Assembly: GCA_964578185.1 (NCBI GenBank)
Contig: CAZOBL010000001.1
Location: forward strand, 721 to 64,720
DNA length: 64,000 bases
Direction: 5' to 3'
DNA from: an uncultured Thermoplasmatales archaeon
Lineage (GTDB): Archaea; Thermoplasmatota; E2; DHVEG-1
The position numbers were made by a program, and so were the translations under genes. The notes below the pieces were generated by a model that worked only from the letters and a program-made list of their open reading frames with translations, did not search any database and had not been told where the DNA came from. This document shows positions 1 to 64,000 of this stretch, one piece after another; the stretch's first letter is position 1, and each line of letters opens with the position of its first letter.

Positions 1-380
1 CTTTTGGAAACAGTATGGCAATCTGCTCTATATGTATGGAAAGACTACTGCGAGAAGTAAAACTTAATCGAACAGCAATAGAAACTAAACTATCACTTGG
101 AGCCAGCTCAAAAGAAGCACTTGAAGAACTTGGAAGACTCAGCGTCCGTGCAAGCCTTATACCAACAATAGATCGTCTGAAAACACTAGGGATAATATTT
201 ATACCTGGAGCCATGGCAGGACTGCTGATAGCTGGAACCGACCCGCTTGTTGCAGCTGAATACCAAATAATAGTATACTTGATGATTGTCGGCGGCGGTA
301 TAATAACAGCTTTAATGATTACAATACTTGTTAGAACAAAACTTTTCAACGATGCAGAACAACTAGTAGAATGGATTTAA
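1..380 (+). CDS. 3' end of an ABC-type permease, FetB/YbbM (UPF0014)-like; the gene starts upstream of the window
   Basis: The reading frame is open to position 1 with no upstream stop. The C-terminal sequence GIIFIPGAMAGLLIAGTDPLVAAEYQIIVYLMI is typical of FetB-family permeases, and the region is hydrophobic TM-like. Confidence 0.5.
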   Translation, partial: FGNSMAICSICMERLLREVKLNRTAIETKLSLGASSKEALEELGRLSVRASLIPTIDRLKTLGIIFIPGAMAGLLIAGTDPLVAAEYQIIVYLMIVGGGIITALMITILVRTKLFNDAEQLVEWI

Positions 381-518
381 TAAAAAATTATAAGTATAAG
401 TAATATTTAGATATAACAATTTCTTCCTATATTTTTACATTTTGGTCATTTTTACAACAAACATTTATAGTAATTAAAAAGAAAAAAATAAAGTAACAAT
501 ATTTTCCATTTTTAATGG

Positions 519-1370
519 ATGGGTGGATGGATTATGAAGGGAAGAATTAAAAATAAAACTAAAAATATTATAGTTTTAGTTGTAGCTACAACTTTTTTGG
601 GCATGAGCTTTCCGGTTTCTTCTTCAACGATTAATACACTTGAAGAGAATGAATTTGAGGTTTGCATCTTACGGCCTTCAAGCAATATATTGATAGAATG
701 GAATCCCGGTACTGGAACAGGTTACACAGAAGTTGATGACGAAACGCCAGATGAAACAACAACATATATTGGTACATCAAATAATGGAGATAAAGATGTA
801 TATGGAATAAATCCAAGTAATTTAGGAGAGATAAAAAAGATTATTATTTTAGGTAGATTTATAACAGATTTTTCAGATTCTAGATTTCAACTATTGTTAT
901 ATAACAAGAATACACAAGAATATGAATTATCAGAACCTATGTTTTTGAGAGCAAGAGGTGGTTGGGAAACTATCTCTTGTGTTTGGGATAAAAATCCTTT
1001 CACAGATAGTAAGTGGGAAAATGAAGATCTATACAATATAGGAATAGGTATACGCGCCGATTACTGTGAGTATGGTGCAGCTGTTTTCTGTACACAAGTA
1101 TACGCAGTGGTTTTATATACACCTGTAAAAACAATTGAAGATATTGTGGATTTAGTTTCAGATATGGATTTACCACGCGGCATACATAGAAGTATTACCA
1201 CTAGATTAGATAGAACTTTATTTCTTTTAGAAAAAAACAAATTCAAGCCAGTATTAAATATGTTGAAGAGTATTATTCACCAGACAGAGGCTTTAAGTGG
1301 AAAAAAATTAACAACCGAACAAGCCAATGAAATCATCTATAACTTAGAGCAGATTCTAAAAAATATATAA
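519..1370 (+). CDS. Secreted/anchored protein: N-terminal hydrophobic segment, a beta-rich jelly-roll-like domain and a C-terminal helical FIMAH-like domain
   Basis: 283-aa ORF with an N-terminal TM/signal segment (IIVLVVATTFLGMSF). The C-terminal ~70 aa (LDRTLFLLEKNKFKPVLNMLKSIIHQTEALSGKKLTTEQANEIIYNLEQIL) fits the helical pattern seen at the C-termini of secreted adhesins and hydrolases. The start could instead be the internal MKGRIK. Confidence 0.55.
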   Translation: MGGWIMKGRIKNKTKNIIVLVVATTFLGMSFPVSSSTINTLEENEFEVCILRPSSNILIEWNPGTGTGYTEVDDETPDETTTYIGTSNNGDKDVYGINPSNLGEIKKIIILGRFITDFSDSRFQLLLYNKNTQEYELSEPMFLRARGGWETISCVWDKNPFTDSKWENEDLYNIGIGIRADYCEYGAAVFCTQVYAVVLYTPVKTIEDIVDLVSDMDLPRGIHRSITTRLDRTLFLLEKNKFKPVLNMLKSIIHQTEALSGKKLTTEQANEIIYNLEQILKNI

Positions 1371-1410
1371 ATTATTCATTTAATCTGAAAAAAAGATAGA
1401 AAAATATTTA

Positions 1411-2451
1411 CTATCTAGTAATACCTAACTTTTTCATTTTATTGTAATTTTCAGGATGTTTCTCAAAGTATTTACCTATAGGTTCAAGGATTTGATTTAT
1501 GTACTTTACAGTTGCGTTTTTTAAGTCAAGTGGATGTAAGTCTTTCTTAAATTCCTCTGCAAGTTCCTCGTAAACTGTAAATTCTAAATTTCCTCCAAAC
1601 TTCTCAGGGCGATCGATTATAAAATTCTCACCTTTTAAATCTGGGAAAATAACGTATTTACACATCTCAAGAATAGGATTTCCTTCAACCTGTTTATCTG
1701 GACAATAGGCCTTCTTAATTTTTCTTTTAACCTCATCGGGTTTGTCATGAATAGATATCATACTATCTGGTTTGCTTTTACTCATCTTAGCCTCAGTAGG
1801 ATCCATACGACCACCTGCTTGAAGTCCAGTTAGAAGAGGAGTATGAACTGCTACAGGTGGTTTACGATTCATTTTTTTGGATACATCACGTGCAAGCATA
1901 TGAGCATGACGTTGATCCATACCACCATACGCGACATCAAGATTTAGATAAAAAATATCAGATACCTGCATAGCTGGATAAAATAGTTTACTTAAGTCTT
2001 TTTCTGCTTCATCTTCAGAACGCCCCATTATATCCATAGCACGTTTAACACGTGCAACACTAGTAGCTTTTGATACTCGCAATACAAGTTCCCAGTATTC
2101 TGGGTCGCCTACATAATCACTTGCATATACAAATGATAATTTATCTGTATTAACACCCATAGCTGCAAAACAATCTTCCATATACTTACCGCAAAGTTTT
2201 ATTTTTTCAATATCCCCACCTAGTTTATCATTGATATAAGCATGCCAATCCGCAAGAAGAACATAAAACTCAAAACCAGCATTTAAAAAATCATTAATTT
2301 TATTTGAACATATCTTCCAACCAAGATGAACTGTACCAGATGGTTCAAAACCAATGTATGCTCTAGGTTTATCTTTGTTTAAAACTTTACTGAGTTCTAC
2401 TGCTTTTACTATTTCTTCAGTGTTTGACATTATCAGATTTAACTTTTCCAT
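1411..2451 (-). CDS. tyrS: Tyrosyl-tRNA synthetase, archaeal type
   Basis: 346 aa, near-collinear with M. jannaschii TyrRS. Shared motifs include AYIGFEPSG.VHLG, KMSKSKP, KIKKAYCP...VEGNPI, RPEKFGG and HP.DLKNA...IL.PI. Confidence 0.9.
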   Translation of the reverse strand: MEKLNLIMSNTEEIVKAVELSKVLNKDKPRAYIGFEPSGTVHLGWKICSNKINDFLNAGFEFYVLLADWHAYINDKLGGDIEKIKLCGKYMEDCFAAMGVNTDKLSFVYASDYVGDPEYWELVLRVSKATSVARVKRAMDIMGRSEDEAEKDLSKLFYPAMQVSDIFYLNLDVAYGGMDQRHAHMLARDVSKKMNRKPPVAVHTPLLTGLQAGGRMDPTEAKMSKSKPDSMISIHDKPDEVKRKIKKAYCPDKQVEGNPILEMCKYVIFPDLKGENFIIDRPEKFGGNLEFTVYEELAEEFKKDLHPLDLKNATVKYINQILEPIGKYFEKHPENYNKMKKLGITR

Positions 2452-2579
2452 AATAAAAGATAGAATAAAGCATCTTATTAATTGATATTTCGATGAATTA
2501 TAGTACTTTTTGTGATATATGACTACAAAATTTATATTAATAGAAGATTAAATTTATATACATACTTTATATAAATAAT

Positions 2580-5500
2580 ATGATTAAAATGGGAAAAACA
2601 AAAATTTTTATTGTTTTTGGAATGATATTTCTACTTTTAATTACAAATTTTACAAATTTATCTGCTTTAAAAATTGAAGGAGAAAAAGATCTAATTCAAA
2701 TAAAAAATATTGAAAATACTGCAAATGACGAAGATATTGCATTGTTTAATTTAGAAAAAAAAGATGCAATTGGATTGTCAATAGAAGGAATTGATGATAA
2801 ACCTGAAAGTTTCTATAAAGATAAGATAGTAATAACAAAAAGTTTATCTTTCAATGAATTAAAATGTACTATTGAAAACCAAATACAAGGAAAAAAATAT
2901 ATTAACTTAGAAGGAACCGAGCCATATATTTCAGATGGAAAACCAATTGTTCCTAAGAAAGATATCAAAATGACTATACCAAAAAATTCGAAAGTTTTAA
3001 GTGTTCACTTCACAGACGTATTTTATAGAGATTTAAAAGGAAAAGTAACACTAACTACAAGTCCTAAACCGATCTTTTTAATAGATAAAATAAAAGATTT
3101 AAGTGACTTAGAAAATAAAATAGATTCATATCTATCAGATAATTATTATCCCGGTAAAATACTAGATTATTACATCGGCGAAGATAATACTAAGAAGAAC
3201 ATATTTGTACAAATATACCCGTTGCAAAACATTCCAAAAACAGGCGAAACAATAATTATTACTGAGGGAAAACTTAAAATAGTTTATGAAGAAACATCAA
3301 AATTAAACAATGTCAGCAATTCTTCAATTGAAAACATAATAATTACTGACTCGCAGCTATATAAACAGGCTTTTGAATTGAAGAAATTTCACGATAATCA
3401 AAGTATTACAACTAAAGTTGTTAACGCAAGTTGGATTTATGAAAATTATTCTGAAGCATCAAACCCACCCTACACTGGTTATAAAAACACAAGTTTAATT
3501 GACAAGGTACAATGGAAAGGAGTATACAATTATAGTAAAGCAAAGAAGATAATTTCTTATCTTAACGATTCAGCAAATCATTCTAATTTAAAGTATGTAA
3601 CAATTTTTGGAAATGCAAGGCTTATCCCACCTAGCTACTATTATTTTCAGGATATTTATCCAATAAAACATTACTGTTGGGTTCCAACAGACATTTTTTA
3701 CAGCTCCCCAGATTATGATTTGTTACCTAATTATAACATTGGCAGATTACCAGTAAATAGTATATCAGAAGCAGAACATGTTGTAAATAAGATAAAGAAC
3801 TGGAATGGCACAGAAGATATGTTTGAAAAAGCAATTCTTTCTAGTGGAAAAGTAGCAGACACTCCATTCTTTGTTGGAGAATTAACAGTTTTAGAAACTT
3901 TAAAAAAAGGATTCTTAAACGGTGTTAATGTTGAAAAACAATTTGAAACAGATGGTCAATTTACAAAAAATAATTTACTAAATTCTCTAAGAGGGGGAAA
4001 CGGATTAGTATTTAATTTTGCTCACGGGACAGGAGATGTAATATCTTTTGGTGACGATATACTCAATCCATCTAAAATATATCTTACATCAAATGAAATT
4101 TTAGCTCTCCCAGAATCTGATAAAACACCCGTTGTTATATCTGGTTCTTGTAGTAACGCAGCATTTGACACAAGCATAATGGGAAATATTCTCTATAAAT
4201 CTATAGGAGAATCTGTACTTCTATCAGATGCAGGCGGAATTGCATATATAGGAGCTTCAAGATTAGCCTCAATTGCACCAGTTCTTAATGTAAAAAATGG
4301 TGTTTTAGAATTTAATAAATCTGCTTATATGGGAGATCTTTTAACATATTTATTTAAAGCTTATAGCGAGGGTGAAAATAAACTTGGAAACCTTAGCCGA
4401 AGAGCCGTTGAATCTTTTATTCAGGAAAGCGATTTAAATGACGATATGAACTTATACAATATTTTTTCATTTACAATGCTAGGCGATCCTGCATTAGAGA
4501 TACCAAATCACCCTAATGGCTCATCAGTTGAAGGGCCTGTTCAAAAAGCTTTAAATCCGATAGATTACAGGCGACTTGATGTAAATGGTTCAATACCTAT
4601 TTATGCCATGGATGAACTCGTAAATGTCAAATGTCATTCAAATCACCCTACTTTAACTTTCAAAATTGTAGATTCACTAAAAAAGAGAACAATTGGATAT
4701 CTATTTCAAATAAAAACAATTGATACAGTAAATAACAATGCAACTTGTAATTTTTATCCGGATTCATCTACCCTATATTTTATTAAAGCAATAGATGAGC
4801 ACGATAAAGAATCCCGTTTTTATCTTTGGACATTTAGAGTTGTAGATGATGACTTCAACGTTTTAACACCAGGTTATGGAACTAGCAGATGGTCAAAGAT
4901 ACAAGATGCCATAGATAATTCAAACCGAGATGAAGGCATATTTGTATTTAATGGAATATACAATGAGAATATTATCGTAGATAAACCTTTATCTTTAATC
5001 GGCGAAAATCGATCTATGACAATAATAGATGGAGGGAGAACCAGTAATGTAGTTGAATTCCTAAGGGATTCAAGTGCTATATCAAGTTTTACAATTAGAC
5101 GTTCAGGTATAAGAAAAGATTACTCTGGTATAAACATAAAAGCCAGTGATGTTACAGTTACAGATTGTGAAATTAAAGATAATAGATATGGAATTTATAT
5201 TCATGACGGAGGGAAAAATCTTTTTGGAAACAAAGTTCAAATATCCTACAACATAATTGACAATAATCAATATGGCATCTACCAAGAAGATAACGGATTT
5301 AGATTAAAGCAAATTATAGCAAATTATATTGTAAATAATGTATTCGGCATTTATCTAGCAAAATCACGTAGCAACCTTATACTTACAAATTCTTTTATAG
5401 ACAATAGATTTGCACTACATCTACATAAAACCCATCTTAGTCTAATATCATTAAATGATTTTATAAAAAATACAATAAATGCTAATTTTGTAAAATCTTC

Positions 5501-5684
5501 AAGAAATCTTTGGTACGGAAACTACTGGGATAACTGGATAGGTTTAAAATATCCAAAAACAGAAAACATCCCAAAATATATTTTCGGCAGAAATGGTCTT
5601 ATAATTGGAATTATACCCACTGTAGATAGAGATCGAACTCCTGCAAAAATAAGAGTTGCATTAGCTGAAGATTATTTTATTTAA
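2580..5684 (+). CDS. Secreted gingipain-like (peptidase C25 family) cysteine peptidase fused to a C-terminal right-handed parallel beta-helix region
   Basis: 1034 aa with an N-terminal signal/TM segment. The catalytic-dyad architecture is C25/clostripain-like, with FNFAHGTGD (His) and PVVISGSCSNAAFD (Cys) plus IFGNARLIPPSYYYF. The C-terminus has QDAIDNS...GIYNENIIVDKPLSLIG and repeated NxxDN/GIY motifs typical of NosD/pectate-lyase-like beta-helices. Confidence 0.6.
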   Translation: MIKMGKTKIFIVFGMIFLLLITNFTNLSALKIEGEKDLIQIKNIENTANDEDIALFNLEKKDAIGLSIEGIDDKPESFYKDKIVITKSLSFNELKCTIENQIQGKKYINLEGTEPYISDGKPIVPKKDIKMTIPKNSKVLSVHFTDVFYRDLKGKVTLTTSPKPIFLIDKIKDLSDLENKIDSYLSDNYYPGKILDYYIGEDNTKKNIFVQIYPLQNIPKTGETIIITEGKLKIVYEETSKLNNVSNSSIENIIITDSQLYKQAFELKKFHDNQSITTKVVNASWIYENYSEASNPPYTGYKNTSLIDKVQWKGVYNYSKAKKIISYLNDSANHSNLKYVTIFGNARLIPPSYYYFQDIYPIKHYCWVPTDIFYSSPDYDLLPNYNIGRLPVNSISEAEHVVNKIKNWNGTEDMFEKAILSSGKVADTPFFVGELTVLETLKKGFLNGVNVEKQFETDGQFTKNNLLNSLRGGNGLVFNFAHGTGDVISFGDDILNPSKIYLTSNEILALPESDKTPVVISGSCSNAAFDTSIMGNILYKSIGESVLLSDAGGIAYIGASRLASIAPVLNVKNGVLEFNKSAYMGDLLTYLFKAYSEGENKLGNLSRRAVESFIQESDLNDDMNLYNIFSFTMLGDPALEIPNHPNGSSVEGPVQKALNPIDYRRLDVNGSIPIYAMDELVNVKCHSNHPTLTFKIVDSLKKRTIGYLFQIKTIDTVNNNATCNFYPDSSTLYFIKAIDEHDKESRFYLWTFRVVDDDFNVLTPGYGTSRWSKIQDAIDNSNRDEGIFVFNGIYNENIIVDKPLSLIGENRSMTIIDGGRTSNVVEFLRDSSAISSFTIRRSGIRKDYSGINIKASDVTVTDCEIKDNRYGIYIHDGGKNLFGNKVQISYNIIDNNQYGIYQEDNGFRLKQIIANYIVNNVFGIYLAKSRSNLILTNSFIDNRFALHLHKTHLSLISLNDFIKNTINANFVKSSRNLWYGNYWDNWIGLKYPKTENIPKYIFGRNGLIIGIIPTVDRDRTPAKIRVALAEDYFI

Positions 5685-7035
5685 ATTTCTTTAAAACTTT
5701 TTCAATTATTTGATCTGAAAAACCTAAATAATTATTAGGGGCAAGGGCCTCTTCAATTTCTTTAGTTGATAAAAGACTTTCAATTTTGTTTTCCTTGAGT
5801 ACAGCTTCTTTCAAAGAAGTTTTATCAGAAGATGCCTTTAATGCTGTTTTTCTCATAGTTTCATGAGCATCTCCTCGACCCATACCTTTTTTTATTAAAG
5901 CAGTCATAAGTGACTCTGCCATAGGAAGCCCCCTTGATATCTTAAAGTTTTCAGACATTCTATCAGGGTATACTTTCAGATTTTTAAAAACAATATTCAT
6001 TTTATAAATTATCCAATCTGTAAGAATTATTGAATGAGGTAAAATGAATCGTTCGTTTGATGAATTACATAAATCTCTTTCATGCCATTGTATACTATTT
6101 TCATATGCAGGTGTTGCATAACTACGAATTAATCTTGCAAGACCACATATTTGCTCACAGGTAATAGGATTTTTTTTATGTGGCATTGTACTACTACCAA
6201 CTTGTTTTTTCTTTTCAAAAGCCTCAGCTACTTCTGCTATTTCATCACGTTGCAGGTTGCGGATCTCTGTTGCAAATTTTTCTAAAGATGTAGAAATATT
6301 ACATAAAACACCTAAAAGTTCATTGTATCTATCTCTACACACAATTTGAGTTGATACATCCTCAACGCCTAAACCTAACTCACGCAACATATGCTCCTGT
6401 AGTTCTAATGCATTATCTCCTAGAGCAGCACCGGTACCTACAGCACCTGAAAGTTTACCTACTAAAAGTCGACTTTTCATTTCATGCATACGTTCAAGAT
6501 GGCGATCTATTTCCATTGCATACCCAGCCATCTTCAGGCCAAATGTGATTGGAATTGTATGCTGACCGTGTGTTCTACCAAGCATCACAGTTTTTTTGTA
6601 TTTACTAGCTAAATTTAGAAGAGTTCTCCTTAAGTTTTTAAGCTCTTTACTAAGAATTTTAGTAGATTTTGCAAATTGTAAACCATTTGCAGTATCCACA
6701 ATATCATAACTAGTTGCACCAAGATGAATATATTTACCGGCATCTCCACTGCATTTTTCTGCAAGAGCACGAGTCACAGACATTATATCATGCTTTGTTT
6801 CCCTCTCAATTTCCTTAACTCTCTCTACCTTTACATATTCTGTATTTGCTTTTTTTGTTATCTCATCTGCATCTTTTTTTGTTATATTTCCAACTTTAGC
6901 ATGCGCACGAGCGAGAGCTGCTTCTACATCCAGAAGGAATTGCAGCTTTTGTTTCTCACTAAAAATATCTTTTAATTCTTCTCTTCCATACCTGTAATCT
7001 AAAGGACAAACTGGATCAACCATGATATCACACAA
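5677..7035 (-). CDS. purB: Adenylosuccinate lyase
   Basis: 452 aa of the fumarate-lyase superfamily (GSSTMPHKKNP signature) with an ASL-type N-terminus (PLDYRYG..., CPLDYRY). Confidence 0.9.
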   Translation of the reverse strand: MCDIMVDPVCPLDYRYGREELKDIFSEKQKLQFLLDVEAALARAHAKVGNITKKDADEITKKANTEYVKVERVKEIERETKHDIMSVTRALAEKCSGDAGKYIHLGATSYDIVDTANGLQFAKSTKILSKELKNLRRTLLNLASKYKKTVMLGRTHGQHTIPITFGLKMAGYAMEIDRHLERMHEMKSRLLVGKLSGAVGTGAALGDNALELQEHMLRELGLGVEDVSTQIVCRDRYNELLGVLCNISTSLEKFATEIRNLQRDEIAEVAEAFEKKKQVGSSTMPHKKNPITCEQICGLARLIRSYATPAYENSIQWHERDLCNSSNERFILPHSIILTDWIIYKMNIVFKNLKVYPDRMSENFKISRGLPMAESLMTALIKKGMGRGDAHETMRKTALKASSDKTSLKEAVLKENKIESLLSTKEIEEALAPNNYLGFSDQIIEKVLKKFK

Positions 7036-7083
7036 GAAAAGGAAATATGATAATAGTTAATTTTCTTTTCCCATAAAAAAATT

Positions 7084-7467
7084 TTAAAATAAATTATCTC
7101 CACTTAAAACTCTTTCAATTGTTTCTTTTAACTGTTTAATATTGAAAGGTTTTTTAATACAATAGGAGCCGGTTTTAATTCCCTTCTGCATCACAGAGTC
7201 GTCTTCCAGGGCGGTCAAAAAAACAATAGGTATATCAAACCAATCTTTACTTGATTTAATTAAATCATGTATTTGAAAACCATCCATCTCAGGTAACATT
7301 ATATCAAGTATAATAAGATCAGGATTTAAACCATCATTTAAAAGATCTAAACATTGTTCACCATCTTCAGCCCCAACTATCTCATACTCATTTGACAATA
7401 TATTTAGTCCTTCTTTAATTGAGGTTAAAACATCAGTATCATCATCAACAACCAATATAGTTTTCAA
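7084..7467 (-). CDS. Stand-alone CheY-like response-regulator receiver domain protein
   Basis: 127 aa with the phospho-acceptor context ILVVDDD...DLIILDIMLPEMDGF and conserved K in IKKPF. No output domain is present and no kinase lies in the window. Confidence 0.8.
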   Translation of the reverse strand: MKTILVVDDDTDVLTSIKEGLNILSNEYEIVGAEDGEQCLDLLNDGLNPDLIILDIMLPEMDGFQIHDLIKSSKDWFDIPIVFLTALEDDSVMQKGIKTGSYCIKKPFNIKQLKETIERVLSGDNLF

Positions 7468-7587
7468 GCTTAAGCCCTCCTAAGTATGCAATTACATATA
7501 ACAAATTGTTTCATTAACTTTACCCTAAAATGAAAAATATAAAAAACACTAATTAATATATTGTAGAAAGAAAATAGTTTAAAAAAA

Positions 7588-7845
7588 TCACTGCATTTTC
7601 TTAAATATTTTAGTTATATTACTGCTTTTTAGATACTCCTCAGTTAAACTAGTGGCTGTTTTTTTATCTAAACCTTGATTTAAAAGTTCTTTTTTAAAGG
7701 CTTTACCGCCTTTTTTAGCCTGCCTTTTGAATCTTAGAAATGAACCAGCACAACGAAACATAAGTTTAGGGATAAAAGGAATAATTACGCCAAAGATTTT
7801 TACTGGCGTAAATTCCATATTTTCCTCTTCGGAATCATTATTCAT
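7588..7845 (-). CDS. Hypothetical small basic protein
   Basis: 85-aa ORF co-oriented with its neighbours. No recognisable motif. Confidence 0.35.
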   Translation of the reverse strand: MNNDSEEENMEFTPVKIFGVIIPFIPKLMFRCAGSFLRFKRQAKKGGKAFKKELLNQGLDKKTATSLTEEYLKSSNITKIFKKMQ

Positions 7846-7877
7846 ATGTAAACCCCTTGGTTAAAAAAGGTATTTTT

Positions 7878-8168
7878 TTAATCGTGATGATGTTCTCCGA
7901 TGTTACTCATCATCTTTCCAAAGTTAAGAGTTGACATATACTGGCTTGTTAGCTTAAATGCTTCTTCATCACTCATGCCTGCATCTTTTAGTTTTTTGTA
8001 AAAAGTGGCAGCTGCCTCCGCATACTGCTTAGCACTCTCTGGACTGTAAAGCAGGCTACTCAACTCTTTTAAAAGACCTGGTATTTTTTCTCCAACTACA
8101 TCTAATATCTCTTTTATCTTTTGTGGGTCTGGCATTTGTTCATGTTTATTCATTTTTATTTCCTCCAT
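7878..8168 (-). CDS. Hypothetical small helical protein (C-terminus ends HHHD)
   Basis: 96-aa ORF, co-oriented and tightly spaced in the cluster. Confidence 0.4.
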   Translation of the reverse strand: MEEIKMNKHEQMPDPQKIKEILDVVGEKIPGLLKELSSLLYSPESAKQYAEAAATFYKKLKDAGMSDEEAFKLTSQYMSTLNFGKMMSNIGEHHHD

Positions 8169-8207
8169 ATTTCATTTAATTCTCATATTTGTGTTATTGT
8201 GGTCACG

Positions 8208-8639
8208 TTATATATTCAAACCGAGCAGTTTTGACCACTTTTTGATCACATAAGGTGAAAGACAGAAAACATTAATCTTTCCTTTTATTCGTTTTTTTAC
8301 TATATTTTTATCTTCCAGTTTTTTTAATCGCTCTCTTATAATTCTTCTAGAAGCAGTACCTCTTTTGTTTCTAACAATTTCAGTTATTTGAGAGATGTTC
8401 AAATCAGTTTTTTTCATTAGTGTTTTAACAATTTCTTTTGATATAGTATCTTTTAACTCAGGAACTACAAGATCTGGTGTTAAACCACCATTATCAAGTA
8501 AAATATTGAGCAATCTTAGATAATTACCTGTTTTATTTCTAACGTCAGCTAAAGGTTTAATTAAAACTGAAAGCATCCTTTCAAGTTCACTGATTCTTTT
8601 ATTCAAATCCTTTATTTCTTTTTTGAGTTCTTCTTCCAC
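8208..8639 (-). CDS. Coiled-coil plus winged-helix DNA-binding protein (putative transcription regulator)
   Basis: 143 aa. The N-terminus is heptad-like (ELKKEIKDLNKRISELERML). The C-terminus is wHTH-like (LNISQITEIVRNKRGTASRRIIRERLKKLEDKNIVKK). Confidence 0.5.
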   Translation of the reverse strand: MEEELKKEIKDLNKRISELERMLSVLIKPLADVRNKTGNYLRLLNILLDNGGLTPDLVVPELKDTISKEIVKTLMKKTDLNISQITEIVRNKRGTASRRIIRERLKKLEDKNIVKKRIKGKINVFCLSPYVIKKWSKLLGLNI

Positions 8640-8702
8640 AATAAAAAAAACAAATAAAAACTAATAATAAAAATACTTTGTAAATAGAAAAAATAAAAAG
8701 AT

Positions 8703-9035
8703 TTAATCTTTTTTAATTTGCTCGATTATATCTTTTCCAAAATCAGTCAAGCGATAAATCTTAATGTTTTTACTAGCTTGAACTTGCTCAACCAAATTCA
8801 AACCTAGAAGCGATTCCTCATTACGGTAGCGAGATTTCATACCACGGATCGCTCCAATTACGTTGGTGGGGGTGGTTTTAACATTATACGCAATATCTGA
8901 GGTATAACTACCACTAGGGCTAATATCAAAAAGATATTCAGCAATACGCTTACGTACGTTACTTCTCCTAAGTGAACGGATAACTAGAGGTCTTAAAACC
9001 TCTGGAGAAGTAACATTCTCCTCATCATCCTGCAT
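8703..9035 (-). CDS. Winged-helix transcriptional regulator-like protein
   Basis: 110 aa with an HTH-like core (RKRIAEYLFDISPSGSYTSDIAYNVKTTPTNVIGAIRGM). Confidence 0.45.
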   Translation of the reverse strand: MQDDEENVTSPEVLRPLVIRSLRRSNVRKRIAEYLFDISPSGSYTSDIAYNVKTTPTNVIGAIRGMKSRYRNEESLLGLNLVEQVQASKNIKIYRLTDFGKDIIEQIKKD

Positions 9036-9169
9036 CCCATTCCTCTCTATGTTTAATTGTAGATGTTTAATACATTAATAAAAATTCCCCTCTGGTGAAT
9101 AATTACCTGTATATGCACCTACACATAAACCTACACAAAGTTAGGTAAAAACACTAAATTTCACATTAT

Positions 9170-10030
9170 TTAGGATTTTTTTATAACGTCAGTTATTTTT
9201 AGAGCGTCATGAGTTTCTTTTACATCATGAACCCGTATTATATTGGCCCCGTTCATCGCAGATGTAACTGCAGCTGCAATACTACCATATAGTCTTTCAT
9301 CTGCTGGTAAAGATTTTGAACCCCCCAATATATTTCCAATGAAAGTTTTACGTGACGCGCCTATAAGTATTGGATATCCAAGTTTTTTCAACTCTTTTAA
9401 ACGCATAATAATCTCACAATTATCTTCCACGCCCTTCCCAGTTCTTTTTCCAAAACCGATTCCGGGATCAATAATTATATTACTTTTTTTAACCCCTTTG
9501 GAGATTGCATAATCTGCTCTATTTTTAAGATAATCTTTAACTTCAGCCATAACATCATTGTATACAGGGTTATTTTGCATATCACGGGGTGTTCCTTTCA
9601 TATGCATTAAACATATAGGAATATTAAACTCTGAAACAACACTTACAATTTGTGAGTCACCACTTAGAGCTGTAACATCATTAATCATTGAAGCGCCACT
9701 TTCAATAGCTTTCATTGCAACTTTTGATTTATAAGTATCAACAGATATAGGAATACTTATTTTATCTACAATTTCTTCTATTACCGGAATTACTCTATCA
9801 ATTTCCTCATGCTCTGAAATAGGACTAGATGAGGGTCTTGTAGATTCTCCACCAACATCAAGTATATCTGCTCCTTGCTTTTCTATATCTACAGCATGCT
9901 CTATAGCCTTATCAAAATCAAAAAATTTTCCACCATCAGAAAAACTATCAGGTGTAACATTTAGAACGCCCATAATCAATGTTTTTTCTTTCAAATCAAA
10001 ATTTTTTTTACCAATAGTAAATTTTTTCAT
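9170..10030 (-). CDS. folP: Dihydropteroate synthase (pterin-binding domain)
   Basis: 286 aa with DHPS motifs GVLNVTPDSFSDGG, DILDVGGESTRP and a conserved C-terminal region. Confidence 0.85.
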   Translation of the reverse strand: MKKFTIGKKNFDLKEKTLIMGVLNVTPDSFSDGGKFFDFDKAIEHAVDIEKQGADILDVGGESTRPSSSPISEHEEIDRVIPVIEEIVDKISIPISVDTYKSKVAMKAIESGASMINDVTALSGDSQIVSVVSEFNIPICLMHMKGTPRDMQNNPVYNDVMAEVKDYLKNRADYAISKGVKKSNIIIDPGIGFGKRTGKGVEDNCEIIMRLKELKKLGYPILIGASRKTFIGNILGGSKSLPADERLYGSIAAAVTSAMNGANIIRVHDVKETHDALKITDVIKKS

Positions 10031-10386
10031 TTTAAACCTTTTAAAAAATCTGATAAATCATCAGCTATTTTTTTAATTCGAGAATAATGCCGTGAAAGTT
10101 TTTTAACCAATTCATTCAATTGACTTAACGTACCAATTATCAGAATGTCAGCATTATCATCCTTTAAATCAAAAGATTTTTTTGGAACAGCAACTTCCCC
10201 GCCAATAGAAAGCATATCTTGTTTAATAATAATAGCATCCTGCAATACAATATTTTTAAGCTTAATCACTTTTAAAACAGCTTTTGGAGCCATTATATCT
10301 ATACTTTGTGGATCACTTCCAATTTCTTCAATGGCCCTCTTTGCATCAGTTATATCTTCAATTTTTACTAAATCCATATCATACAT
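10027..10386 (-). CDS. Small conserved protein translationally coupled (ATGA overlap) to folP; possibly a DHPS-associated domain
   Basis: The ORF track begins at 10536 with a hydrophobic, low-complexity leader that overlaps the opposite-strand gene start. The internal ATG (rc of 10384-10386, MYDMDLVK...) gives a 119-aa soluble protein, which is the likelier product. The stop overlaps the folP start. Confidence 0.45.
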   Translation of the reverse strand: MYDMDLVKIEDITDAKRAIEEIGSDPQSIDIMAPKAVLKVIKLKNIVLQDAIIIKQDMLSIGGEVAVPKKSFDLKDDNADILIIGTLSQLNELVKKLSRHYSRIKKIADDLSDFLKGLK

Positions 10387-10490
10387 AGCTTGACAAGAGA
10401 AGCATAATAATGTTTTGTATATATCAAACCTTTTACATAAAAAAATAAAACCATAAGAGACATATATACTTGTCAAAATAACCTCTTTTT

Positions 10491-11591
10491 GTGATTCAAA
10501 AAAATAAAGCAGAAGAAAAAACACTGAAAATACCAATGTTTATAAGTGTTACAATAAGCATAATAGTAATTCTAATAATACTCTACTTTACTCTAGATGC
10601 AAAAACAATAGACACGCTAAGGGAAAGTAAAATAAAATATGAATTTCTTTTTTTAGCAATTCTACTGCAAATAACTTACTGGCTTATATGGAGTGGACGG
10701 CTGCAGATTCTAAGTAAAGCGATTGATAAAAAACTAAAAATTAATTTTTTTAAATCAGTAAAAATTGTACTGGCAAATCTTTTTCTTGGATGTGTAACTC
10801 CTTCGATGGCCGGAGGTGAACCGGTCAGGATTTATCTGTTAAACAAAGAAGGAATGAGTACAGGCTATGCTACCGGTGCAGTGTTAAGCGAACGGCTTCT
10901 TGATGCAATTTTTATGTTGTGTTGTGTCCCTATTGCATTTTTAGTTTTTAGAAGTTATATAAAATCAGACATCTTAACCACTGCTCTATCAATTGGAGTG
11001 ATTTTCTTTATTGTATTACTTTTTCTTTTTTTATATGCGATAAGAAGACCTGATAAAATAAAATCCTTTTTATTGTTTATAAATAAAAAACTTAGTAAAT
11101 TTTTAAAAAATAAAGAAAAAAATATCACAGTAATTAATCGCATCAATAGAGAAGTAGACAATTTTCATGATAGCATAACTTGTTTTGTAAAAAAAGAAAA
11201 AAAAGCATTTTTAATCGCAGGTATATTAACAATTACTTTTTGGTTATCAGGTTTTTTAATTCCTTCTATGATTTTACTTGGACTAGGGTTACCGCCTTTT
11301 TTTATTGAATCTATTGCCGCTCAAATACTTTTACTAGTTATAGTTATGATGCCTACAACCCCCGGTAGTACAGGTGTTGCAGAGTTAAGTGTGGTTGGTC
11401 TTTATAGTGTTTTAATAGGAACTGGTGGTGGTTCGCCCATTGGTGTTTTTATATTGTTGTTTAGACTAATTACTTATTACTTGCCTATGGCCGTAGGTGC
11501 TCTATTTCAATATCAAATGTTTAATTCTGTATTATCTTTTTCCATGGATAAAATTAAAAATGTGGGTACAGAAATTGAATGTGAAACATAA
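10491..11591 (+). CDS. Flippase-like/LPG-synthase-TM family (UPF0104) integral membrane protein
   Basis: 366 aa with ~8 TM helices and motifs of the lysylphosphatidylglycerol-synthase TM region family (GCVTPSMAGGEPVRIYLL; PTTPGSTGVAELS). An alternative start lies at MFISV (10536). Confidence 0.65.
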   Translation: MIQKNKAEEKTLKIPMFISVTISIIVILIILYFTLDAKTIDTLRESKIKYEFLFLAILLQITYWLIWSGRLQILSKAIDKKLKINFFKSVKIVLANLFLGCVTPSMAGGEPVRIYLLNKEGMSTGYATGAVLSERLLDAIFMLCCVPIAFLVFRSYIKSDILTTALSIGVIFFIVLLFLFLYAIRRPDKIKSFLLFINKKLSKFLKNKEKNITVINRINREVDNFHDSITCFVKKEKKAFLIAGILTITFWLSGFLIPSMILLGLGLPPFFIESIAAQILLLVIVMMPTTPGSTGVAELSVVGLYSVLIGTGGGSPIGVFILLFRLITYYLPMAVGALFQYQMFNSVLSFSMDKIKNVGTEIECET

Positions 11592-11650
11592 ATAATTTGT
11601 ATTTTTTCAGACGTCACATTTTAATAATAGAAATTTATTCTGCCTATCCT

Positions 11651-11815
11651 ATGAAAAAAGCTGAATTATGTATCTCCTGTGGAAAAAGGCTGCTAGGACA
11701 AGGCTGTACCGCTTTTCCTTGCCCAACTTGTGATAATGTCATAGGAAGATGCAGTAGCTGCAGGGAACAGAGTGTAAAATTCGTATGTCCTGATTGTGGT
11801 TTTACCGGACCATAA
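11651..11815 (+). CDS. Zn-ribbon protein conserved upstream of archaeal EF1-beta
   Basis: Four CxxC pairs (CISCG, CPTCDN, CSSCRE, CPDCG). The ORF track begins at 11597, but the compact product starts at MKKAEL (ATG 11651). Conserved archaeal synteny with aEF1B. Confidence 0.7.
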   Translation: MKKAELCISCGKRLLGQGCTAFPCPTCDNVIGRCSSCREQSVKFVCPDCGFTGP

Positions 11816-11824
11816 AAGATATAA

Positions 11825-11832
11825 GGAGGAAA
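11825..11832 (+). promoter_or_regulatory. Shine-Dalgarno-like ribosome-binding site for aEF1B
   Basis: taAGGAGGAaacttaagATG. Confidence 0.6.
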
Positions 11833-11838
11833 CTTAAG

Positions 11839-12117
11839 ATGGGCGATGTAGTCGGATTAATCCAAATAATGCCAACTGACGTATTAGAGGATGAAAAGTT
11901 AAAGCAAATGGTTGAAGAAATTAAAAAATATGTAAAAGCTCCTGCTAGAGTGGGAAATATAGAAATTAAACCTGTTGCATTTGGCCTTAAAGGCATAAAT
12001 TTAACAGTAGTAATACCAGACAGCGCAGGAAAAGGCGGAATTGATCCTATAGCAGAAGAAATCTCCAAGATGAAAAACGTTGAATCTGCGGAAGTAAAAG
12101 ATGTCGGATTAATGTAA
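11839..12117 (+). CDS. Translation elongation factor aEF-1 beta
   Basis: The 92-aa product (MGDVVGLIQIMPTDV...VKDVGLM) is typical of aEF1B. An AGGAGGA RBS lies 7 nt upstream of the ATG at 11839. The ORF track's longer upstream extension overlaps the Zn-ribbon gene and is not used. Confidence 0.85.
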   Translation: MGDVVGLIQIMPTDVLEDEKLKQMVEEIKKYVKAPARVGNIEIKPVAFGLKGINLTVVIPDSAGKGGIDPIAEEISKMKNVESAEVKDVGLM

Positions 12118-12149
12118 AAAAACCTTTTTTATCTTTTTTTTAAATTAGA
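12118..12149. terminator. Oligo-T tract between convergent genes (archaeal-type terminator candidate)
   Basis: The sequence aaaaacctttttatcttttttttaaatt lies between the aEF1B stop and the 3' end of the minus-strand regulator gene. Confidence 0.35.
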
Positions 12150-12884
12150 TTAAGCAGCTTTGCCAGGCTTTTTGAGATGTTCATTAAAACGTTGTAAGGA
12201 TTTAACACCTATATCTGTAGGATAATAAACAGGGTATACAGAGTTGCTGGTATCTCCATCAACCATTTCAGCGTTCAACATTTTTTTAATATGCCATTTA
12301 ACTGTATGATGATTAAGATCTAGGGCATTAGCTATTTCTAAAAGATGTTTTCCAGGTTGTTGTTTTAAATATTTCATTATCTTCTGAGCGTTTTTATTTT
12401 TTAAAACAGATTCCGCCACAGCTTCTTTACGAGCTTCAACACCACCCTCCACAAGATAATATACCTTTTTACCACCGATTTCACGGCTTCTTACAAGGTT
12501 TGTCTGCTCAAGTTTACGCAGATGCCATGCAGCATTACTTGGCTTTAAATCAAGCTCACGAGCTATCTCACGTAAATGCGAACCCGGAAACTCATCAATA
12601 TATTCATATAAATTTTTCCTAACATCTGTATCTAAAACATTTTCAGCGGTAACATATTTAATTCCGCCAAAAGTAAAAAGAGCAATTAAGGTAACAACTA
12701 CAACTACAATAACCGCAATTGAAATACCTACTGTTGAATCCGGCTTAATTGGCTCTGCAGCAGATACATTCCCAGAAGATAACAAGAAAAAAATCAAAAA
12801 TAAACAAAAAAATAAGCCCAACTTTCCTTTAGAGTCCATATTCATATCCCATCCTAAACCATTAACTGTTATACAGCATCCCAA
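12150..12884 (-). CDS. Membrane-anchored transcriptional regulator with two tandem winged-helix domains
   Basis: 244 aa. The N-terminus has a signal/TM stretch plus a second TM (ISIAVIVVVVVTLIALFTFGGI). Two wHTH units follow: EFPGSHLREIARELDLKPSNAAWHLRKLEQTNLV, and QQPGKHLLEIANALDLNHHTVKWHIKKMLNAEMV. Confidence 0.6.
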   Translation of the reverse strand: MGCCITVNGLGWDMNMDSKGKLGLFFCLFLIFFLLSSGNVSAAEPIKPDSTVGISIAVIVVVVVTLIALFTFGGIKYVTAENVLDTDVRKNLYEYIDEFPGSHLREIARELDLKPSNAAWHLRKLEQTNLVRSREIGGKKVYYLVEGGVEARKEAVAESVLKNKNAQKIMKYLKQQPGKHLLEIANALDLNHHTVKWHIKKMLNAEMVDGDTSNSVYPVYYPTDIGVKSLQRFNEHLKKPGKAA

Positions 12885-13042
12885 ACAGTTTATATAGGAT
12901 AATAAATTAAATATTTAAAAAGTTTACCTAAAAAATTGTAAAAACATCAAATAAAACTGATTAATGAAAAAAAATACACAAAACTTTATAAATATTGTAA
13001 TTCAATAAAAATATAAGACTAAATTCTAACAGAAGGAATGAA

Positions 13043-13675
13043 ATGGATAAACAAGAGATACTTAAAATTAAAACAAGAAAAGATATTTATAATCTAATCA
13101 AAAAAAACCCTGGAAAACACTTCAGAGAAATAAAAAGAGAATTAAAGATACCTGTCGGAACACTGGATTATCATTTACATTATCTTATGAAAAAAGAATT
13201 TATAAAGAAAAAGGTTGACAAAAAATATACAAGGTTTTATGTAAGTAAAGATACGAATGAGGTTAATACTAAGCTAATAAATATATTAAGACAAAAAGTT
13301 CCTAGAAATATAATACTCTATCTTTTTCTAAGACCAGATTCTTCAATAAATCAAATTATAAAATTTGGAAAGAAATGGAAAAATCATCCAACTAAAATTG
13401 GATTTTATCTAGATAAACATCGCACTACAATAGAATATCATTTAAAAAAATTAATAGATTTAGATATAATAGAGTCTCATAAAAAAGGAAAAACCAGATA
13501 TTATTTTATTAAAAATTATGAAGATTTACTAGATTTGTTTATTGTTTATGAAGAAAGTATATTAGAAGATGCTCAAGGTAGGTTTTTAAAATATCTCCAA
13601 TATATACCTAAGGATCTTATTGATAAATATACCGAAGCAATTTTCGATATTTTTCCACATCCTTATTATGGTTAA
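13043..13675 (+). CDS. Cytoplasmic regulator with two tandem winged-helix domains; paralogue of the DNA-binding part of 12150..12884
   Basis: 210 aa. It contains KNPGKHFREIKRELKIPVGTLDYHLHYLMKKEFI and a second wHTH-like unit (KIGFYLDKHRTTIEYHLKKLIDLDII). It is divergent from 12150..12884. Confidence 0.6.
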   Translation: MDKQEILKIKTRKDIYNLIKKNPGKHFREIKRELKIPVGTLDYHLHYLMKKEFIKKKVDKKYTRFYVSKDTNEVNTKLINILRQKVPRNIILYLFLRPDSSINQIIKFGKKWKNHPTKIGFYLDKHRTTIEYHLKKLIDLDIIESHKKGKTRYYFIKNYEDLLDLFIVYEESILEDAQGRFLKYLQYIPKDLIDKYTEAIFDIFPHPYYG

Positions 13676-13677
13676 AA

Positions 13678-16600
13678 TTAGAATATTTTATCCTTAAAAA
13701 AAGATATCAATTTATTTTTAACATTTAGATTTTTAAAATAGCCTATTTTTAAACTGTAAATAATTGTAATTATCGTTAGTATTATACTCAATAAAATTAG
13801 ATAAAAACCTAGACTTGGACCCCAGCTAGAGCTTAAACTTACATATTTAGAATGCCCTGGTATAAAAAATTCAATATTACCTGATCCTGAAAAACTACCA
13901 ACACAAAGATAAGCCAATTGTGACATAGCTATATAAAAAATTGAAAAAGAGATAATAAAAGTACCTAAGCCAGAGATAAGAGATAAACTGGACAAAAATT
14001 TATGTTTTTTTTGCAGGATAATACTTAAGATCATAGCCGTACAACCAACAATTATTATTAATGGAATCAATTCTATCACAGAAGAGAATTCTTTATCTAA
14101 AGTTGATGTCTCTCCAATTAATACATCAGTATCTGAAGTTAAACTTACCATCTCTGTTGGAACTAAAAACATTTTAGTTTCATGATCAAAATTAGATGAT
14201 GTACCATTCAAAGCCCACCATGGCATTAAGATAGCAATGATTGCTATTACTATAGCCATTATCTTAAAAAATACAATTAAATTTCTTTTTTTGATGAAAT
14301 AAATAGATAGTATTATACCCACTAAAATTAGCGAAATTATAAATAAGTCAATTGCAAAAGATGGTTGAGTTGTTACCATTACCAGTGATTCATCGTGGAT
14401 CAAAGATAAACAACGTTTCCCAATTAATTTGTTGTCTTTAAAAATTGACAGATTATAAGAACCTGGTGGTAACGATACCTGAACTAATCCATCATTATTT
14501 GTATTTTTTGTAATTTTAATCTTTTCTCTTTCAAAAACAAGTTTGGCATCTTTTAAGGGGTTACCACGATTGTCCAGAATAGTAAAAGATTGATTTAAAA
14601 CAACTGGAAAAACAATTTCTATATCCAAAGATTTATTTTTTGTAAGATCTACATTTTTAACTAAATCATAGGTGTTGTAACGAATTTTCAAATCATAGTT
14701 CGAAGGGTAAATATTTTTAAATAAGTATACATTTTTAGCTGTTTTATTTGATGGAAATAAAAAGTTTCCATCAAGCAGATTATCCTTTAAAGTGACATCA
14801 AGGGCAGCATCCATACTCAAATTCAAGTCATCGAAAAAATTTAATTTTAAATCTACTAGGTTTACGTTAAAAGAGCTTTTTTCAGGGATATCTATTTTCT
14901 CTTTGATATCAAAGTTTTTAAAATGTATACTCAAATTGTATGTTCCTGTTATCAAATTTTTAAAATAATAAATACCATTTTTATATTCATCAGGTTTTAT
15001 CAGTGTATTATAAACCATATTTTCAGATATTAATTCGATTTTAGTTTCAAATTCTGGTGTTTTTCCATCTGAAGTTAAAATTTTTACCTGGAAATCATTT
15101 GTATCAGCATTATAAACTGTTTTCTGCGGATTTATTAAATCAAAATACTTTAATTGTACATTTTCATCCTTTAGCAAAAAACCTTTGTAAAAAAGCTTTA
15201 TATTATATTTATCTCCCATTTTAAATGGTATGAAAAATTTACCTTTGCCATCTCCATCTGTCTTTATTTCATTTATTAAAAAATCATCTTTAAAAAGCTT
15301 AGCAGATACATTTTTTAATCCTTCCCCTTCTCTATTTAAGACATTTATATCGATAAAAGTTTCTAAGCCACAAAAAATATTTATTTTTTCATCACTGTTC
15401 AGTTCAACTAATTTTAAACCAATTATTTTTTTATCATGTTTTAATAAACTGTTCTCCCTGTAAACCTTAACAATATAATTTCCTGCAGGAATCTCTTTAA
15501 AATATGCTTTTTTGAAAAGAGAGCTGTTTTTAAAATCAAAAAAATCAAGAGCTGTTTTAATTTTTTCGATTGCCTTTTTATCTTCAAAATTAGGCATTTC
15601 GTCGAACTGGATCCTTCTACCGATAACAGATGATAAAAATTTTTCAGCGTTATACAACTCAACTGATATATATGGTAAATTTTTACCTGTTAAAGCGGAA
15701 AATAAAGATCCCAACGGAAATGCAGGAGCTTTATGAATAATTGTTGTAAGATTGAAATACTCGATATTTTCCTCATCTGGCTCTATATCTTCAGTTGATA
15801 CAGGTTGATACTTTATAATATCCCTAAAAATCTCAGCTTCTTTTCTTACAGAATTATATCCATCTTCTTCTGATGAAAAAAAATCTAAATTAAATTCTAC
15901 AACAAAATCTTTAGGAATTTCGTTATCTTCTTGCGAATTGCTTTCATAAGAATTTCTACTAAGAGAGGTATATATTAATCGACTGTCCAAACCAGGCAAT
16001 TGAATAATTTTAGATTCATATTGTGTTAATTGAAGCCCTTGTCTTTCATTTTTCCCAGATTTTATAATATCAGTTGAGTCAAAGATTAACCCGTGAGATT
16101 CACCTGTTTCTCCATTATCAAAAGAAATCCAGCTTTCAGAACCAATATCACAATCGGATCTAGCGGGTATAACAGCATTCCATCTTCTACTCTCAGGATA
16201 TTGATTTATATTATATTTTAAAACTCTTTCTTCTTCACTATAAACGTGCAAATATTTAGGGACATTCCCCCCATAATTCAAATCTTTTAATGTAGTACTT
16301 TTTAAACCACCCAATTGACTGGTAACAAAATTAAGAGTTATCTCCTTTGATTCTGGCATAGGATATTTAATTATGTCATTTTTAACATGGGTATATATTC
16401 TTTTATTATCAATGGGTGAGTAATAATATTTGTAATAACATGTGGTCTGTATTCTATCATCATTTGAACGGCTTATTATACCAAATTTTACCATTAAATT
16501 TCCATCAACTAGTATTTTTTTGGAAAATAATTTTTCTCCAGAGCTAATTAAATAAGTTTTATCTTGGACATACCAATATTTAAACTCAAGAGAAATCATT

Positions 16601-17247
16601 TGTCTACCATTTTTAGGTAGGAATCTACTGGATTCGGGTTTGAGTTTAATTATTTGCTGAGAAGTTTTAGTACCTAAAAATTGTCCTTCTTGAACAACAG
16701 CATATACAACCTTTCCATCTTCATTGATTTGATAAAAATTAGATTCAGCACTATAACCGGGAATTACTTCTTGATAGATATATTCATCAGAAATATCAAC
16801 ATGGTCAACATAATTAGCAGATTCTTTGATTTCATCGTCATAATAAATAAAATATCTTTCAGATCCATCCGCAAAAACAGGTATTAAAAAAACAATATTA
16901 CATCTTTTAAGATAGCCTTCTTCATTAAAAGTTAAATTATATACTTGGGATTCTAACTCATTCCATGAGTTATCTATCCAACACAAAACTCTAACAGAAT
17001 TTGTCTTCTCGTTTTTTGCCCAACATACATCTTTAAAATTAAGGGAGATGTCAATAGGTTGATATTTTGCTTGCTCGCTATTAGTTACAATTGGTAATTT
17101 GATCTCTTCTCTAAATGAGTAAGATTCGTCCCACCAACTTAATTCATTATTTTCAGAAGAACTGACCGTAATTACAAAAATTGAATTAAAGAATATAAGA
17201 GAGAATATTAATATCGGTTTAAGCAAATTTTTTGTCATCATTAACAC
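13678..17247 (-). CDS. Large surface/membrane protein: signal peptide, extracellular region with carboxypeptidase-regulatory-like (prealbumin-fold) Ig repeats, and a C-terminal multi-TM domain
   Basis: 1189 aa. The N-terminus is hydrophobic. CarboxypepD_reg-like units are present (LDNRGNPLKDAKLVFE...DGLVQVSLPPGSYNLSI; TSDGKTPEFETKIELIS...GIYYFKNLITGTYNLSI). The last ~350 aa contain about 8 predicted TM helices. Confidence 0.7.
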   Translation of the reverse strand: MLMMTKNLLKPILIFSLIFFNSIFVITVSSSENNELSWWDESYSFREEIKLPIVTNSEQAKYQPIDISLNFKDVCWAKNEKTNSVRVLCWIDNSWNELESQVYNLTFNEEGYLKRCNIVFLIPVFADGSERYFIYYDDEIKESANYVDHVDISDEYIYQEVIPGYSAESNFYQINEDGKVVYAVVQEGQFLGTKTSQQIIKLKPESSRFLPKNGRQMISLEFKYWYVQDKTYLISSGEKLFSKKILVDGNLMVKFGIISRSNDDRIQTTCYYKYYYSPIDNKRIYTHVKNDIIKYPMPESKEITLNFVTSQLGGLKSTTLKDLNYGGNVPKYLHVYSEEERVLKYNINQYPESRRWNAVIPARSDCDIGSESWISFDNGETGESHGLIFDSTDIIKSGKNERQGLQLTQYESKIIQLPGLDSRLIYTSLSRNSYESNSQEDNEIPKDFVVEFNLDFFSSEEDGYNSVRKEAEIFRDIIKYQPVSTEDIEPDEENIEYFNLTTIIHKAPAFPLGSLFSALTGKNLPYISVELYNAEKFLSSVIGRRIQFDEMPNFEDKKAIEKIKTALDFFDFKNSSLFKKAYFKEIPAGNYIVKVYRENSLLKHDKKIIGLKLVELNSDEKINIFCGLETFIDINVLNREGEGLKNVSAKLFKDDFLINEIKTDGDGKGKFFIPFKMGDKYNIKLFYKGFLLKDENVQLKYFDLINPQKTVYNADTNDFQVKILTSDGKTPEFETKIELISENMVYNTLIKPDEYKNGIYYFKNLITGTYNLSIHFKNFDIKEKIDIPEKSSFNVNLVDLKLNFFDDLNLSMDAALDVTLKDNLLDGNFLFPSNKTAKNVYLFKNIYPSNYDLKIRYNTYDLVKNVDLTKNKSLDIEIVFPVVLNQSFTILDNRGNPLKDAKLVFEREKIKITKNTNNDGLVQVSLPPGSYNLSIFKDNKLIGKRCLSLIHDESLVMVTTQPSFAIDLFIISLILVGIILSIYFIKKRNLIVFFKIMAIVIAIIAILMPWWALNGTSSNFDHETKMFLVPTEMVSLTSDTDVLIGETSTLDKEFSSVIELIPLIIIVGCTAMILSIILQKKHKFLSSLSLISGLGTFIISFSIFYIAMSQLAYLCVGSFSGSGNIEFFIPGHSKYVSLSSSWGPSLGFYLILLSIILTIITIIYSLKIGYFKNLNVKNKLISFFKDKIF

Positions 17248-17537
17248 AAGATGTAAACTGAATTATTTGATTTTTATACTTATATATTATATTTTCTTTA
17301 TTATTATATAAAAGTTTTATAGTACAATCCTTTCAATAACCTAAAAAATTGAATGTTATACAAATGGAAAAAAATAGTAAGAATTAAAATTATCTTCATC
17401 AATAACTGTTTGTTTGAAAAATGCTATAAAGAAATTTAATAAGTAATTTTTTAAATATGATATCAAAAAGACAATTTACAATAATTAGGTTTAACAATCA
17501 AGCCGAAATCCAATGAAATAAATAAGGAGTACTTTAA

Positions 17538-19109
17538 TTGAAGGAAGAAGTTGAAACAAACGAAATTGAAAATTCTTTTAACGTAGTATTAAAAGGCTCA
17601 AGTCTAGTTTTGATCGGTACTTTAATCGCAGGAGTACTATCTCTTGTATACACCATTATTATTGCAAGATATTGGACAAAAACGGATCTTGGGATATTTA
17701 CCCTTGCTGCTTCTTTTCTAGGGATTTTTTCAACAATCGGATCTTTAGGAATTGCAAGAGCTGTTACAAGAAATATTGCATATTATAAGGGGAAAAAAGA
17801 TTATAAAACACTGCCTAATATTATCATTTCTTCAATTGTAATTATTTTTGTTGTAAGTTCTATTTTAGCAATTATAATGTTCATTTTTTCCGGATACATA
17901 GCTGAAAATATTCTTCAAGAGCCTGCACTTAAATTACCATTAATGATTTTTTCAGTAGCAATTCCTATCAATAACATAATCACAATTCTTACATCAGTTT
18001 TTAAAGGTTTTAACAATATAAAACCAAGAGTTTTTTTCGAACAAATATTTTTTAATTTTCTTTTCTTTATATTCATAATATTATTAGTATTTTTCAATGC
18101 AAGATTTATTTACGTTTTTTATTTTTATTTAGCTGCAGTTTTTATTACCTCACTAATTTTAGTAATATATACCTATAAAAAAACTCCTAAGCTCGATAAC
18201 TTATTTAATTTAAAACTCAGAATGTCTCAAGCTAAACCTCTGCTTTTATTTTCTCTTCCAATCTTAGGGATCGCTTTATTAAATACATCAACTAACTGGG
18301 CTAATATTTGGATGCTGGGTTTGTTTAAAAGTGCTGCAGATGTAGGAGTTTATAAAGTTGCCAATGTCGTTACAGGATTTATAGGCTTTCCTATTGGCAT
18401 ATTATTAGCTCTTTACCTACCAGTTATCTCAAATCTTTATGCAAAAAATAAAATTGATGAAATTAAAAGAATTTATACAATTATTACAAAATGGATCTGT
18501 TTTTTTACTTTCCCAATGTTTATTTTTTTATTTATTTTCACAGAACCATTTATAAGTTGGATATACGGAAATGAATATATCATAGCATCAGATACCCTCA
18601 GGATTTTATCATTTGCAATAATATCAACTAACTTCGCAGGTCCAAATGCTCCAACCTTAATATCGCTTGGTAAACCAAGACTTGTCATGTATTCCCTTAT
18701 AATTTCTTCTTTGATAAATATTATATTAAATATTTTGTTAATTCCAAATTATGGAATTGAAGGAGCTGCAATTTCTATGGCTGTTTCATTAATTTGTTTC
18801 AACTTAATAAAATGCGGAGTTCTTTATATATCAAAAAACATACATCCAATTAGCTACAACCTAATAAAACCAACTATATTAATGGTGATTTTTGGTACAA
18901 TTATATACTTATTTTGGAAAGATTTATTTTATTTTAGAAGATGGATGGTTCCGATACTTGTTATTAGCTTTTATTTGATATATTTTGTATTTTTTTTAAT
19001 CTCTAAAAGCATTGATAAAGAAGATATTGATTTACTTAAGAATATACAGAAAAAAATTCGGATTAGATCTAATTTATTAGTAAAAATTATGAAAAGATTC
19101 ATGAGTTAA
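17538..19109 (+). CDS. Wzx-like polysaccharide/oligosaccharide flippase (MOP/MATE superfamily membrane protein)
   Basis: 523 aa with ~12-14 TM helices and the typical polysaccharide-biosynthesis-protein topology. The start is a TTG at 17538 preceded by AAGGAG. The product is rich in I/L/F. Confidence 0.7.
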   Translation: MKEEVETNEIENSFNVVLKGSSLVLIGTLIAGVLSLVYTIIIARYWTKTDLGIFTLAASFLGIFSTIGSLGIARAVTRNIAYYKGKKDYKTLPNIIISSIVIIFVVSSILAIIMFIFSGYIAENILQEPALKLPLMIFSVAIPINNIITILTSVFKGFNNIKPRVFFEQIFFNFLFFIFIILLVFFNARFIYVFYFYLAAVFITSLILVIYTYKKTPKLDNLFNLKLRMSQAKPLLLFSLPILGIALLNTSTNWANIWMLGLFKSAADVGVYKVANVVTGFIGFPIGILLALYLPVISNLYAKNKIDEIKRIYTIITKWICFFTFPMFIFLFIFTEPFISWIYGNEYIIASDTLRILSFAIISTNFAGPNAPTLISLGKPRLVMYSLIISSLINIILNILLIPNYGIEGAAISMAVSLICFNLIKCGVLYISKNIHPISYNLIKPTILMVIFGTIIYLFWKDLFYFRRWMVPILVISFYLIYFVFFLISKSIDKEDIDLLKNIQKKIRIRSNLLVKIMKRFMS

Positions 19110-19205
19110 AAATATGTCATTATGAATTTATTAAACAATTTTTAATTTCCTAGTATTTTCTTAACAATTTGAAATAATTTAAACCAATAAAAATTTTTTT
19201 TACTT

Positions 19206-20927
19206 TTATTTATGAGTAAAATATGCTTTAATTTCCCCATTTATTTCTTTTTCAAGTCTCACAAAACCAAATCTTTCAAATTGAATAATTTCACCATCTT
19301 TAGTATTTTTTAAAGAAGGTTCTGCATAACCTTGAATTTCTTCCAAACTATCATGATTAAATTCATTATTTTTAAACACTGGATGTGGCACAAAAACACT
19401 CATCTTGATAAAATATTCAGGTGTCCATTGAATTTTTAATGAGTCCGATATTAAATCTTCTCCAAAATATTCGCCTTTTACTTCATTATTTTTACTAAGA
19501 ACTTTAATATTGTAGAGATCTTTTAATCTAAAAACTTCATTTTCTTTAAGGTTTTCAACGTCGTTTTTTGCAATATAAAAAAAGTTTTTTGTTTTAACTG
19601 TTCGACTACCCATTTTTTTATCTGTAGGATGATAAAAAATTTTCTTTTCTTTTAGTGGCGCGTTTTTAACATTTAATTTTACTGGATTTGGTACAAAATA
19701 AAATCTTCGAGCTTTAGAATCTATTACTTTCCGATTCTCAGATTCTAAAATACTGAAATCAACAGTAGACTCAACCTTTGAAATACCCTGAGATAAAACA
19801 AAGTTTTTAATTGCCTCTGGCACAATACCACGTCTACGCAATCCTCTAAGAGTAGGGAGTCTTACATCATCAAAACCCGATACAAGTCCTTTATCAATCA
19901 ATGGTTTAATTTTTCTTTTTGAAACAGGCATATCTTTGACGTTTAATCTTGCAAATTCCATAAGATGAGGTTTACGTAAATTGAGTAAATCTAAAAGCTT
20001 AAAATAAACTTCATCACGTAACTCATATTCTTTAGTTCTAAATGGATGAGTAACCCCTGAAAGACTGTCTTCTATTGCACCTGCAAAATCATATGTTGGC
20101 CATACACGATATTTATTACCCTGCAGTGGATGGGTTTTTTCGATTATTCTAAAAAGAGTAGGATCACGCATAGCTGTATTATCACAGCACATGTCACCTT
20201 TTAAACGCAGAACAGCATCATCCAATGAGCCGCCCAACATTTTCACCCATTGATCCATGTTATTTTTACATTCACGATGTCGACAATCACATTCTGTACT
20301 GTTATATCTGCATTCATGGATTTTGTCTGACTCGCAAGTACAAACATAGGCATCACCCTGCTTTATGAGTTGTTCAGCTAGCTTGTAGTGTTTATCTATA
20401 TTATCTGATGTATGATATTCATCATCCCAAGAAATACCTAGCCATTCGAGGTCTTTTTTTTGCTCGTTATAGAATTCTTCAATAGCATTTTCTGGGTTAG
20501 TATCATCAAAACGAAGGATGAATTTTCCGTCATACATTTTTGCATATTCAAAGTCAACAATAGATGCTTTAGCATGACCTATATGCAAATAACCATTTGG
20601 TTCCGGGGGGAAACGAGTAACAACTTTTCCTTTTTCTGCCTTAGGAAGATCGGGTAAACTACGAGATTTATCTTTTTTTTCTCTTTCGAGAAGATCAGGT
20701 GCGATATTTTCTAGAATACTAAGTTGTTCTTCTTGTTTTTTATCGTTAACCTCCCGTATAACATCTTTTACTATTGGAATTATTTCTTTAGGAGAAAAAC
20801 CCTGTTTTTTAAGCTCTCCAATAGTTTTTCCAATTACCGCTTTTATATCTGCTTTGCCATTGAATTGTACAGCATTATGTAAAGCATGTTTCATAGCCGT
20901 GCTACGAATAATGTTTTCCGATGACAT
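19206..20927 (-). CDS. gltX: Glutamyl-tRNA synthetase, archaeal class I Glx-RS
   Basis: 573 aa with the HIGH motif PEPNGYLHIGHAK, DDTNPE and an archaeal-type Cys-rich insertion (CTCESDKIHECRY...CDCRHREC). Confidence 0.85.
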   Translation of the reverse strand: MSSENIIRSTAMKHALHNAVQFNGKADIKAVIGKTIGELKKQGFSPKEIIPIVKDVIREVNDKKQEEQLSILENIAPDLLEREKKDKSRSLPDLPKAEKGKVVTRFPPEPNGYLHIGHAKASIVDFEYAKMYDGKFILRFDDTNPENAIEEFYNEQKKDLEWLGISWDDEYHTSDNIDKHYKLAEQLIKQGDAYVCTCESDKIHECRYNSTECDCRHRECKNNMDQWVKMLGGSLDDAVLRLKGDMCCDNTAMRDPTLFRIIEKTHPLQGNKYRVWPTYDFAGAIEDSLSGVTHPFRTKEYELRDEVYFKLLDLLNLRKPHLMEFARLNVKDMPVSKRKIKPLIDKGLVSGFDDVRLPTLRGLRRRGIVPEAIKNFVLSQGISKVESTVDFSILESENRKVIDSKARRFYFVPNPVKLNVKNAPLKEKKIFYHPTDKKMGSRTVKTKNFFYIAKNDVENLKENEVFRLKDLYNIKVLSKNNEVKGEYFGEDLISDSLKIQWTPEYFIKMSVFVPHPVFKNNEFNHDSLEEIQGYAEPSLKNTKDGEIIQFERFGFVRLEKEINGEIKAYFTHK

Positions 20928-20933
20928 ATTATA

Positions 20934-21917
20934 TTATTTCTCTCTTTTTATTGAATAATCTGCAAGCATTAAAAGAATTTTTTTTGCATCACTTTCTTTT
21001 AAAACATCTAATGATTTCTTCGCTTGTTCACTATAGTGTACCGCTTTTTTCCGGGCATAATCTACTGAACCGACCTCATTGAAAACACTATATACTCTTT
21101 TTATTTCATCATCAGTTGCATCACTATTTCCAAAAAAATCATTTAAAACCTTTTTATTTTCATCCTCTGCATTATTAAGAGCATGAACTGCAATTAAAGT
21201 TTTTTTACCGTTTCTTATATCATTTCCAATATCTTTACCAAGAGTTTCAACATCACTGCTGAGGTCAAGATAATCATCATGAATTTGAAAAGCAAGACCT
21301 AAATTTTTACCATAGTTATTCAAAGCATTGGTCTCATCTTTAGAACCATCCCCCAGTATTCCGCCAGATTCAGCTGCATATTGAAAAAAAACAGCTGTTT
21401 TTTTAAGTATCATCTCCAAATATTCTTCTTCCCCAACATCATGTCTTTTCTCAAAATCCATGTCTAGTTGTTGACCTTCACATATCTCACGTATACAGTC
21501 AATAAGACCGTATTCAACATTTTTAAAAACTTTACAATCGATAGGAGTTGAATGAAATACTTCAAAAGCTTTTGTAAAAAGTAAATCACCAGCAATTATT
21601 GCCGTTGGCTCACTATATTTAATGTGCACAGATGGTTTATTTCTTCTAATTTTCGATTTATCCATGATATCATCATGGACTAAAGTGAAATTATGAATAA
21701 GCTCAATTGATACTGAAAGAGGAATTACATTTCCAATATTACCTTCAACAGATTCACAGGAAATCATAGCCATGACTGGTCTGAGTCTTTTACCCCCAGC
21801 AAATGGTAGATGACAAGCCGCGTCATATAACGTCTCAGGTTTTTTTTGTTTTAGATATTTACCCATTTGAGTGTTAAAGAAATCAGCACGTTTTTTGATT
21901 TCTGTTTTTAAATCCAT
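20934..21917 (-). CDS. idsA: Geranylgeranyl diphosphate synthase (short-chain trans-prenyltransferase)
   Basis: 327 aa with the FARM motif LVHDDIMD and the second Asp-rich motif FQIHDDYLD. Confidence 0.85.
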   Translation of the reverse strand: MDLKTEIKKRADFFNTQMGKYLKQKKPETLYDAACHLPFAGGKRLRPVMAMISCESVEGNIGNVIPLSVSIELIHNFTLVHDDIMDKSKIRRNKPSVHIKYSEPTAIIAGDLLFTKAFEVFHSTPIDCKVFKNVEYGLIDCIREICEGQQLDMDFEKRHDVGEEEYLEMILKKTAVFFQYAAESGGILGDGSKDETNALNNYGKNLGLAFQIHDDYLDLSSDVETLGKDIGNDIRNGKKTLIAVHALNNAEDENKKVLNDFFGNSDATDDEIKRVYSVFNEVGSVDYARKKAVHYSEQAKKSLDVLKESDAKKILLMLADYSIKREK

Positions 21918-22948
21918 AACTCAACCTCAGATTCTTTTAGTTGTTCAACGTTTTCAGCCCCTACTAGAAACATAGCTGCTCTTAACTCTTTAATAAATGC
22001 ATCTACTTCAAAAAAAGTTGATTTTTCATCCTTGTATGCTGGTTTTAAAAATGCATGGGCTACCCCTACTGCATCAGCACCCAAAGCTATTGCTTTAGCA
22101 GCATCCAAACCATGTCTTATGCCACCTGTTCCAATAATTGGTATTTTCCAGTTAACTGCCTCCCCTACATCCATTATTGATGTTGGTGTGGGAATTCCCC
22201 AATCCCAAAATGTTTTTCCACCCCTTTTATGAAGATCGTCGTTGATGAGCGCCGCGCGGTAATGTTCAATAGCAGCAAAGGATGTACCCCCCAGACCACC
22301 GACATCTATACCAGCAATTTTTGTTTTTTTAAGTCTATTTGCAACATTAGAAGATATACCTGCTCCTGATTCTTTTACGATAACGGGAGTGTCTAGGTCT
22401 TCTGCAATTTTTTTAATTGCATCTAAGCAACCTTTTGCATGTGCTTCACCTTCGAATTGTACAACTTCTTGTAAAAAGTTAAGACATACTGCAAAAACAT
22501 CTGCATCAATCATTTCTATCATTTCATTTGCATATTCAAGTGTTTTTTTATGCCCCCATAAAACAAGCTGTGATGCTCCAATATTTGCAAAACGCAGTGG
22601 AATATCAAAATCCTTAATAATTGAATAAGTTTCTTTAAGACCGGGATTTTCAATAGCGGATCTCTGAGACCCTACACCTAGGCCAATCTGAAATTTTTCA
22701 GCGGCTTTTGCAAGATTCTCATTAATAGATTTGGCTTTATTGTAACCGCCCGTCATCCCCGCGATAATAACAGGTGCATTAAGATTTTTACCAAATAATT
22801 CTTTCTTTAAATCTACTTCTTCTTTATTTAACTCAGGGAGAGCATTATGTACTAGTTTTACATCCTCCCAGAAATTATAGTGAGATGAAATATCTTTCTC
22901 AAGGGCAATATGAATATGTTCATTTTTTCTATTTACCGTCTGATTCAT
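21908..22948 (-). CDS. fni: Isopentenyl-diphosphate delta-isomerase, type 2 (FMN-dependent)
   Basis: 346 aa with an IDI-2 N-terminus (RKNEHI...) and a TIM-barrel FMN-binding pattern (VIIAGMTGG, GTGGIR.G.D). The stop overlaps the idsA start by 10 nt. Confidence 0.85.
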   Translation of the reverse strand: MNQTVNRKNEHIHIALEKDISSHYNFWEDVKLVHNALPELNKEEVDLKKELFGKNLNAPVIIAGMTGGYNKAKSINENLAKAAEKFQIGLGVGSQRSAIENPGLKETYSIIKDFDIPLRFANIGASQLVLWGHKKTLEYANEMIEMIDADVFAVCLNFLQEVVQFEGEAHAKGCLDAIKKIAEDLDTPVIVKESGAGISSNVANRLKKTKIAGIDVGGLGGTSFAAIEHYRAALINDDLHKRGGKTFWDWGIPTPTSIMDVGEAVNWKIPIIGTGGIRHGLDAAKAIALGADAVGVAHAFLKPAYKDEKSTFFEVDAFIKELRAAMFLVGAENVEQLKESEVELWI

Positions 22949-23728
22949 TTAATTATCTCCTTGTATGATTGTGCATTTAGTTTTTTTATCTTTTAAAATC
23001 TTTTTAAGTCTATCAGCTTTTTTACCATTAAATAAAACTGTATCGACGCCATTATTTGTGATATTTTTAATCGTATTGATTTTTCCTTGCATACCGCCTG
23101 TAACATCTGAGTGATTGTCTAAAGATGTCCTAAGTTTTATTAGTTCTTTAGAAGTTATTGAATTGATAAACTCTGCATTTTTATTAATTTTTGGGTTTGA
23201 ACTATAAATACCATCTTCGTCAATAGCAAAAATAACTTTTTTAGGTTTGAAATAAGCAGATAAGGCTTCAATTAATAGATCTCCCGAACATATTGAAAAA
23301 CCTAGTTTTTTATCAAGGACTACATCTCCAAAAGTAACAGGTGTGAAACTTTTATTTAGGAATTTTTTAAAGATTTTTTTACTGAATTTTTCGATTTTAT
23401 GGTTATTAAGCTCAATTATAGAATGAGGTGATATTGAAATTGCAGGAATTTTTTGATTATGTAAACAGTTTAATACTAATGTATTTAATTTTTGTACGCT
23501 GTAATGTGTTTTTGCAAAACCTTCTATTTGAGAATTTGTTTTAAAACCTTGATTTAGATTGTATTTTTCCGCCAGTATATGACCAAAAGAACCTGCACCA
23601 TGTACCAGGATTAAATCTTCGTTGATTTCTTTTATTATTGATGATAAATTCTCAACTATATTTTTTTTAAATGTTTGTTTTTTTGATTTGTCTGTAATGA
23701 CGCTACCGCCGATTTTTAAAATGTACAT
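22949..23728 (-). CDS. Isopentenyl phosphate kinase (amino-acid-kinase fold)
   Basis: 259 aa with ILKIGGSVITDK and VHGAGSFGH motifs. It lies immediately upstream of fni with no gap, in the archaeal alternative mevalonate pathway context. Confidence 0.8.
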   Translation of the reverse strand: MYILKIGGSVITDKSKKQTFKKNIVENLSSIIKEINEDLILVHGAGSFGHILAEKYNLNQGFKTNSQIEGFAKTHYSVQKLNTLVLNCLHNQKIPAISISPHSIIELNNHKIEKFSKKIFKKFLNKSFTPVTFGDVVLDKKLGFSICSGDLLIEALSAYFKPKKVIFAIDEDGIYSSNPKINKNAEFINSITSKELIKLRTSLDNHSDVTGGMQGKINTIKNITNNGVDTVLFNGKKADRLKKILKDKKTKCTIIQGDN

Positions 23729-23786
23729 AATTATCTAAATGTATTTTTTTCTAAAAAGGATTGTCATGGTATTTTTTAAAAATTTT

Positions 23787-24026
23787 TTATCTCTTGATTG
23801 TCATCATTGTCTTGTCTTTATTTTGTTCATGTATTAACCATAAGGCGATTGGCATTCCACAACCAGGTTCTTTCATAATTGTTTTTGAAATATTTTCCAA
23901 ATCTTGTTGTGAATGTTCTTCACGACAATTTTCGCATATGAAATGTTTATCATCATAAACTAGACCTGATGGATTTTCATCTAGAGAAAACATTTTGCTA
24001 CATAACAGACAAGTTCTATCAGACAT
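23787..24026 (-). CDS. Small C4 Zn-ribbon protein
   Basis: CLLCSK...CENCREE. The likely start is the internal MSDRT (ATG rc of 24024-24026). The ORF track extends it to 24086. Confidence 0.45.
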   Translation of the reverse strand: MSDRTCLLCSKMFSLDENPSGLVYDDKHFICENCREEHSQQDLENISKTIMKEPGCGMPIALWLIHEQNKDKTMMTIKR

Positions 24027-24278
24027 TTTGGAACCATCTCTCCATATAAATTTTAAAGATTTACAGTAATGATATCTTTGATACATTATTTAAAATAAAC
24101 CTTTGTACTTCACTACATATTTAGAAGATATAGGAGAGTTTAATAAAACAAAGTTTATTACTAAAAAAATAATAATACAAAAATTCATATTCCGTGAGGA
24201 GGGAGAAAAATAACAAGTATTGAACAATCTGTTGGAATAGCTAGCCTTGGTGGTAAACCAAAGATAGCATATTTTTCT

Positions 24279-25904
24279 ATGGAAATTGGAATTGATGAAA
24301 ATATTCCAACATACAGCGGTGGTCTTGGAATTCTAGCAGGAGATACAATAAAATCTTGTGCAGATTTAAATGTACCTTTAATTGGCGTTACACTTCTTTC
24401 TGAAAAAGGTTATTTTTATCAAAAATTAGATGAAAATGGGAATCAGATTGAACTTCCAATGGAATTTGCAGTTGACAATTTTCTGCAACTTCTACCAGGT
24501 TTTACATCTGTAAATATTGAAGGTAGAGAAGTTAAGATACGTGCATGGTACTATATATACAAAGGAACTGGTGGATTTAACATTCCGATATTCTTCCTAG
24601 ATACAAATATTGAAGATAATGACCAATGGGACCGAGAACTTACTAAGTATCTATATGGTGGAGATAACAAATATCGATTAGCTCAAGAAATCATTCTAGG
24701 CATAGGTGGTGTTAAAATGCTTCAGACACTAGGATATACTACAATTGACAAGTATCATATGAATGAAGGGCATGCAGCACTTGGTACATTAGAGCTTTAT
24801 AGCCGTTTTGAAAACGTTGAAAAGGTGCGGGAACAATGTGTTTTTACAACACACACACCAGTTGCAGCAGGTCATGATCAATTTGATATTGCAATGGCAA
24901 AAAACATGTTAGGAGATATTCTGCCAGAAAAAATGGTAGAGGATATAACCTTTGAAAATAAATTAAATATGACGAGACTTGCTCTGTTTTTCAGCCATTA
25001 TGTAAATGGTGTTGCAAAAAAACATGGGGAAGTTTCACGAATAATGTTTCCAGGTTATAGCATTGACTCAATAACAAATGGAGTGCATTCACCAACATGG
25101 GTATGCAAACCTTTTCAGAAGCTTTTTGATAAACATATGCCCGGTTGGCGTTCTGACCCATACATTTTACGATCAGCATTCAGTATAGACAAACAAGAGA
25201 TTTGGGATGTTCACATGCAAGCAAAACAAGAGCTTATAAATTTTGTAAATAAAAGAAACAATTCGGGAATGAACTATGATGATTTTACAATAGGATTTGC
25301 ACGACGTCAAACAGCATATAAGAGACCAGATCTATTAATTTCTGATCCTGAGAGATTACATGAAATTGCAGCAAAAGCAGGCCCAATTCAGATAATATAT
25401 GCTGGAAAAGCCCATCCGAAAGATGGGAGTGGTAAAGAAAGTATTAAAAAAATATATGATGTAATGAAAAATACTAACGAGAAAATAAATATTACATTTT
25501 TACAAAACTATGATATGACAATCGGTAAACTTATGACCTCTGGAGTTGACGTATGGCTCAATACACCCCGTCGTCCAAAAGAAGCTTCTGGAACTAGCGG
25601 TATGAAAGCAGCACATAATGGAGTACCGCAGTTTGGGACAATGGATGGTTGGTGGTTAGAGGGCTATATAGAAAATATTACTGGTTGGAGTATAGGACCT
25701 GAAAAAACAGAGGAAGAAGCATCAGATGATGAAATCGATCGATTTGATTTATATGATAAACTAGAAAACTGGATTATGCCTAAATTTTATAACGATCGGG
25801 ATAATTGGATACGTACAATGAGAAGTTGTATTGCAATAAATGCATCTTTTTTTAATACAAACCGTATGATTCAACAATATGTTTTAAACGCTTATTTCAT
25901 GTAA
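24279..25904 (+). CDS. glgP: Alpha-glucan (glycogen/maltodextrin) phosphorylase, GT35 short form
   Basis: 541 aa beginning MEIG..PTYSGGLGILAGD, which corresponds to the conserved (K)IAYFSMEFG...SGGLG.LAGD N-terminus. A PLP-lysine region is present. The true start may lie a few codons upstream (see findings). Confidence 0.8.
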   Translation: MEIGIDENIPTYSGGLGILAGDTIKSCADLNVPLIGVTLLSEKGYFYQKLDENGNQIELPMEFAVDNFLQLLPGFTSVNIEGREVKIRAWYYIYKGTGGFNIPIFFLDTNIEDNDQWDRELTKYLYGGDNKYRLAQEIILGIGGVKMLQTLGYTTIDKYHMNEGHAALGTLELYSRFENVEKVREQCVFTTHTPVAAGHDQFDIAMAKNMLGDILPEKMVEDITFENKLNMTRLALFFSHYVNGVAKKHGEVSRIMFPGYSIDSITNGVHSPTWVCKPFQKLFDKHMPGWRSDPYILRSAFSIDKQEIWDVHMQAKQELINFVNKRNNSGMNYDDFTIGFARRQTAYKRPDLLISDPERLHEIAAKAGPIQIIYAGKAHPKDGSGKESIKKIYDVMKNTNEKINITFLQNYDMTIGKLMTSGVDVWLNTPRRPKEASGTSGMKAAHNGVPQFGTMDGWWLEGYIENITGWSIGPEKTEEEASDDEIDRFDLYDKLENWIMPKFYNDRDNWIRTMRSCIAINASFFNTNRMIQQYVLNAYFM

Positions 25905-27749
25905 AACAAAGTTTTTTTCATATTTTGGACGGATTTTTTCAATATCTTCAACCCAACAACGCAGAATTTCTGATACACTCCAAGCCTGATTTATGCATCC
26001 ACGTGGAATATAAACAGGTTCACCGTCAAATATCTCAGGGATTGAGCCATCCCATTGCTCACCAAAAACATCAAACATAGGAGCCAAAAAATTCTCGTAT
26101 GCATATTTTCTTGATTTTTCTTCAAAGTTTCTAATTTTGACAAAAGATTTTACAAAAGGACCCATAAGCCAGGGCCAAACAGTACCATTATGATATGCAA
26201 AATCTCTATCATAATTACCAATATAATGTCCTTTATAATCTGGATGATCTGCCGATAAAGTTCTAACACCGAAAACTGTTAAAAGTTTATCTTGAACTTC
26301 TTTGACTATTATCTTTTGCAGGTTTAAATCAATCATTGTATGATCTAATGAAACCAGAAAAATCATATTTGGTCTAACAGAATTGTCTTTTGTATCTACA
26401 ACATCATATAAAGCATCATATTGCCTGTTAAAACTATCTTTAACATTTGAGGCTAAATCTTGATATTTATCTTGTTTTTTAAGGATTTGAGATAAATCAC
26501 TCATTATGCAAAGCGCATTATACCATAGTGCTTGTATCTCCACTGCTTTATGTGACCTTGGTGTTGGATAAAAATCGCCAAGTTTGACATCCATCCAAGT
26601 AAGACCTGGACCATGACTTATAAGATAATCCTCATCCATATGAATATCGTATTCGGTACCATTTTTATATCCTTCAATTATGGAATCAAGTACTCTCCAG
26701 ATTTGTTTTAAAAACTTTTTATCATTTGTATATTTAAGGTACTGATAAACACGGTCTATAAACCATAAAGAAGCATCAACTGTATTATATACCGCCTTTG
26801 AATCACGCTCCATAAAGGCATTGGGTATAAGACCATTTTTGCAATATCCGGCAAAATTTCTTAGGATTTTTTCTGCATCTTTAAAACGTTTTGTCACTAG
26901 AGTTAAACCAGGTAGTGAAATAAATGCATCTCGACCCCAATCTCCAAACCAGTGATATCCTGCTATAATGGTTTTACTATCTGCTTTATTTACAATAAAA
27001 TCGTCTGCTGAAAGAATAAGTTTATTAAAATAGTTGTTAAGACCTGTTTTTTTAATCATGTTTTTTTTATGTTGTTTTTCTTTTTTGTAAATTTTAGACG
27101 GGTATTCTATATATTCATTTTCAAGAGTCGCAAAAATGTAATATTCTGTGTTTTTAGTGATTTTTTTTGTAAAATTTCCAATTATTGCATTGTTATCAAT
27201 CCACGAGTCTTGTCTTTCATGATCTTTTTCATAGTAAAGCTCCTGCCAGTAAAATGAAGGATTATAATTTGAATTTGAAACAAGGATTTTTAATTTATTT
27301 TCTATGTTTTTTGGTCTTACACATACCCAATCTTTAAATGAATCTTGTATAAAATCTAAATTTCGTGTTTTGTTAACATCATATAGATGTCTGAAGTTAA
27401 CCATTGGTGTATGGGTTATAGTGAAAGGTTGCTTAGTTTTAATATCGTATTTTACAAATATCGTGTTTTTACCATGTGGCATAAAAAAGGTTTTTTTTAT
27501 TTTTAGACCAAGGAAATCATATTGAAATCGTGGGAAATAATCAAAACTAAATTTGTTTTTTATTTGTGTTAAATCCAGCGTCCTATTATTTAACTTAATT
27601 TTATCCAAAATATTTGAAAGAAAAACATATCTTTCAGTTGGAGGGTTAAGACTACTTATCAAAAGACCGTGATATTTTCTAGTGTTTGTATTTCTATGTG
27701 TTAAAGAGGCATAACCACCAAGACCATTTGTTATAATCCATTCTCTCAT
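25884..27749 (-). CDS. Glycogen debranching enzyme, archaeal type (amylo-alpha-1,6-glucosidase, GDE_C domain)
   Basis: 621 aa. The N-terminus REWIITNGLGGYAS is characteristic, and GHWFGDWGRD-like segments are present. The 3' end overlaps glgP convergently by 21 nt. Confidence 0.8.
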   Translation of the reverse strand: MREWIITNGLGGYASLTHRNTNTRKYHGLLISSLNPPTERYVFLSNILDKIKLNNRTLDLTQIKNKFSFDYFPRFQYDFLGLKIKKTFFMPHGKNTIFVKYDIKTKQPFTITHTPMVNFRHLYDVNKTRNLDFIQDSFKDWVCVRPKNIENKLKILVSNSNYNPSFYWQELYYEKDHERQDSWIDNNAIIGNFTKKITKNTEYYIFATLENEYIEYPSKIYKKEKQHKKNMIKKTGLNNYFNKLILSADDFIVNKADSKTIIAGYHWFGDWGRDAFISLPGLTLVTKRFKDAEKILRNFAGYCKNGLIPNAFMERDSKAVYNTVDASLWFIDRVYQYLKYTNDKKFLKQIWRVLDSIIEGYKNGTEYDIHMDEDYLISHGPGLTWMDVKLGDFYPTPRSHKAVEIQALWYNALCIMSDLSQILKKQDKYQDLASNVKDSFNRQYDALYDVVDTKDNSVRPNMIFLVSLDHTMIDLNLQKIIVKEVQDKLLTVFGVRTLSADHPDYKGHYIGNYDRDFAYHNGTVWPWLMGPFVKSFVKIRNFEEKSRKYAYENFLAPMFDVFGEQWDGSIPEIFDGEPVYIPRGCINQAWSVSEILRCWVEDIEKIRPKYEKNFVLHEISV

Positions 27750-28987
27750 ATGAATTCCTTATATATATCTAGAGTTCTTTTAGCTACTTTTTCCCATGAA
27801 AAATTCTTAAGTACTCTTTTTCTAGCATTTTCTGCTATTCTATCAGCATTTTTTCTATCTGAAAGTATTTGTTTAACACCCCACGCTATATCAGATGGAT
27901 TTGAGCCATTAACATGAACTCCTGATTGCTGTTCACCTTCAGGGATAATTTGTTCTCTAAAACCATTTGTACCACGTGCTCCGACAACTGTTGGTTTTGC
28001 CATACTCATTGCCTCAGTACAGACAATTCCAAAAGGCTCATATATTGAGGGTAGAACTACACAATCAGATGCAGCATAATGTTTAATTCTTTCAGTTTCA
28101 GTTATAAACTCTGTTCTAAATATTACATTTTTTGATAGATCATGTTTTTCTACTAGTTCTCTGAGCTGGTTTTCTATACCTCCAACACCTAATATCACCA
28201 GTTTTACATCTGGGAATTCATCTAATATTTTAGGCATAGCTTTTATTAAATGGTCAACCCCTTTGACAGTCACTAATCTGCCTACAAAAAAAAGCATTAT
28301 TTCATTATCTAAAATTCCGTATTTTTTTCTTATTTGTTTTTTCTCCTCAACTGAAATTTTTTCGGGGTCATATTTATCTGGATCAACTCCATTCCAGCAA
28401 ACTCGTATTTTATCCTCAGGGTATCCAAGTTTTTCTAGCTCATCTTTCATAGCATATGAAACTGTTATTATACAATCAGCTCTTTGTCCACCTTGGAATT
28501 CTATTTCTTTAATGTTATGTGAACCACTACCTATGGAGCGTCCAACTTCTGTTGAATGAATATGAAAAAATAATGGTATGCTAAGTTCTTTTTTAACAAC
28601 AAGACCGCCTAAGACGCCTAGCCAGTCATGTGCATCGATTAAATCAAACTTTTTATTTTGGTTTTTAACAAGTTCATTTACTAAAAAATTTGCAGATACC
28701 AAATTGTATCCAGCTACATCTGAAAAAAAACTGAAATTGTCACCCCAAGCCCGTAACTCATAATCTGCAAAAAGTTTAAAACTGGAGCTAAAATCAACGG
28801 TTTTAGGTCTGTAAACATCTATACCATTCATTTTTTGATAAACTTCAAGTTGATTTTGATGGTTTATAGTAAAAACAGATATGTCATTTTTAAAACTTTT
28901 TTGTTTTAAAGTTAGCTCAAGGGCAAAAGTACCTAAACCACCAAAGATAACTGGTGGATATTCCCAGGTAAAATGAGCTATCTTCAA
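27746..28987 (-). CDS. Glycogen synthase / GT-B glycosyltransferase (group 1)
   Basis: 413 aa. The N-terminus KIAHFTWEYPP..FGGLG is typical of archaeal glycogen synthases, and the C-terminal GT1 motif EPFGIV.TEAM is present. The stop overlaps the start of the downstream gene (ATGA). Confidence 0.75.
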   Translation of the reverse strand: MKIAHFTWEYPPVIFGGLGTFALELTLKQKSFKNDISVFTINHQNQLEVYQKMNGIDVYRPKTVDFSSSFKLFADYELRAWGDNFSFFSDVAGYNLVSANFLVNELVKNQNKKFDLIDAHDWLGVLGGLVVKKELSIPLFFHIHSTEVGRSIGSGSHNIKEIEFQGGQRADCIITVSYAMKDELEKLGYPEDKIRVCWNGVDPDKYDPEKISVEEKKQIRKKYGILDNEIMLFFVGRLVTVKGVDHLIKAMPKILDEFPDVKLVILGVGGIENQLRELVEKHDLSKNVIFRTEFITETERIKHYAASDCVVLPSIYEPFGIVCTEAMSMAKPTVVGARGTNGFREQIIPEGEQQSGVHVNGSNPSDIAWGVKQILSDRKNADRIAENARKRVLKNFSWEKVAKRTLDIYKEFI

Positions 28988-29049
28988 TCTTTCTCTCCTC
29001 TCACATTGATTGTATTGCTAAGCATTATATAAAATGTTATAAAAAAATT

Positions 29050-30234
29050 TTAACTAATTTTTTGTCCGATATCTTGCAAGATATTCATATAATTGATAAA
29101 ACCATCATAGGGTGAATCGTAATGGCTGAAATATGCATGTACATCACCATCTTCCATCCCTTTTGTTGAGCAGTAATATAGATGATCTGATGTCTGTAGA
29201 AGTCTCCAAGTGTGAAGTAATTCTTGATGGTTTTTTTCTTTTAGTTTATTACCTATTTTTTTGAGTTCATTAAAACATGCCATTTGCATATCGTTTCCAA
29301 GCCATGTTGATACATCACGGTCTGCATCAGCCCAAGATATCGCCCAGGGGACATCTATTTCGCCAACTGTTTGATATCGCCGGGTAGCCTCGGAGACAGT
29401 TACAAAATCAAGATTGTCATGACTAAAAACTTCTCCAGGCAGATGTGCTAAAAAGTCAAATATACCAGTGTCTTCCCAATGATGCTCTCCAAAGGTTTCA
29501 TAGTCCATAAAAAGATTTACTATATCTCCTTGACATCTTGTCATCCATTGTGCATATTTATCTGCAGTGAGAGGATGTCCTGGCCACATACGCGCTGAGA
29601 AACGAAAACCTACATCGTCACTTAATGTATAGTTTCTTAAAAGTACTTTTAAATCAGCATTTGAAGGTTTATATAAATAATTTGGAGAGCGCCATTGAAG
29701 TATTTTTTCAGTGCCCTCTGTTATAATACCTCTGTACCCCATATCAGCAACTTTTTTTGCGATACGATTATCATATATAGCCTCAGTGTTTCGAAATACT
29801 TGTGGTTGATAGTTAAAAATTCTTTTAATCATTCTATTATGCATTTTAACTTGTTCTTCAAACTCCTCCAAATCATCGTATAGTGAAGATAGAGAATGAT
29901 AATAAGTCTCCTCGATTAAATCAACAGAACCTGTTTTAAAAAGTTCTTTGAAACTGTCCAATACCTCAGGCATATAATTCTGACAAAATTCAACAAAAGT
30001 ACCAGTGAGGCTAAAAGATACTTTGAATTTGCCATCATATTGATTTATTAAATCTAATAATAGTTTATTTGTTGGCAGATAACATTTTTTTGCTACTTTT
30101 TCAAAAATCTCATGGTTAAGTTTCTGGTTAAAATATGATTTTTCTGATTTGGTTTTTTCTCCGATATTAAAAACACTAAATCTATTGAGTCTTAGTGGCT
30201 GATGAACTTCAAAATATATGCAAACAGACGTCAT
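29050..30234 (-). CDS. Glycoside hydrolase family 57 protein (alpha-amylase/4-alpha-glucanotransferase-like)
   Basis: 394 aa. The N-terminus CIYFEVHQPLRL and the GH57 (beta/alpha)7 catalytic region (WLGNDMQ, HLYYCSTKG) are present. Confidence 0.75.
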   Translation of the reverse strand: MTSVCIYFEVHQPLRLNRFSVFNIGEKTKSEKSYFNQKLNHEIFEKVAKKCYLPTNKLLLDLINQYDGKFKVSFSLTGTFVEFCQNYMPEVLDSFKELFKTGSVDLIEETYYHSLSSLYDDLEEFEEQVKMHNRMIKRIFNYQPQVFRNTEAIYDNRIAKKVADMGYRGIITEGTEKILQWRSPNYLYKPSNADLKVLLRNYTLSDDVGFRFSARMWPGHPLTADKYAQWMTRCQGDIVNLFMDYETFGEHHWEDTGIFDFLAHLPGEVFSHDNLDFVTVSEATRRYQTVGEIDVPWAISWADADRDVSTWLGNDMQMACFNELKKIGNKLKEKNHQELLHTWRLLQTSDHLYYCSTKGMEDGDVHAYFSHYDSPYDGFINYMNILQDIGQKIS

Positions 30235-30236
30235 AG

Positions 30237-31367
30237 TTAAAAAACACCTTTATACACATCAATTGTTTTATCTGCAACCCTATCCCACGTGAAAAGATCG
30301 ATTTCTCGCTTACCCTCACAGGACATAGTTTTATGAAGAGGAGGATATCTTAAAAGAGAAATAATTTTATTGGCCATCTCTTCAGTATCCCAAAAATCAA
30401 CCCTCATGCAATTCTTAAATGCTTCTGAAAAACCAGCTGTTTTACTAGCTATAGTTGGAGTTCCAGCACTAATTGCTTCTAGAGCAGTTATCCCAAAAGG
30501 CTCACTTACAGATGGCATAACATATACACTTGAAATACCATAGATATGTTTTACTTCTTCATCTGTAAGCCGCCCTGTAAATATTACTCTATCCTGAATA
30601 TTCATATCTACAGATTGATGAATGAGTCTAGGGAGCATATCACCTGTACCTGCCACAACAAAACGAGCGTTCGGCTCATAATCAAGAACATGTTTTGCTG
30701 CTTTTAAAAAAAACTCTGCACCTTTCTGAATGGTAAGTCTACCCAAAAATAACACAATTTCCTTTTTTTGGCCTTCAGCTATAGGATATACTGCATTATG
30801 AATCACACTTATCTTATCAGCATTTATGCCATATTTTTCAACGATTACATTTTTTGTAAAATTGCTAACTGCGATTATATGATCTGCTTTTTGCATACCT
30901 TCACGTTCAATGTCAATAAACCATTGATTTGGATTTAACCATCCTGAACGGTCATACTCTGTGGAGTGTACAGTTAAAACCATTGGAGTGTTAAGTTCTT
31001 CTTTTATTTGAACAGCTGCTTTCATAGTAAGCCAATCGTGAGCATGAACTAAATCAAAGTTACCATGTTTTTTAGCGGTTTTTTTAACACTCTCTACAAC
31101 CAGTTTATTGTAATAGTACACTGCCTCAAAAAAATTACCTGAAATTTCTTTACAATCAGGTCGATCATATGGAAAAACTTCAGATTCTCCTACTTCAATT
31201 ATTTTAACATTTGATTTATCGCTGTTCGTTTTATGTTTGGTTTTAGGCATGAAAAAATAAATTTTTGTATTTTTATCAGCAAGACTACGAGTCAACCCGT
31301 AACAATGGGTTGCAAGTCCACCTGCTTTGAAAGGCGGGTACTCCCAGCCTATCATACCTACTTTCAT
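30237..31367 (-). CDS. Second glycogen-synthase-like GT-B glycosyltransferase
   Basis: 376 aa. The N-terminus KVGMIGWEYPPFKAGGLATH and the GT1 C-terminal EPFGITALEA motif are present. Paralogue of 27746..28987. Confidence 0.75.
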   Translation of the reverse strand: MKVGMIGWEYPPFKAGGLATHCYGLTRSLADKNTKIYFFMPKTKHKTNSDKSNVKIIEVGESEVFPYDRPDCKEISGNFFEAVYYYNKLVVESVKKTAKKHGNFDLVHAHDWLTMKAAVQIKEELNTPMVLTVHSTEYDRSGWLNPNQWFIDIEREGMQKADHIIAVSNFTKNVIVEKYGINADKISVIHNAVYPIAEGQKKEIVLFLGRLTIQKGAEFFLKAAKHVLDYEPNARFVVAGTGDMLPRLIHQSVDMNIQDRVIFTGRLTDEEVKHIYGISSVYVMPSVSEPFGITALEAISAGTPTIASKTAGFSEAFKNCMRVDFWDTEEMANKIISLLRYPPLHKTMSCEGKREIDLFTWDRVADKTIDVYKGVF

Positions 31368-31466
31368 TTATTACCTCAATATTTGTATTGTTAATGGTTC
31401 CAGCACTAGAGAGTTATTTGAATATTTTTCCATCTTTTCCATATTTCCTATAAAGATTTCAAATTA

Positions 31467-31859
31467 TTATTTCAGATAGTAACGCTGGTTTTTTAAATCT
31501 TTTTGTATTTTATCCTCACGCGCAAGCCAACCTAAGGCTTGATATAATTCTTGTTCATTAATATCAGCTAATCTTTTCATCATCGAAAGATCAGCTTCTC
31601 CCCAAATGTCTAGTATCTTCCAGATTTTACCAGCATTGGAACCTATTTCTTCTGTTAAATTCGTTCTATCGAGCTGGTATTTATCCTCATTTTTATTGAT
31701 TTTATTTTCACGTGCAAGCCAACCAACGCTAACATGGAAATCATGTTCATTAATTGACGCGTTTTCAATTATCTTTTGTTTATCTAGAGCGCCTTTTTTG
31801 TTCAAAAGTTTCCATATTTGACCTGCATTCTTACCATATTTTGTTGTTATTTCTCCCAC
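31467..31859 (-). CDS. Small protein made of two tandem winged-helix-like repeats
   Basis: 130 aa. The internal duplication is visible directly: NAGQIWKLLN...VGWLARENKI and NAGKIWKILD...LGWLAREDKI. The corresponding DNA repeat cacg(c/t)gcaagccaacc occurs at ~31506 and ~31701. Confidence 0.5.
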   Translation of the reverse strand: MGEITTKYGKNAGQIWKLLNKKGALDKQKIIENASINEHDFHVSVGWLARENKINKNEDKYQLDRTNLTEEIGSNAGKIWKILDIWGEADLSMMKRLADINEQELYQALGWLAREDKIQKDLKNQRYYLK

Positions 31860-31989
31860 AAATAACCTCCGTTTTATATAAACACTTTATTTCTAGTGAT
31901 ATAATTGATATTATTTAGTGAAATATAAGTATATCTAAAAATTCTGCATTTTTAATTGTGTTATAAAAGTTATGTTTTTAATAAAAATT

Positions 31990-34900
31990 TTATTGAATCA
32001 CATAGTATTGAAACTCGTACAAATCTGGGCTTACAGTACTCCATAGGCCTCGTTTTACTTCAAATCTTATTTCAGTTTTGTAAACATTATCAATACCCAT
32101 AGGATCATGAATATACCATTCACCTGTATCAAAAGCCGTTGTGGTTGCGCTGTGAGTTGTATCACCATATACAATATAGTTAATTCTTCTGCAATGTGAG
32201 TTATCATGCCAAGCAAGAAAACGTATCTTTGAAATATCAACAGGGTTGTTGAAGTGTAATTCAATATATGGTGTCCATACCCAATCCCATTTAGGGTAAT
32301 CAGAACCTATTGTACAACCTGCACGAGTGCTAGTATCTCCATCATATGCATTGGTTTCGCTGTTCCATGCGTCATCTGGATCTATGTGATAATCAGCTAA
32401 AGTCCATTGGCCTGTACCACTCCCTACAGTAATTGTGTGAGTAGTTATATCGCTAGTTTTGGATCTTAAATCTGCTACCTGACATCGAACGTTATAATCA
32501 CCTTCTGAGTAATATGTGTGTTCCACTATTTTCCAGCCAGCGTAAAAATGCCAATCTGTCCAACCATTGCCTTCTCCCCAATCCCATCTTATGTAGCTTA
32601 CTATTCCACCAGGATCTGGATCATAGCTATCTGTCGCATCAAATGTTACTGTTTCACCAGCTTCAGGTGTATTTGGAGTCCATGTAAATACAGCTACTGG
32701 CGCCTGGTTTCCTGGTAGACATGCAGGGTATACATTAAACCAGTCGTCTTGTGGTATGTTTTCTGAGAAATCTATGTTAAAATCTACTCCAAATGATACG
32801 TCTCCATCTATTTGCCAATCTCCTGGTGCCAGTCCACCTAATACAGGCTCCCAGTTAATGGTATAGTGATCAAAGTCTATCCAGCTATTTACTGATATAT
32901 CGGCACCATATAAATTATCAAATGAAAACAAAACCGAGAGTTCACCAGTTAGATATGATGAATCTATTGATACTGCTCCATCATACATTCTTGGAAAATC
33001 AACAATGTTGACTTTTAGATAACCAGGGTCTATATCTAAATCTACTACTAAACCAAATAATCCTTTTTGAGTTGAAATATAGGTATCTAAACCGTTTTCC
33101 GTGGAATAATTTGATGATTTATATGTTGTACCATCATAGGTGCTCTCAGTAGTGGTAAGTGTTAAATCTCCTTGTATGTAGAATCCTTGATAAAATGATT
33201 CATCCCCTACTTCTATTAACCCATCAGAGTTTGTTATACTAAAACCTGATTGGCTTTCCAAATATATCGTATCTGTGCTGCCGGTATCTTCCAGTGAAAA
33301 ATCTCCGTTTATACTCAGATATTTTGTATTTATTTTTGCAAATGTATCTACTAAATCTTTGTATACAAATGAGTCAAATGTTATGCTACCATCAAAGTCT
33401 ATTATATAAAAATCTTCATGTTCGTACATTACATTAAAAGTTGTTTGAGATACTTGCATATTTTTAACTTTTACTTTATCAATATATTTTCTTGTGATAC
33501 TTAGATCTGTTATATGAGTTAAAGTGTTAATCTGAGCATTTACAAGTACATCCCAGCTTGAAGGATCATCCCCCCATTGGGTGTAAAAAGAACCATCAAA
33601 GGATGTAGCTGTACTTCTAATTAGATATTGAGTTGAGGCATATATTGTAAGATTAATGTTGTGCGAGCCAGTACCACCTATATACACAGATTTAGGGTTT
33701 GTATCATATGTTATTTCACCGTCAAGTGATAAATCTGATTCAAAAGAAAATACATCTTCGACATTGATTTCTCCGTCAAATGAAAAATCAGTACATAGCC
33801 CCTGAAAATAATTTATATTTCCTTCATAATCATAGTTCCAATCAAGACTTAGTGCACCTTGTAAGGCAAAATATGCATTGGTATAAAATTCAAATTCATT
33901 GAAAAAGGAAAAATCTACATCTGCGTTAACTTGAAAATCAGTTTGACTTGGTATGGATATACCTACTAAATTGTTGTTGTAATCCCAGTTTATTTCATCA
34001 AAATAGAGCAATCCTTCAAATTCTGCTGTACCACCAAATTGCATGAGCTCATCATAATTTACATAAACTGTAATTGGATTTAAAGAGAAGGTAAATCCGT
34101 TTACACTAGTTAATTTAAGGCTTTCAGGGCGGTTTTGCGACATTTGACCAGTCCATTCAAACTCTATATCTCCTTCTAAGCTGACATATGAACCTGATCC
34201 TTCAAATGTAAAGATTAAATTTGACTCTGGGAGTTTTATTTTACCGTAATAAAAAGTTGCGATAAGGTTTGTGTTATAGGTCCCTATGAAAATATAGTTA
34301 GTTGAGGAATCTGTTTCAAATATAATTTCACCAGCAGTTAAGTCTATATCAATAAACTCTACTTCAATTAGATCATTTACATTAACTTTAATGGAACCTG
34401 TTAGATGTGTGCTACTATCCCCAATTATTTTAAATTTAATATAATCTTCAAGATCTGTTAGAACGTAAAATGTACCTGAAGTGGATAATACAAGATTACA
34501 GTCGAGTATAATTTTTGATATTTGAGCACCTGTGGTATTGATGTATACGTTATCTGCTTGGAAAGCATCAATTCTTGCTCCAATTTCAATAGTGCTGCCA
34601 AGTTTAGCATATCCAAGACCTGTAAAAATCATCTCACTTGCTGAGATTACAATATCGCCATTGTTTACATTTATATTAAAATCAGTTAAAGTTAATGTAC
34701 CATAAACTGCTATTTGTATCTCATAATAGCTAAAGTCAGTATTTGCGTATAGGCTTACACCACCACTAAGTACATCTTCAGTGTCAATAGTACCATTAAT
34801 GTGGAGGTTATAACCTGTAATTTTAAAGTGGCAGTTTTTAAAATATACAGACCAAAGTAGAGCATCAAGCTCTATTGTATTTGAAATTGTTAAAACTCCG

Positions 34901-37900
34901 CTTCCACGAATTACAAATCTTTCACCTTCAAATATTGTATATCCATCGTATACATCTATATCAAAATTTTTAAATTCAATTTGACCGACACCATCTAATT
35001 CAAATTCAATATTGTTCAAGCCTATATCTGATCTAAGATGTATTTCTCCATCAAATGAAAAATCAATATCTCCATCTATTACCATATCCTTTGATGGAAA
35101 TACAAAAACGCAGTTGGCTAGATATATTTCAGAGAAGTTTGCATCCATGACTATTTCATCTGTCATCTTTAAAAAAGCGGGTTCATTGAAAACCATACGT
35201 AGAATATCGCCATACATCTTGGCTTTACCGCGTGCAATTTCTATATCAAAATCTGTAAAGCTTATTTCCCCTGAGCCATCCATTTCTAATTCTAATATGT
35301 TAAAATCTCTATCTGCTTTTATATACATTCTACCAATAAATGAAAAGCTGATATCTCCATCGATATTCAAACTGTTTCTTGGTGTGTTAAACTTGCATTC
35401 CTCTGCATAAAGCTCAGTTATAGATGAATCAATTATTATTTCATCTGACATTTCAAAAAATGCTGGTCCTGAAAATATAAATTGCAAAATTTTTCCATTA
35501 ATATTTGTCCCAGAGTTTGTTAGATTTATCTCAAAATCAGATAGTGTGACTTCTCCCGCCCCGTTCATCTGAAATGTGATTATGTTTTGCTCCTGGTCAG
35601 TTTCAATGTATAAAGGGCCTGTAAATGAACAGGTTATATCAGCATTTAGCCGAATGTCGCTGTTTGTCTCTGGGATGTTTATGTGACCGCCATCTATGTT
35701 AAAAGAGTTAATATCTGCATCAATTACTATTATGTCCCCTATTTTAAATGATCCTTCACCATCAAGATAAAGCAATTCAGCGGAAAAAACTGTTCCTTCT
35801 GCAATATCACCATTTGTGTCTTTTACAATTATTTCAAAATCAGTCATTTCAATTGTTGAATCGCCATCTGTTAAATTTATTTCAATATAATCCTGCAGAT
35901 CTGTTAAAATATTTAAATTTCCATTTAATGTAAAATCAAGATTTCCATTAAGTAAAACCTGTGACTCATCTGACTCTTTTATAACATCAAAATACAAGTT
36001 TTCAGTATAAATTGAGTTTATTACTGCATCAATTTCAATATTAGTTACATCATAGTAATCAGGATCAAAAGATATTCCGCCGTTAATATATTCAGTATCA
36101 ATTGATAGTGTATCTGCTGAAACTGAGATTTCCTCTGATATATCCAATACCAGATTATTTATTGTTACATCGGCATCACTTTCAATTGTTATTTCCCCGG
36201 TATCTCTATCCCACCATATGTCAACTATACAATTATCACCAATAAAAGTTCCACCAATTGTTACCTCATAGCCATCTACTATAAATGTATCCTGTGGTAG
36301 GGTAAGTTGTTGGTCAACTGTTATTTGTATATGACCGGGTTGAACTATTATTTCACTTTGCCCCCCGCCAATCATTTTATGCCATAAATCTCGATATAAA
36401 AGCCAGAAGTTACCTTGACCTGCAAGTTTAAGATATCCCTCTATACTAACATTGTTTGGGTTGAAAGGACGTTCATATATAATTAAATCTCCTAGATGGA
36501 TAAAAAACGAGTCTGCTTGCACGTCTACATCATTGAAGCGGATACCTAAATCATTTTCAAATTCAGGTAAATGTAAATCAAGTTCATTGCTATAGTAATT
36601 TATCAATTCCTTTGTAACAATTGCAAATACATTTACTGGTACTGTTTCATTTGTGGTATTTAGATGAATATAATCTTTTGTTTCTGTAACTATATCTTCA
36701 TTATAGGGATCTACCTTTACTGATGCTAAAAGATCAAAGTTGAAAACATCAAATGGTTGATCAAATTCTAAATATACAAATATCGATTTTTCTGGTAGGA
36801 TAATATCTATATCTGTAAAATTTTCAAGAATTTTACTGAGAGGTTGAGTAAAATTAGGGTTTCCAATCTCTACAGCTAAATTGTCAACAGCAGATCCATC
36901 AGTTATGTTAACTGCGACTACTCTAAAAAGACGGCTGAAAAGGTTAAATGTACCCTCTACTAGTTCTGCATCATAAAGTTTTACATAAAAAGGATAATCC
37001 GGCAGTATATCTAGTGGAAACATGAAAGTAAAATTTTCAAAAGTAACACTTGTATCAGCTTGATTATCAAAGTTTAAACATAAAAACAAAGGCATACCAC
37101 TACCCATAATACCCAAGCATATTTGAACAGAGGATTCACCGGTAATGGAGAAGTTTTGTATATGAAATCTACCATAGATATAAAAATTTTCGATATCTAA
37201 ATTCTTTATTAAAAGACTACCCGAGGTTGCATCTATATCTATTGTTAAATTGTTCCAATAAATGGGAACAGTATAATCGTCCTCATTTGTAAATTTAGTA
37301 AAATCATGTGGATAAAAACAAACTTTTCCAATGGTTTCAAGTTCAAGTGTTATCTCCCCAAAAATTGTCCCATTTCCACTTTCGTTTATATTTTTTAAAT
37401 CATCTATATGAAGGTAGACATCTGTATCTGTTAAATTAAATCTAAAATTCGGCAGAGTAAGCTCTGCGTTTACACCAGCATGGCCGGTGATATATCCCGA
37501 TACATTTGTCATGTAAAAAAAGGTTGAATTCTCAACACGTCTTTTATAAATAAATATATCTAGGTCGTCAACCCCAATATCAATATCTCCTTCTGACTCG
37601 ATATTAAAAATTGTTACATCTTCATCTTGCCATTCAAGCTCCAAGCTTACAGTTGTCTGATCGCCTGTTATATAGAGGTTTTCAATATGTGTGTCTAATT
37701 GAAAATCAACTTCTTCATCATTAAAAGTGGTATTTTGAAGTTTAATAGATATATCTGTGTTAAAACCCATATATGATTGATCAATTTCAATATCCATTAG
37801 CAGATATCCGGATTCTTTTGATGCGTCTTCAAGTAAAAAACTTCCTTTAACATAGGATATGCTAATATCTGCTGTATCCTTAAAATAAAATTGGAAATCT

Positions 37901-39966
37901 TCAAGCTCTGCTATACCGCTGCCATCCATAGTATAAACTTTGCGATCATCGACGCTCACCCAGGATATGTTAAATACCTCGTTTTGTGTTTGAAATGTTA
38001 GTATACCCTCAGTCATACCTATTAAAACGCCGTTGTCATCCCAATAATATGAGCTGAAGCTAAAACTTGCACTGCTGCCCGGTTTGATAAGTACATAACC
38101 CCAGTCATCATAGATATGCCATTCAACTTGTACCTCTAGAGTGAAACTAAAAGATTGATTATAATATCCAGATATATCTAAGAGTTGCTCTTCATGAAAA
38201 ACTAAATCATTATACTGAAGTTTAAAACCATGGATTTTAACTCCATTGGTAACTTCAAAATATGAATTTCCATTTATTACATCCCCCGTGTTTTCAACAC
38301 TTAAAGCTGCAGTAATATTGCCCTGTTTTGTCTTCTGCAGATGATCTATTTGTAATGCAAATGTGCCATCTAAAAAAGGTGAATACACATTAAAATCTAA
38401 ATCATCAATGCTAAGCTCACTGCCCGATAGTGTTATACATGTCTGACCACTGCTTATATCTGCAAAATTAAAAATAACTGGTGAAGTAAAACTATTAGTT
38501 ATATTAAAACTACCCTGAACGTTGTTTACAAATTCCCCCAATGTTTCATCAACAATTGATGCGAAAAAATTTACAGATAAATCTTTATTGGATCTGCTTA
38601 AGATAAACTCACTTTTAGATAAATCAAGGCTGATATCACATTCAAACGGCGATTGAGAAGATATATCTGTATAAAACGACCCTATACCCGGTCGTATTAA
38701 ATCTGCATTAAAGGCAGTGTTTTCATCATCACAATAAATGGTTAAAAAGGTTTTACCCTCATCAAAATCACCTTGCCATTGCACCCCCGCAGAACCATCA
38801 ACATCAGAGAAATGAAAGTCATAAAGTGGATTTGCTAAATTATCTGTAACACCTACTTTTTTGATTTTATTACCATGTGTATTAATTTCTATATAACCAG
38901 TTGAGCCAGCGTCAATAGTAAGTGTTACTTTTTTTGGAAAATCTTCAATATATACATAGTTTCTCTTACTTGTTTCTCGATGTTCAACGATAACATCAAC
39001 TTTACTGTTTGTCTGCTGGGAACGTTCAATATAGACAATACCGCCAGGCTCTCGCATGAATAATATTTCAGTTTTGGCAGCAGGATTATTGTGTACTAGG
39101 ATTTTATCTTCTGAAACAAAAGAATTACTATTCATATCTTTGTAAGATAATATAGTAGTTAATTTTTCAGATCCAATGGTTTCATCATCTGGAATGATTT
39201 GTATTCTATGCTCCGGTTTTTTCAAAAACGTTAAAAAATGTGGGACTAACTTATAAACAACATCACAACTCCCTGGTATTTTCTCGTTTTGAGGTGATTG
39301 AAAACCAAAATATATTTTATCACCAGCGTTTTTAGGGCTTAACAAACCAGATCTTTGAAATTCGATAAAAGACTCGAAAAACGCGTTTTCATCCAGATTT
39401 TCAAAACCAACTAATCGATCTATTTCTAGTTTAAGATTAAAAGAAAAAGATAGGGGTCTTACAAATCCTAGAAAGAGTTGAAAATTAGCTTTTATATCAT
39501 CTTTTCCATCATTGTTAATATCTATGTATGCAGGTTTAAAAAGACCTATTGATGATGTTTTCTCAACTTCTTCGTATTTTATATATAAAAATGTGGAAAA
39601 TAGGGAATTTTTTAGATTTGTAAACGTTTTTAAAAAAACATTATCACTGCTTGATTTAATGTTTAATTTTGATTTTATATTTTCAACTAGATTTTCAAAA
39701 TTAGAGGAAAAACTTTTAATTTTTCCTGTAGGTTGATTATTATAGTTTTTTAAATCATGTTGATTATATTCTAAGTTTTTCTTTGTTTCATCATTTAAGC
39801 GTTTAATTCTGTTTTCATTGTTTTCATTTGGTATTTGCTCTTTAAGATTTAAAGCAGATATGGATTGTGTAAAAACTGTAGATAACAAAACTAGAGTTAT
39901 TATAATACAAAATATTTTCTTGTTAAAAATTGATTTAGCTGCTTTTATTAAAGCAGTGTTATACAC
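31990..39966 (-). CDS. Giant secreted surface protein D (2658 aa): shared N-terminal module, long beta-solenoid-like repeat region, C-terminal PKD domain plus discoidin-like jelly-roll domain
   Basis: Single uninterrupted ORF with an N-terminal hydrophobic signal/anchor (IFCIIITLVLLSTVF). The N-terminal ~560 aa are paralogous to the 41747 and 59977 gene products (IDINNDGKDDI..., EWHIYDDWGYVLIKPGSSASFSF). There are ~95-aa tandem repeats (~34950..36000 region). A PKD-like segment VAVFTWTPNTPEAGETVTFDATDSYDPD is present. The C-terminus reads AYDGDTST...LYEFQYYVIQ. Confidence 0.8.
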   Translation of the reverse strand: MYNTALIKAAKSIFNKKIFCIIITLVLLSTVFTQSISALNLKEQIPNENNENRIKRLNDETKKNLEYNQHDLKNYNNQPTGKIKSFSSNFENLVENIKSKLNIKSSSDNVFLKTFTNLKNSLFSTFLYIKYEEVEKTSSIGLFKPAYIDINNDGKDDIKANFQLFLGFVRPLSFSFNLKLEIDRLVGFENLDENAFFESFIEFQRSGLLSPKNAGDKIYFGFQSPQNEKIPGSCDVVYKLVPHFLTFLKKPEHRIQIIPDDETIGSEKLTTILSYKDMNSNSFVSEDKILVHNNPAAKTEILFMREPGGIVYIERSQQTNSKVDVIVEHRETSKRNYVYIEDFPKKVTLTIDAGSTGYIEINTHGNKIKKVGVTDNLANPLYDFHFSDVDGSAGVQWQGDFDEGKTFLTIYCDDENTAFNADLIRPGIGSFYTDISSQSPFECDISLDLSKSEFILSRSNKDLSVNFFASIVDETLGEFVNNVQGSFNITNSFTSPVIFNFADISSGQTCITLSGSELSIDDLDFNVYSPFLDGTFALQIDHLQKTKQGNITAALSVENTGDVINGNSYFEVTNGVKIHGFKLQYNDLVFHEEQLLDISGYYNQSFSFTLEVQVEWHIYDDWGYVLIKPGSSASFSFSSYYWDDNGVLIGMTEGILTFQTQNEVFNISWVSVDDRKVYTMDGSGIAELEDFQFYFKDTADISISYVKGSFLLEDASKESGYLLMDIEIDQSYMGFNTDISIKLQNTTFNDEEVDFQLDTHIENLYITGDQTTVSLELEWQDEDVTIFNIESEGDIDIGVDDLDIFIYKRRVENSTFFYMTNVSGYITGHAGVNAELTLPNFRFNLTDTDVYLHIDDLKNINESGNGTIFGEITLELETIGKVCFYPHDFTKFTNEDDYTVPIYWNNLTIDIDATSGSLLIKNLDIENFYIYGRFHIQNFSITGESSVQICLGIMGSGMPLFLCLNFDNQADTSVTFENFTFMFPLDILPDYPFYVKLYDAELVEGTFNLFSRLFRVVAVNITDGSAVDNLAVEIGNPNFTQPLSKILENFTDIDIILPEKSIFVYLEFDQPFDVFNFDLLASVKVDPYNEDIVTETKDYIHLNTTNETVPVNVFAIVTKELINYYSNELDLHLPEFENDLGIRFNDVDVQADSFFIHLGDLIIYERPFNPNNVSIEGYLKLAGQGNFWLLYRDLWHKMIGGGQSEIIVQPGHIQITVDQQLTLPQDTFIVDGYEVTIGGTFIGDNCIVDIWWDRDTGEITIESDADVTINNLVLDISEEISVSADTLSIDTEYINGGISFDPDYYDVTNIEIDAVINSIYTENLYFDVIKESDESQVLLNGNLDFTLNGNLNILTDLQDYIEINLTDGDSTIEMTDFEIIVKDTNGDIAEGTVFSAELLYLDGEGSFKIGDIIVIDADINSFNIDGGHINIPETNSDIRLNADITCSFTGPLYIETDQEQNIITFQMNGAGEVTLSDFEINLTNSGTNINGKILQFIFSGPAFFEMSDEIIIDSSITELYAEECKFNTPRNSLNIDGDISFSFIGRMYIKADRDFNILELEMDGSGEISFTDFDIEIARGKAKMYGDILRMVFNEPAFLKMTDEIVMDANFSEIYLANCVFVFPSKDMVIDGDIDFSFDGEIHLRSDIGLNNIEFELDGVGQIEFKNFDIDVYDGYTIFEGERFVIRGSGVLTISNTIELDALLWSVYFKNCHFKITGYNLHINGTIDTEDVLSGGVSLYANTDFSYYEIQIAVYGTLTLTDFNINVNNGDIVISASEMIFTGLGYAKLGSTIEIGARIDAFQADNVYINTTGAQISKIILDCNLVLSTSGTFYVLTDLEDYIKFKIIGDSSTHLTGSIKVNVNDLIEVEFIDIDLTAGEIIFETDSSTNYIFIGTYNTNLIATFYYGKIKLPESNLIFTFEGSGSYVSLEGDIEFEWTGQMSQNRPESLKLTSVNGFTFSLNPITVYVNYDELMQFGGTAEFEGLLYFDEINWDYNNNLVGISIPSQTDFQVNADVDFSFFNEFEFYTNAYFALQGALSLDWNYDYEGNINYFQGLCTDFSFDGEINVEDVFSFESDLSLDGEITYDTNPKSVYIGGTGSHNINLTIYASTQYLIRSTATSFDGSFYTQWGDDPSSWDVLVNAQINTLTHITDLSITRKYIDKVKVKNMQVSQTTFNVMYEHEDFYIIDFDGSITFDSFVYKDLVDTFAKINTKYLSINGDFSLEDTGSTDTIYLESQSGFSITNSDGLIEVGDESFYQGFYIQGDLTLTTTESTYDGTTYKSSNYSTENGLDTYISTQKGLFGLVVDLDIDPGYLKVNIVDFPRMYDGAVSIDSSYLTGELSVLFSFDNLYGADISVNSWIDFDHYTINWEPVLGGLAPGDWQIDGDVSFGVDFNIDFSENIPQDDWFNVYPACLPGNQAPVAVFTWTPNTPEAGETVTFDATDSYDPDPGGIVSYIRWDWGEGNGWTDWHFYAGWKIVEHTYYSEGDYNVRCQVADLRSKTSDITTHTITVGSGTGQWTLADYHIDPDDAWNSETNAYDGDTSTRAGCTIGSDYPKWDWVWTPYIELHFNNPVDISKIRFLAWHDNSHCRRINYIVYGDTTHSATTTAFDTGEWYIHDPMGIDNVYKTEIRFEVKRGLWSTVSPDLYEFQYYVIQ

Positions 39967-40196
39967 AATATTTTACCCCCATATAATTTTACAAATCCTC
40001 TCTACTACCCCATTATCAAGGATTTGTTTTATATAATAATAGTAATATAGTAATTAAGTGTTTTATTGTATATTAAATTATTGATTAACTGTGCATTTTT
40101 GACCTATAAGTACAACAAAGAAATAAAAACAGAATTTGGTTTTGAGATTATCAATTATTTTTTTAAAAAGCTATAAAAAAAGAAGTGGTTTATTTT

Positions 40197-41591
40197 TTAT
40201 ATAGGGTTGTTTTGGTTATTATTCGCTGCGACAGTTATTGTGGCTGTGGTGCTTGTATCTGTAGTTTGACCGGTTTCGTCATCCTTGAGGGTTATGCTTG
40301 TTGTATATGTTCCTTCTTGTGAGTAGGTATGGGTATATTGCTCATATCCATTATCCTCATAGTCTGTTTGTGTTATTGTGGCTTCACCGACATTGAATAT
40401 AAATTCGTATTCACCGCTGCCTCCAAATGCCCAACCGCTAAATGAAACTGTTTCTCCTTCTTCAACAGTAATGGTTTGCCCAGGGTCAGGTATACAACTG
40501 GCTAAATAAGCAGGTTCAGGATTTGATTCATCTCCTCCGTCCTCGGGTGGAAGAGGATTTGAGTTGGATTCATCTGAACCTTCATCTTGATTATTTGAGT
40601 CATCATTTGTATTTTGCTGAGTTGTACCTGTATCTATTTGAGTTGTAGTTGCTGTCGTACCCGTCAGTTGTACTAAATTGTTTTTATCTCCGAAAATTCC
40701 GCATCCTGATAATATTGTTGGTTCTGCATCAAGCTCTAGTTCTACCATACCAGTTGCTGTCTTCTTGATTAAAGGTAAATTATTTGTTGAAATAATTCCC
40801 GGTTCAGTATTTGCTATTAGAAAGTTATGATATGGTTCTACTTCAATGTTATATGATTTTTGTTGATCAGAAATATGCTGTATTGAGTTTATTATATTTC
40901 CAAGGATGTTATCACCTATATCTAACTCTGATGCTTTAACATATGAATTATCTTGGAAAACAGGATGATTTGGTGTAATTTTTAAATTATCGTTAAATAT
41001 GAGATATCCCTCTTTCATTTCTTCTTCACTATGATGATAAGTATCTACTACTTCGCCGATGACAAGCTCCCCTGTATCAGGGTTATATGATATAACTAAA
41101 TCTCCAATTAATATGTCCTTTATTGATTTTAGAATTATCTCTAATGTCTGAGAGTCGACAACTAAAACTTTTGTATCTGATAAAAAACATGTTGCCTCTG
41201 AACTAGATGATGTTGATTTAGGGACTGTTAAAGATGAGGGGGGAGACCAGCCACTCTCAAGGCCTGTTACAGCATCTTTTGCTTTAGCTCTTACACTATA
41301 ATCTCCTTTCTCGTTATAGGTATGACAAAGGGTGCAGGAATTACCTGGTGTGTATTCACCTACCCAATCACTAGTAGTTCCATCACCCCAAGAAAACATA
41401 TAGAATAGATTGTTGCCTTCAGGATTTGTCGCCGAGGTGGTAAAACATGCACTTTCTCCTTCTTTAATTTGACTAGGGCCAGACGGAGCCGAAGGCGTGT
41501 TTGGAGGTTGTGGATCACTTAGAGCAATTACAGAAAATGTTAAACTTAAGGTTATTGCTACGATAAGTAGCATTGTTCTTGTTTTATTCAT
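40197..41591 (-). CDS. Secreted PKD – Hint (intein-like autoprocessing) – low-complexity stalk – PKD-like protein
   Basis: 464 aa with a signal peptide. The first PKD domain is FYMFSWGDGTT...GDYSVRAKAKD. Hint blocks are present: A (C135, CFLSDTKVLVVD), B (TYHH, a TxxH motif) and G (PYHN, with F following). A T/G/D/N/E-rich linker is followed by a C-terminal Ig/PKD-like domain. Confidence 0.75.
   Translation of the reverse strand: MNKTRTMLLIVAITLSLTFSVIALSDPQPPNTPSAPSGPSQIKEGESACFTTSATNPEGNNLFYMFSWGDGTTSDWVGEYTPGNSCTLCHTYNEKGDYSVRAKAKDAVTGLESGWSPPSSLTVPKSTSSSSEATCFLSDTKVLVVDSQTLEIILKSIKDILIGDLVISYNPDTGELVIGEVVDTYHHSEEEMKEGYLIFNDNLKITPNHPVFQDNSYVKASELDIGDNILGNIINSIQHISDQQKSYNIEVEPYHNFLIANTEPGIISTNNLPLIKKTATGMVELELDAEPTILSGCGIFGDKNNLVQLTGTTATTTQIDTGTTQQNTNDDSNNQDEGSDESNSNPLPPEDGGDESNPEPAYLASCIPDPGQTITVEEGETVSFSGWAFGGSGEYEFIFNVGEATITQTDYEDNGYEQYTHTYSQEGTYTTSITLKDDETGQTTDTSTTATITVAANNNQNNPI
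40824..41189 (-). other. Hint (Hedgehog/intein-like, BIL-type) domain within the 40197..41591 CDS
   Basis: A ~122-aa segment runs from Cys135 (EAT-CFLSDTKV) to His-Asn255-256 (EVEPYHN-F). TxxH (T184-H187) is ~50 aa after the Cys. There is no endonuclease insertion and the +1 residue is Phe, which is BIL-like rather than a splicing intein. Confidence 0.6.
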
Positions 41592-41746
41592 ATACTCATC
41601 ACCAATTTTTTTACAAATACAATTTTTATTTTTTTTATTATATTAGTCTTGTTGTACATGTTTTATTTATTTTGCTAAGATGCCCAGGATTTGTTTTATT
41701 GATTATACGAATCTGGAATTATAAAATTTCAGAGATTAACTTTTTT

Positions 41747-44700
41747 TTAATTTGCGTTTAAATCCCATAATTCAAATTCGTATAACTCAGCGGAACAACC
41801 GCCAAGGCATCCTTGTAGATTAAATCTAACTCTCACCTTTGAAACATCAACACTAGCTCCGAGATATGCTTCATCCCATTGTTCGTTGTTAAAAGATCTT
41901 AGACATACATCATTCCAGATGCCGTTGTAGTATGCATCAACTTCTATCCATCTTATGTATTCAGCTGAATATAGGGCATTAAATCTTACCTTGTTGGAGT
42001 ACACATCATTGTTAAATGTTAATTCAAGCCACCCGGTCCATTGCCAGTCCTCCCACCATGCTCTTAGGTTACTTTCTGCGCTAGTGGATGTGCTACCATC
42101 ATATGCATCTGATTCACGGTTCCAATCAATACTTGGGTCACTATTTCCATCTGGACTAACCCAGTCACCAGATGGAGGAGCATAAACATGAGGTAGTTGT
42201 ATGGACCCAGTTGTTGGTTCACGAGTTGTAAATTCTCCATCGCTGAATTCAAAGTAACATTCATAATCCCCTGGGTCAAGATATGTAGTATATTCATAGG
42301 TTACACCAGCTTGGTAATCAGGATTTGAGCCTACACGGTTCATATTATAGTAATTCCAAGTTGTATCACTTTGTTCTTTTATATATACCCGCCTCATTGT
42401 TGGTGGATCTCCATTTGAATCTGAATAAATAATATTATATGTGAACGGATCAGTCGATGGACCAGAGTTAGGGTTAATTGTTGGAGTTGTAAGTTCTGGA
42501 GCTTCATTTGGCGACTCCTGTATGACAACAGTTGCAGTAGTTACATCACTTTGAGAAAACGCAGTTTTGACTTGGAAACGTACTGTAACAGAGCTATGAA
42601 CTCCTACCAAATCAGAGTAGTCATGTGTCTTTATTTCTTGATAGTTTATCCAATGATTTGGCCAAGTTCCTGTATCCCAGTTTCCATCTCCATCCCAGTC
42701 AAACCTCATCTTTGTAAGTGGGAATATCATACCATCGCTATCTGATGTATCAAATGTTACAATCCAATTATTATTTTGATTTGCATAATATGTATCCTTA
42801 TCAAGTACAGCTACAGGCTTCCAAGGATATACCTGCAACCAATTAATCTGATTGAAGGTTAAATGGCCTGAGTTAAATGCAAATCTAATAAATCCGTTTG
42901 CGGTAATACTTCCACTCCAGCCAATTCCTTGTACATTACCAACAGGAGGAATTGTACCAACAAATGTTCCATGTACTACCCAGTCAGCGATAACAAGCTG
43001 ATTTAAATCTACATGTAAACCAATAGTACGGGGTTGACTTCCAATGATTGCATAACAATGACATACAACCTTCAAAGATACACTTTGTAGAAAGTCCTGA
43101 GCGTTTGTATCCAGGTTTACATGAAATGTGCCTAGGTCATTGTCGTCTTCTGCAGGATATACATGGTAATCAGCTGTAAAAACTCCTTCTGAGTTAAATG
43201 TAAGACCTGCATCAATTAAGGGTATGTCAGCGGATTTACCTGAGTCAATAAAATCTACTTCTAAATTATTTATTGTACCAGTTATCGATAAAGACTCTAT
43301 TGTGATCCAGCCTCTTCTAGCAAGTGTTTCTTCCTGTGGTGCTTGAACTAAAAATCTTCCACCACCAGGACCAACTGTTGATAGTTGAAGGTTTGCAGAA
43401 GACCATGTAGCAGTTACATCACCAAGAACGGGCAAGGGGCCACTATATAGGAAATTATTAATTGTAACAGATCCAGATCCCTCTACAATAATATCAATAT
43501 CATATGTCTCATATGATTGAACTTGTGACTCATATACTATCAAATCAACGGCTAAATTACCTGTTATCGTCATATCAGCTTTTATCTCGATTTCAACGGG
43601 GTCTTCTTCTCCGTTTCCACCTCCGCCGCCTCCACCGTTATCGCTGGAGCTTAAATCGATTGATATTTCGCCTACGCTAGCACCAAGATTTAATGATAAC
43701 AAAGGCACTTCCAGTTTTATTTCTCCACTATTTATTATAAGAGTTAACGTTGTGATATCTATATTAAGCTGCCCTGTTGCATCAATTGTAAGTATTTTAT
43801 CTACAAATTCAACAAAACCTGTTGTACCAGATAGAGTTATATCAAAATATGTACACTGGAATTGATGATAATCTGGAGATATAACTGAGTTTGAATATTT
43901 AATATCTGTGTTTTCAATTGTAAACGAGCCACCGGCACCATAAATATCAGCCCTAATACCATCGTTTTTGTCGAAATCTATTATTAATTGATCTGCATCT
44001 GCATTTAAAGATATAGAAAGTGAGGTTACATCAATTGAATGTTCACTATTATTTAGATCAATGTAACAATTTGAGGCAGATAAAGACAGCCCTGCTGATA
44101 CACCGCTATCACCATTTACAAACAGTTTATCATCTTTAAATTTGACATAACCAGTGTTTACATTTATTGAAAGACCAATTGAATAGGCATCTACTATAGT
44201 GACACCATTGTTTATATCCAAATAAAAGTTTGTTAGATCAACTTCAACAGATCCATCAAGTTCAAGTTCAAAATAGCTTAATGACAAGTCAGCCGGTGTT
44301 TTAATATAAACATGACCTGAGCCAGATATATCAATTGTGCTATCTAAATAGATATCCTTTGATGATAAATGGAAATTACAGTTGTCAAAAATTAAAGATG
44401 TTAAAGAAGCATCTATTTCGATATCCCCACCTGTTTTAAATGAACCATATCCTGATGCGGATAATTTAATTCTTGTGCCTGACGCAGTTACTGCTCCACC
44501 ATCAAGAATTATGTTAAATGAAGTAAGATCAATATATCCTGAACCTGTTAATCTTATCTCAAGTTCACTTCCAAAATTACTTTTTATGTATAGCTTACCC
44601 GATAATGACAGGTCTATGTTTCCGCTAAATGTTAGGCTGCTAGAGCTTGCATACAAGTATAAATTATCGACGTTGAATAGTGATAGTGTTGCATCTAATT

Positions 44701-47700
44701 CAAGGTATGAGCCTATGTATACTGTTCCGTAACCTGACAGTATTACTTGATCCCATTCAACTATTAAGGCACCATTTTGTATGTTTAAATCAAAGTAATC
44801 AATTTGAGCATAAGCATTTGCATTTACAGTTATTTCAATATAGCTTAAATCTGATGCAGAGTAAATTATTAGGTCACCGTTTAAGGTTAAATCAAATTTT
44901 GTACATGATAATGAGAATTCGTTTTCATTTATCTCTATGTAGAAATTATCAATTACTAAAGTTAGCCCCCCATCTACTTGAAGGTAAAAGTCCATACTTT
45001 GAGTTACTTTTATTGTCAAACCCACATCGCCTATGAAATTAAACTCTCCATTTAGCTCAATTGAGTTAAACAATACTGGAAACTCATTTATATCTATATC
45101 TAAAATTAGAGTATCAACAACAGCTTGATCTATCCCTGCATCAAATTCTATTATATCATCGGTAATTAAGAGGTTGCCACCTGAACCAGTTACACCTATC
45201 TCATTAGCTGAAATATCTACTCCATCTAGTTGAAATAAAAGAGTAGTTAAACTAAATTCAAATGTTCCATCACGTTGTAGATCTCCACCAAATTTGATAA
45301 AAGGACTATCTGATGTTAGATCCCAGTCGACCCAGAAGTATCCTTTAGAGCTGCTTATGATGTCAACAGTTAACATTCCTTGAAGAACGAAGGGTGTTGG
45401 TCCATAATCAAGGTTTACATCTATATCAACATTTAATGATGACTCATCAACTATAAGTGAAAAATTCCCACTTCTTCCTTCTCTAAACTCCATTCTACCA
45501 GCTATATAGCTTATTTGCATGTCAATACTATCTTCAAATGTAAAAATAAAATCATCGATGTAGAACTCGCCAGTTCCTTCTACTGTTATTGGTATTAAAT
45601 CCTCTCCACCTGAACTATAATTGATATAAACATAATCTGTAACAGATTCAAAATAGAAATGACCGTTTAAAAAACCAGATTTACCATTAATTGTAAAAGT
45701 AAAACTGTTAACGTTAATATCGATATATCCGCCAATTCTGATACTAACATTTTCTCCGTCAGAGGTTACATCAACGCCTTCTTGGCCGCCTCCACCAGAT
45801 CCGCCTTTTGTTTTAAGATCAACATATGATGTTGCAATATTTTCGGGGCTGTTAATGTCGGTTATGTTAATATCTCCACTCAAGTCAACACCATCCTGAT
45901 TAGGTGCATCTACTGTGAAATGGACGACTTCTGCACCACGATATGGTATAGTTCCTTCTGTTGAAGAGAAACTGTAGTACTGATTTGGATAATCGGTAAT
46001 ACTCCAGTTTAAAGAAGAATCTTTATTATTCCATATCCAAAGTGAAGAATCAATTGAGTCACCTGGTGCTATATCTGGTAGATATATGTCAGATGGTATG
46101 CTTGATAGACTTTGTCTAATTGTAAGGATAAAGGAATCGCCATCTTCACCAGGGCCTGCATAATCAATGTTATCCGCACCGACAAATATTCCTGAGTGTT
46201 CTTTATGATCAGCCGGTGGCAAAAATGATACATCAATTCTTTTTGTTTCTTGAGGATTTAAAAAACCAGTTTCAGGATCAAAATCGAAATCATATTCTTC
46301 TTGTACACCTGGAGGGTAAAATACCCCTGCCTCCCATTCAAGTATGTAGTCTTCATCATCTTTATTTAAAATTTCAAACCAAGTACGAAGCCTGCCATCA
46401 CTTTCGACATCCTCGTATGTAACTATTTTTGGTCCAGTTTTATTTATTGTTAGATATGTTATTTTCTGTATTAACTCGATATTCATATCATCATAAACGG
46501 GATCTATTGAAGGATCACTGGTTGTAACTGACACGGTTGGATTGTATGTTCCTAAAACATAGTTATGCTCTTTGATAATTCTTGTATCATCTGTTGTAAC
46601 CTCATAGGTGTCACCATCATCAAAATCAATGCTATATGTAAATGGGCTTAAATCTTCGTTTTCAAAACCTATGGGTGGTGCATACCATGCCTCAAATTGT
46701 AAAGTAGAATTATCAGATGGGGTATTATACGTTCCCCCTGTCAATTTTGGTCCAGTTGTAAGCAATACAACTTGACCTGTAGAGCTAAATGGTAGGATGG
46801 GCATCCAACCTGTTTCATTTGTTTTGATTTGTATTACAGCATTTAAATTGCCAGATATATTAATATCAATATTTGAAATGGTAATAGTACTATTCTCTTT
46901 TTGGATTGTTCCTGCAAATTTTAAAAGACCGTTTATTTCTCCAGCTAATCTTATGTCCGGTAACGGATAAGATTCACCTGTTAAAACATTTAATACCTCT
47001 TCAATAGATGTTGCAAGTACACCGCTTGCTTCTTTTCCATCAACTACTAAAGATATTCTGTTTTCTTCAGATATATGTAAATCAACCCATAAATCAACTG
47101 TTCCTTTTAAACGCAATAGCTCTTCACCTTCAAGCTCAATTTTTATATAACCTGAAGAATAGCCATAGAGATATAGTGAATAGTCACCAGCAGAAATTTC
47201 CCCGCCGCTGATTAGTGCGAAAACTAAATCTAAAAGGTTTTGTTGAACTATTATATCAAGTTTTCCTGGTTCAAATATTAAAGAAAAATCGTTGTCAACT
47301 GAACTAATACGTGTTTCTTCATAGATATCACCATATAAATATACCCATGATAATGATGTAAGATCTAGAAATCCTTCAATTTGGGCACTTCCCTCAATTT
47401 CAATATTTGAAGCTGGGATTTGCATACCCTGGAATATAAGGATAAAACTACCAATGGAAAAATAACTTTTTTGAATGCCAATAACAGGTTGACCTGTAAC
47501 CTGATTAAAACCAATGCTAATATAGCCATCACTTGCATCAGCTACAAAATCCCTTAGAAAGATCTGAAGTACACCCGGATAACCTATATATATTGAGTCT
47601 GCTTCAATTGTACTATCAGTTGTAAATGTTATTTGAACAGGTATATCTTCTGAAGTATCAACATTAAAAGTAATAGTGGTTGCACCATGTATGTACAATG

Positions 47701-50311
47701 CTTCTACATTAAGCTCAATTGGTAAAGATGGATCGGGGACTACAAACCATAAAGTGTTAATTACTATATCTGAATCATCATATACTGCACCATTTAGAAC
47801 AATTACATCATCGATATATGAAAAATCAATAAAACCTTCTCCAGTAAAAGTTACATCTAAATCAACTGCTACAGGCAAGGGACTAGAAAGCGAAGTTGAA
47901 ACACTCAAATCAGATATATTAATATTTGTCAATCCTACATTTGCTACTATTGATAGGTCATCATCTTCTATTCCAACTGTTACATTTAGCTCCCCAGTAA
48001 TCGAAAATTCATTGAATGATATATCAACAAGACTGTCACCATAACTAAAGACAAAATCTTTTAACTCGATTGAACCTGTTACACCTGCATTAAAGCTTCC
48101 ATTAAGATAATTGATACCTGATTCATTCCAGGCTATATCAAGACTTCCTGATGCGGAGCCATCTAAATCTATGCTTATACCTGCTTTTAAGGTTATGTCA
48201 AACAAATCTGTGATATTGATTTTTTCTATATCTAAATCAGCTGAATAAGTAAATTCGTCAATAAGCAATGATAGGCTACCTGATTTAGTAGCACCATCCG
48301 TGTGAATTGTAAATTGACCAAGCAGGTGCGGTATCGAAACATCTATTTTATCTTCAAAACAGAACTGCAAATCCTCAAGTTCTGCAACACCCATGCCATC
48401 AATTGAAAAACTAATATTGCCATCAATGGTCCTCCAAGATATGTTAAATGGTCTATTGATTACTTCAAATCTTATATTACCCATTATATGACCGACAGGA
48501 TCGCCATTTGTATTCTTGTAAACTGAGTTAAATGAAAACATTGCAAGGCTACCTGCATGAATTAGTACGTACCCCCAGTCATCATATACATGCCATTCAA
48601 GTGAAATATTTATTGAAAAGTTATACCATCGAGTAATTGTTCCAGATATATCAACGTCACTTCTATGAAACTCAAACTCATTATATTTTAAAGAAAAATC
48701 GGTGATTTGCACACCATGCTCAACAAAAAAACGGCAGCTACCAGATATATTGCCGTTATCCTGCTGTATTGAAAGACTTGTACTTATAGAGCCGGCTTTC
48801 TGTTTTACTAAACTATCAAAAGATATCTCAAAATCGCCACCGATAAGAGGTGAACTACCCATTATTTGAAGATCATCAATTTCTAGTGATTTACCAAAAA
48901 GCTCTACTTCTACAACACCTTCTTTGAGTTTATCAAACCAGATTTCAAATGAGTCATCAAAAGTGTTAGAAAGAGTAAAAGAACCAACTAGAGAACTAAT
49001 GTAGTCATCTAGTGTTTCATTAAACACCTGGATGTCAAAAGATACATCTAAATCGACATTGGTTCTATCAAAGATGATAAACCCTTGAGATAAATCCATT
49101 TCAAAAGATGCATCATAAGATTCAGAAGAAGTAACTTCCAGATAGCCGATACCATTTTCAGGATCGTTTATATCCGCATTAAAAGTAACATCTGGACCAT
49201 GTGTATATGCTCTTAAATCAAATTGACCTTGCAGAAGGTTTCTATTCCATTGGATACCCGCTTTTGTAGCAAAATTAGTAAAATAAAATTTATAAGTAGG
49301 ATTTTCAAAACTGTCACATATACCAAATTCATCAGCGGAATCACCATGTGAATCAAACTCAACAATACCAGATGAGCCCATATCTATTTTTAAGCTAATC
49401 TTTTCAGGCAAGTTTTTCACATAAGCATAAGTTGTATCTCCACCCTTTTTATGTGTTAATTCAAGGTTTACATTGGTATTTTCAGTTCTAACTCTTTCAA
49501 AGTTAAAAGACGCAAAGCCCTGTCTTCCAAATATTATTTCTGAATTAGCGGCTTTATTGTATTTTACTTTGAATGTATCCTTTGTAACTATACTGTTATC
49601 TTCAACATCCTCATAGGATAGTATGAGATTGAGTTTTTCATTTCCAACAGTGCTTTCATCTGGTTTTATGTTGATATGATGTTCAGGTTTTTCTCTAAGG
49701 AAAAGTAAATGTGGCACAAAACGATAGGTGACTGTACAATCCGCTGGAATTTTCTCACCCCCAGGCGATTCATAACCATAGCTTAATGTGTCTCCAGTGA
49801 TGTTTTTAACTAAAAAACCAGGAAACGCTATTTTTGTATATGCACTGAACTCTTTTTCATCATCGAGTTCTTCAAAACCTTCGAGTAGCTCAATAGATAC
49901 TCTAAAGTTTATAGCTAAAGCAAAAGGTTTTACAATTGATGGATACAAAAAAACCCTGGCTCTTATATCTTCCTGGTCATCACTGTTGATATCAATATAT
50001 GACCAGCTAAACATGTTCATTCCAACTGTTTTTTCTTCTCCATCGTATTTTATGTTAAAAGAAAGTGTGCTGCTTTGCCCTTGTGAAAGCGTTTTTACAA
50101 CACCAAAAAAACGATTATTTGAAAGGTCAATATTTTTTATTTTCTCAGTTACATTTCTTACTTTATCTTTAATATTAGAAATTTTTTCTTCCAGATTAGA
50201 TTCATCATTGTTTAAACTGATGTCTTTACCTAAAATATTTTCTCTAGGTTTATCTTTAAAGTTTATAGAACTTGCAGAGGTTACAAAAACACTACATATG
50301 AGTATAAGCAC
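41747..50311 (-). CDS. Giant secreted surface protein C (2854 aa); paralogue of D with the same N-terminal module and C-terminal PKD plus discoidin-like domain
   Basis: Single ORF with a GTG start at 50311 (rc gtgcttatactc). It is collinear with giant D over the N-terminal ~560 aa. There are ~94-aa tandem repeats (IDLSLSGKLYIK...IDISGSGHVYIK). Two Gly-rich hinges are present (GGSGGGGQ at ~45781-45815; GGGGGGGNGEE at ~43612-43660). The C-terminus reads AYDGSTSTSAES...CSAELYEFELWD. Confidence 0.8.
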   Translation of the reverse strand: MLILICSVFVTSASSINFKDKPRENILGKDISLNNDESNLEEKISNIKDKVRNVTEKIKNIDLSNNRFFGVVKTLSQGQSSTLSFNIKYDGEEKTVGMNMFSWSYIDINSDDQEDIRARVFLYPSIVKPFALAINFRVSIELLEGFEELDDEKEFSAYTKIAFPGFLVKNITGDTLSYGYESPGGEKIPADCTVTYRFVPHLLFLREKPEHHINIKPDESTVGNEKLNLILSYEDVEDNSIVTKDTFKVKYNKAANSEIIFGRQGFASFNFERVRTENTNVNLELTHKKGGDTTYAYVKNLPEKISLKIDMGSSGIVEFDSHGDSADEFGICDSFENPTYKFYFTNFATKAGIQWNRNLLQGQFDLRAYTHGPDVTFNADINDPENGIGYLEVTSSESYDASFEMDLSQGFIIFDRTNVDLDVSFDIQVFNETLDDYISSLVGSFTLSNTFDDSFEIWFDKLKEGVVEVELFGKSLEIDDLQIMGSSPLIGGDFEISFDSLVKQKAGSISTSLSIQQDNGNISGSCRFFVEHGVQITDFSLKYNEFEFHRSDVDISGTITRWYNFSINISLEWHVYDDWGYVLIHAGSLAMFSFNSVYKNTNGDPVGHIMGNIRFEVINRPFNISWRTIDGNISFSIDGMGVAELEDLQFCFEDKIDVSIPHLLGQFTIHTDGATKSGSLSLLIDEFTYSADLDIEKINITDLFDITLKAGISIDLDGSASGSLDIAWNESGINYLNGSFNAGVTGSIELKDFVFSYGDSLVDISFNEFSITGELNVTVGIEDDDLSIVANVGLTNINISDLSVSTSLSSPLPVAVDLDVTFTGEGFIDFSYIDDVIVLNGAVYDDSDIVINTLWFVVPDPSLPIELNVEALYIHGATTITFNVDTSEDIPVQITFTTDSTIEADSIYIGYPGVLQIFLRDFVADASDGYISIGFNQVTGQPVIGIQKSYFSIGSFILIFQGMQIPASNIEIEGSAQIEGFLDLTSLSWVYLYGDIYEETRISSVDNDFSLIFEPGKLDIIVQQNLLDLVFALISGGEISAGDYSLYLYGYSSGYIKIELEGEELLRLKGTVDLWVDLHISEENRISLVVDGKEASGVLATSIEEVLNVLTGESYPLPDIRLAGEINGLLKFAGTIQKENSTITISNIDINISGNLNAVIQIKTNETGWMPILPFSSTGQVVLLTTGPKLTGGTYNTPSDNSTLQFEAWYAPPIGFENEDLSPFTYSIDFDDGDTYEVTTDDTRIIKEHNYVLGTYNPTVSVTTSDPSIDPVYDDMNIELIQKITYLTINKTGPKIVTYEDVESDGRLRTWFEILNKDDEDYILEWEAGVFYPPGVQEEYDFDFDPETGFLNPQETKRIDVSFLPPADHKEHSGIFVGADNIDYAGPGEDGDSFILTIRQSLSSIPSDIYLPDIAPGDSIDSSLWIWNNKDSSLNWSITDYPNQYYSFSSTEGTIPYRGAEVVHFTVDAPNQDGVDLSGDINITDINSPENIATSYVDLKTKGGSGGGGQEGVDVTSDGENVSIRIGGYIDINVNSFTFTINGKSGFLNGHFYFESVTDYVYINYSSGGEDLIPITVEGTGEFYIDDFIFTFEDSIDMQISYIAGRMEFREGRSGNFSLIVDESSLNVDIDVNLDYGPTPFVLQGMLTVDIISSSKGYFWVDWDLTSDSPFIKFGGDLQRDGTFEFSLTTLLFQLDGVDISANEIGVTGSGGNLLITDDIIEFDAGIDQAVVDTLILDIDINEFPVLFNSIELNGEFNFIGDVGLTIKVTQSMDFYLQVDGGLTLVIDNFYIEINENEFSLSCTKFDLTLNGDLIIYSASDLSYIEITVNANAYAQIDYFDLNIQNGALIVEWDQVILSGYGTVYIGSYLELDATLSLFNVDNLYLYASSSSLTFSGNIDLSLSGKLYIKSNFGSELEIRLTGSGYIDLTSFNIILDGGAVTASGTRIKLSASGYGSFKTGGDIEIDASLTSLIFDNCNFHLSSKDIYLDSTIDISGSGHVYIKTPADLSLSYFELELDGSVEVDLTNFYLDINNGVTIVDAYSIGLSINVNTGYVKFKDDKLFVNGDSGVSAGLSLSASNCYIDLNNSEHSIDVTSLSISLNADADQLIIDFDKNDGIRADIYGAGGSFTIENTDIKYSNSVISPDYHQFQCTYFDITLSGTTGFVEFVDKILTIDATGQLNIDITTLTLIINSGEIKLEVPLLSLNLGASVGEISIDLSSSDNGGGGGGGNGEEDPVEIEIKADMTITGNLAVDLIVYESQVQSYETYDIDIIVEGSGSVTINNFLYSGPLPVLGDVTATWSSANLQLSTVGPGGGRFLVQAPQEETLARRGWITIESLSITGTINNLEVDFIDSGKSADIPLIDAGLTFNSEGVFTADYHVYPAEDDNDLGTFHVNLDTNAQDFLQSVSLKVVCHCYAIIGSQPRTIGLHVDLNQLVIADWVVHGTFVGTIPPVGNVQGIGWSGSITANGFIRFAFNSGHLTFNQINWLQVYPWKPVAVLDKDTYYANQNNNWIVTFDTSDSDGMIFPLTKMRFDWDGDGNWDTGTWPNHWINYQEIKTHDYSDLVGVHSSVTVRFQVKTAFSQSDVTTATVVIQESPNEAPELTTPTINPNSGPSTDPFTYNIIYSDSNGDPPTMRRVYIKEQSDTTWNYYNMNRVGSNPDYQAGVTYEYTTYLDPGDYECYFEFSDGEFTTREPTTGSIQLPHVYAPPSGDWVSPDGNSDPSIDWNRESDAYDGSTSTSAESNLRAWWEDWQWTGWLELTFNNDVYSNKVRFNALYSAEYIRWIEVDAYYNGIWNDVCLRSFNNEQWDEAYLGASVDVSKVRVRFNLQGCLGGCSAELYEFELWDLNAN

Positions 50312-50517
50312 TGAAAATATAGTTAATATCTTGTAGGTTTTTTTCGAAAAATTGCTATTTTTATAGCCTTTACTAAGAATTTTATTCGTATTGATTACCT
50401 CCCAAACAAGTATTATTTTAACAGATTTATAATATTATATAAATCTTTGTTATTTTTAGTATATATACTTTATTATATAAAAGTTGTCGAAATGAAATAA
50501 TAGGGCATGTAGAATTA

Positions 50518-53500
50518 TTATAATTCTACAGGTCTAAGATATATCCTTGGAATTGGCTCTGGTGGTAAAATATCCGGTTGTGTTGGAACATCTGTATTTA
50601 GCCATTCTTTACACCATATAAATGGGTAAGGAAATACGGGATATCTATCCTGGCTTTGATTTTTTTGTCCTTCAGGTCCTGAAATATTGTATGGAACATC
50701 CCCAATTTCAAGCCAATCATAACGCTGCGGACCTTCTGGCTCAGGCATTATTGTTTCACCCGTCGTCATATTAATCATAATCCATTCGGGCATTTCAACT
50801 GAGGGCAAGTCATTTGGATCAACCACCGTACCGTTGTTTAATAGATTAGTTATATAATACTGCCAGTTGTAGTCACTCCAGTAGTTACCTGCACCTTTCT
50901 TATCATTTGCAGTACCCCAGATATGTGTTTTTTCATAGTATTCTCCATCATCATCCCACATTGTTTTTACACCCGCATCATAAGCTGTTATTCTTGTATC
51001 ATTGTTTAGCCAATCAATCCAGCCTGCTACCTCTGTTTGAGCGTTGTTTATCATATCTATGTAGAACTGTCTGCTAAATTTGAAGATATTATTGTATCTT
51101 ATGAGATTTGAATAGGATCCTTCAGATACATATATACCACAAATTGTATGGTTTATCAGTGATGACATGGTAAGTAAGTTGTTTGATGAATGATCAAATA
51201 ATACACCAACTGGGTTTTCCCAAATCAAAGATTTCCATATTGTTACATTATTTGAATTAAAAATATGAATACCGTAATCTTTTGCTCTTTTTACAATGGT
51301 TCTGTAAATCATTATATCTTCTGAGTTTTGTATAGTTACACCGGTCGTTGAGCTTGGGCCTTTTATGTTAAATGATGTATAATCTGAGAGAGGAGCATTA
51401 ATGATGCAGTCTTTTATGGCATTTAATTCCGAGTTTTGTACAAATATTGGGTAGTTGTTATTATTGAAATATGAGTTTTTAGGTCTTGGTGAACCTTGAG
51501 GTGTATCTCCAGATGGTGTTGGTTTCATTGTGTATCCTGGTGTTGTTGCACTTTCAGATATTGGTAGAGTTATACCCGGTTCATAATTTCCTTCTAAGTT
51601 AAAGTAGAATATTGCGTTTTCTGCTCCTATAATTGTATATGCTGTATTTAATAAATGTACACCATATGTGTTATAACTAAAGTTTGTGTAGGTTATAACA
51701 TTTGAATCATGTGATGTTATAGCTGATCTTTTTTCAGGGCCAGACCCTGGATCTTTCTTTTCTACATTTTTAACTAACATGGCTTTGTTATTATCATTGA
51801 TGATACAATGTGTTACTCTATTAGCAGTTGAGTTGTCAATAGTTACTCCGATGTTATGATTATCTATTTCGCATGCTTTTATTGTATTAGCATTTGAGTT
51901 CAATATAGATATGGCTTCTCCATATCTTGTTTTAAAATTTTGGGTAAAAATACATGAGTTGATTTCATTATCATTTGAGTTTGACATTAATATTACTGCA
52001 TTTTGAGTATCGGATATTTCACAATTTTGTATTGTATTGTTGGAGCTTGTATCAGCTTTTACACCAATAATATTAGAAGATATGCTACAATCTTTTATCG
52101 TTGTGTGATCATTATCAGTTTCTACTGATATTTCATCTCCAATGATATTTAAATGCTGTATTGTAACGTTTGGTGCTGTAATCTTTATGGTTGTTGGGCT
52201 TGTCGGGTCTGCTGTTCCATCTATTGTTGCACCACCAAAAGTTATTTTTTCATGGGTTGTTGAATACCCTTCACTAACTGATATCATATCTATTGATTTG
52301 TCAATTACTATATCTTCATTGTAGTTACCATCTAAAACTACGATAAGTCCGTCTTCATTTGGTACATTTGGCGAGTCTATTGCATCCTGAATGTTGTTAA
52401 ATCTTCTCTCTCCAAATTTTGGAGTGTTGCCATCATTACTGAAATCATTATCAACGATTGCATCTGCAACAATAATATAGCGTACTCCTGTTACAGTATC
52501 TCTTTTGTTTATATCTTTATCTCCATCATCATCGGTTGTTGTAAAAGTTGGCGTGTAAAAACCACTTTTTCTATAGTCATAATTATAGTCTGAATATCCA
52601 TATGTTCTTCTACCATCATCAAAATCGTATTTCCAACCGATGACCTCGCCATCTAAATCGTGTGCGTTTCCATCAAAGGAGATTTGTTCATCTACAGCTT
52701 TTACTAGGGGATTAACACTGAAATTTGAGTATGGTGGAACATTAAGAACTCTAATACTTTGATATGCTGTATCATATATATCACCCCAACCAGCTGATGT
52801 AAGTTTTACGAAATATACACCGTCATCAGCATATTTATGGCTTACATATTGTCCAGAGGCACCACCGCCATCTCCAAACGTCCATGAATGAGCCAGATCT
52901 TCAAAATCAAAACATGGTGGATCTGAGCCTGTTGCTCTAAATGGTAGTGAGCATATATCAAAAGCACATTTTGGTCCTAGTATATTTGTGTCAAGTCGAG
53001 TCCATCTTAAGTTAACCGGCCATGAATTGCTTTCATATCCTTCGCTATCCTCAATTTTTACAAAAAGTATATAGCTACCTGTAACTTTTCCTGGTTCAGG
53101 ATTGGAGATATGAATAGGTTTGCTATCCCATACATTGGTATCTGATGGTTTTATAGATCTCCAGTCATTCCAACCTGCTAATTTATACCAGTAATGTGAT
53201 GGTTCGTAAGTACTTCTTGCTGCATGAACATACACATTAATTCGTTCGTTTGGTCTCGCCTCCCCACAACTATTACCTGGGCCTCCTGCAGCTACACTAA
53301 GTATGGAAGGTGGTTCATAATCAATTTCTTCAACAAATACTATATCAGTATCAGAGTTTGTTTCCCCCCCGATAGTTACAGTAAGTGTTACCTTATACCC
53401 ATCCTCATCCGATGGTGGTGTTGATTCATAGATATGTACCGGATTTAAACCACAATTATTACATGTTTCGCCATCTCCGAAATCCCATGAAATAGAAGGA

Positions 53501-56500
53501 ATACCTTCACCATCGTAATCTTTAATTGAACCATGAAACTGAATTTCATCACCGACTTTGTAGGCTTGAGAGTTATTATCATAAGGTCCACCTGCATCGA
53601 CACTAAAAGAGTGAACTGTTATAACAATTGAGTTAAACTCAGATTCACAACCATAATTTATAGTCGCAGTATATACGCCAGGGTCATCATACTCATGAGT
53701 TACCCCACCAGATGTACCATCACCATAGTCAATTGTAAAAGAATTACAAGACCCATAAGTATTCACTATAAAATTAACCGTCTCACCTATATTAACATTA
53801 GTTTCTTCTGCATCTATTGTGGCTCCACTAATAGTTATGAAACCATCTAGTCTCTCTGAGTCTTGCTCTTTTAACTCATCGCCGATAAAAATGCTTACTG
53901 TAAACTCAGCGATATATTCACCAGGTCTAACAAGGCCCCCCGGAATTGTTTGCTGCTCAGTTTCAGTAAATTCTTTATTGAATTCTTTACCGTTATCATT
54001 CATTGGATAAAGTGCCCATGTATACTTAGTTTGTGCACTTGGATTATTTTCATAGCATCCTTCTTCTGAATAACCGGATAATACCAAGTCTTCACAAACA
54101 CCCACAACACCTACTCCAGATCCAGGATGGGCTTTTAAACTTGTGATATTTATATGATGATCAGCGGTTACCTCATTTCCACTTGAGTCAGTTACTTTTA
54201 AAATTACTTGATGGTGTATACATGTACCTTCATTTTTTGGATATGTATGACAGACGTTTCTACCTTCATCATCTTTTTGAAAACCATCATCAGTTTCACC
54301 ATTGAAATCCCATTCAAATGTATAATCTCCATCACCGCCGATTGCAGCACCATGGAAACATACTTCTTCTCCAGCATTAGCCCACTGTGGACCCTCGATA
54401 AATGCCTGCATTTCACCTGTACCAATAGGCCATAGTTGAATCCAGCTTTCTACACTAGATTTAGTGAAGTAAACAAAACTTGGAACTAACTCTAAACCAT
54501 TTACAACTGATATATTCTTTAGACCTTGTTCCCATTCAATACGGAATGTACCAGAGGTTGCTCCATTTTGTAGTTTTAAACCACAGCCGTTTAAAACACC
54601 TTCAATGCTATAGTAATTAAATCCTGATACGGTATTTTCTATATAACGAATGTTTGAGTTTAAATCAGCTTCAGCATTGAGTTGTCCCCCACCTGTTGAA
54701 AAACCTACATCAACAGATATATGATAGTTAGATGTCCCTACATTTATACTTACTGAAGCATCACTGCTACCATCTACATGAAATACATTGATACCGCCTG
54801 AGCTTTCTAAATACACAGTGACTGAACCTCTTAGATGGCCCTCCAAATCTATATAATCATATGTTTTTCCAAACAATGTAAACGAGCCATCTGGTATTGA
54901 AATTGCAGGTGTTTTGTCATTTATTTTCTCAAATTGAATACCGGTCCGACTTGGGTTATTTTTATAATTCTTGATTTTTACATCTGAGATAGTTAAGGAT
55001 AATGCTTCAAATAGAGTTTCTCCATTTTGTGAAACTCTGAAGACGTCAAAATTGAAACCACCGTTAACTTTCATGTAGCTTTCACTTTGAGAAAGTGTAA
55101 TAACTGTATATTCTGTGGCAGTTATACTTCCCACTTCTAATCTTACATTGTTTATGTCAATATCTAATTCTGCGTTGAAATCTTCAAAGGTAAAAGTTTT
55201 TGTATCACCTTGGAGGTTGGACCAGCCTATATAACTACCCGCAGATAATACGAGACTCGTCTGAATGTATAACGAACCAATTGATATTCCACTACCGGAA
55301 ATTGTGAAACCTGAACTAGTTTCTATATATCCATTTGATGATAGACCAACTGTTATATCACCAGAACCAGTGATAGAACCTTCAGATGAAAAAGTTTTAA
55401 AGCACGCTATATAAATCTCAAGATTTGCAGTAACTGAAAAACCTGTTAATGAGATTTCTATACGATCTGATAGTTTTTTAAACGCGCCATAACCATCTAT
55501 TGTTATTACACCAGATAAAGAAACTAATTTGAAATCCGATGATATAAGTGATATTTTTCCAGATAACTGAAAACCTGTGGCATCTATAGACCAACCAGGC
55601 TTTAAGGATTCAAGATAAACTTCACCATCAAGTCCGATACTTCCTTCGATCTCTAAGACACCTATCTTTATAGGTATAGAACTACCAAGACTTAATGAAA
55701 AATCACCCTCCAAATAAACTGAGTTAATATTTTCAAGAGTTCCATCCCAAGTCATAAGTAGATCTCCTTCAATTGCTGCTGTAACATCTTTAAATATCTC
55801 GCTTCCCCCTAACTCCATTGTAAGATCTATCGCATCAACATCAATATCAACAATATTCAACTGCTTAGCTGCAAAATCAATCTTAAGATCTCCATATAAT
55901 TCTATAAACGAACAAGTTACTTTACCAAAACCAGCGGCTTCAAAATTGAGACTTGAGATAGTGCCAGTACCATTAATTCTGATTTTCCAATCTGGTGATA
56001 TGTCAAGGGACAATTCAGCATTCGCAGAAATAGAACCAGTAAGAGATATACCCATTAATGTTGCATCAAAGGATGCATCTAAACCAATGATATCTATCAT
56101 ATCAAAACTGGCATCAACTGTAACTTTTTTACCTTGTATTTCTAAATTCCCGGAACCTGTAGCTGTAATTGAATCCCAATCAAGTGATACTTGTGCGGCT
56201 GGTGCTTCGAGATATAAATCAAATGAGTCGATACTAGCATCGCCAGAGAAAACTATATCAATATTCTGAAATTGCATATCTGTTTGAATATCTAATGAAC
56301 TACCGTCAAGGTTGAATATTCCATCTAATTCGACATGTATAGCACCTGGGATATCAGCAAGTAGATTTTCGATTTCTAAATAGGATCCACCTGCAGAAAC
56401 AGATATGGTAGCTCCAAGTGTAATAACCACAGGGCCGTTTAGTGATATAAGATCTGCACCTAAATAAAAGCCATCTGATGTAAAAGAAAATTCTGAAAGT

Positions 56501-59500
56501 TCAAGAGTGCCTACACCAACAGATACTGATCCTGAAAAAATATTTATCCCTGCACTTATAGTAGTAGATGCAAAGTCGCATTCAAATTGAGCGTTTAAAA
56601 TGGTTGTATCAGCATCTATATATAACTCATTCAACCATATTGTTCCACCTAGCAGAACTTCACCAGATGTTAAATCAATACCTCCTCCGCCTATGATCTG
56701 TATGTAATCAATCTCTACAAGGATTTCATTTATAAATGGTATTATATCTTCTCCTTCAGAGTCTCTAAGATACAGATAGAAATCTCCAATTATAAATTCT
56801 CCATTTCCTGCAGCATTAACATTAAATGAGTTGTAACTACCTGTTTTTATATTTACTTGTAGATCTCCTGAAAGCTGGAAATCCCCCTCAAGGTTTACAA
56901 ATAGAGAGCTTCCACTGCTTCCTCCGCTGCCACCGGAGCCTCCACCACCGGAACCGCCTCCAGACCCGCCGTCATCTGAGTTGCTACCCGGTAATGCTAT
57001 TGAAAAGTCTTGCACATCAGCAGAAAGTGTAATTGAAAAACTTGGGATACCAAAAGAAATATCGGTGTACATATAGCCTGCACTCCATGCAGGTGGTGTA
57101 TTTATTGAACTATAATAAAACAAAAACCCTGTTAATACAATAGTAACTGTTCCAGAACCGTCAACTGTGAGTTCTCCATCAAATACTTTAATATTTGCTG
57201 AGCCGCCTGCTGATATATCAAGTGAATCCCATGAAAGACTTACATGTTTATTTGCAGCATTGTCATCATACATGAATACTACATCTGAGAGTATTACTGA
57301 TCCTTCGATTGATATGTCTACTTCGAAGTCTTCAAGGCTTGTAAAATCTAATTCAAAACCATTATCAGCGTTTGATAAATCAAAGCTGCCGTTAACCATG
57401 AAATATAAGTCGCTAGTAGGTGATATACTACATTCAGTAAGCACTAGGCTGTCGACACTTGCGCTAACTTTTAGCTCTTCACCAAATGATATCCATAATT
57501 CGTTTTCAGCAATTAGGGTCAAATGTGAGATTCCAACCGTGAACTGTCCATTGTTTACATCAAGATAAAAGTCAGATAGATCAATACTAGTCATACCATT
57601 TGCAAATGATATATTTATATAGTCTTGACCAAATATTATTGTAGTATTTCTTCCTGATGTTATCTCAAGACAACCGTTTAGTAAAATTTGTGTACCCTGG
57701 AAATTTATTAAAAGATTTTCTAGTGTGATTGATCTAAATGCATCTGATATATCGATGTATCCATCTCCTATTTCTATATGACTATCTGATGTGAAATTGA
57801 TTTTATCTGCAGATATACTAATTGTATTTTCGATATCAAATATTAAATCGTCTATATTTATCTGTCTTTGAGAGTCTCTTGTCATATTTCCTGATACATA
57901 TACATATGGTGTATCTCCGGTTAGATCCCATTCTATATTTGCTTCTCCTGTAATTTCTTTGTATTTACCAGAGTAGAATGTACCCTGTATAGTTGCATTT
58001 TGGAAATTATTTAGATTTATTTGACCGTTTATTTCTCCAACTTTTAAGTTTCCACATAGAATTATATTTCCTTGTTCTCCTTGATGATTTAATATTAATG
58101 CACCAGGTCCATCGATTGAAAAATGATTGAAATCAAAAATTATTATATTATTTGGGGTAGTATTTGGATCTTCTATTTTTAGATAAAAGTCTACGAGGCT
58201 GAATTCTTGTGTTCCATCATGAGTGAAGCTTGTAGCGTTTATCTTTAGATAACCAGTGGTTAAATTCCACCATATATGAAGTGATTCTGTGCCGGTTTGT
58301 AAATATATAGTGCCTATTAATGTGACAAGTACTCCATCAATATCCAAAGTGGTATTGATTACAATATATCCGTTTCCACCTATAGCAATATGACCGGATT
58401 CAGGCACTATTGTTGCATCTCCTGAGCTTTCTGTTGGTGTTTTTGATACTGAATCGGATTTTAATCCTTCATTGTCACTTGTATCTACTGCAGATATCTG
58501 ATAAGTGTAGCTTACATCATTTGTTAAACCTGTATCAAGATATTCGGTGATATCTACTTCATCTATTGGATTGCCATCTCTATAAATTATATAATGGTCT
58601 ACTCCTACGTTATCTGTTGCAGCATTCCAACTTAGATATAGTTGCCCATCATGGGCATCCTCAACATTTAGGCCTGTTACCTTTGTTGGAGGTTGAGTAT
58701 CTTCTGGTTCCTCCTCAGTTGGAGTGCCACTTACAATAGACGAATTCTCACCAACATTCCCCGCTGCATCAACAGCACAAACCTGATAATCATAACTATC
58801 ACCATCAACCAAACCGGTATCCAAATACTCAGTAGCAGATACATCAACAACAAAAATACCATCACGATAAACACGATAATGATCTACACCAACATTATCA
58901 GATGCAGCATCCCAGGTCAAACTAAGCTTACCATCATGAAAATCTTCAACAGACAAACCAATAACTTGAGAGGGTGGTTGAGTATCCCCGCCAGGACTTT
59001 CAGTGGGTGTACCACTTTCTTCTAATGATTTTTGACCTTCATTGTCTGAGGTGTCAACTGCTGAAACTTGGTAAGTATAACTAACATCATTTGTTAATCC
59101 GGAATCTTGATAATTTAACCCAGATACATCAATAATAAACGAACCATTACGATATATTTTGTAATAGTCAACTCCCACGTTATCTGTGGCTGCATCCCAT
59201 GAAAGATCTAGTTTTCCGTCACGGGCATCTACAACAGAGAGACCAGTAACCTGAGTGGGAGGGATATTATCAACTACTGTTTCTGTTGGAGTGCCACTTA
59301 CAATAGACGAATTCTCACCAACATTCCCCGCTGCATCAACAGCACAAACCTGATAATCATAACTATCACCATCAACCAAACCGGTATCCAAATACTCAGT
59401 AGCAGATACATCAACAACAAAAATACCATCACGATAAACACGATAATGATCTACACCAACATTATCAGATGCAGCATCCCAGGTCAAACTAAGCTTACCA

Positions 59501-59955
59501 TCATGAAAATCTTCAACAGACAAACCAATAACTTGGGTGGGAGGTAATATATCTTCAGTTGGTTCATCTGAATCATGTGAGTCATTAAGCCAGTTTAGTA
59601 GATTTTGGAAAAACGTAAGATTTGCAAGCCGTGGAAATCTATCAAGCAACTTAATTAAAAGGTTGTATAAACTTAGTTTCAGCTTTGAAAGTATTGATTC
59701 GTCATTACTTGTTGTAATTTGTTTAGAGTTTTCAGATTCATCATTTGCCTCTTCATTTTTATCCTCCTCTGATGTATCTTCAGAAAAATCAACGTTTATA
59801 TTGTTTGATTCCTCAGAGTTAAATGGTATAGCTGAAGTGATAACACTTGAGCTAGCTGATATTAATAAGACCACTATAAGTATACTAGATAATTTATTAA
59901 TATTATTATATAATAGTGATTTTGCTGCGGGTTTTCTTTTAAATAATTTTCTCAT
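50518..59955 (-). CDS. Giant secreted surface protein B (3145 aa): signal/anchor, acidic low-complexity segment, 4x fibronectin-III repeats, beta-solenoid region with ~95-aa repeats and a Gly/Ser hinge, PKD domains, C-terminal right-handed parallel beta-helix
   Basis: Single ORF with a GGAGG RBS 10 nt upstream. Four FN3-like ~90-aa repeats are present (PPTQV.GLSVED..DGKLSLTWDAA.DNVGVDHY.VYRDG...). The hinge reads SDDGGSGGGSGGGGSGGSGGSSGSS (DNA ~56925-56995). PKD-like domains are present (EWDFNGETDDG...; GGETNSDTDI). The C-terminus carries a pectate-lyase/NosD-like repeat series (NIQDAIDS...VVLDGNYNEDIVIDKS; NSNDNEINSCIFTQN; SSNNLLTMS). Confidence 0.8.
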   Translation of the reverse strand: MRKLFKRKPAAKSLLYNNINKLSSILIVVLLISASSSVITSAIPFNSEESNNINVDFSEDTSEEDKNEEANDESENSKQITTSNDESILSKLKLSLYNLLIKLLDRFPRLANLTFFQNLLNWLNDSHDSDEPTEDILPPTQVIGLSVEDFHDGKLSLTWDAASDNVGVDHYRVYRDGIFVVDVSATEYLDTGLVDGDSYDYQVCAVDAAGNVGENSSIVSGTPTETVVDNIPPTQVTGLSVVDARDGKLDLSWDAATDNVGVDYYKIYRNGSFIIDVSGLNYQDSGLTNDVSYTYQVSAVDTSDNEGQKSLEESGTPTESPGGDTQPPSQVIGLSVEDFHDGKLSLTWDAASDNVGVDHYRVYRDGIFVVDVSATEYLDTGLVDGDSYDYQVCAVDAAGNVGENSSIVSGTPTEEEPEDTQPPTKVTGLNVEDAHDGQLYLSWNAATDNVGVDHYIIYRDGNPIDEVDITEYLDTGLTNDVSYTYQISAVDTSDNEGLKSDSVSKTPTESSGDATIVPESGHIAIGGNGYIVINTTLDIDGVLVTLIGTIYLQTGTESLHIWWNLTTGYLKINATSFTHDGTQEFSLVDFYLKIEDPNTTPNNIIIFDFNHFSIDGPGALILNHQGEQGNIILCGNLKVGEINGQINLNNFQNATIQGTFYSGKYKEITGEANIEWDLTGDTPYVYVSGNMTRDSQRQINIDDLIFDIENTISISADKINFTSDSHIEIGDGYIDISDAFRSITLENLLINFQGTQILLNGCLEITSGRNTTIIFGQDYINISFANGMTSIDLSDFYLDVNNGQFTVGISHLTLIAENELWISFGEELKVSASVDSLVLTECSISPTSDLYFMVNGSFDLSNADNGFELDFTSLEDFEVDISIEGSVILSDVVFMYDDNAANKHVSLSWDSLDISAGGSANIKVFDGELTVDGSGTVTIVLTGFLFYYSSINTPPAWSAGYMYTDISFGIPSFSITLSADVQDFSIALPGSNSDDGGSGGGSGGGGSGGSGGSSGSSLFVNLEGDFQLSGDLQVNIKTGSYNSFNVNAAGNGEFIIGDFYLYLRDSEGEDIIPFINEILVEIDYIQIIGGGGIDLTSGEVLLGGTIWLNELYIDADTTILNAQFECDFASTTISAGINIFSGSVSVGVGTLELSEFSFTSDGFYLGADLISLNGPVVITLGATISVSAGGSYLEIENLLADIPGAIHVELDGIFNLDGSSLDIQTDMQFQNIDIVFSGDASIDSFDLYLEAPAAQVSLDWDSITATGSGNLEIQGKKVTVDASFDMIDIIGLDASFDATLMGISLTGSISANAELSLDISPDWKIRINGTGTISSLNFEAAGFGKVTCSFIELYGDLKIDFAAKQLNIVDIDVDAIDLTMELGGSEIFKDVTAAIEGDLLMTWDGTLENINSVYLEGDFSLSLGSSIPIKIGVLEIEGSIGLDGEVYLESLKPGWSIDATGFQLSGKISLISSDFKLVSLSGVITIDGYGAFKKLSDRIEISLTGFSVTANLEIYIACFKTFSSEGSITGSGDITVGLSSNGYIETSSGFTISGSGISIGSLYIQTSLVLSAGSYIGWSNLQGDTKTFTFEDFNAELDIDINNVRLEVGSITATEYTVITLSQSESYMKVNGGFNFDVFRVSQNGETLFEALSLTISDVKIKNYKNNPSRTGIQFEKINDKTPAISIPDGSFTLFGKTYDYIDLEGHLRGSVTVYLESSGGINVFHVDGSSDASVSINVGTSNYHISVDVGFSTGGGQLNAEADLNSNIRYIENTVSGFNYYSIEGVLNGCGLKLQNGATSGTFRIEWEQGLKNISVVNGLELVPSFVYFTKSSVESWIQLWPIGTGEMQAFIEGPQWANAGEEVCFHGAAIGGDGDYTFEWDFNGETDDGFQKDDEGRNVCHTYPKNEGTCIHHQVILKVTDSSGNEVTADHHINITSLKAHPGSGVGVVGVCEDLVLSGYSEEGCYENNPSAQTKYTWALYPMNDNGKEFNKEFTETEQQTIPGGLVRPGEYIAEFTVSIFIGDELKEQDSERLDGFITISGATIDAEETNVNIGETVNFIVNTYGSCNSFTIDYGDGTSGGVTHEYDDPGVYTATINYGCESEFNSIVITVHSFSVDAGGPYDNNSQAYKVGDEIQFHGSIKDYDGEGIPSISWDFGDGETCNNCGLNPVHIYESTPPSDEDGYKVTLTVTIGGETNSDTDIVFVEEIDYEPPSILSVAAGGPGNSCGEARPNERINVYVHAARSTYEPSHYWYKLAGWNDWRSIKPSDTNVWDSKPIHISNPEPGKVTGSYILFVKIEDSEGYESNSWPVNLRWTRLDTNILGPKCAFDICSLPFRATGSDPPCFDFEDLAHSWTFGDGGGASGQYVSHKYADDGVYFVKLTSAGWGDIYDTAYQSIRVLNVPPYSNFSVNPLVKAVDEQISFDGNAHDLDGEVIGWKYDFDDGRRTYGYSDYNYDYRKSGFYTPTFTTTDDDGDKDINKRDTVTGVRYIIVADAIVDNDFSNDGNTPKFGERRFNNIQDAIDSPNVPNEDGLIVVLDGNYNEDIVIDKSIDMISVSEGYSTTHEKITFGGATIDGTADPTSPTTIKITAPNVTIQHLNIIGDEISVETDNDHTTIKDCSISSNIIGVKADTSSNNTIQNCEISDTQNAVILMSNSNDNEINSCIFTQNFKTRYGEAISILNSNANTIKACEIDNHNIGVTIDNSTANRVTHCIINDNNKAMLVKNVEKKDPGSGPEKRSAITSHDSNVITYTNFSYNTYGVHLLNTAYTIIGAENAIFYFNLEGNYEPGITLPISESATTPGYTMKPTPSGDTPQGSPRPKNSYFNNNNYPIFVQNSELNAIKDCIINAPLSDYTSFNIKGPSSTTGVTIQNSEDIMIYRTIVKRAKDYGIHIFNSNNVTIWKSLIWENPVGVLFDHSSNNLLTMSSLINHTICGIYVSEGSYSNLIRYNNIFKFSRQFYIDMINNAQTEVAGWIDWLNNDTRITAYDAGVKTMWDDDGEYYEKTHIWGTANDKKGAGNYWSDYNWQYYITNLLNNGTVVDPNDLPSVEMPEWIMINMTTGETIMPEPEGPQRYDWLEIGDVPYNISGPEGQKNQSQDRYPVFPYPFIWCKEWLNTDVPTQPDILPPEPIPRIYLRPVEL
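58718..58968. repeat. 251-bp perfect direct repeat, copy 1 (inside FN3 repeat 3 of giant B)
   Basis: Read from the sequence: gttggagtgccacttacaatagacgaattctcaccaac...caaaccaataacttg is identical to 59285..59535 at an offset of 567 bp. Confidence 0.85.
59285..59535. repeat. 251-bp perfect direct repeat, copy 2 (inside FN3 repeat 1 of giant B)
   Basis: Identical to 58718..58968. The flanking bases differ (ct|gttgg versus ca|gttgg; cttg|g versus cttg|a). Confidence 0.85.
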
Positions 59956-59976
59956 AATTTTTATGCCTCCAAAAAA
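59956..59976 (-). promoter_or_regulatory. Short intercistronic spacer carrying a GGAGG RBS between giant A and giant B, implying co-transcription
   Basis: On the minus strand the sequence reads ttaatttttt GGAGG cataaaaatt ATG (the giant B start). The giant A stop lies immediately upstream. Confidence 0.55.
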
Positions 59977-62900
59977 TTAAGTTAACTCCAATATAATCCA
60001 AAATTCACCATAGATGTCAAGAGTTCCAGTCGCCCAATATCTACCAGAGTATTCTCCATAGTATACCCATAGTTCTCCGTTAGCTTCTATGTGCAAATGT
60101 GAAGTATTACAATAGACACTAAAACCTTCGTTTATTTTAACTTCAAAAAGTAGAAAACCATCTATTTGAATGCCTACGCCGCTAAGTTCAACCTTGAAGT
60201 CACCAGTGTTAATATCAAAATTTATGTTATCAGCATAAATAATTGTACTAGTTTCTATGTAGAGTTTAGTATTATTAAAAGACAGGTTTACTTTTCTATC
60301 AAAATATATTTCATCTGCGCTTAAGAAGAAATTGTTAACTTGAAAGTATATATTTGTAAAACTGACAGTTATGTCTTTATTTACAAATAAGTCACTATCA
60401 ATAGATATGTCTTTGTCTTCACCGTTGAAATCCCAGTCTATAAACAATGTACCATTTGCATTGTTTGTGACATCGATATCTATTTTTCCTGCCAAAGTAA
60501 AATCAGTTGTATTGTAGTCAAAATCTAGTTCTATGTCGATATTTGTAAATGTATCATCTATTGCCATGTTGAAACAGCCGCTTCTGCCCTCATACCAGTT
60601 GAAGCCACCAGTAATTACACGGCTTACATTTATACTGATATTTTCTCCAAAAGAAAATCTAAATCCTTGTATTGTAAACTCAGCACTGCCCTCAATGGTA
60701 AATGTTTGTAAAAAGTTTCCTTCTGTAAAGTTGATATATACATATGAGTCGTTTGTATCAAAAATAAAATGACCATCTAGCATTCCTGCTACTCCGTTTA
60801 TGGTAAACTGGAAATTGTTTACATGTATCTCATTTGAACCACCAATTGCAATTGATACGTTTCCATTTTCATCTTCTGAAACGGTAACATCTCCATCTCC
60901 TGATCCTTGACCTCTTGTTTTAACATTAATAGTAATTGTATGGGTTTCTGTTGGATCATCAACGTTCATAACAGTGATATTCCCACCCAAATCAATTCCA
61001 TTTTCATTTGGAGCTTGTATGGTAAAATGAACTATCTGAGCACCCATATTTGGGATATTTCCACTCATAGGTGAAATTGTCCAACTACCATTTTCAGGTT
61101 GAGGATAGTCAACAATACTCCAGTTAACAGGCTTATTTATATTTACCCAATTGAAAATCCAAAAAGAAGCAGTCATGTTCCCACCAGGTTTAATATCTGG
61201 GAATGAAAAACCGTTAATTGGCCAAATCGCTAAAGCATCAAATTTATTGTCAATTGCAAATTTTTTAGTAGTGGCTGCATCTTTTACGCCATATTTGTAA
61301 AACTCAGAATAGGCAGAGTTATTTACTCGAACAGTGAAACTATCTTCAACGCCTTGGCCAGTGATAGTTATCGTAACATTAATTCTGATTGTTTTATTTG
61401 GACCTAAAATTCCACTAGTTTCATCTAAATATACAGAGGTTCCGTCCGGTATTTCATTAATATCTTTTATTTGCCAATGAAGTGTATAATCTTCTTTGGC
61501 ATCATTTCCAATTGTAAACCATGTATTTATAATGGTTTCATCTTTTGAGTCATTGTAAAGAAAGTTTCTTGGACCATGATCTACAATAGTTACATAAGCA
61601 CCAGGAATAATCATAAGTCCAATTGAATCGTTAACAGGATCAATTAATGTATTCGATGTGGTGACTGTGACAATAGGAGTGTAATTTCCAATATTAAATA
61701 CATGAGGTTCTACAGATATCCATGTTTTATCAGTTGTCTTTTCAAAATACGTACCATCATCAAATGAAATATTATACGTGTAAGGAGCAATATCCTCATT
61801 CCCATTTAGACTGAATGGGGGTGCATACCATACTTCAAAACCAAGTTCAACATATCCACTAGATGTTTGAATATATTCACCTTTTTCACCTATAACAATA
61901 TCAGGACCTTGGAAACCTTTGCTTCTAAAAATTAAAACTTGGCCAGATGTATTGAACGGGAAAATTGGAATCCAATCTGTTGAATTACCTTTAATCTGAA
62001 TAACTCCAGAAGCTTCGCCTGTTACATTGATATATAAATCAGAAATTGTTACATTCCCATTACCATCATTTTTAATATTAATACTGAAATCTACTTTAGT
62101 ACTTAATTCACCTGCAAGTCTAATAACATCATATACAACAACTGCTGCACTTACTTCTTTTGCATCTACAATACCAGACATTGTACCATCATCTGAATTT
62201 TGTAGATAAACCCATAAATCCAAAGTACCCATTGCAGATATCAAAGTTTTATCTTCCGTTTCTGACTTTAAATCAATCCAACTAGAACTATGGCCAAACA
62301 GATAAAGATAGAGATTTTCTTTCTCCCCACTGAAGAAATCTGGGATGGCATCTTCCTCACCCATATTGGTTTGCAACGTCAAATCCAATAAACCAGGTTC
62401 TAAAACAATGGATATTCCAGCATCTTCAAAAGTAAAGGTAGTATTCTCATTGATTTCTCCTCTTAAATATACCCATTTAAAGCTACTAATATCTAAAAAG
62501 CCTGATAAATGTGCGTTACCTGTTATTGTAACATTTGTTGCAACAATACCAAATAGGTTTAAATAACCTATATGAAAAGTTTTATCTCTTATAATTATTA
62601 CAGGCATACCAGATAATTTATTTATTCCTAAGGTTATGTTTCCCTTCCCAGGATCTGAAACAAAATCGATTACATAAATCTGCAGATTCAAATAACCAAT
62701 GTAGATTAAATCTGCATTTGTGGCTTCGGTTGTAGAAAAAGTTGCGGTAAATGGTACCTCTTTTGAAGTATCTACATTGACCCAAACGGTTGTTTTACCT
62801 GTTATATATAAAGATTCAATATTGGCTTCTATCCACATACCTGGTACTAAAGCCCATAGAGAATTGATTACAATATCAGAATCATCATAGATAGCTGCAT

Positions 62901-64000
62901 CAACCTTAAAAGTACCATTCTCGAAAGACAATGAAATAATACCGCCGCCAGTGAAAGTTACATCTAGATCCATGGAGACGGCTCCAGGCCCCTCCCAGTC
63001 CGGAATAAATATATAATTAACATTCAAAGTGACATCATCAATTACTATATCTGTTAAACCTATCTCAGAATGTAAAGACAAATTACCATTTATACTAGTA
63101 ACATTAAAATTAAGGTTGCCAGATATGAACAAATTTCCTATCGATACGCAGACTAGTGTTTTGTATTTAAACTCGAAATCTGTAAGATCTATGCTACCTG
63201 TTGCATCGGCACCGAAATCTCCATTTATTGATTTGATACCTGATTCATTCCAAGCAATATCAAGGTTTCCTGATGCAGCTGCATCTAGTACAACATCAAG
63301 GGAGCCTTTTAGTGTTATATCAAATAAGTCTGTAAGGTTGATTTTATCTATTGTCACGTTACATGTTACAACTGAATCGTCTAAAATCAGGCTAAGGGTT
63401 CCATCTTTATTGTTTGTATTTAAGTCAAATGCTACAGATATCTCTGGGATGGATATGTCTACTTTGTCTTTTACCCAGAAATTGAAATCTTTAAGACTTG
63501 CAAGTACACTACCATCAAGAGATATACTAAGATTTCCATCTATAGTCTCCCATGATACATTAAAATCTCTATCAAGTGACTTAAACCTTATTTCACCAGA
63601 AATAGTGGCTATTACACCTTCTTCTTGGTTACTATAGGTAGAGTAGAAACCAAAACTTGCATAGCTATCTGGATGTATTAGTACGTAACCTGAATTATTA
63701 AATATGTGCCATTCAACACTAATGTTAAAAACAAACGGCCAGTTTTTTTCAACTGTATTTAAACTTACTATACTATCTTTATGAACAACTACGCCGTTGT
63801 TGTATTTAATTGTTAAATTTGAAATATCTATTCCCTTCTCTGCTTTAAATCCAACATATCCTGAGATGTTTCCATCTACTTCATCAACTGACACGTTTAA
63901 ACTGATATTACCTTGTTTTTCTTTTATGAGATGATCTGCAGAAACAGATAGCTCTCCGCTGATTACTGGTGAGCTAATTGAAAATTCTAAATCTTGTATG
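59977..64000 (-). CDS. Giant surface protein A, 3'-proximal >1340 aa of a longer gene whose 5' end lies beyond the window; paralogue of the N-terminal/middle part of giant C
   Basis: The frame stays open to the window edge, so 63894 is not the start. It is collinear with giant C: VEWHIFNNSGYVLIHPDSYASFGF matches LEWHVYDDWGYVLIHAGSLAMFSF, and TRGQGSGDGDVTVSEDENGNVSIAIGG matches TKGGSGGGGQEGVDVTSDGENVSIRIGG. It ends without the PKD/discoidin C-terminus, 21 nt before giant B. Confidence 0.75.
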   Translation of the reverse strand, partial: IQDLEFSISSPVISGELSVSADHLIKEKQGNISLNVSVDEVDGNISGYVGFKAEKGIDISNLTIKYNNGVVVHKDSIVSLNTVEKNWPFVFNISVEWHIFNNSGYVLIHPDSYASFGFYSTYSNQEEGVIATISGEIRFKSLDRDFNVSWETIDGNLSISLDGSVLASLKDFNFWVKDKVDISIPEISVAFDLNTNNKDGTLSLILDDSVVTCNVTIDKINLTDLFDITLKGSLDVVLDAAASGNLDIAWNESGIKSINGDFGADATGSIDLTDFEFKYKTLVCVSIGNLFISGNLNFNVTSINGNLSLHSEIGLTDIVIDDVTLNVNYIFIPDWEGPGAVSMDLDVTFTGGGIISLSFENGTFKVDAAIYDDSDIVINSLWALVPGMWIEANIESLYITGKTTVWVNVDTSKEVPFTATFSTTEATNADLIYIGYLNLQIYVIDFVSDPGKGNITLGINKLSGMPVIIIRDKTFHIGYLNLFGIVATNVTITGNAHLSGFLDISSFKWVYLRGEINENTTFTFEDAGISIVLEPGLLDLTLQTNMGEEDAIPDFFSGEKENLYLYLFGHSSSWIDLKSETEDKTLISAMGTLDLWVYLQNSDDGTMSGIVDAKEVSAAVVVYDVIRLAGELSTKVDFSINIKNDGNGNVTISDLYINVTGEASGVIQIKGNSTDWIPIFPFNTSGQVLIFRSKGFQGPDIVIGEKGEYIQTSSGYVELGFEVWYAPPFSLNGNEDIAPYTYNISFDDGTYFEKTTDKTWISVEPHVFNIGNYTPIVTVTTSNTLIDPVNDSIGLMIIPGAYVTIVDHGPRNFLYNDSKDETIINTWFTIGNDAKEDYTLHWQIKDINEIPDGTSVYLDETSGILGPNKTIRINVTITITGQGVEDSFTVRVNNSAYSEFYKYGVKDAATTKKFAIDNKFDALAIWPINGFSFPDIKPGGNMTASFWIFNWVNINKPVNWSIVDYPQPENGSWTISPMSGNIPNMGAQIVHFTIQAPNENGIDLGGNITVMNVDDPTETHTITINVKTRGQGSGDGDVTVSEDENGNVSIAIGGSNEIHVNNFQFTINGVAGMLDGHFIFDTNDSYVYINFTEGNFLQTFTIEGSAEFTIQGFRFSFGENISINVSRVITGGFNWYEGRSGCFNMAIDDTFTNIDIELDFDYNTTDFTLAGKIDIDVTNNANGTLFIDWDFNGEDKDISIDSDLFVNKDITVSFTNIYFQVNNFFLSADEIYFDRKVNLSFNNTKLYIETSTIIYADNINFDINTGDFKVELSGVGIQIDGFLLFEVKINEGFSVYCNTSHLHIEANGELWVYYGEYSGRYWATGTLDIYGEFWIILELT

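Follow-up and report, generated by a model that had tools for sequence, protein, structure and literature searches.

A gene array for giant secreted proteins in an uncultured Thermoplasmatota archaeon: candidate fibrillar adhesins with alternative C-terminal ends

The adhesin-like proteins (ALPs) of gut methanogens are described as repetitive surface proteins of archaea that occur in multiple copies, combine right-handed beta-helix and Ig-like (Big) domains, and have a membrane-anchoring domain as well as archaeal Big-domain repeats; domain databases lack many of the ALP repeats (PMC11532034). Compared with ALPs as described there, the giant proteins reported here come from another phylum and have an N-terminal module (N-module) and a ~95-aa repeat of their own, with CBM32-like or Hint ends; the beta-helix theme is common only to one of them, G3. 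The pretoxin Hint domain (PT-HINT), in turn, is known from polymorphic toxin systems (PMC4436062).

[quoted passage not shown] The present study concerns 64 kb of contiguous DNA (the window) from an uncultured sediment archaeon of the Thermoplasmatota, close to MBG-D, and follows up an earlier note made from the letters of that DNA.

The gene array and its host

Half of the window (positions 31990-64000) is occupied by five co-oriented minus-strand genes, four encoding giants (G1, 2658 aa; G2, 2854 aa; G3, 3145 aa; G4, 1751 aa, crossing the window edge) and one a 464-aa PKD-Hint protein, HintP (Table 1). This layout had been proposed in the earlier note and was borne out, the ORF scan giving uninterrupted frames and blastp showing paralogy. 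Frames of 8-9.4 kb in AT-rich DNA (32% GC) should lie beyond chance because of the frequency of stop codons. The frame of G4 stays open and stop-free up to base 63999 (1340 aa), and this part equals residues 412-1751 of a 1751-aa protein (P0003) called on the 69,956-bp source contig; G1 is identical to P0001 when compared from residue 2 onward. By blastp, G1 and G2 are 34% identical across about 800 residues of the N-terminal part and 28% identical across their final 254, while G2 and G4 share 39% over 1364 residues, with G4 aligned to G2 residues 478-1776. Similarity of G3 to the other giants (20-24% identity, blastp) is confined to the repeat region.

Table 1. Positions of the array genes and their modules in the window (CTD, C-terminal domain).
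Feature	Position	Strand	Evidence
G1, 2658 aa: signal peptide, linker, N-module, ~95-aa repeats, PKD, CBM32-like CTD	31990..39966	-	ORF scan
G1 N-module, aa 108-625, all-beta	38092..39645	-	
G1 stalk, 9 detected ~95-aa beta repeats (aa 655-1884)	34315..38004	-	iterated HMM on five proteins
G1 PKD, aa 2420-2514	32425..32709	-	Pfam PKD_4 E 1.5e-7
G1 CTD, aa 2524-2658	31993..32397	-	CTD profile match E 3e-51
HintP, 464 aa: signal peptide, PKD, Hint, acidic linker, C-terminal Ig-like domain	40197..41591	-	ORF scan
HintP PKD	41268-41495	-	Pfam PKD E 2e-12
HintP Hint	40797-41195	-	Pfam PT-HINT E 4.7e-9
HintP C-terminal Ig-like domain	40230-40487	-	
G2, 2854 aa: N-module, repeats, Ig-like regions, CBM32-like CTD	41747..50311	-	ORF scan
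G2 N-module	48566-50119	-	
G2 repeats	47789-48790 and 43655-45775	-	
G2 mid Ig-like region	45872-46771	-	
G2 pre-terminal Ig-like tandem	42212-42814	-	fold level only
G2 CBM32-like CTD	41750-42175	-	
G3, 3145 aa: signal anchor, FN3, repeats, PKD array, beta-helix; without N-module	50518..59955	-	ORF scan
G3 four FN3 (aa 141-511)	58423-59535	-	Pfam fn3
G3 repeats	55492-58296	-	iterated HMM
G3 PKD array	about 52276-54258	-	Pfam PKD_4 E 1.5e-36
G3 right-handed beta-helix C-terminus	50521-52173	-	Pfam Beta_helix E 5.5e-20, NosD
G4, C-terminal 1340 aa of 1751-aa giant	59977..64000	-	ORF scan (59977-63894) and frame to edge
G4 mid Ig-like region	60982-61869	-	
G4 end of N-module	63682-63999	-	

The host's GluRS is 66-73% identical to Thermoplasmatales/Thermoplasmatota MAGs, among them SG8-52-3 and M9B1D, which are Thermoprofundales (MBG-D) genomes (PMC6461988). 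Complete relatives have genomes of 1.8-2.3 Mb, and the window also encodes isoprenoid, purine, folate-type, tRNA-synthetase and glycogen genes; no tRNA gene or Rfam element was found across its 64 kb. On this sequence evidence the host is related to Thermoprofundales and is not a DPANN episymbiont. The small, DPANN-type episymbiotic host envisaged in the earlier note is contradicted by the GluRS placement, the relatives' genome sizes and the ordinary biosynthetic and glycogen genes, and a methanogen host by the GluRS placement.

Module architecture of the array proteins

Sec-type signal peptides were found at the N-terminus of G1, G3, HintP and all 11 family relatives examined; in G2, a canonical start codon is absent where a full signal peptide would begin, positions 50395-50397 reading ACG instead of ATG. 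G1 has a single hydrophobic stretch (aa 13-39). The array proteins contain no further hydrophobic segment, a C-terminal transmembrane segment included, and Pfam and NCBIfam scans of them reported no sorting domain of known type. Since no archaeal anchor of known type was found, the attachment to the cell and the orientation given below are put forward as proposals, and the proteins could instead be released. The three complete giants carry net charges of -267 to -295. Signal peptides agree with the domain and fold assignments below in describing secreted, beta-rich, module-built proteins of surface type, as had been anticipated.

The N-module of G1 holds a DxNxDGxxD loop at aa 149-157. This D-x-N-x-D-G-x-x-D loop is invariant or nearly so family-wide, and the module keeps a constant position, from residues about 70-130 to about 620 of proteins 2000-3600 aa long. 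Neither the N-module nor the ~95-aa repeat matched any curated family (Pfam and NCBIfam among the scans), an outcome in favour of the earlier note, which had named a match to a well-characterised family as grounds for refutation: the ~520-aa beta N-module is new and without structural relative, and the repeat is likewise new. An N-module HMM gave no match to G3; the other three giants appear from their sequences to form a rare, undescribed family with a constant N-terminal domain.

The repeat had been assigned to two giants, which was too narrow a range, since iterated HMM searches detected it in all four; no other ORF of the window matches, and it recurs in 22 of the large relatives. It was modelled as long beta strands (pLDDT about 70-90). 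A classical parallel beta-helix or solenoid was rejected for it, structural similarity to beta-helix proteins being absent.

In G1, Pfam detects only the PKD domain (31.8 bits vs a gathering score of 27; PF18911 / PF00801), whose sequence matches in the PDB come from the PKD domains present in collagenase ColH and in an endoglucanase. The CTD that follows is homologous to that of G2, on which the fold was modelled. In the model, the G2 CTD has a CBM32/discoidin fold, a beta-sandwich jelly-roll superposable on solved members, so that the discoidin-like C-terminus described earlier was recovered; the tail model is not reliable over 363 of its residues. Neither G1 nor G2 matched an F5/8 type C / CBM32 profile in Pfam at E below 0.01, and a CTD profile search of the PDB returned chance matches only. 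A PKD domain before both C-termini, also claimed earlier, stands for G1 but not for G2, where the pre-terminal Ig-like tandem was seen at fold level only; Pfam found no PKD in G2 or G4.

G3 is built differently. The earlier note gave this giant FN3 domains and a beta-helix tip, and both are present, but the FN3 units are N-terminal, in place of the N-module and outside the tip; two of them are 98% identical in DNA. Its PKD array scores 124.7 bits (gathering score 27), and it alone among the giants matches right-handed beta-helix profiles (Beta_helix, PF13229, 72 bits vs 25.9; NosD, PF05048, 42.1 vs 23.6). The G3 C-terminus has no sequence relative in the PDB. G4 ends within the repeat region, without a tip domain, 21 nt ahead of the G3 start codon, and a GGAGG ribosome-binding site and the G3 ATG directly follow the G4 stop. 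One split ancestral gene was considered for G4 and G3 and rejected: G3 starts with a separate signal peptide, and the stretch of G2 to which the G3 repeats align is also the one matched by the end of G4.

HintP was identified by its PKD (47.2 bits vs a gathering score of 23.5) and PT-HINT (PF07591, 37.1 bits vs a cutoff of 27.7) domains; Intein_splicing scored 23.5 bits, under its cutoff of 35.8. The Hint domain has Cys1 at its start, directly after …SSSEAT, and a TPNH motif that aligns with the same motif in seven relatives, whereas its terminal HN is degenerate and its end region (…FLIANTEPGIISTNN) aligns poorly with the relatives' Hint domains. Six of these seven have VHN as their last residues; the next residue is G, D, E or K, and hence no +1 nucleophile is present. 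In four relatives, the protein ends 0-4 residues past the Hint domain. Described earlier as embedded in the array, HintP is indeed there but is more than that: over its first 125 aa it shares 29-31% identity with small secreted PKD proteins encoded after giants in two related loci, L003 and L093, and its Hint domain has homologues in giants of other genomes, where they lie at the C-terminus or close to it.

Family distribution and variability

An exhaustive HMMER search yielded 115 cluster representatives of the family among 1.84 billion. All genomic contexts that were read are archaeal, the named ones being Thermoplasmatota MAGs. Word-index searches with the N-module and the repeat missed even the window's own proteins (the CTD gave six fragments); as HMMER did recover relatives, the empty word-index result reflects a limit of the tool. 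Pattern scanning of genome contigs for the N-module returned nothing, the patterns being too specific, and the 18 N-modules aligned were too divergent for deriving search patterns; a metagenome scan gave only four short loci.

Family C-ends are CBM32-like in about 12 representatives, Hint in six plus a redundant copy, and Big_2 in others, and sister N-modules can bear different ends (P0025 CBM32-like, P0036 Hint). Related genomes vary in family copy number and position, contrary to the invariant syntenic array that the earlier note had set against its own reading. The 90%-identity clusters looked up (20 of the 115 representatives) each hold 1-2 members on 1-3 contigs. The homologue P0010 was recovered without any difference from three independent assemblies, which speaks for real ORFs, and family members adjoin giant C25 proteins in two relatives.

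Within the array, the best DNA match between paralogues is 73% over 120 nt. Recent gene conversion was rejected on this ground, and the paralogues are old, without recent recombination tracts. The constant N-module, the alternative C-termini and the differences between genomes in how many copies there are and where they lie show that, on the evolutionary scale, modules have been shuffled and the island varies. The proposed diversification by recombination thus holds for C-terminus swaps across the family but not for recent events inside the array.

Proposed function and comparison with known systems

With roughly even confidence, we read the array as encoding Sec-exported, very acidic, fibre-like surface proteins that work like fibrillar adhesins with glycan-binding tips. 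The features expected of fibrillar adhesins are in part present: a predicted secretion signal, a repetitive stalk and a distinct binding-type domain were found, whereas a cell-wall or membrane anchor was not. The reading is favoured by the heterotrophic, peptidase-secreting life of the lineage in sediments, and disfavoured by the non-canonical start of G2, the missing tip of G4, a CBM32-like assignment made at fold level only, and an N-module of no recognisable function. The surface location, N-proximal orientation, glycan binding and biological role of the giants are what we infer. The N-module, with one Ca-loop-like motif, would hold the giant at the producer's envelope or assemble it there; 6-11 copies of the ~95-aa beta repeat with interspersed Ig-like domains would form a long rod; and the distal, variable end would confer binding specificity. 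CBM32/discoidin-type and beta-helix modules usually engage glycans. The tip of G1 and G2 would consist of a PKD/Ig domain and a CBM32/discoidin-type lectin domain, that of G3 of its PKD array and right-handed beta-helix, while G4 would be a copy without a tip that probably shares its transcript with G3. HintP could be a small secreted partner, encoded after G2, that cleaves itself at the Hint N-terminus. The likely role of such proteins in sediment is to attach the cell to other cells or to detritus that bears polysaccharides, the several paralogues putting different tips on offer. Quite improbable, though conceivable, is an extension in which the Hint domains are Hedgehog-like autoprocessing modules and, with the N-module as envelope-docking domain, make up a sortase-independent archaeal system of fibre mounting or exchange; the Hint-Cys thioester would then react with a nucleophile on the envelope or on a target, and the C-terminus of a giant surface fibre would be covalently fixed or controllably released.

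Other readings were weighed. That the giants form a sheath, coat or extracellular matrix and bind no outside target seems unlikely. G1 and G2 lack an anchor or enzyme domain, all are highly acidic, repetitive beta proteins, and a conserved N-module could serve self-assembly; yet a structural coat protein is normally abundant, conserved and encoded once per genome, whereas the clusters checked are very small, related genomes differ in the number and placement of the genes, and the C-termini are swapped, binding-type modules. Slightly less probable is secreted polysaccharide processing, with the G3 beta-helix and possibly other parts catalytic and the CBM32-like and Ig domains targeting the substrate: no giant matched a glycoside hydrolase or polysaccharide lyase family in Pfam and NCBIfam scans, the G3 C-terminus is without a sequence relative in the PDB, and more than 2000 residues of non-catalytic stalk are atypical for enzymes.

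A polymorphic-toxin-type conflict system, in which a constant N-terminus delivers variable C-terminal effectors released by a pretoxin Hint, would suit the PT-HINT of HintP and those at or near the C-terminus of relatives, as well as the gene arrays and the constant-to-variable architecture. We consider it very improbable and rejected it as an identification, because Pfam scans found no toxin family domain in any array protein or after any Hint, with four relatives ending almost at the Hint, the Hint of HintP precedes an Ig-like domain, the ORF scan showed no small immunity-like gene within the array, and modules of lectin or Ig type make up the variable ends. Episymbionts commonly have giant adhesin-like proteins and the DNA is AT-rich, but the host's placement among Thermoprofundales-type Thermoplasmatota, its relatives' genome sizes and the biosynthetic genes of the window leave a host-attachment apparatus of an episymbiotic small-genome archaeon with even less credit. 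Least credible is an assembly artefact or a set of decaying pseudogenes. The contig is MAG-derived, G4 is truncated relative to G2, the start of G2 is non-canonical and G3 has its 98%-identical internal duplication; against this, none of the four giant frames (4-9.4 kb) is interrupted, an outcome that the earlier note would have taken as refutation, many independent assemblies contain full-length proteins of similar architecture, with identical copies in three, and the paralogues are far too divergent for mis-joined repeats.

If the fibrillar-adhesin reading is true, the array provides a concrete, variable attachment apparatus for Thermoprofundales/MBG-D archaea. Terminal Hint domains on giant surface proteins would be an unusual use of this domain, and the conserved N-module would be a lineage marker for surface proteins, usable for antibodies, enrichment and identification in cryo-ET.

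Among described Hint systems, HintP and its relatives share the N-terminal Cys and T-x-x-H motif of pretoxin-Hint, bacterial intein-like (BIL) and Hedgehog Hog domains. The VHN end without a +1 nucleophile in six of the seven aligned relatives is BIL-like, whereas the HN of HintP is degenerate and its autoprocessing is predicted from sequence; a Hint at the extreme C-terminus, as in four relatives, is found in Hedgehog precursors. The family differs from polymorphic toxins in having no toxin downstream of its Hint domains, and from Hedgehog in that no sterol-recognition region is evident beside them. The CTD of the giants is too divergent from CBM32 / F5/8 type C (discoidin) domains for Pfam or PDB profile searches, and it sits on a giant non-enzymatic protein instead of a glycosidase.

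RTX adhesin identity was rejected, a regex search finding no nonapeptides of the form GGxGxDxUx in any of the five array proteins. The giants further differ from RTX adhesins in their Sec signal peptide, the absence of a type I secretion signal and their archaeal host, and from bacterial adhesins generally in that neither the N-module nor the ~95-aa repeat corresponds to a stalk or anchor domain already described and that they have no anchoring mechanism of known type. Bacterial fibrillar and giant repetitive adhesins (RTX: LapA, MpIBP, SiiE) nevertheless resemble them in being very large and secreted, with one constant end, a long rod of repeated beta or Ig-like domains and a ligand-binding, often lectin-type, opposite end; both are acidic, Ca-associated, multi-copy and variable between strains.

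Architecture and age of the giant-gene array

The co-oriented array of giant genes with a Hint protein described in the earlier note at 31990–64000 was confirmed by an ORF scan as five consecutive minus-strand ORFs: four giant secreted-protein genes (G1–G4) and HintP, a small PKD-Hint protein between G1 and G2. The array genes are separated by gaps of 21–230 nt. The 69,956-bp NCBI contig has a called protein of 1751 aa whose residues 412–1751 equal the window part of G4, and two further proteins of this contig are identical to G1 and G2 (a comparison that excludes the first residue).

Array genes and other window features, with the Pfam matches of the array proteins
Feature	Position	Strand	Product	Domains and remarks
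G1	31990–39966	−	2658 aa (ORF scan)	PKD
HintP	40197–41591	−	464 aa (ORF scan)	PKD + PT-HINT
G2	41747–50311	−	2854 aa (ORF scan)	no Pfam match above threshold
G3	50518–59955	−	3145 aa (ORF scan)	fn3, PKD (four matched stretches), Beta_helix, NosD
G4	59977 to window edge	−	frame open to base 63999, 1340 aa without stop	no Pfam match above threshold
C25 peptidase	2580–5684	+	1034 aa	C25 (gingipain-type) peptidase fused to NosD-type beta-helix
Large protein	13678–17247	−	1189 aa	weak CarboxypepD_reg and Ig-like matches only
DUF2582 protein	31467–31859	−	130 aa	tandem winged-helix
ORF antisense to G2	49788–50336	+	182 aa	most likely spurious
ORF antisense to G4	63029–63637	+	202 aa	most likely spurious

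In pairwise blastp, G1 and G2 shared 34% identity across their first ~800 aa and 28% across the last 254 aa, G2 and G4 39% across 1364 aa, and G3 matched the other giants at 20–24% in its central region only. Collinearity of G4 with G2 extends to residue ~1776 of the latter, where G4 ends without a tip. The ~95-aa repeat, previously ascribed to only two giants, was detected in all four (7–12 copies each) by an iterated HMM search seeded with a single G1 unit, and among all window ORFs it was matched by the giants only. The repeat profile had a sub-threshold sequence match to "putative adhesin" structures (E 0.008–0.4), which Pfam did not support. NCBIfam made no relevant addition for the array proteins. 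The beta-helix reported at the tip of G3 is indeed its C-terminus, but the FN3 array placed there with it is N-terminal (aa 141–511), where the other giants carry their shared module. The large 1189-aa protein matched none of the profiles for the N-terminal module, the repeat or the C-terminal domain. G1, G2 and G3 have net charges of −267 to −295 (D+E ~15% vs K+R ~5% of the whole proteins) and very low cysteine content.

The FN3 region of G3 (58430–59545) consists of four units arranged as 285-nt tandem repeats. Two of them (58715–58978 and 59282–59545) are 98% identical in DNA, which points to a recent 570-nt tandem duplication of a two-unit block, the other two being 61–65% identical to the reference unit. 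The N-terminal modules of G1, G2 and G4 share 36–39% identity, about as distant from one another as from members in other genomes, and the longest DNA match between window paralogues is 73% over 120 nt. These two values argue that the array mosaic is old, with the G3 FN3 duplication as its sole recent event.

A GGAGG-like ribosome-binding site precedes the start codon in G1, G3 and HintP. At 59956–59976, the TAA of G4 is followed by 21 nt including GGAGG and then by the ATG of G3, a spacing that suggests co-transcription and translational coupling of the tip-less G4 with G3. The G2 frame has no stop in the stretch preceding its annotated GTG start at 50311 (50312–50434, minus strand), where a GGGAGGT ribosome-binding site is followed after 7 nt by an in-frame ACG (50395–50397) at the expected place of the start codon. 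Translation from this ACG gives a complete signal peptide (…NKILSKGYKNSNFSKKTYKILTIFSVLILICSVFVTSASS) and from the GTG a truncated one; an ATG-to-ACG change, a non-canonical start or a consensus error are possible. Exactly two copies of the 14-mer ATAAAACAAATCCT are present in the window, both on the minus strand: one (40019–40032) lies 53–66 nt upstream of the start of G1 and the other (41686–41699) 95–108 nt upstream of that of HintP. When as many as two mismatches were allowed, it had nine matches vs 3.1 expected. It may represent a shared regulatory site of both genes.

The N-module family, its C-terminal ends and its loci

The giant family is defined by the N-module, a ~520-aa N-terminal domain common to G1, G2 and G4. 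An exhaustive profile search of 1.84 billion cluster representatives retrieved 115 proteins with E values no higher than 0.001 (77 below 1e-30), and the 20 representatives looked up belonged to clusters of 1–2 sequences on 1–3 contigs. This is a genuine family, rare and highly diverse. Its module always lies at residues ~70–130 to ~620 of proteins mostly 2000–3600 aa long, preceded in the 11 relatives read by a Sec-type signal peptide and a charged linker, and the genomic contexts read were Thermoplasmatota MAGs or held matching archaeal genes. The AlphaFold model, computed from an 18-sequence alignment, is confident and all-beta (pLDDT 84.9, pTM 0.80); a profile search of PDB sequences gave no match. 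Conservation is highest in a D-x-N-x-D-G-x-x-D loop (G1 149–157), a pattern typical of Ca-binding loops.

The C-terminal ends vary. The CBM32-like domain (discoidin/CBM32 fold) that ends G1 and G2 closes about 12 family representatives. Hint domains stand at or near the C-terminus of six representatives and a redundant copy of one, in four of these 0–4 residues from the stop; one family protein carries three, and other members contain Big_2 or CarboxypepD_reg-type domains. The family proteins P0025 and P0036 combine sister N-modules with different C-terminal ends. The model of the G2 tail (aa 1801–2854) is mixed in quality, with pLDDT about 70–90 in the repeats, below 50 in the 363 residues after them, moderate in two Ig-like domains and 78–96 in the last ~135 residues. 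On this model the proposed "discoidin-like" C-terminus holds at fold level, a likeness that sequence methods miss.

Relatives keep the order of genes around the glycogen cluster but not the giants; rather than forming an invariant syntenic array, they differ in number and position among the loci compared. The window has four giants and HintP upstream of DUF2582-GT4. At the corresponding place upstream of the GT4 gene, locus L087 has two giants, of which one carries three Hints and the other a CBM32-like end; no DUF2582 gene was called beside this GT4 gene. Loci L003 and L093 hold one giant and a small PKD protein between debranching enzyme and phosphorylase (7562–20525 and 4496–16574, respectively). 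This junction is a second site of insertion next to the glycogen cluster; the window has nothing inserted there, its debranching enzyme and phosphorylase genes being convergent and overlapping (24279–27749). In L002, L092 and others, giants lie beside giant C25 peptidases or elsewhere; the adjoining C25 proteins measure 1657 to >3000 aa (L002 1–9826, L092 736–9801). In L003 and L093 too, the glycogen cluster is headed by the gene of the DUF2582 protein, which in the window lies just downstream of G1.

The small secreted PKD proteins directly after the giants of L003 (18234–18791) and L093 (14317–14853) comprise 178–185 aa with a Q-rich helical tail. The first ~125 residues of HintP (signal peptide and PKD) are 29–31% identical to them, a homology indicating that the pair of giant then small PKD protein recurs in these loci as in the window. 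HintP differs in having gained a Hint domain and, at its C-terminus, an Ig-like domain. The N-terminal Cys and T-x-x-H are retained in this Hint, which shares 32–39% identity with its counterparts in the L002 and L087 giants; the C-terminal His-Asn is not clearly conserved. Among the aligned Hint domains of relatives, six of seven end in VHN followed by G, D, E or K, which we take to be the bacterial-intein-like (BIL) pattern. A BIL-type pattern supports cleavage rather than splicing.

Host, proposed mechanism and relation to known systems

The left half of the window contains archaeal housekeeping genes (isopentenyl phosphate kinase type, IDI2 type, GGPP synthase, GluRS, a class Ib tRNA synthetase, adenylosuccinate lyase and the glycogen cluster). 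[quoted passage not shown] This places the host among the sediment heterotrophs of the Thermoprofundales (MBG-D) group, and not among DPANN-type episymbionts as envisaged in the earlier note. Extracellular peptidases, C25 among them, are a noted feature of Thermoprofundales (PMC6461988).

The function of the giants rests on inference. Given their Sec signal peptides, they would leave the cell by Sec export. The constant N-module may then dock or assemble each giant at the producer's envelope, since a conserved end should meet a conserved partner and no other anchor is present. As the models suggest, an acidic repeat rod with Ig-like inserts would project the distal end, where the PKD and CBM32-like modules of G1 and G2, and the PKD and beta-helix module of G3, could by their folds bind glycans on detritus or other cells. 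Hint modules, from their conserved catalytic residues, might cut themselves off or process partners. Readings of the giants as a structural coat, secreted enzymes, a means of episymbiont attachment, an artefact or a toxin-like conflict system fit less well than this mechanism, and none fits as well; no toxin domain follows the Hint in HintP or in the relatives' Hint domains.

A literature search for such proteins found nothing relevant, and the Thermoprofundales genome paper mentions neither adhesins nor surface proteins (PMC6461988). For specialists, the array is useful rather than astonishing. Giant modular adhesin-like proteins are an already known kind; new are the undescribed N-terminal domain without structural neighbour, the undescribed ~95-aa repeat, the Hint-terminated members of a giant family, and their occurrence in a lineage in which nothing of such kind had been described.

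Follow-up and report, generated by a model that had tools for sequence, protein, structure and literature searches.

A BIL-like Hint domain in a predicted secreted PKD protein of an uncultured Thermoplasmatales archaeon

A 464-amino-acid PKD protein encoded by an uncultured Thermoplasmatales archaeon contains a genuine Hint domain, a member of the Hint (Hedgehog/intein) superfamily. The protein, encoded in a 64,000-nucleotide stretch of DNA (hereafter the window), appears to be exported by the Sec route and to carry a mini Hint domain of the BIL/PT-HINT type. We lean towards the view that this domain forms a thioester at the Thr134-Cys135 junction, that the thioester is resolved, most simply by hydrolysis, and that processing of the N-terminal junction is the activity that has been conserved. 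BIL and PT-HINT domains have been described as bacterial devices for protein diversification or toxin release. Here, as judged from sequence, a domain of this type occurs in an archaeal protein and in a surface setting without a toxin; it retains only the N-terminal catalytic half and is joined to an added conserved extension.

Results

Layout of the gene and protein

The original prediction of a 464-amino-acid protein at this site was confirmed. The gene is an ORF running from ATG to stop on the minus strand (Table 1), with a Shine-Dalgarno-like GGTGA on its 5' side and an oligo-T tract 3' of its stop, and an identical protein (P0001) is present in NCBI-derived data. It sits between giant surface-protein genes; the next gene, 230 bp downstream, encodes a 2658-amino-acid surface-type protein. 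Archaeal GluRS and isopentenyl phosphate kinase equivalogs are present in the same window.

Table 1. Features of the gene and its product, in window coordinates.
Feature	Residues	Coordinates	Strand	Basis or remark
Complete gene, 464-aa secreted (inferred) PKD-Hint-PKD protein		40197..41591	minus	ATG-to-stop ORF, from ORF list
Signal peptide, Sec-type (inferred), MNKTRTMLLIVAITLSLTFSVIAL	1-24	41520..41591	minus	Sequence reading: basic n-region, then hydrophobic core
N-terminal PKD domain ("N-extein" module)	28-125	41217..41510	minus	Pfam and PDB matches
Linker STSSSSEAT, Ser/Thr-rich; last residue Thr134 is position -1	126-134	41190..41216	minus	Sequence
Hint domain (BIL/PT-HINT type), autoprocessing class	135-270	40782..41189	minus	Pfam, 2LWY, family HMM, AF2/Foldseek
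Cys135 codon, block A nucleophile (CFLSDTKV)	135	41187..41189	minus	Cys in 176/183 related copies; invariant in subclade
TYHHSEEEM, family-specific "FHHxxEEM" motif	184-192	41016..41042	minus	H187 in 157/183; T184 in 39/183
Block B LKITPNHPVF (T206, H209)	203-212	40956..40985	minus	T in 179/183, H in 178/183
Block F SYNIEVEPYHNFLIA (H255)	246-260	40812..40856	minus	H255 conserved in 167/183
Degenerate block G GIISTNN	265-271	40779..40799	minus	T269 in place of penultimate His; N270 terminal Asn; N271 at +1
Post-Hint extension, subclade-specific	271-310	40662..40781	minus	Columns invariant in P0001, P0002, P0038, P0042
Low-complexity stalk, rich in T, D, N, Q, G, S, E, P	311-362	40506..40661	minus	Composition
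C-terminal PKD-like module, diverged, shuffled cassette	363-455	40227..40505	minus	Pfam, phmmer, P0009 identity

Both PKD assignments of the original prediction were supported, the second at PKD-like level. The N-terminal domain matched Pfam PKD (E 2.2e-12), PKD_4 (E 3.4e-8) and the PKD domain of PDB 4XED (E 2.6e-18). The C-terminal module matched Pfam PKD with E 1.9e-4 and 21.8 bits, just under the cut-off of 23.5; it is detectably related by phmmer to the N-terminal PKD of the same protein and is 62% identical to the C-terminus of a Hint-less protein (P0009). The sequence reads as lacking a membrane anchor, and its signal-peptide layout recurs in three orthologues (P0002, P0038 and P0042), which together with the window protein form a four-member subclade in the collections searched.

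Identity and fold of the Hint domain

The 464-residue protein matched Pfam PT-HINT (PF07591) with 37.1 bits and E 4.7e-9, above the gathering cut-off of 27.7, and the Hint similarity expected from a BIL/Hint profile alignment was thus found. Pfam Intein_splicing and Vint gave weaker matches than PT-HINT, and the NCBIfam models of intein N- and C-terminal regions matched below their cut-offs. The domain also aligned with PDB 2LWY, the solved Clostridium thermocellum BIL deposited as a "bacterial intein-like domain" (E 2e-8). A family HMM built from 183 related Hint domain copies, run against the window in six frames, matched only this ORF (163.8 bits, E 5e-50).

Single-sequence AF2 modelling of the whole protein gave a pLDDT of 32.8 and was unusable; an alignment-based model of residues 126-320 (pLDDT 87.3, pTM 0.82) was used instead. 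Foldseek comparison of this model with the PDB returned BIL domains (6Y75, 2LWY) and mini-inteins (1MI8) as the best matches, all with probability 1.00, and every one of the 32 matches at E<=1e-3 was a BIL, an intein or a Vint. The profile, 2LWY and structural matches agree on the presence of a Hint domain. The prediction of a BIL-like, non-intein Hint was borne out, in an archaeal PKD protein bearing a signal peptide.

Catalytic residues

Cys135 had been named as the block A nucleophile, and this assignment stood: the residue is Cys in nearly all related copies (Table 1) and is invariant in the three homologues of the same architecture. Other landmarks were relocated. The TYHH at residues 184-187 had been taken for block B, but Thr is found at position 184 in only a minority of copies; the true block B is T206-P-N-H209, within a segment whose aligned counterpart in 2LWY is block B, IKTTFDHPFY. 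PYHN followed by F (residues 253-257) had been read as the terminal HN and is instead block F, a position beyond which the Hint domain extends in all relatives; at position 256, 101 of the 183 copies have N and 71 have T. The true end, G-I-I-S-T269-N270, lies 13 residues further on, which gives the domain a length of 136 residues (135-270) rather than the ~122 first proposed.

The columns of C135, T206 and H209 are 96-98% conserved among the 183 copies, and Cys135, Thr206, Asn208 and His209 are invariant in orthologues that share only 39-58% overall identity. The -1 residue is T or S in 100 copies. The block G consensus of the family reads (I/L)(L/V)VHN, and K, A, G or D comes next. The penultimate His is present in 169/183 copies but is Thr269 here and D, G or L in the three orthologues, leaving it absent in 4/4 subclade members; the terminal Asn (N270) is found in 172/183, and the whole subclade keeps the Asn-Asn pair at 270-271. 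The orthologue P0038 in addition has Asn where the block F His would be. AF2 assigned no strand to the block G segment, where block pLDDT is only about 73-82. With Thr instead of His in the actual C-terminal block, cleavage at that end is the part of the chemistry that is less secure.

The original prediction saw neither an endonuclease nor an extein-splicing context, and this held: there is no endonuclease, and residues 271-272 are N and L, with no +1 nucleophile. Across the family the +1 residue is K in 52 copies, A in 37, G in 19, D in 16, S in 11, T in 4 and C in none. The type-A signature, C...TxxH...HN without a +1 nucleophile, is found in 160 of the 183.

The post-Hint extension and downstream part

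The 40-residue extension contains the motif P291-x-I-x-x-G-x-G-x-F-G-D-K303-x-N-x-V307, which is invariant in P0001, P0002, P0038 and P0042. AF2 predicted strands at 274-277, 283-286 and 297-301 (block pLDDT 79-92), and a Pfam search of the extension matched no family. A strict regular expression of the motif matched the four subclade members only; a looser pattern, G[DN]K within 60 residues, was observed 21 times against about 10 expected, 6 of these due to the next tandem Hint, which is not clearly above chance.

Searches of Pfam and NCBIfam found no toxin family downstream of the Hint domain and no match to residues 271-362, in agreement with the prediction that the downstream part is a low-complexity stalk and a PKD-like domain rather than a toxin. 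Two orthologues, P0038 (a complete 362-residue gene) and P0042, end in T/S-rich tails. The conserved unit is a signal peptide, PKD, Hint, the 40-residue extension with its invariant motif and a T/S-rich tail; the second PKD occurs within the subclade only in the window protein. The PKD-Hint-PKD architecture, proposed as something to look for in other archaea, is consequently not the conserved form, and the second PKD is a shuffled cassette.

Relatives and their loci

Among 1.84 billion cluster representatives, 465 relatives of the Hint segment were found at E<=1e-10. All relatives together number roughly 2,800. The closest relatives of traceable origin come from Thermoplasmatales-type archaea; archaeal relatives are 35-60% identical and bacterial PT-HINT proteins 25-32%. 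These closest relatives are often giant, and often carry 2-6 Hint copies or pilin-like N-termini. Hint copies follow pilin-like N-termini in pilus-like operons, tandem copies are separated by linkers of 2-5 residues, and the modules flanking the Hint domain vary among homologues. Sequence similarity places the 464-residue protein in a large set of Hint proteins of archaeal surface and pilin-like type.

The same Hint family is represented in homologues of the neighbouring giants, in one of which the domain stands at the extreme C-terminus. This protein, P0033, lies in a related and similarly organised locus (L007) and ends LLVHN-GGTK-stop, with Hint as its last domain. No more than 30 residues follow the last Hint in 27 of 140 relatives. 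The post-Hint tails of relatives are either low-complexity or an unnamed C-terminal domain that is also present in the window's giants and has no match in Pfam; similarity of the P0154 and P0113 tails to the giants was found by profile-profile comparison and not by phmmer.

The subclade itself is thinly sampled. Its three orthologues lie on contigs of 1.4-2.4 kb, so gene context and conservation statistics are thin, and the Hint gene is the only gene that the P0038 locus (L004) has in common with the window. A profile search with the four-sequence alignment of Hint plus extension brought up no new subclade members, only distant and mostly bacterial PT-HINT proteins. A scan of genome contigs found one distant Thermoplasmatales locus (L001), and a scan of metagenome contigs found nothing.

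In the literature searched there is no description of archaeal non-intein Hint surface proteins, and an earlier account in a survey of archaeal polymorphic toxins is possible; a survey of archaeal type IV pili mentions neither Hint nor intein. The expectation that such a protein would be unusual is therefore right for the literature searched and wrong for sequence space, with its hundreds of relatives.

Discussion

The domain identity, the fold, the architecture, the archaeal family setting and the set of catalytic residues retained or lost are established; from them we infer the chemical steps and what becomes of the fragments. Once the protein is exported and folded, Cys135 would attack the Thr134-Cys135 peptide bond to form a thioester, assisted by block B Thr206 and His209. 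Resolution of this thioester, most simply by water, would detach an 11.5-kDa PKD module (residues ~25-134) and leave a 35.9-kDa Hint-stalk-PKD remainder. The second reaction of the family, cyclisation of Asn270 to free the downstream part, has probably slowed or disappeared in this protein, where Thr269 replaces the penultimate His that would usually assist the step (the orthologues have Asp, Gly or Leu); this leaves processing of the N-terminal junction as the probable conserved activity. The terminal Hint of P0033 and the short tails of 27 relatives would likewise favour N-junction chemistry as the core function of the family. Counting against this account, the Hint could be partly or fully inactive, given the degenerate block G and the P0038 copy that lacks the block F His, and simple hydrolysis leaves the invariant post-Hint motif without a role. 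The block G segment left without a strand in the AF2 model and the small size of the subclade also count against it. Some natural inteins splice without the penultimate His, and C-terminal Asn chemistry may still matter, since Asn-Asn 270-271 is kept in all four subclade members.

Such C-terminal chemistry is central to a fuller reading as a type-A BIL, in which the Cys135 thioester would be combined with cyclisation of Asn270 (or Asn271) to excise a 15.3-kDa Hint. The flanks would either part or, through attack of the freed alpha-amine on the thioester, be joined into a PKD-stalk-PKD product of about 32 kDa. The type-A signature of the wider family and the terminal Asn kept in 4/4 subclade members point this way, and tandem copies with their very short linkers are easiest explained by each copy removing itself. 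However, loss of the penultimate His in the entire subclade (T, D, G, L) should weaken Asn cyclisation, and P0038 and P0042 have no folded domain downstream to be ligated or released; we consider complete excision unlikely. We place about as little weight on a thioester transfer in the style of Hedgehog or Tetrahymena BUBL, in which a specific nucleophile rather than water would attack Thr134~Cys135. The candidate is a lysine or the N-terminus of a partner (for example the neighbouring giants), though a lipid or an envelope glycan could also serve. Covalent attachment of the PKD module through its C-terminus would take place outside the cell and free of ATP, and the post-Hint extension would act like the adduct-recognition region of Hedgehog. 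Consistent with this, the top structural match is the BIL2 of a Tetrahymena BUBL locus, the sequence contains no membrane anchor, the giants' homologues bear Hint domains of the same family, one C-terminal, and the subclade shows the Hedgehog layout (PMC7765530), in that it retains the residues for N-terminal catalysis, is without the penultimate His and has acquired an invariant post-Hint extension. Yet the case is built wholly on analogy, its acceptors are candidates only, the conserved Asn-Asn at the end of the Hint is not expected of a Hedgehog-type domain, and conservation of the extension spans only four sequences, three of them on very short contigs.

Degeneracy of block G across the subclade, the altered block F of P0038 and the rarity of the subclade would also fit a decayed, catalytically dead Hint that a surface protein keeps only for structural spacing or for binding. 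We think this improbable, in that the invariance of Cys135, Thr206, Asn208 and His209 across divergent orthologues is as expected under selection for the N-terminal reaction. The best Pfam match, PT-HINT, directly precedes the toxin in polymorphic toxins (PMC3482391), where it would release a C-terminal toxin into competitors. Here, though, the stalk and PKD-like domain take the toxin's place, the orthologues finish in T/S-rich tails, the tails of relatives are low-complexity or the giants' unnamed C-terminal domain, and the next gene is a very large surface-type gene rather than a small immunity gene. With no Pfam or NCBIfam toxin family after the Hint and no immunity-gene context, toxin release is very hard to credit and we rejected it. 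Canonical splicing as a mini-intein is harder still to credit: the intein N- and C-terminal splicing models matched weakly and mini-intein structures were matched, but those models score under their cut-offs, position +1 lacks Cys, Ser or Thr (N271, L272), S or T occurs at +1 in just 15 of the 183 copies and C in none, and the flanks are unrelated shuffled modules. In the absence of a +1 nucleophile and of a conserved host protein, this reading was also rejected.

Of these readings we prefer hydrolysis at the N-terminal junction. The family context, with hundreds of archaeal relatives, tandem copies, copies after pilin-like N-termini and a terminal Hint in a homologue of the giants, hints that uncultured sediment archaea commonly mature or remodel their surfaces by means of self-processing Hint domains, a route that has gone unstudied. 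We speculate further, at rather long odds, that the PKD-Hint protein is an extracellular ATP-independent ligation device, its thioester joining the PKD module to the neighbouring giant adhesin-like proteins or to the cell envelope under guidance of the post-Hint motif; more broadly, Thermoplasmatales-type archaea may cut, release or cross-link surface structures through BIL-type Hint domains (single, extreme C-terminal or tandem) in giant surface and type-IV-pilin-like proteins. Should the thioester ligate rather than hydrolyse, the protein would represent a new system of protein conjugation outside the cell, one that protein engineering might exploit.

Comparison with known systems

The archaeal domain shares its fold with the Ssp DnaB mini-intein 1MI8 (target TM 0.72, rmsd 2.7), and its block F, YNIEVEPYHNFLIAN, is near the intein block F pattern. 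Unlike mini-inteins, it lacks a +1 nucleophile and a homing endonuclease and does not sit in a conserved host protein, and the intein models score below their cut-offs. In polymorphic toxin systems PT-HINT serves as the pre-toxin Hint peptidase (Zhang et al. 2012, PMC3482391); the window protein resembles it in scoring above the Pfam threshold, in its inferred Sec-route export and in placing the domain amid modular extracellular domains, and differs in having neither a following toxin domain nor immunity-gene context.

The BIL2 of Tetrahymena BUBL joins the ubiquitin-like domain that precedes it to lysines by an isopeptide bond, and does so without ATP (PMC8616854). The BUBL1 BIL2 of Tetrahymena thermophila (PDB 6Y75 / 6TMM) was the best Foldseek match (E 9e-8), and in both proteins a small folded domain lies directly upstream of the BIL nucleophile. 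In contrast, the BUBL system is eukaryotic and cytoplasmic, with ubiquitin-like cargo and 18-20% identity, and transfer by the archaeal protein is put forward as a hypothesis.

Hedgehog is laid out as cargo, Hint and recognition region (PMC7765530). Similarly, the archaeal protein has secreted cargo, a Hint and a conserved extension, with its N-terminal residues kept and its C-terminal block degenerate, and P0033, the homologue of the giants, has Hint as its final domain. The structural match to Hog (PDB 1AT0) is nonetheless weak (E 9e-3), the terminal Asn is still conserved in the archaeal protein, and there is no sterol-recognition region; the extension has no similarity detectable with Pfam.

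Type-A BIL domains were reportedly described by Amitai et al. in 2003 and by Dassa et al. in 2004. Their pattern is HN followed by a non-nucleophile at +1 (PMC4031507, PMC7765530); they cleave at both ends, and splicing is possible through attack of an amine on the thioester (PMC4031507). Type-B BILs have intein-like N-terminal motifs and no block G similarity; block G of the archaeal domain is degenerate, but the domain is clearly nested in a family whose ends are a canonical VHN. The differences of the archaeal domain from type A are the missing His of the C-terminal His-Asn in the window protein and its three orthologues (Thr269-Asn270 here), its archaeal origin, the FHHxxEEM motif between blocks A and B and the conserved 40-residue extension afterwards. 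The surrounding archaeal family does end in His-Asn, the type-A BIL 2LWY matches in sequence and in structure (target TM 0.74, rmsd 3.2), and the domain has the mini Hint fold, the N-terminal Cys, the TxxH of block B, the lack of a +1 nucleophile and the variable, non-conserved secreted hosts of type-A BILs.

The Hint domain and its motifs

The 464-aa secreted protein contains a Hint (hedgehog/intein) domain, as the original prediction had it. The protein matched the pre-toxin Hint family (PT-HINT, PF07591) at E 4.7e-9 (37.1 bits, gathering cut-off 27.7). The other, weaker Pfam matches were to Intein_splicing and Vint, and matches to the NCBIfam intein N- and C-terminal models fell under their cut-offs. 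Leaving the PKD part aside, the best sequence matches among solved structures were 2LWY, the "bacterial intein-like domain" of Clostridium thermocellum (E 2e-8), and 8W20, an "intein C-terminal splicing domain-containing protein". In a full HMMER scan with residues 130-275 against 1.84 billion cluster representatives, 2849 proteins reached E<=1e-3; of these, 465 passed E<=1e-10 and 25 passed E<=1e-30. We built a family HMM from 183 domain copies found in the best 150 proteins; its single match in the six-frame window was the 464-aa ORF (163.8 bits, E 5e-50), and by this search the flanking giants are without a Hint domain.

A single-sequence AlphaFold run on the protein was unusable (pLDDT 32.8); modelling residues 126-320 with a 49-sequence alignment gave a confident structure (pLDDT 87.3, pTM 0.82). 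Its best Foldseek match in the PDB was BIL2 of the Tetrahymena BUBL1 locus (6Y75/6TMM, E 9e-8), and it also matched the C. thermocellum BIL 2LWY (target TM 0.74, rmsd 3.2), the Ssp DnaB mini-intein 1MI8 (target TM 0.72) and, distantly, Hedgehog 1AT0. With these sequence and structure matches, the domain is plainly of the bacterial intein-like (BIL) kind that had been proposed.

Alignment of the 183 copies changed part of the motif map. Cys135 (CFLSDTKV) had been rightly placed as the block A nucleophile and is Cys in 176/183 copies. TYHH, taken at first for block B, does not hold that position, T184 being Thr in just 39/183; block B proper is L-K-I-T206-P-N-H209-P-V-F (Thr 179/183, His 178/183), a segment that lines up with block B of 2LWY. 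The stretch from block A to block B holds a motif specific to the family, FHHxxEEMxxYYL, in which 157 of the 183 copies have His187 and 173 have Tyr196; it is not present in 2LWY. The supposed terminal HN (PYHN, followed by F) turned out to be block F, YNIEVEPYHNFLIAN, whose H255 is kept in 167/183. Past block F, the domain runs on to G-I-I-S-T269-N270, and thus comprises 136 aa (residues 135-270).

The family reads (I/L)(L/V)-V-H-N at the Hint end (His 169/183, Asn 172/183). The window Hint retains the terminal Asn, with Thr in place of the penultimate His. The register may be shifted by one, placing N270 at the His position and N271 at the end; His is absent in either register. At +1, the 183 copies have K (52), A (37), G (19), D (16), S (11), T (4) and C (0). 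The full C...T..H...H-N set occurs in 160/183 copies, and this pattern of the wider family is, on sequence, the signature of type-A BILs, which are defined by a C-terminal His-Asn, no +1 nucleophile, and variable, non-conserved host proteins (PMC4031507; PMC7765530).

Gene and genomic setting

Four very large co-oriented genes surround the ORF (1305, 3145 and 2854 aa upstream, 2658 aa downstream), which is set off from the adjoining genes by 155 and 230 bp. Because it has a Shine-Dalgarno-like GGTGA upstream and an oligo-T tract after its stop, it is apparently a separate gene. A 69,956-bp contig in NCBI-derived data encodes an identical protein (P0001). The window is archaeal DNA: its glutamyl-tRNA synthetase is of the archaeal type (TIGR00463, 504.5 bits, cut-off 401.75), its isopentenyl phosphate kinase is archaeal (NF040647, 254, cut-off 120), and it also encodes a type 2 IPP isomerase and HVO_0163-type HTH regulators.

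Coordinates of features in the window and at other loci (L-numbers)
Feature	Position	Strand	Remarks
464-aa ORF	40197..41591	minus	ATG to stop; ORF list
FHHxxEEMxxYYL motif	41016-41042		residues 184-192
Invariant post-Hint motif	40671-40721		residues 291-307
C-terminal PKD-like module, incl. ...N-P-I end	40200-40505		
2854-aa giant	41747-50311		
2658-aa giant	31990-39966		
Shared C-terminal domain of both giants	31993-32427 and 41750-42199	minus	
Peptidase_C25 (gingipain-like) + NosD/beta-helix protein	2580-5684	plus	1034 aa
1189-aa ORF	13678-17247	minus	weak CarboxypepD_reg and Ig_J matches only
Glycogen/alpha-glucan metabolism cluster	24279-31367		immediately downstream of giant-gene block; two GT4/GT5 glycosyltransferases, GH57, debranching enzyme (GDE_N/GDE_C), phosphorylase-like protein
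1305-aa ORF	59977-63894	minus	no Pfam match whatsoever
P0009	L003:8451-9905		
L007 giants	L007:10001-20200 (P0033) and 20444-29899		
L005 giants	L005:2-9997 and L005:22844-28343		3331 and 3469 aa; join Peptidase_C25 to Hint of the window family
Pilus-like operon	L006:2302-11138 and L008:304-12538		

Subclade architecture

The layout of the window protein recurs in only three others: P0002 (349 aa, 61% identical, on a 1.4-kb contig), P0038 (362 aa, encoded by a complete gene at locus L004) and P0042 (355 aa). The common order in all four is putative signal peptide, PKD, short S/T/E-rich linker and Hint, followed by a ~40-residue segment and a T/S-rich low-complexity tail. C135, T206, N208 and H209 are unchanged throughout this subclade and the Asn-Asn at the Hint end is kept; the penultimate His is missing in every member (T, D, G, L), and P0038 is also without the block F His. 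The ~40-residue segment carries an invariant motif, P291-x-I-x-x-G-x-G-x-F-G-D-K303-x-N-x-V307; this extension matched no Pfam family and is predicted by AlphaFold to contain three short strands (block pLDDT 79-92). Among the giant relatives, the closest ones (P0022, P0025, P0028, P0060 and P0074) have a shorter hydrophobic-x-G-D-K element after Hint, though overall it showed no clear enrichment.

The PKD-Hint-PKD order first described does not extend to the orthologues: residues 363-455 form a second PKD-like module (Pfam PKD 21.8 bits, cut-off 23.5), which occurs in the window protein and in none of the other three. With the C-terminus of P0009, a secreted protein of 484 aa that has no Hint and comes from another surface-protein locus, it shares 62% identity. 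Since it is confined to the window protein and shares this identity, the module is a shuffled cassette outside the conserved unit, and it indicates cassette shuffling among these secreted proteins.

Relatives and the link to the giant genes

Wherever origin was traceable, the closest relatives proved archaeal. HEC94537.1 (P0025) comes from a Thermoplasmatales archaeon, and L001 belongs to an uncultured Thermoplasmatales MAG. At L005, giant Peptidase_C25/Hint proteins are encoded next to HVO_0163-type HTH and AF_1625_C genes, and both L006 and L008 have archaeal genes for ribosomal protein, SRP19 and eIF-6. Bacterial PT-HINT proteins are further off (25-32% identity). At least two Hint copies are present in 56 of the 149 top relatives (among P0022-P0168), with up to 6 copies and, in one case, 14 matched stretches; the copies often stand in tandem, joined by as few as 2-5 linker residues (e.g. 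VAHN-KP-CLLAGT), an arrangement for which we found no description in the literature searched. At least 22 of the 149 begin with a class III (type IV pilin-like) signal sequence, and in 21 of these Hint starts at residue 107-149. Proteins of this pilin-like type are encoded at L006 and L008 within a conserved archaeal type-IV-pilus-like operon (T2SSE, two T2SSF, DUF7289, DUF7266/DUF2341), which includes two Hint-bearing proteins. No more than 30 residues lie beyond the last Hint in 27/140 relatives.

Locus L007 (GCA_964391965.1, archaeal, GC 33%) is organised similarly to the window: two giant genes are followed by a GT4/GT5 glycosyltransferase gene that agrees in length (376 aa) and Pfam families with the one after the window's giant block. 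Over their N-terminal 450-530 residues, the L007 giants match the 2854-aa and 2658-aa window proteins (24-27% identity, E 1e-25 to 1e-37). P0033 (3399 aa), one of these L007 giants, has three Hint domains of the window family and ends in LLVHN-GGTK before a genuine TAA stop, 4 residues past the last Hint; so placed, that Hint could act at its N-terminal junction alone. Both window giants close with a shared unnamed domain of ~140 residues with no Pfam match, which HHalign found homologous to the tails directly after Hint in P0154 and P0113 (probability 97.6%, E 3.7e-12), a similarity missed by phmmer by itself. Because an L007 giant with Hint matches the window giants, and because their C-terminal domain follows Hint in P0154 and P0113, this family of giant proteins and the Hint family are evolutionarily entangled. 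In L007 Hint forms part of a giant; the window giants have none, and the gene for a small PKD-Hint protein lies between them.

Proposed mechanism and alternatives

We propose that, once the protein has been exported by the Sec route and has folded, Cys135, acting with Thr206 and His209, would turn the Thr134-Cys135 bond into a thioester, whose resolution would free an 11.5-kDa PKD module from the 35.9-kDa remainder. Autoproteolysis at this N-terminal junction is the main outcome that we slightly favour. The second type-A BIL reaction, cyclisation of Asn270, is probably weakened in the window protein because the penultimate His is missing, yet with the conserved Asn-Asn it may still take place; full type-A behaviour, with both cuts or with ligation, we consider unlikely. 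Transfer of the PKD module onto another nucleophile, in the manner of Hedgehog or BUBL, would suit the layout of cargo, Hint and conserved extension, the lack of an anchor in the window protein itself and the best structural match, BIL2, which forms isopeptide conjugates without ATP (PMC8616854); however, it remains an analogy, and we judge it improbable.

That the Hint domain is inactive seems more doubtful still than transfer, and the toxin and intein readings, even taken together, are very improbable. A canonical intein was rejected, there being no +1 nucleophile, no conserved host protein and only sub-threshold intein models. In polymorphic toxins, Hint sits just ahead of the C-terminal toxin (Zhang et al. 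2012; PMC3482391); nothing toxin-like was found past Hint in the window protein, in agreement with the original prediction, the orthologues end in a low-complexity tail, and the next gene encodes the 2658-aa surface-type protein.

Comparison with known systems

Archaeal surface or pilin Hint proteins are not described in the literature searched, which left out a relevant mBio 2019 survey. The window domain passes the Pfam threshold for PT-HINT, but lacks the His-Asn that is one defining feature of type-A BILs, and functionally it falls outside what defines a polymorphic-toxin module. It is archaeal, and a conserved extension follows it.
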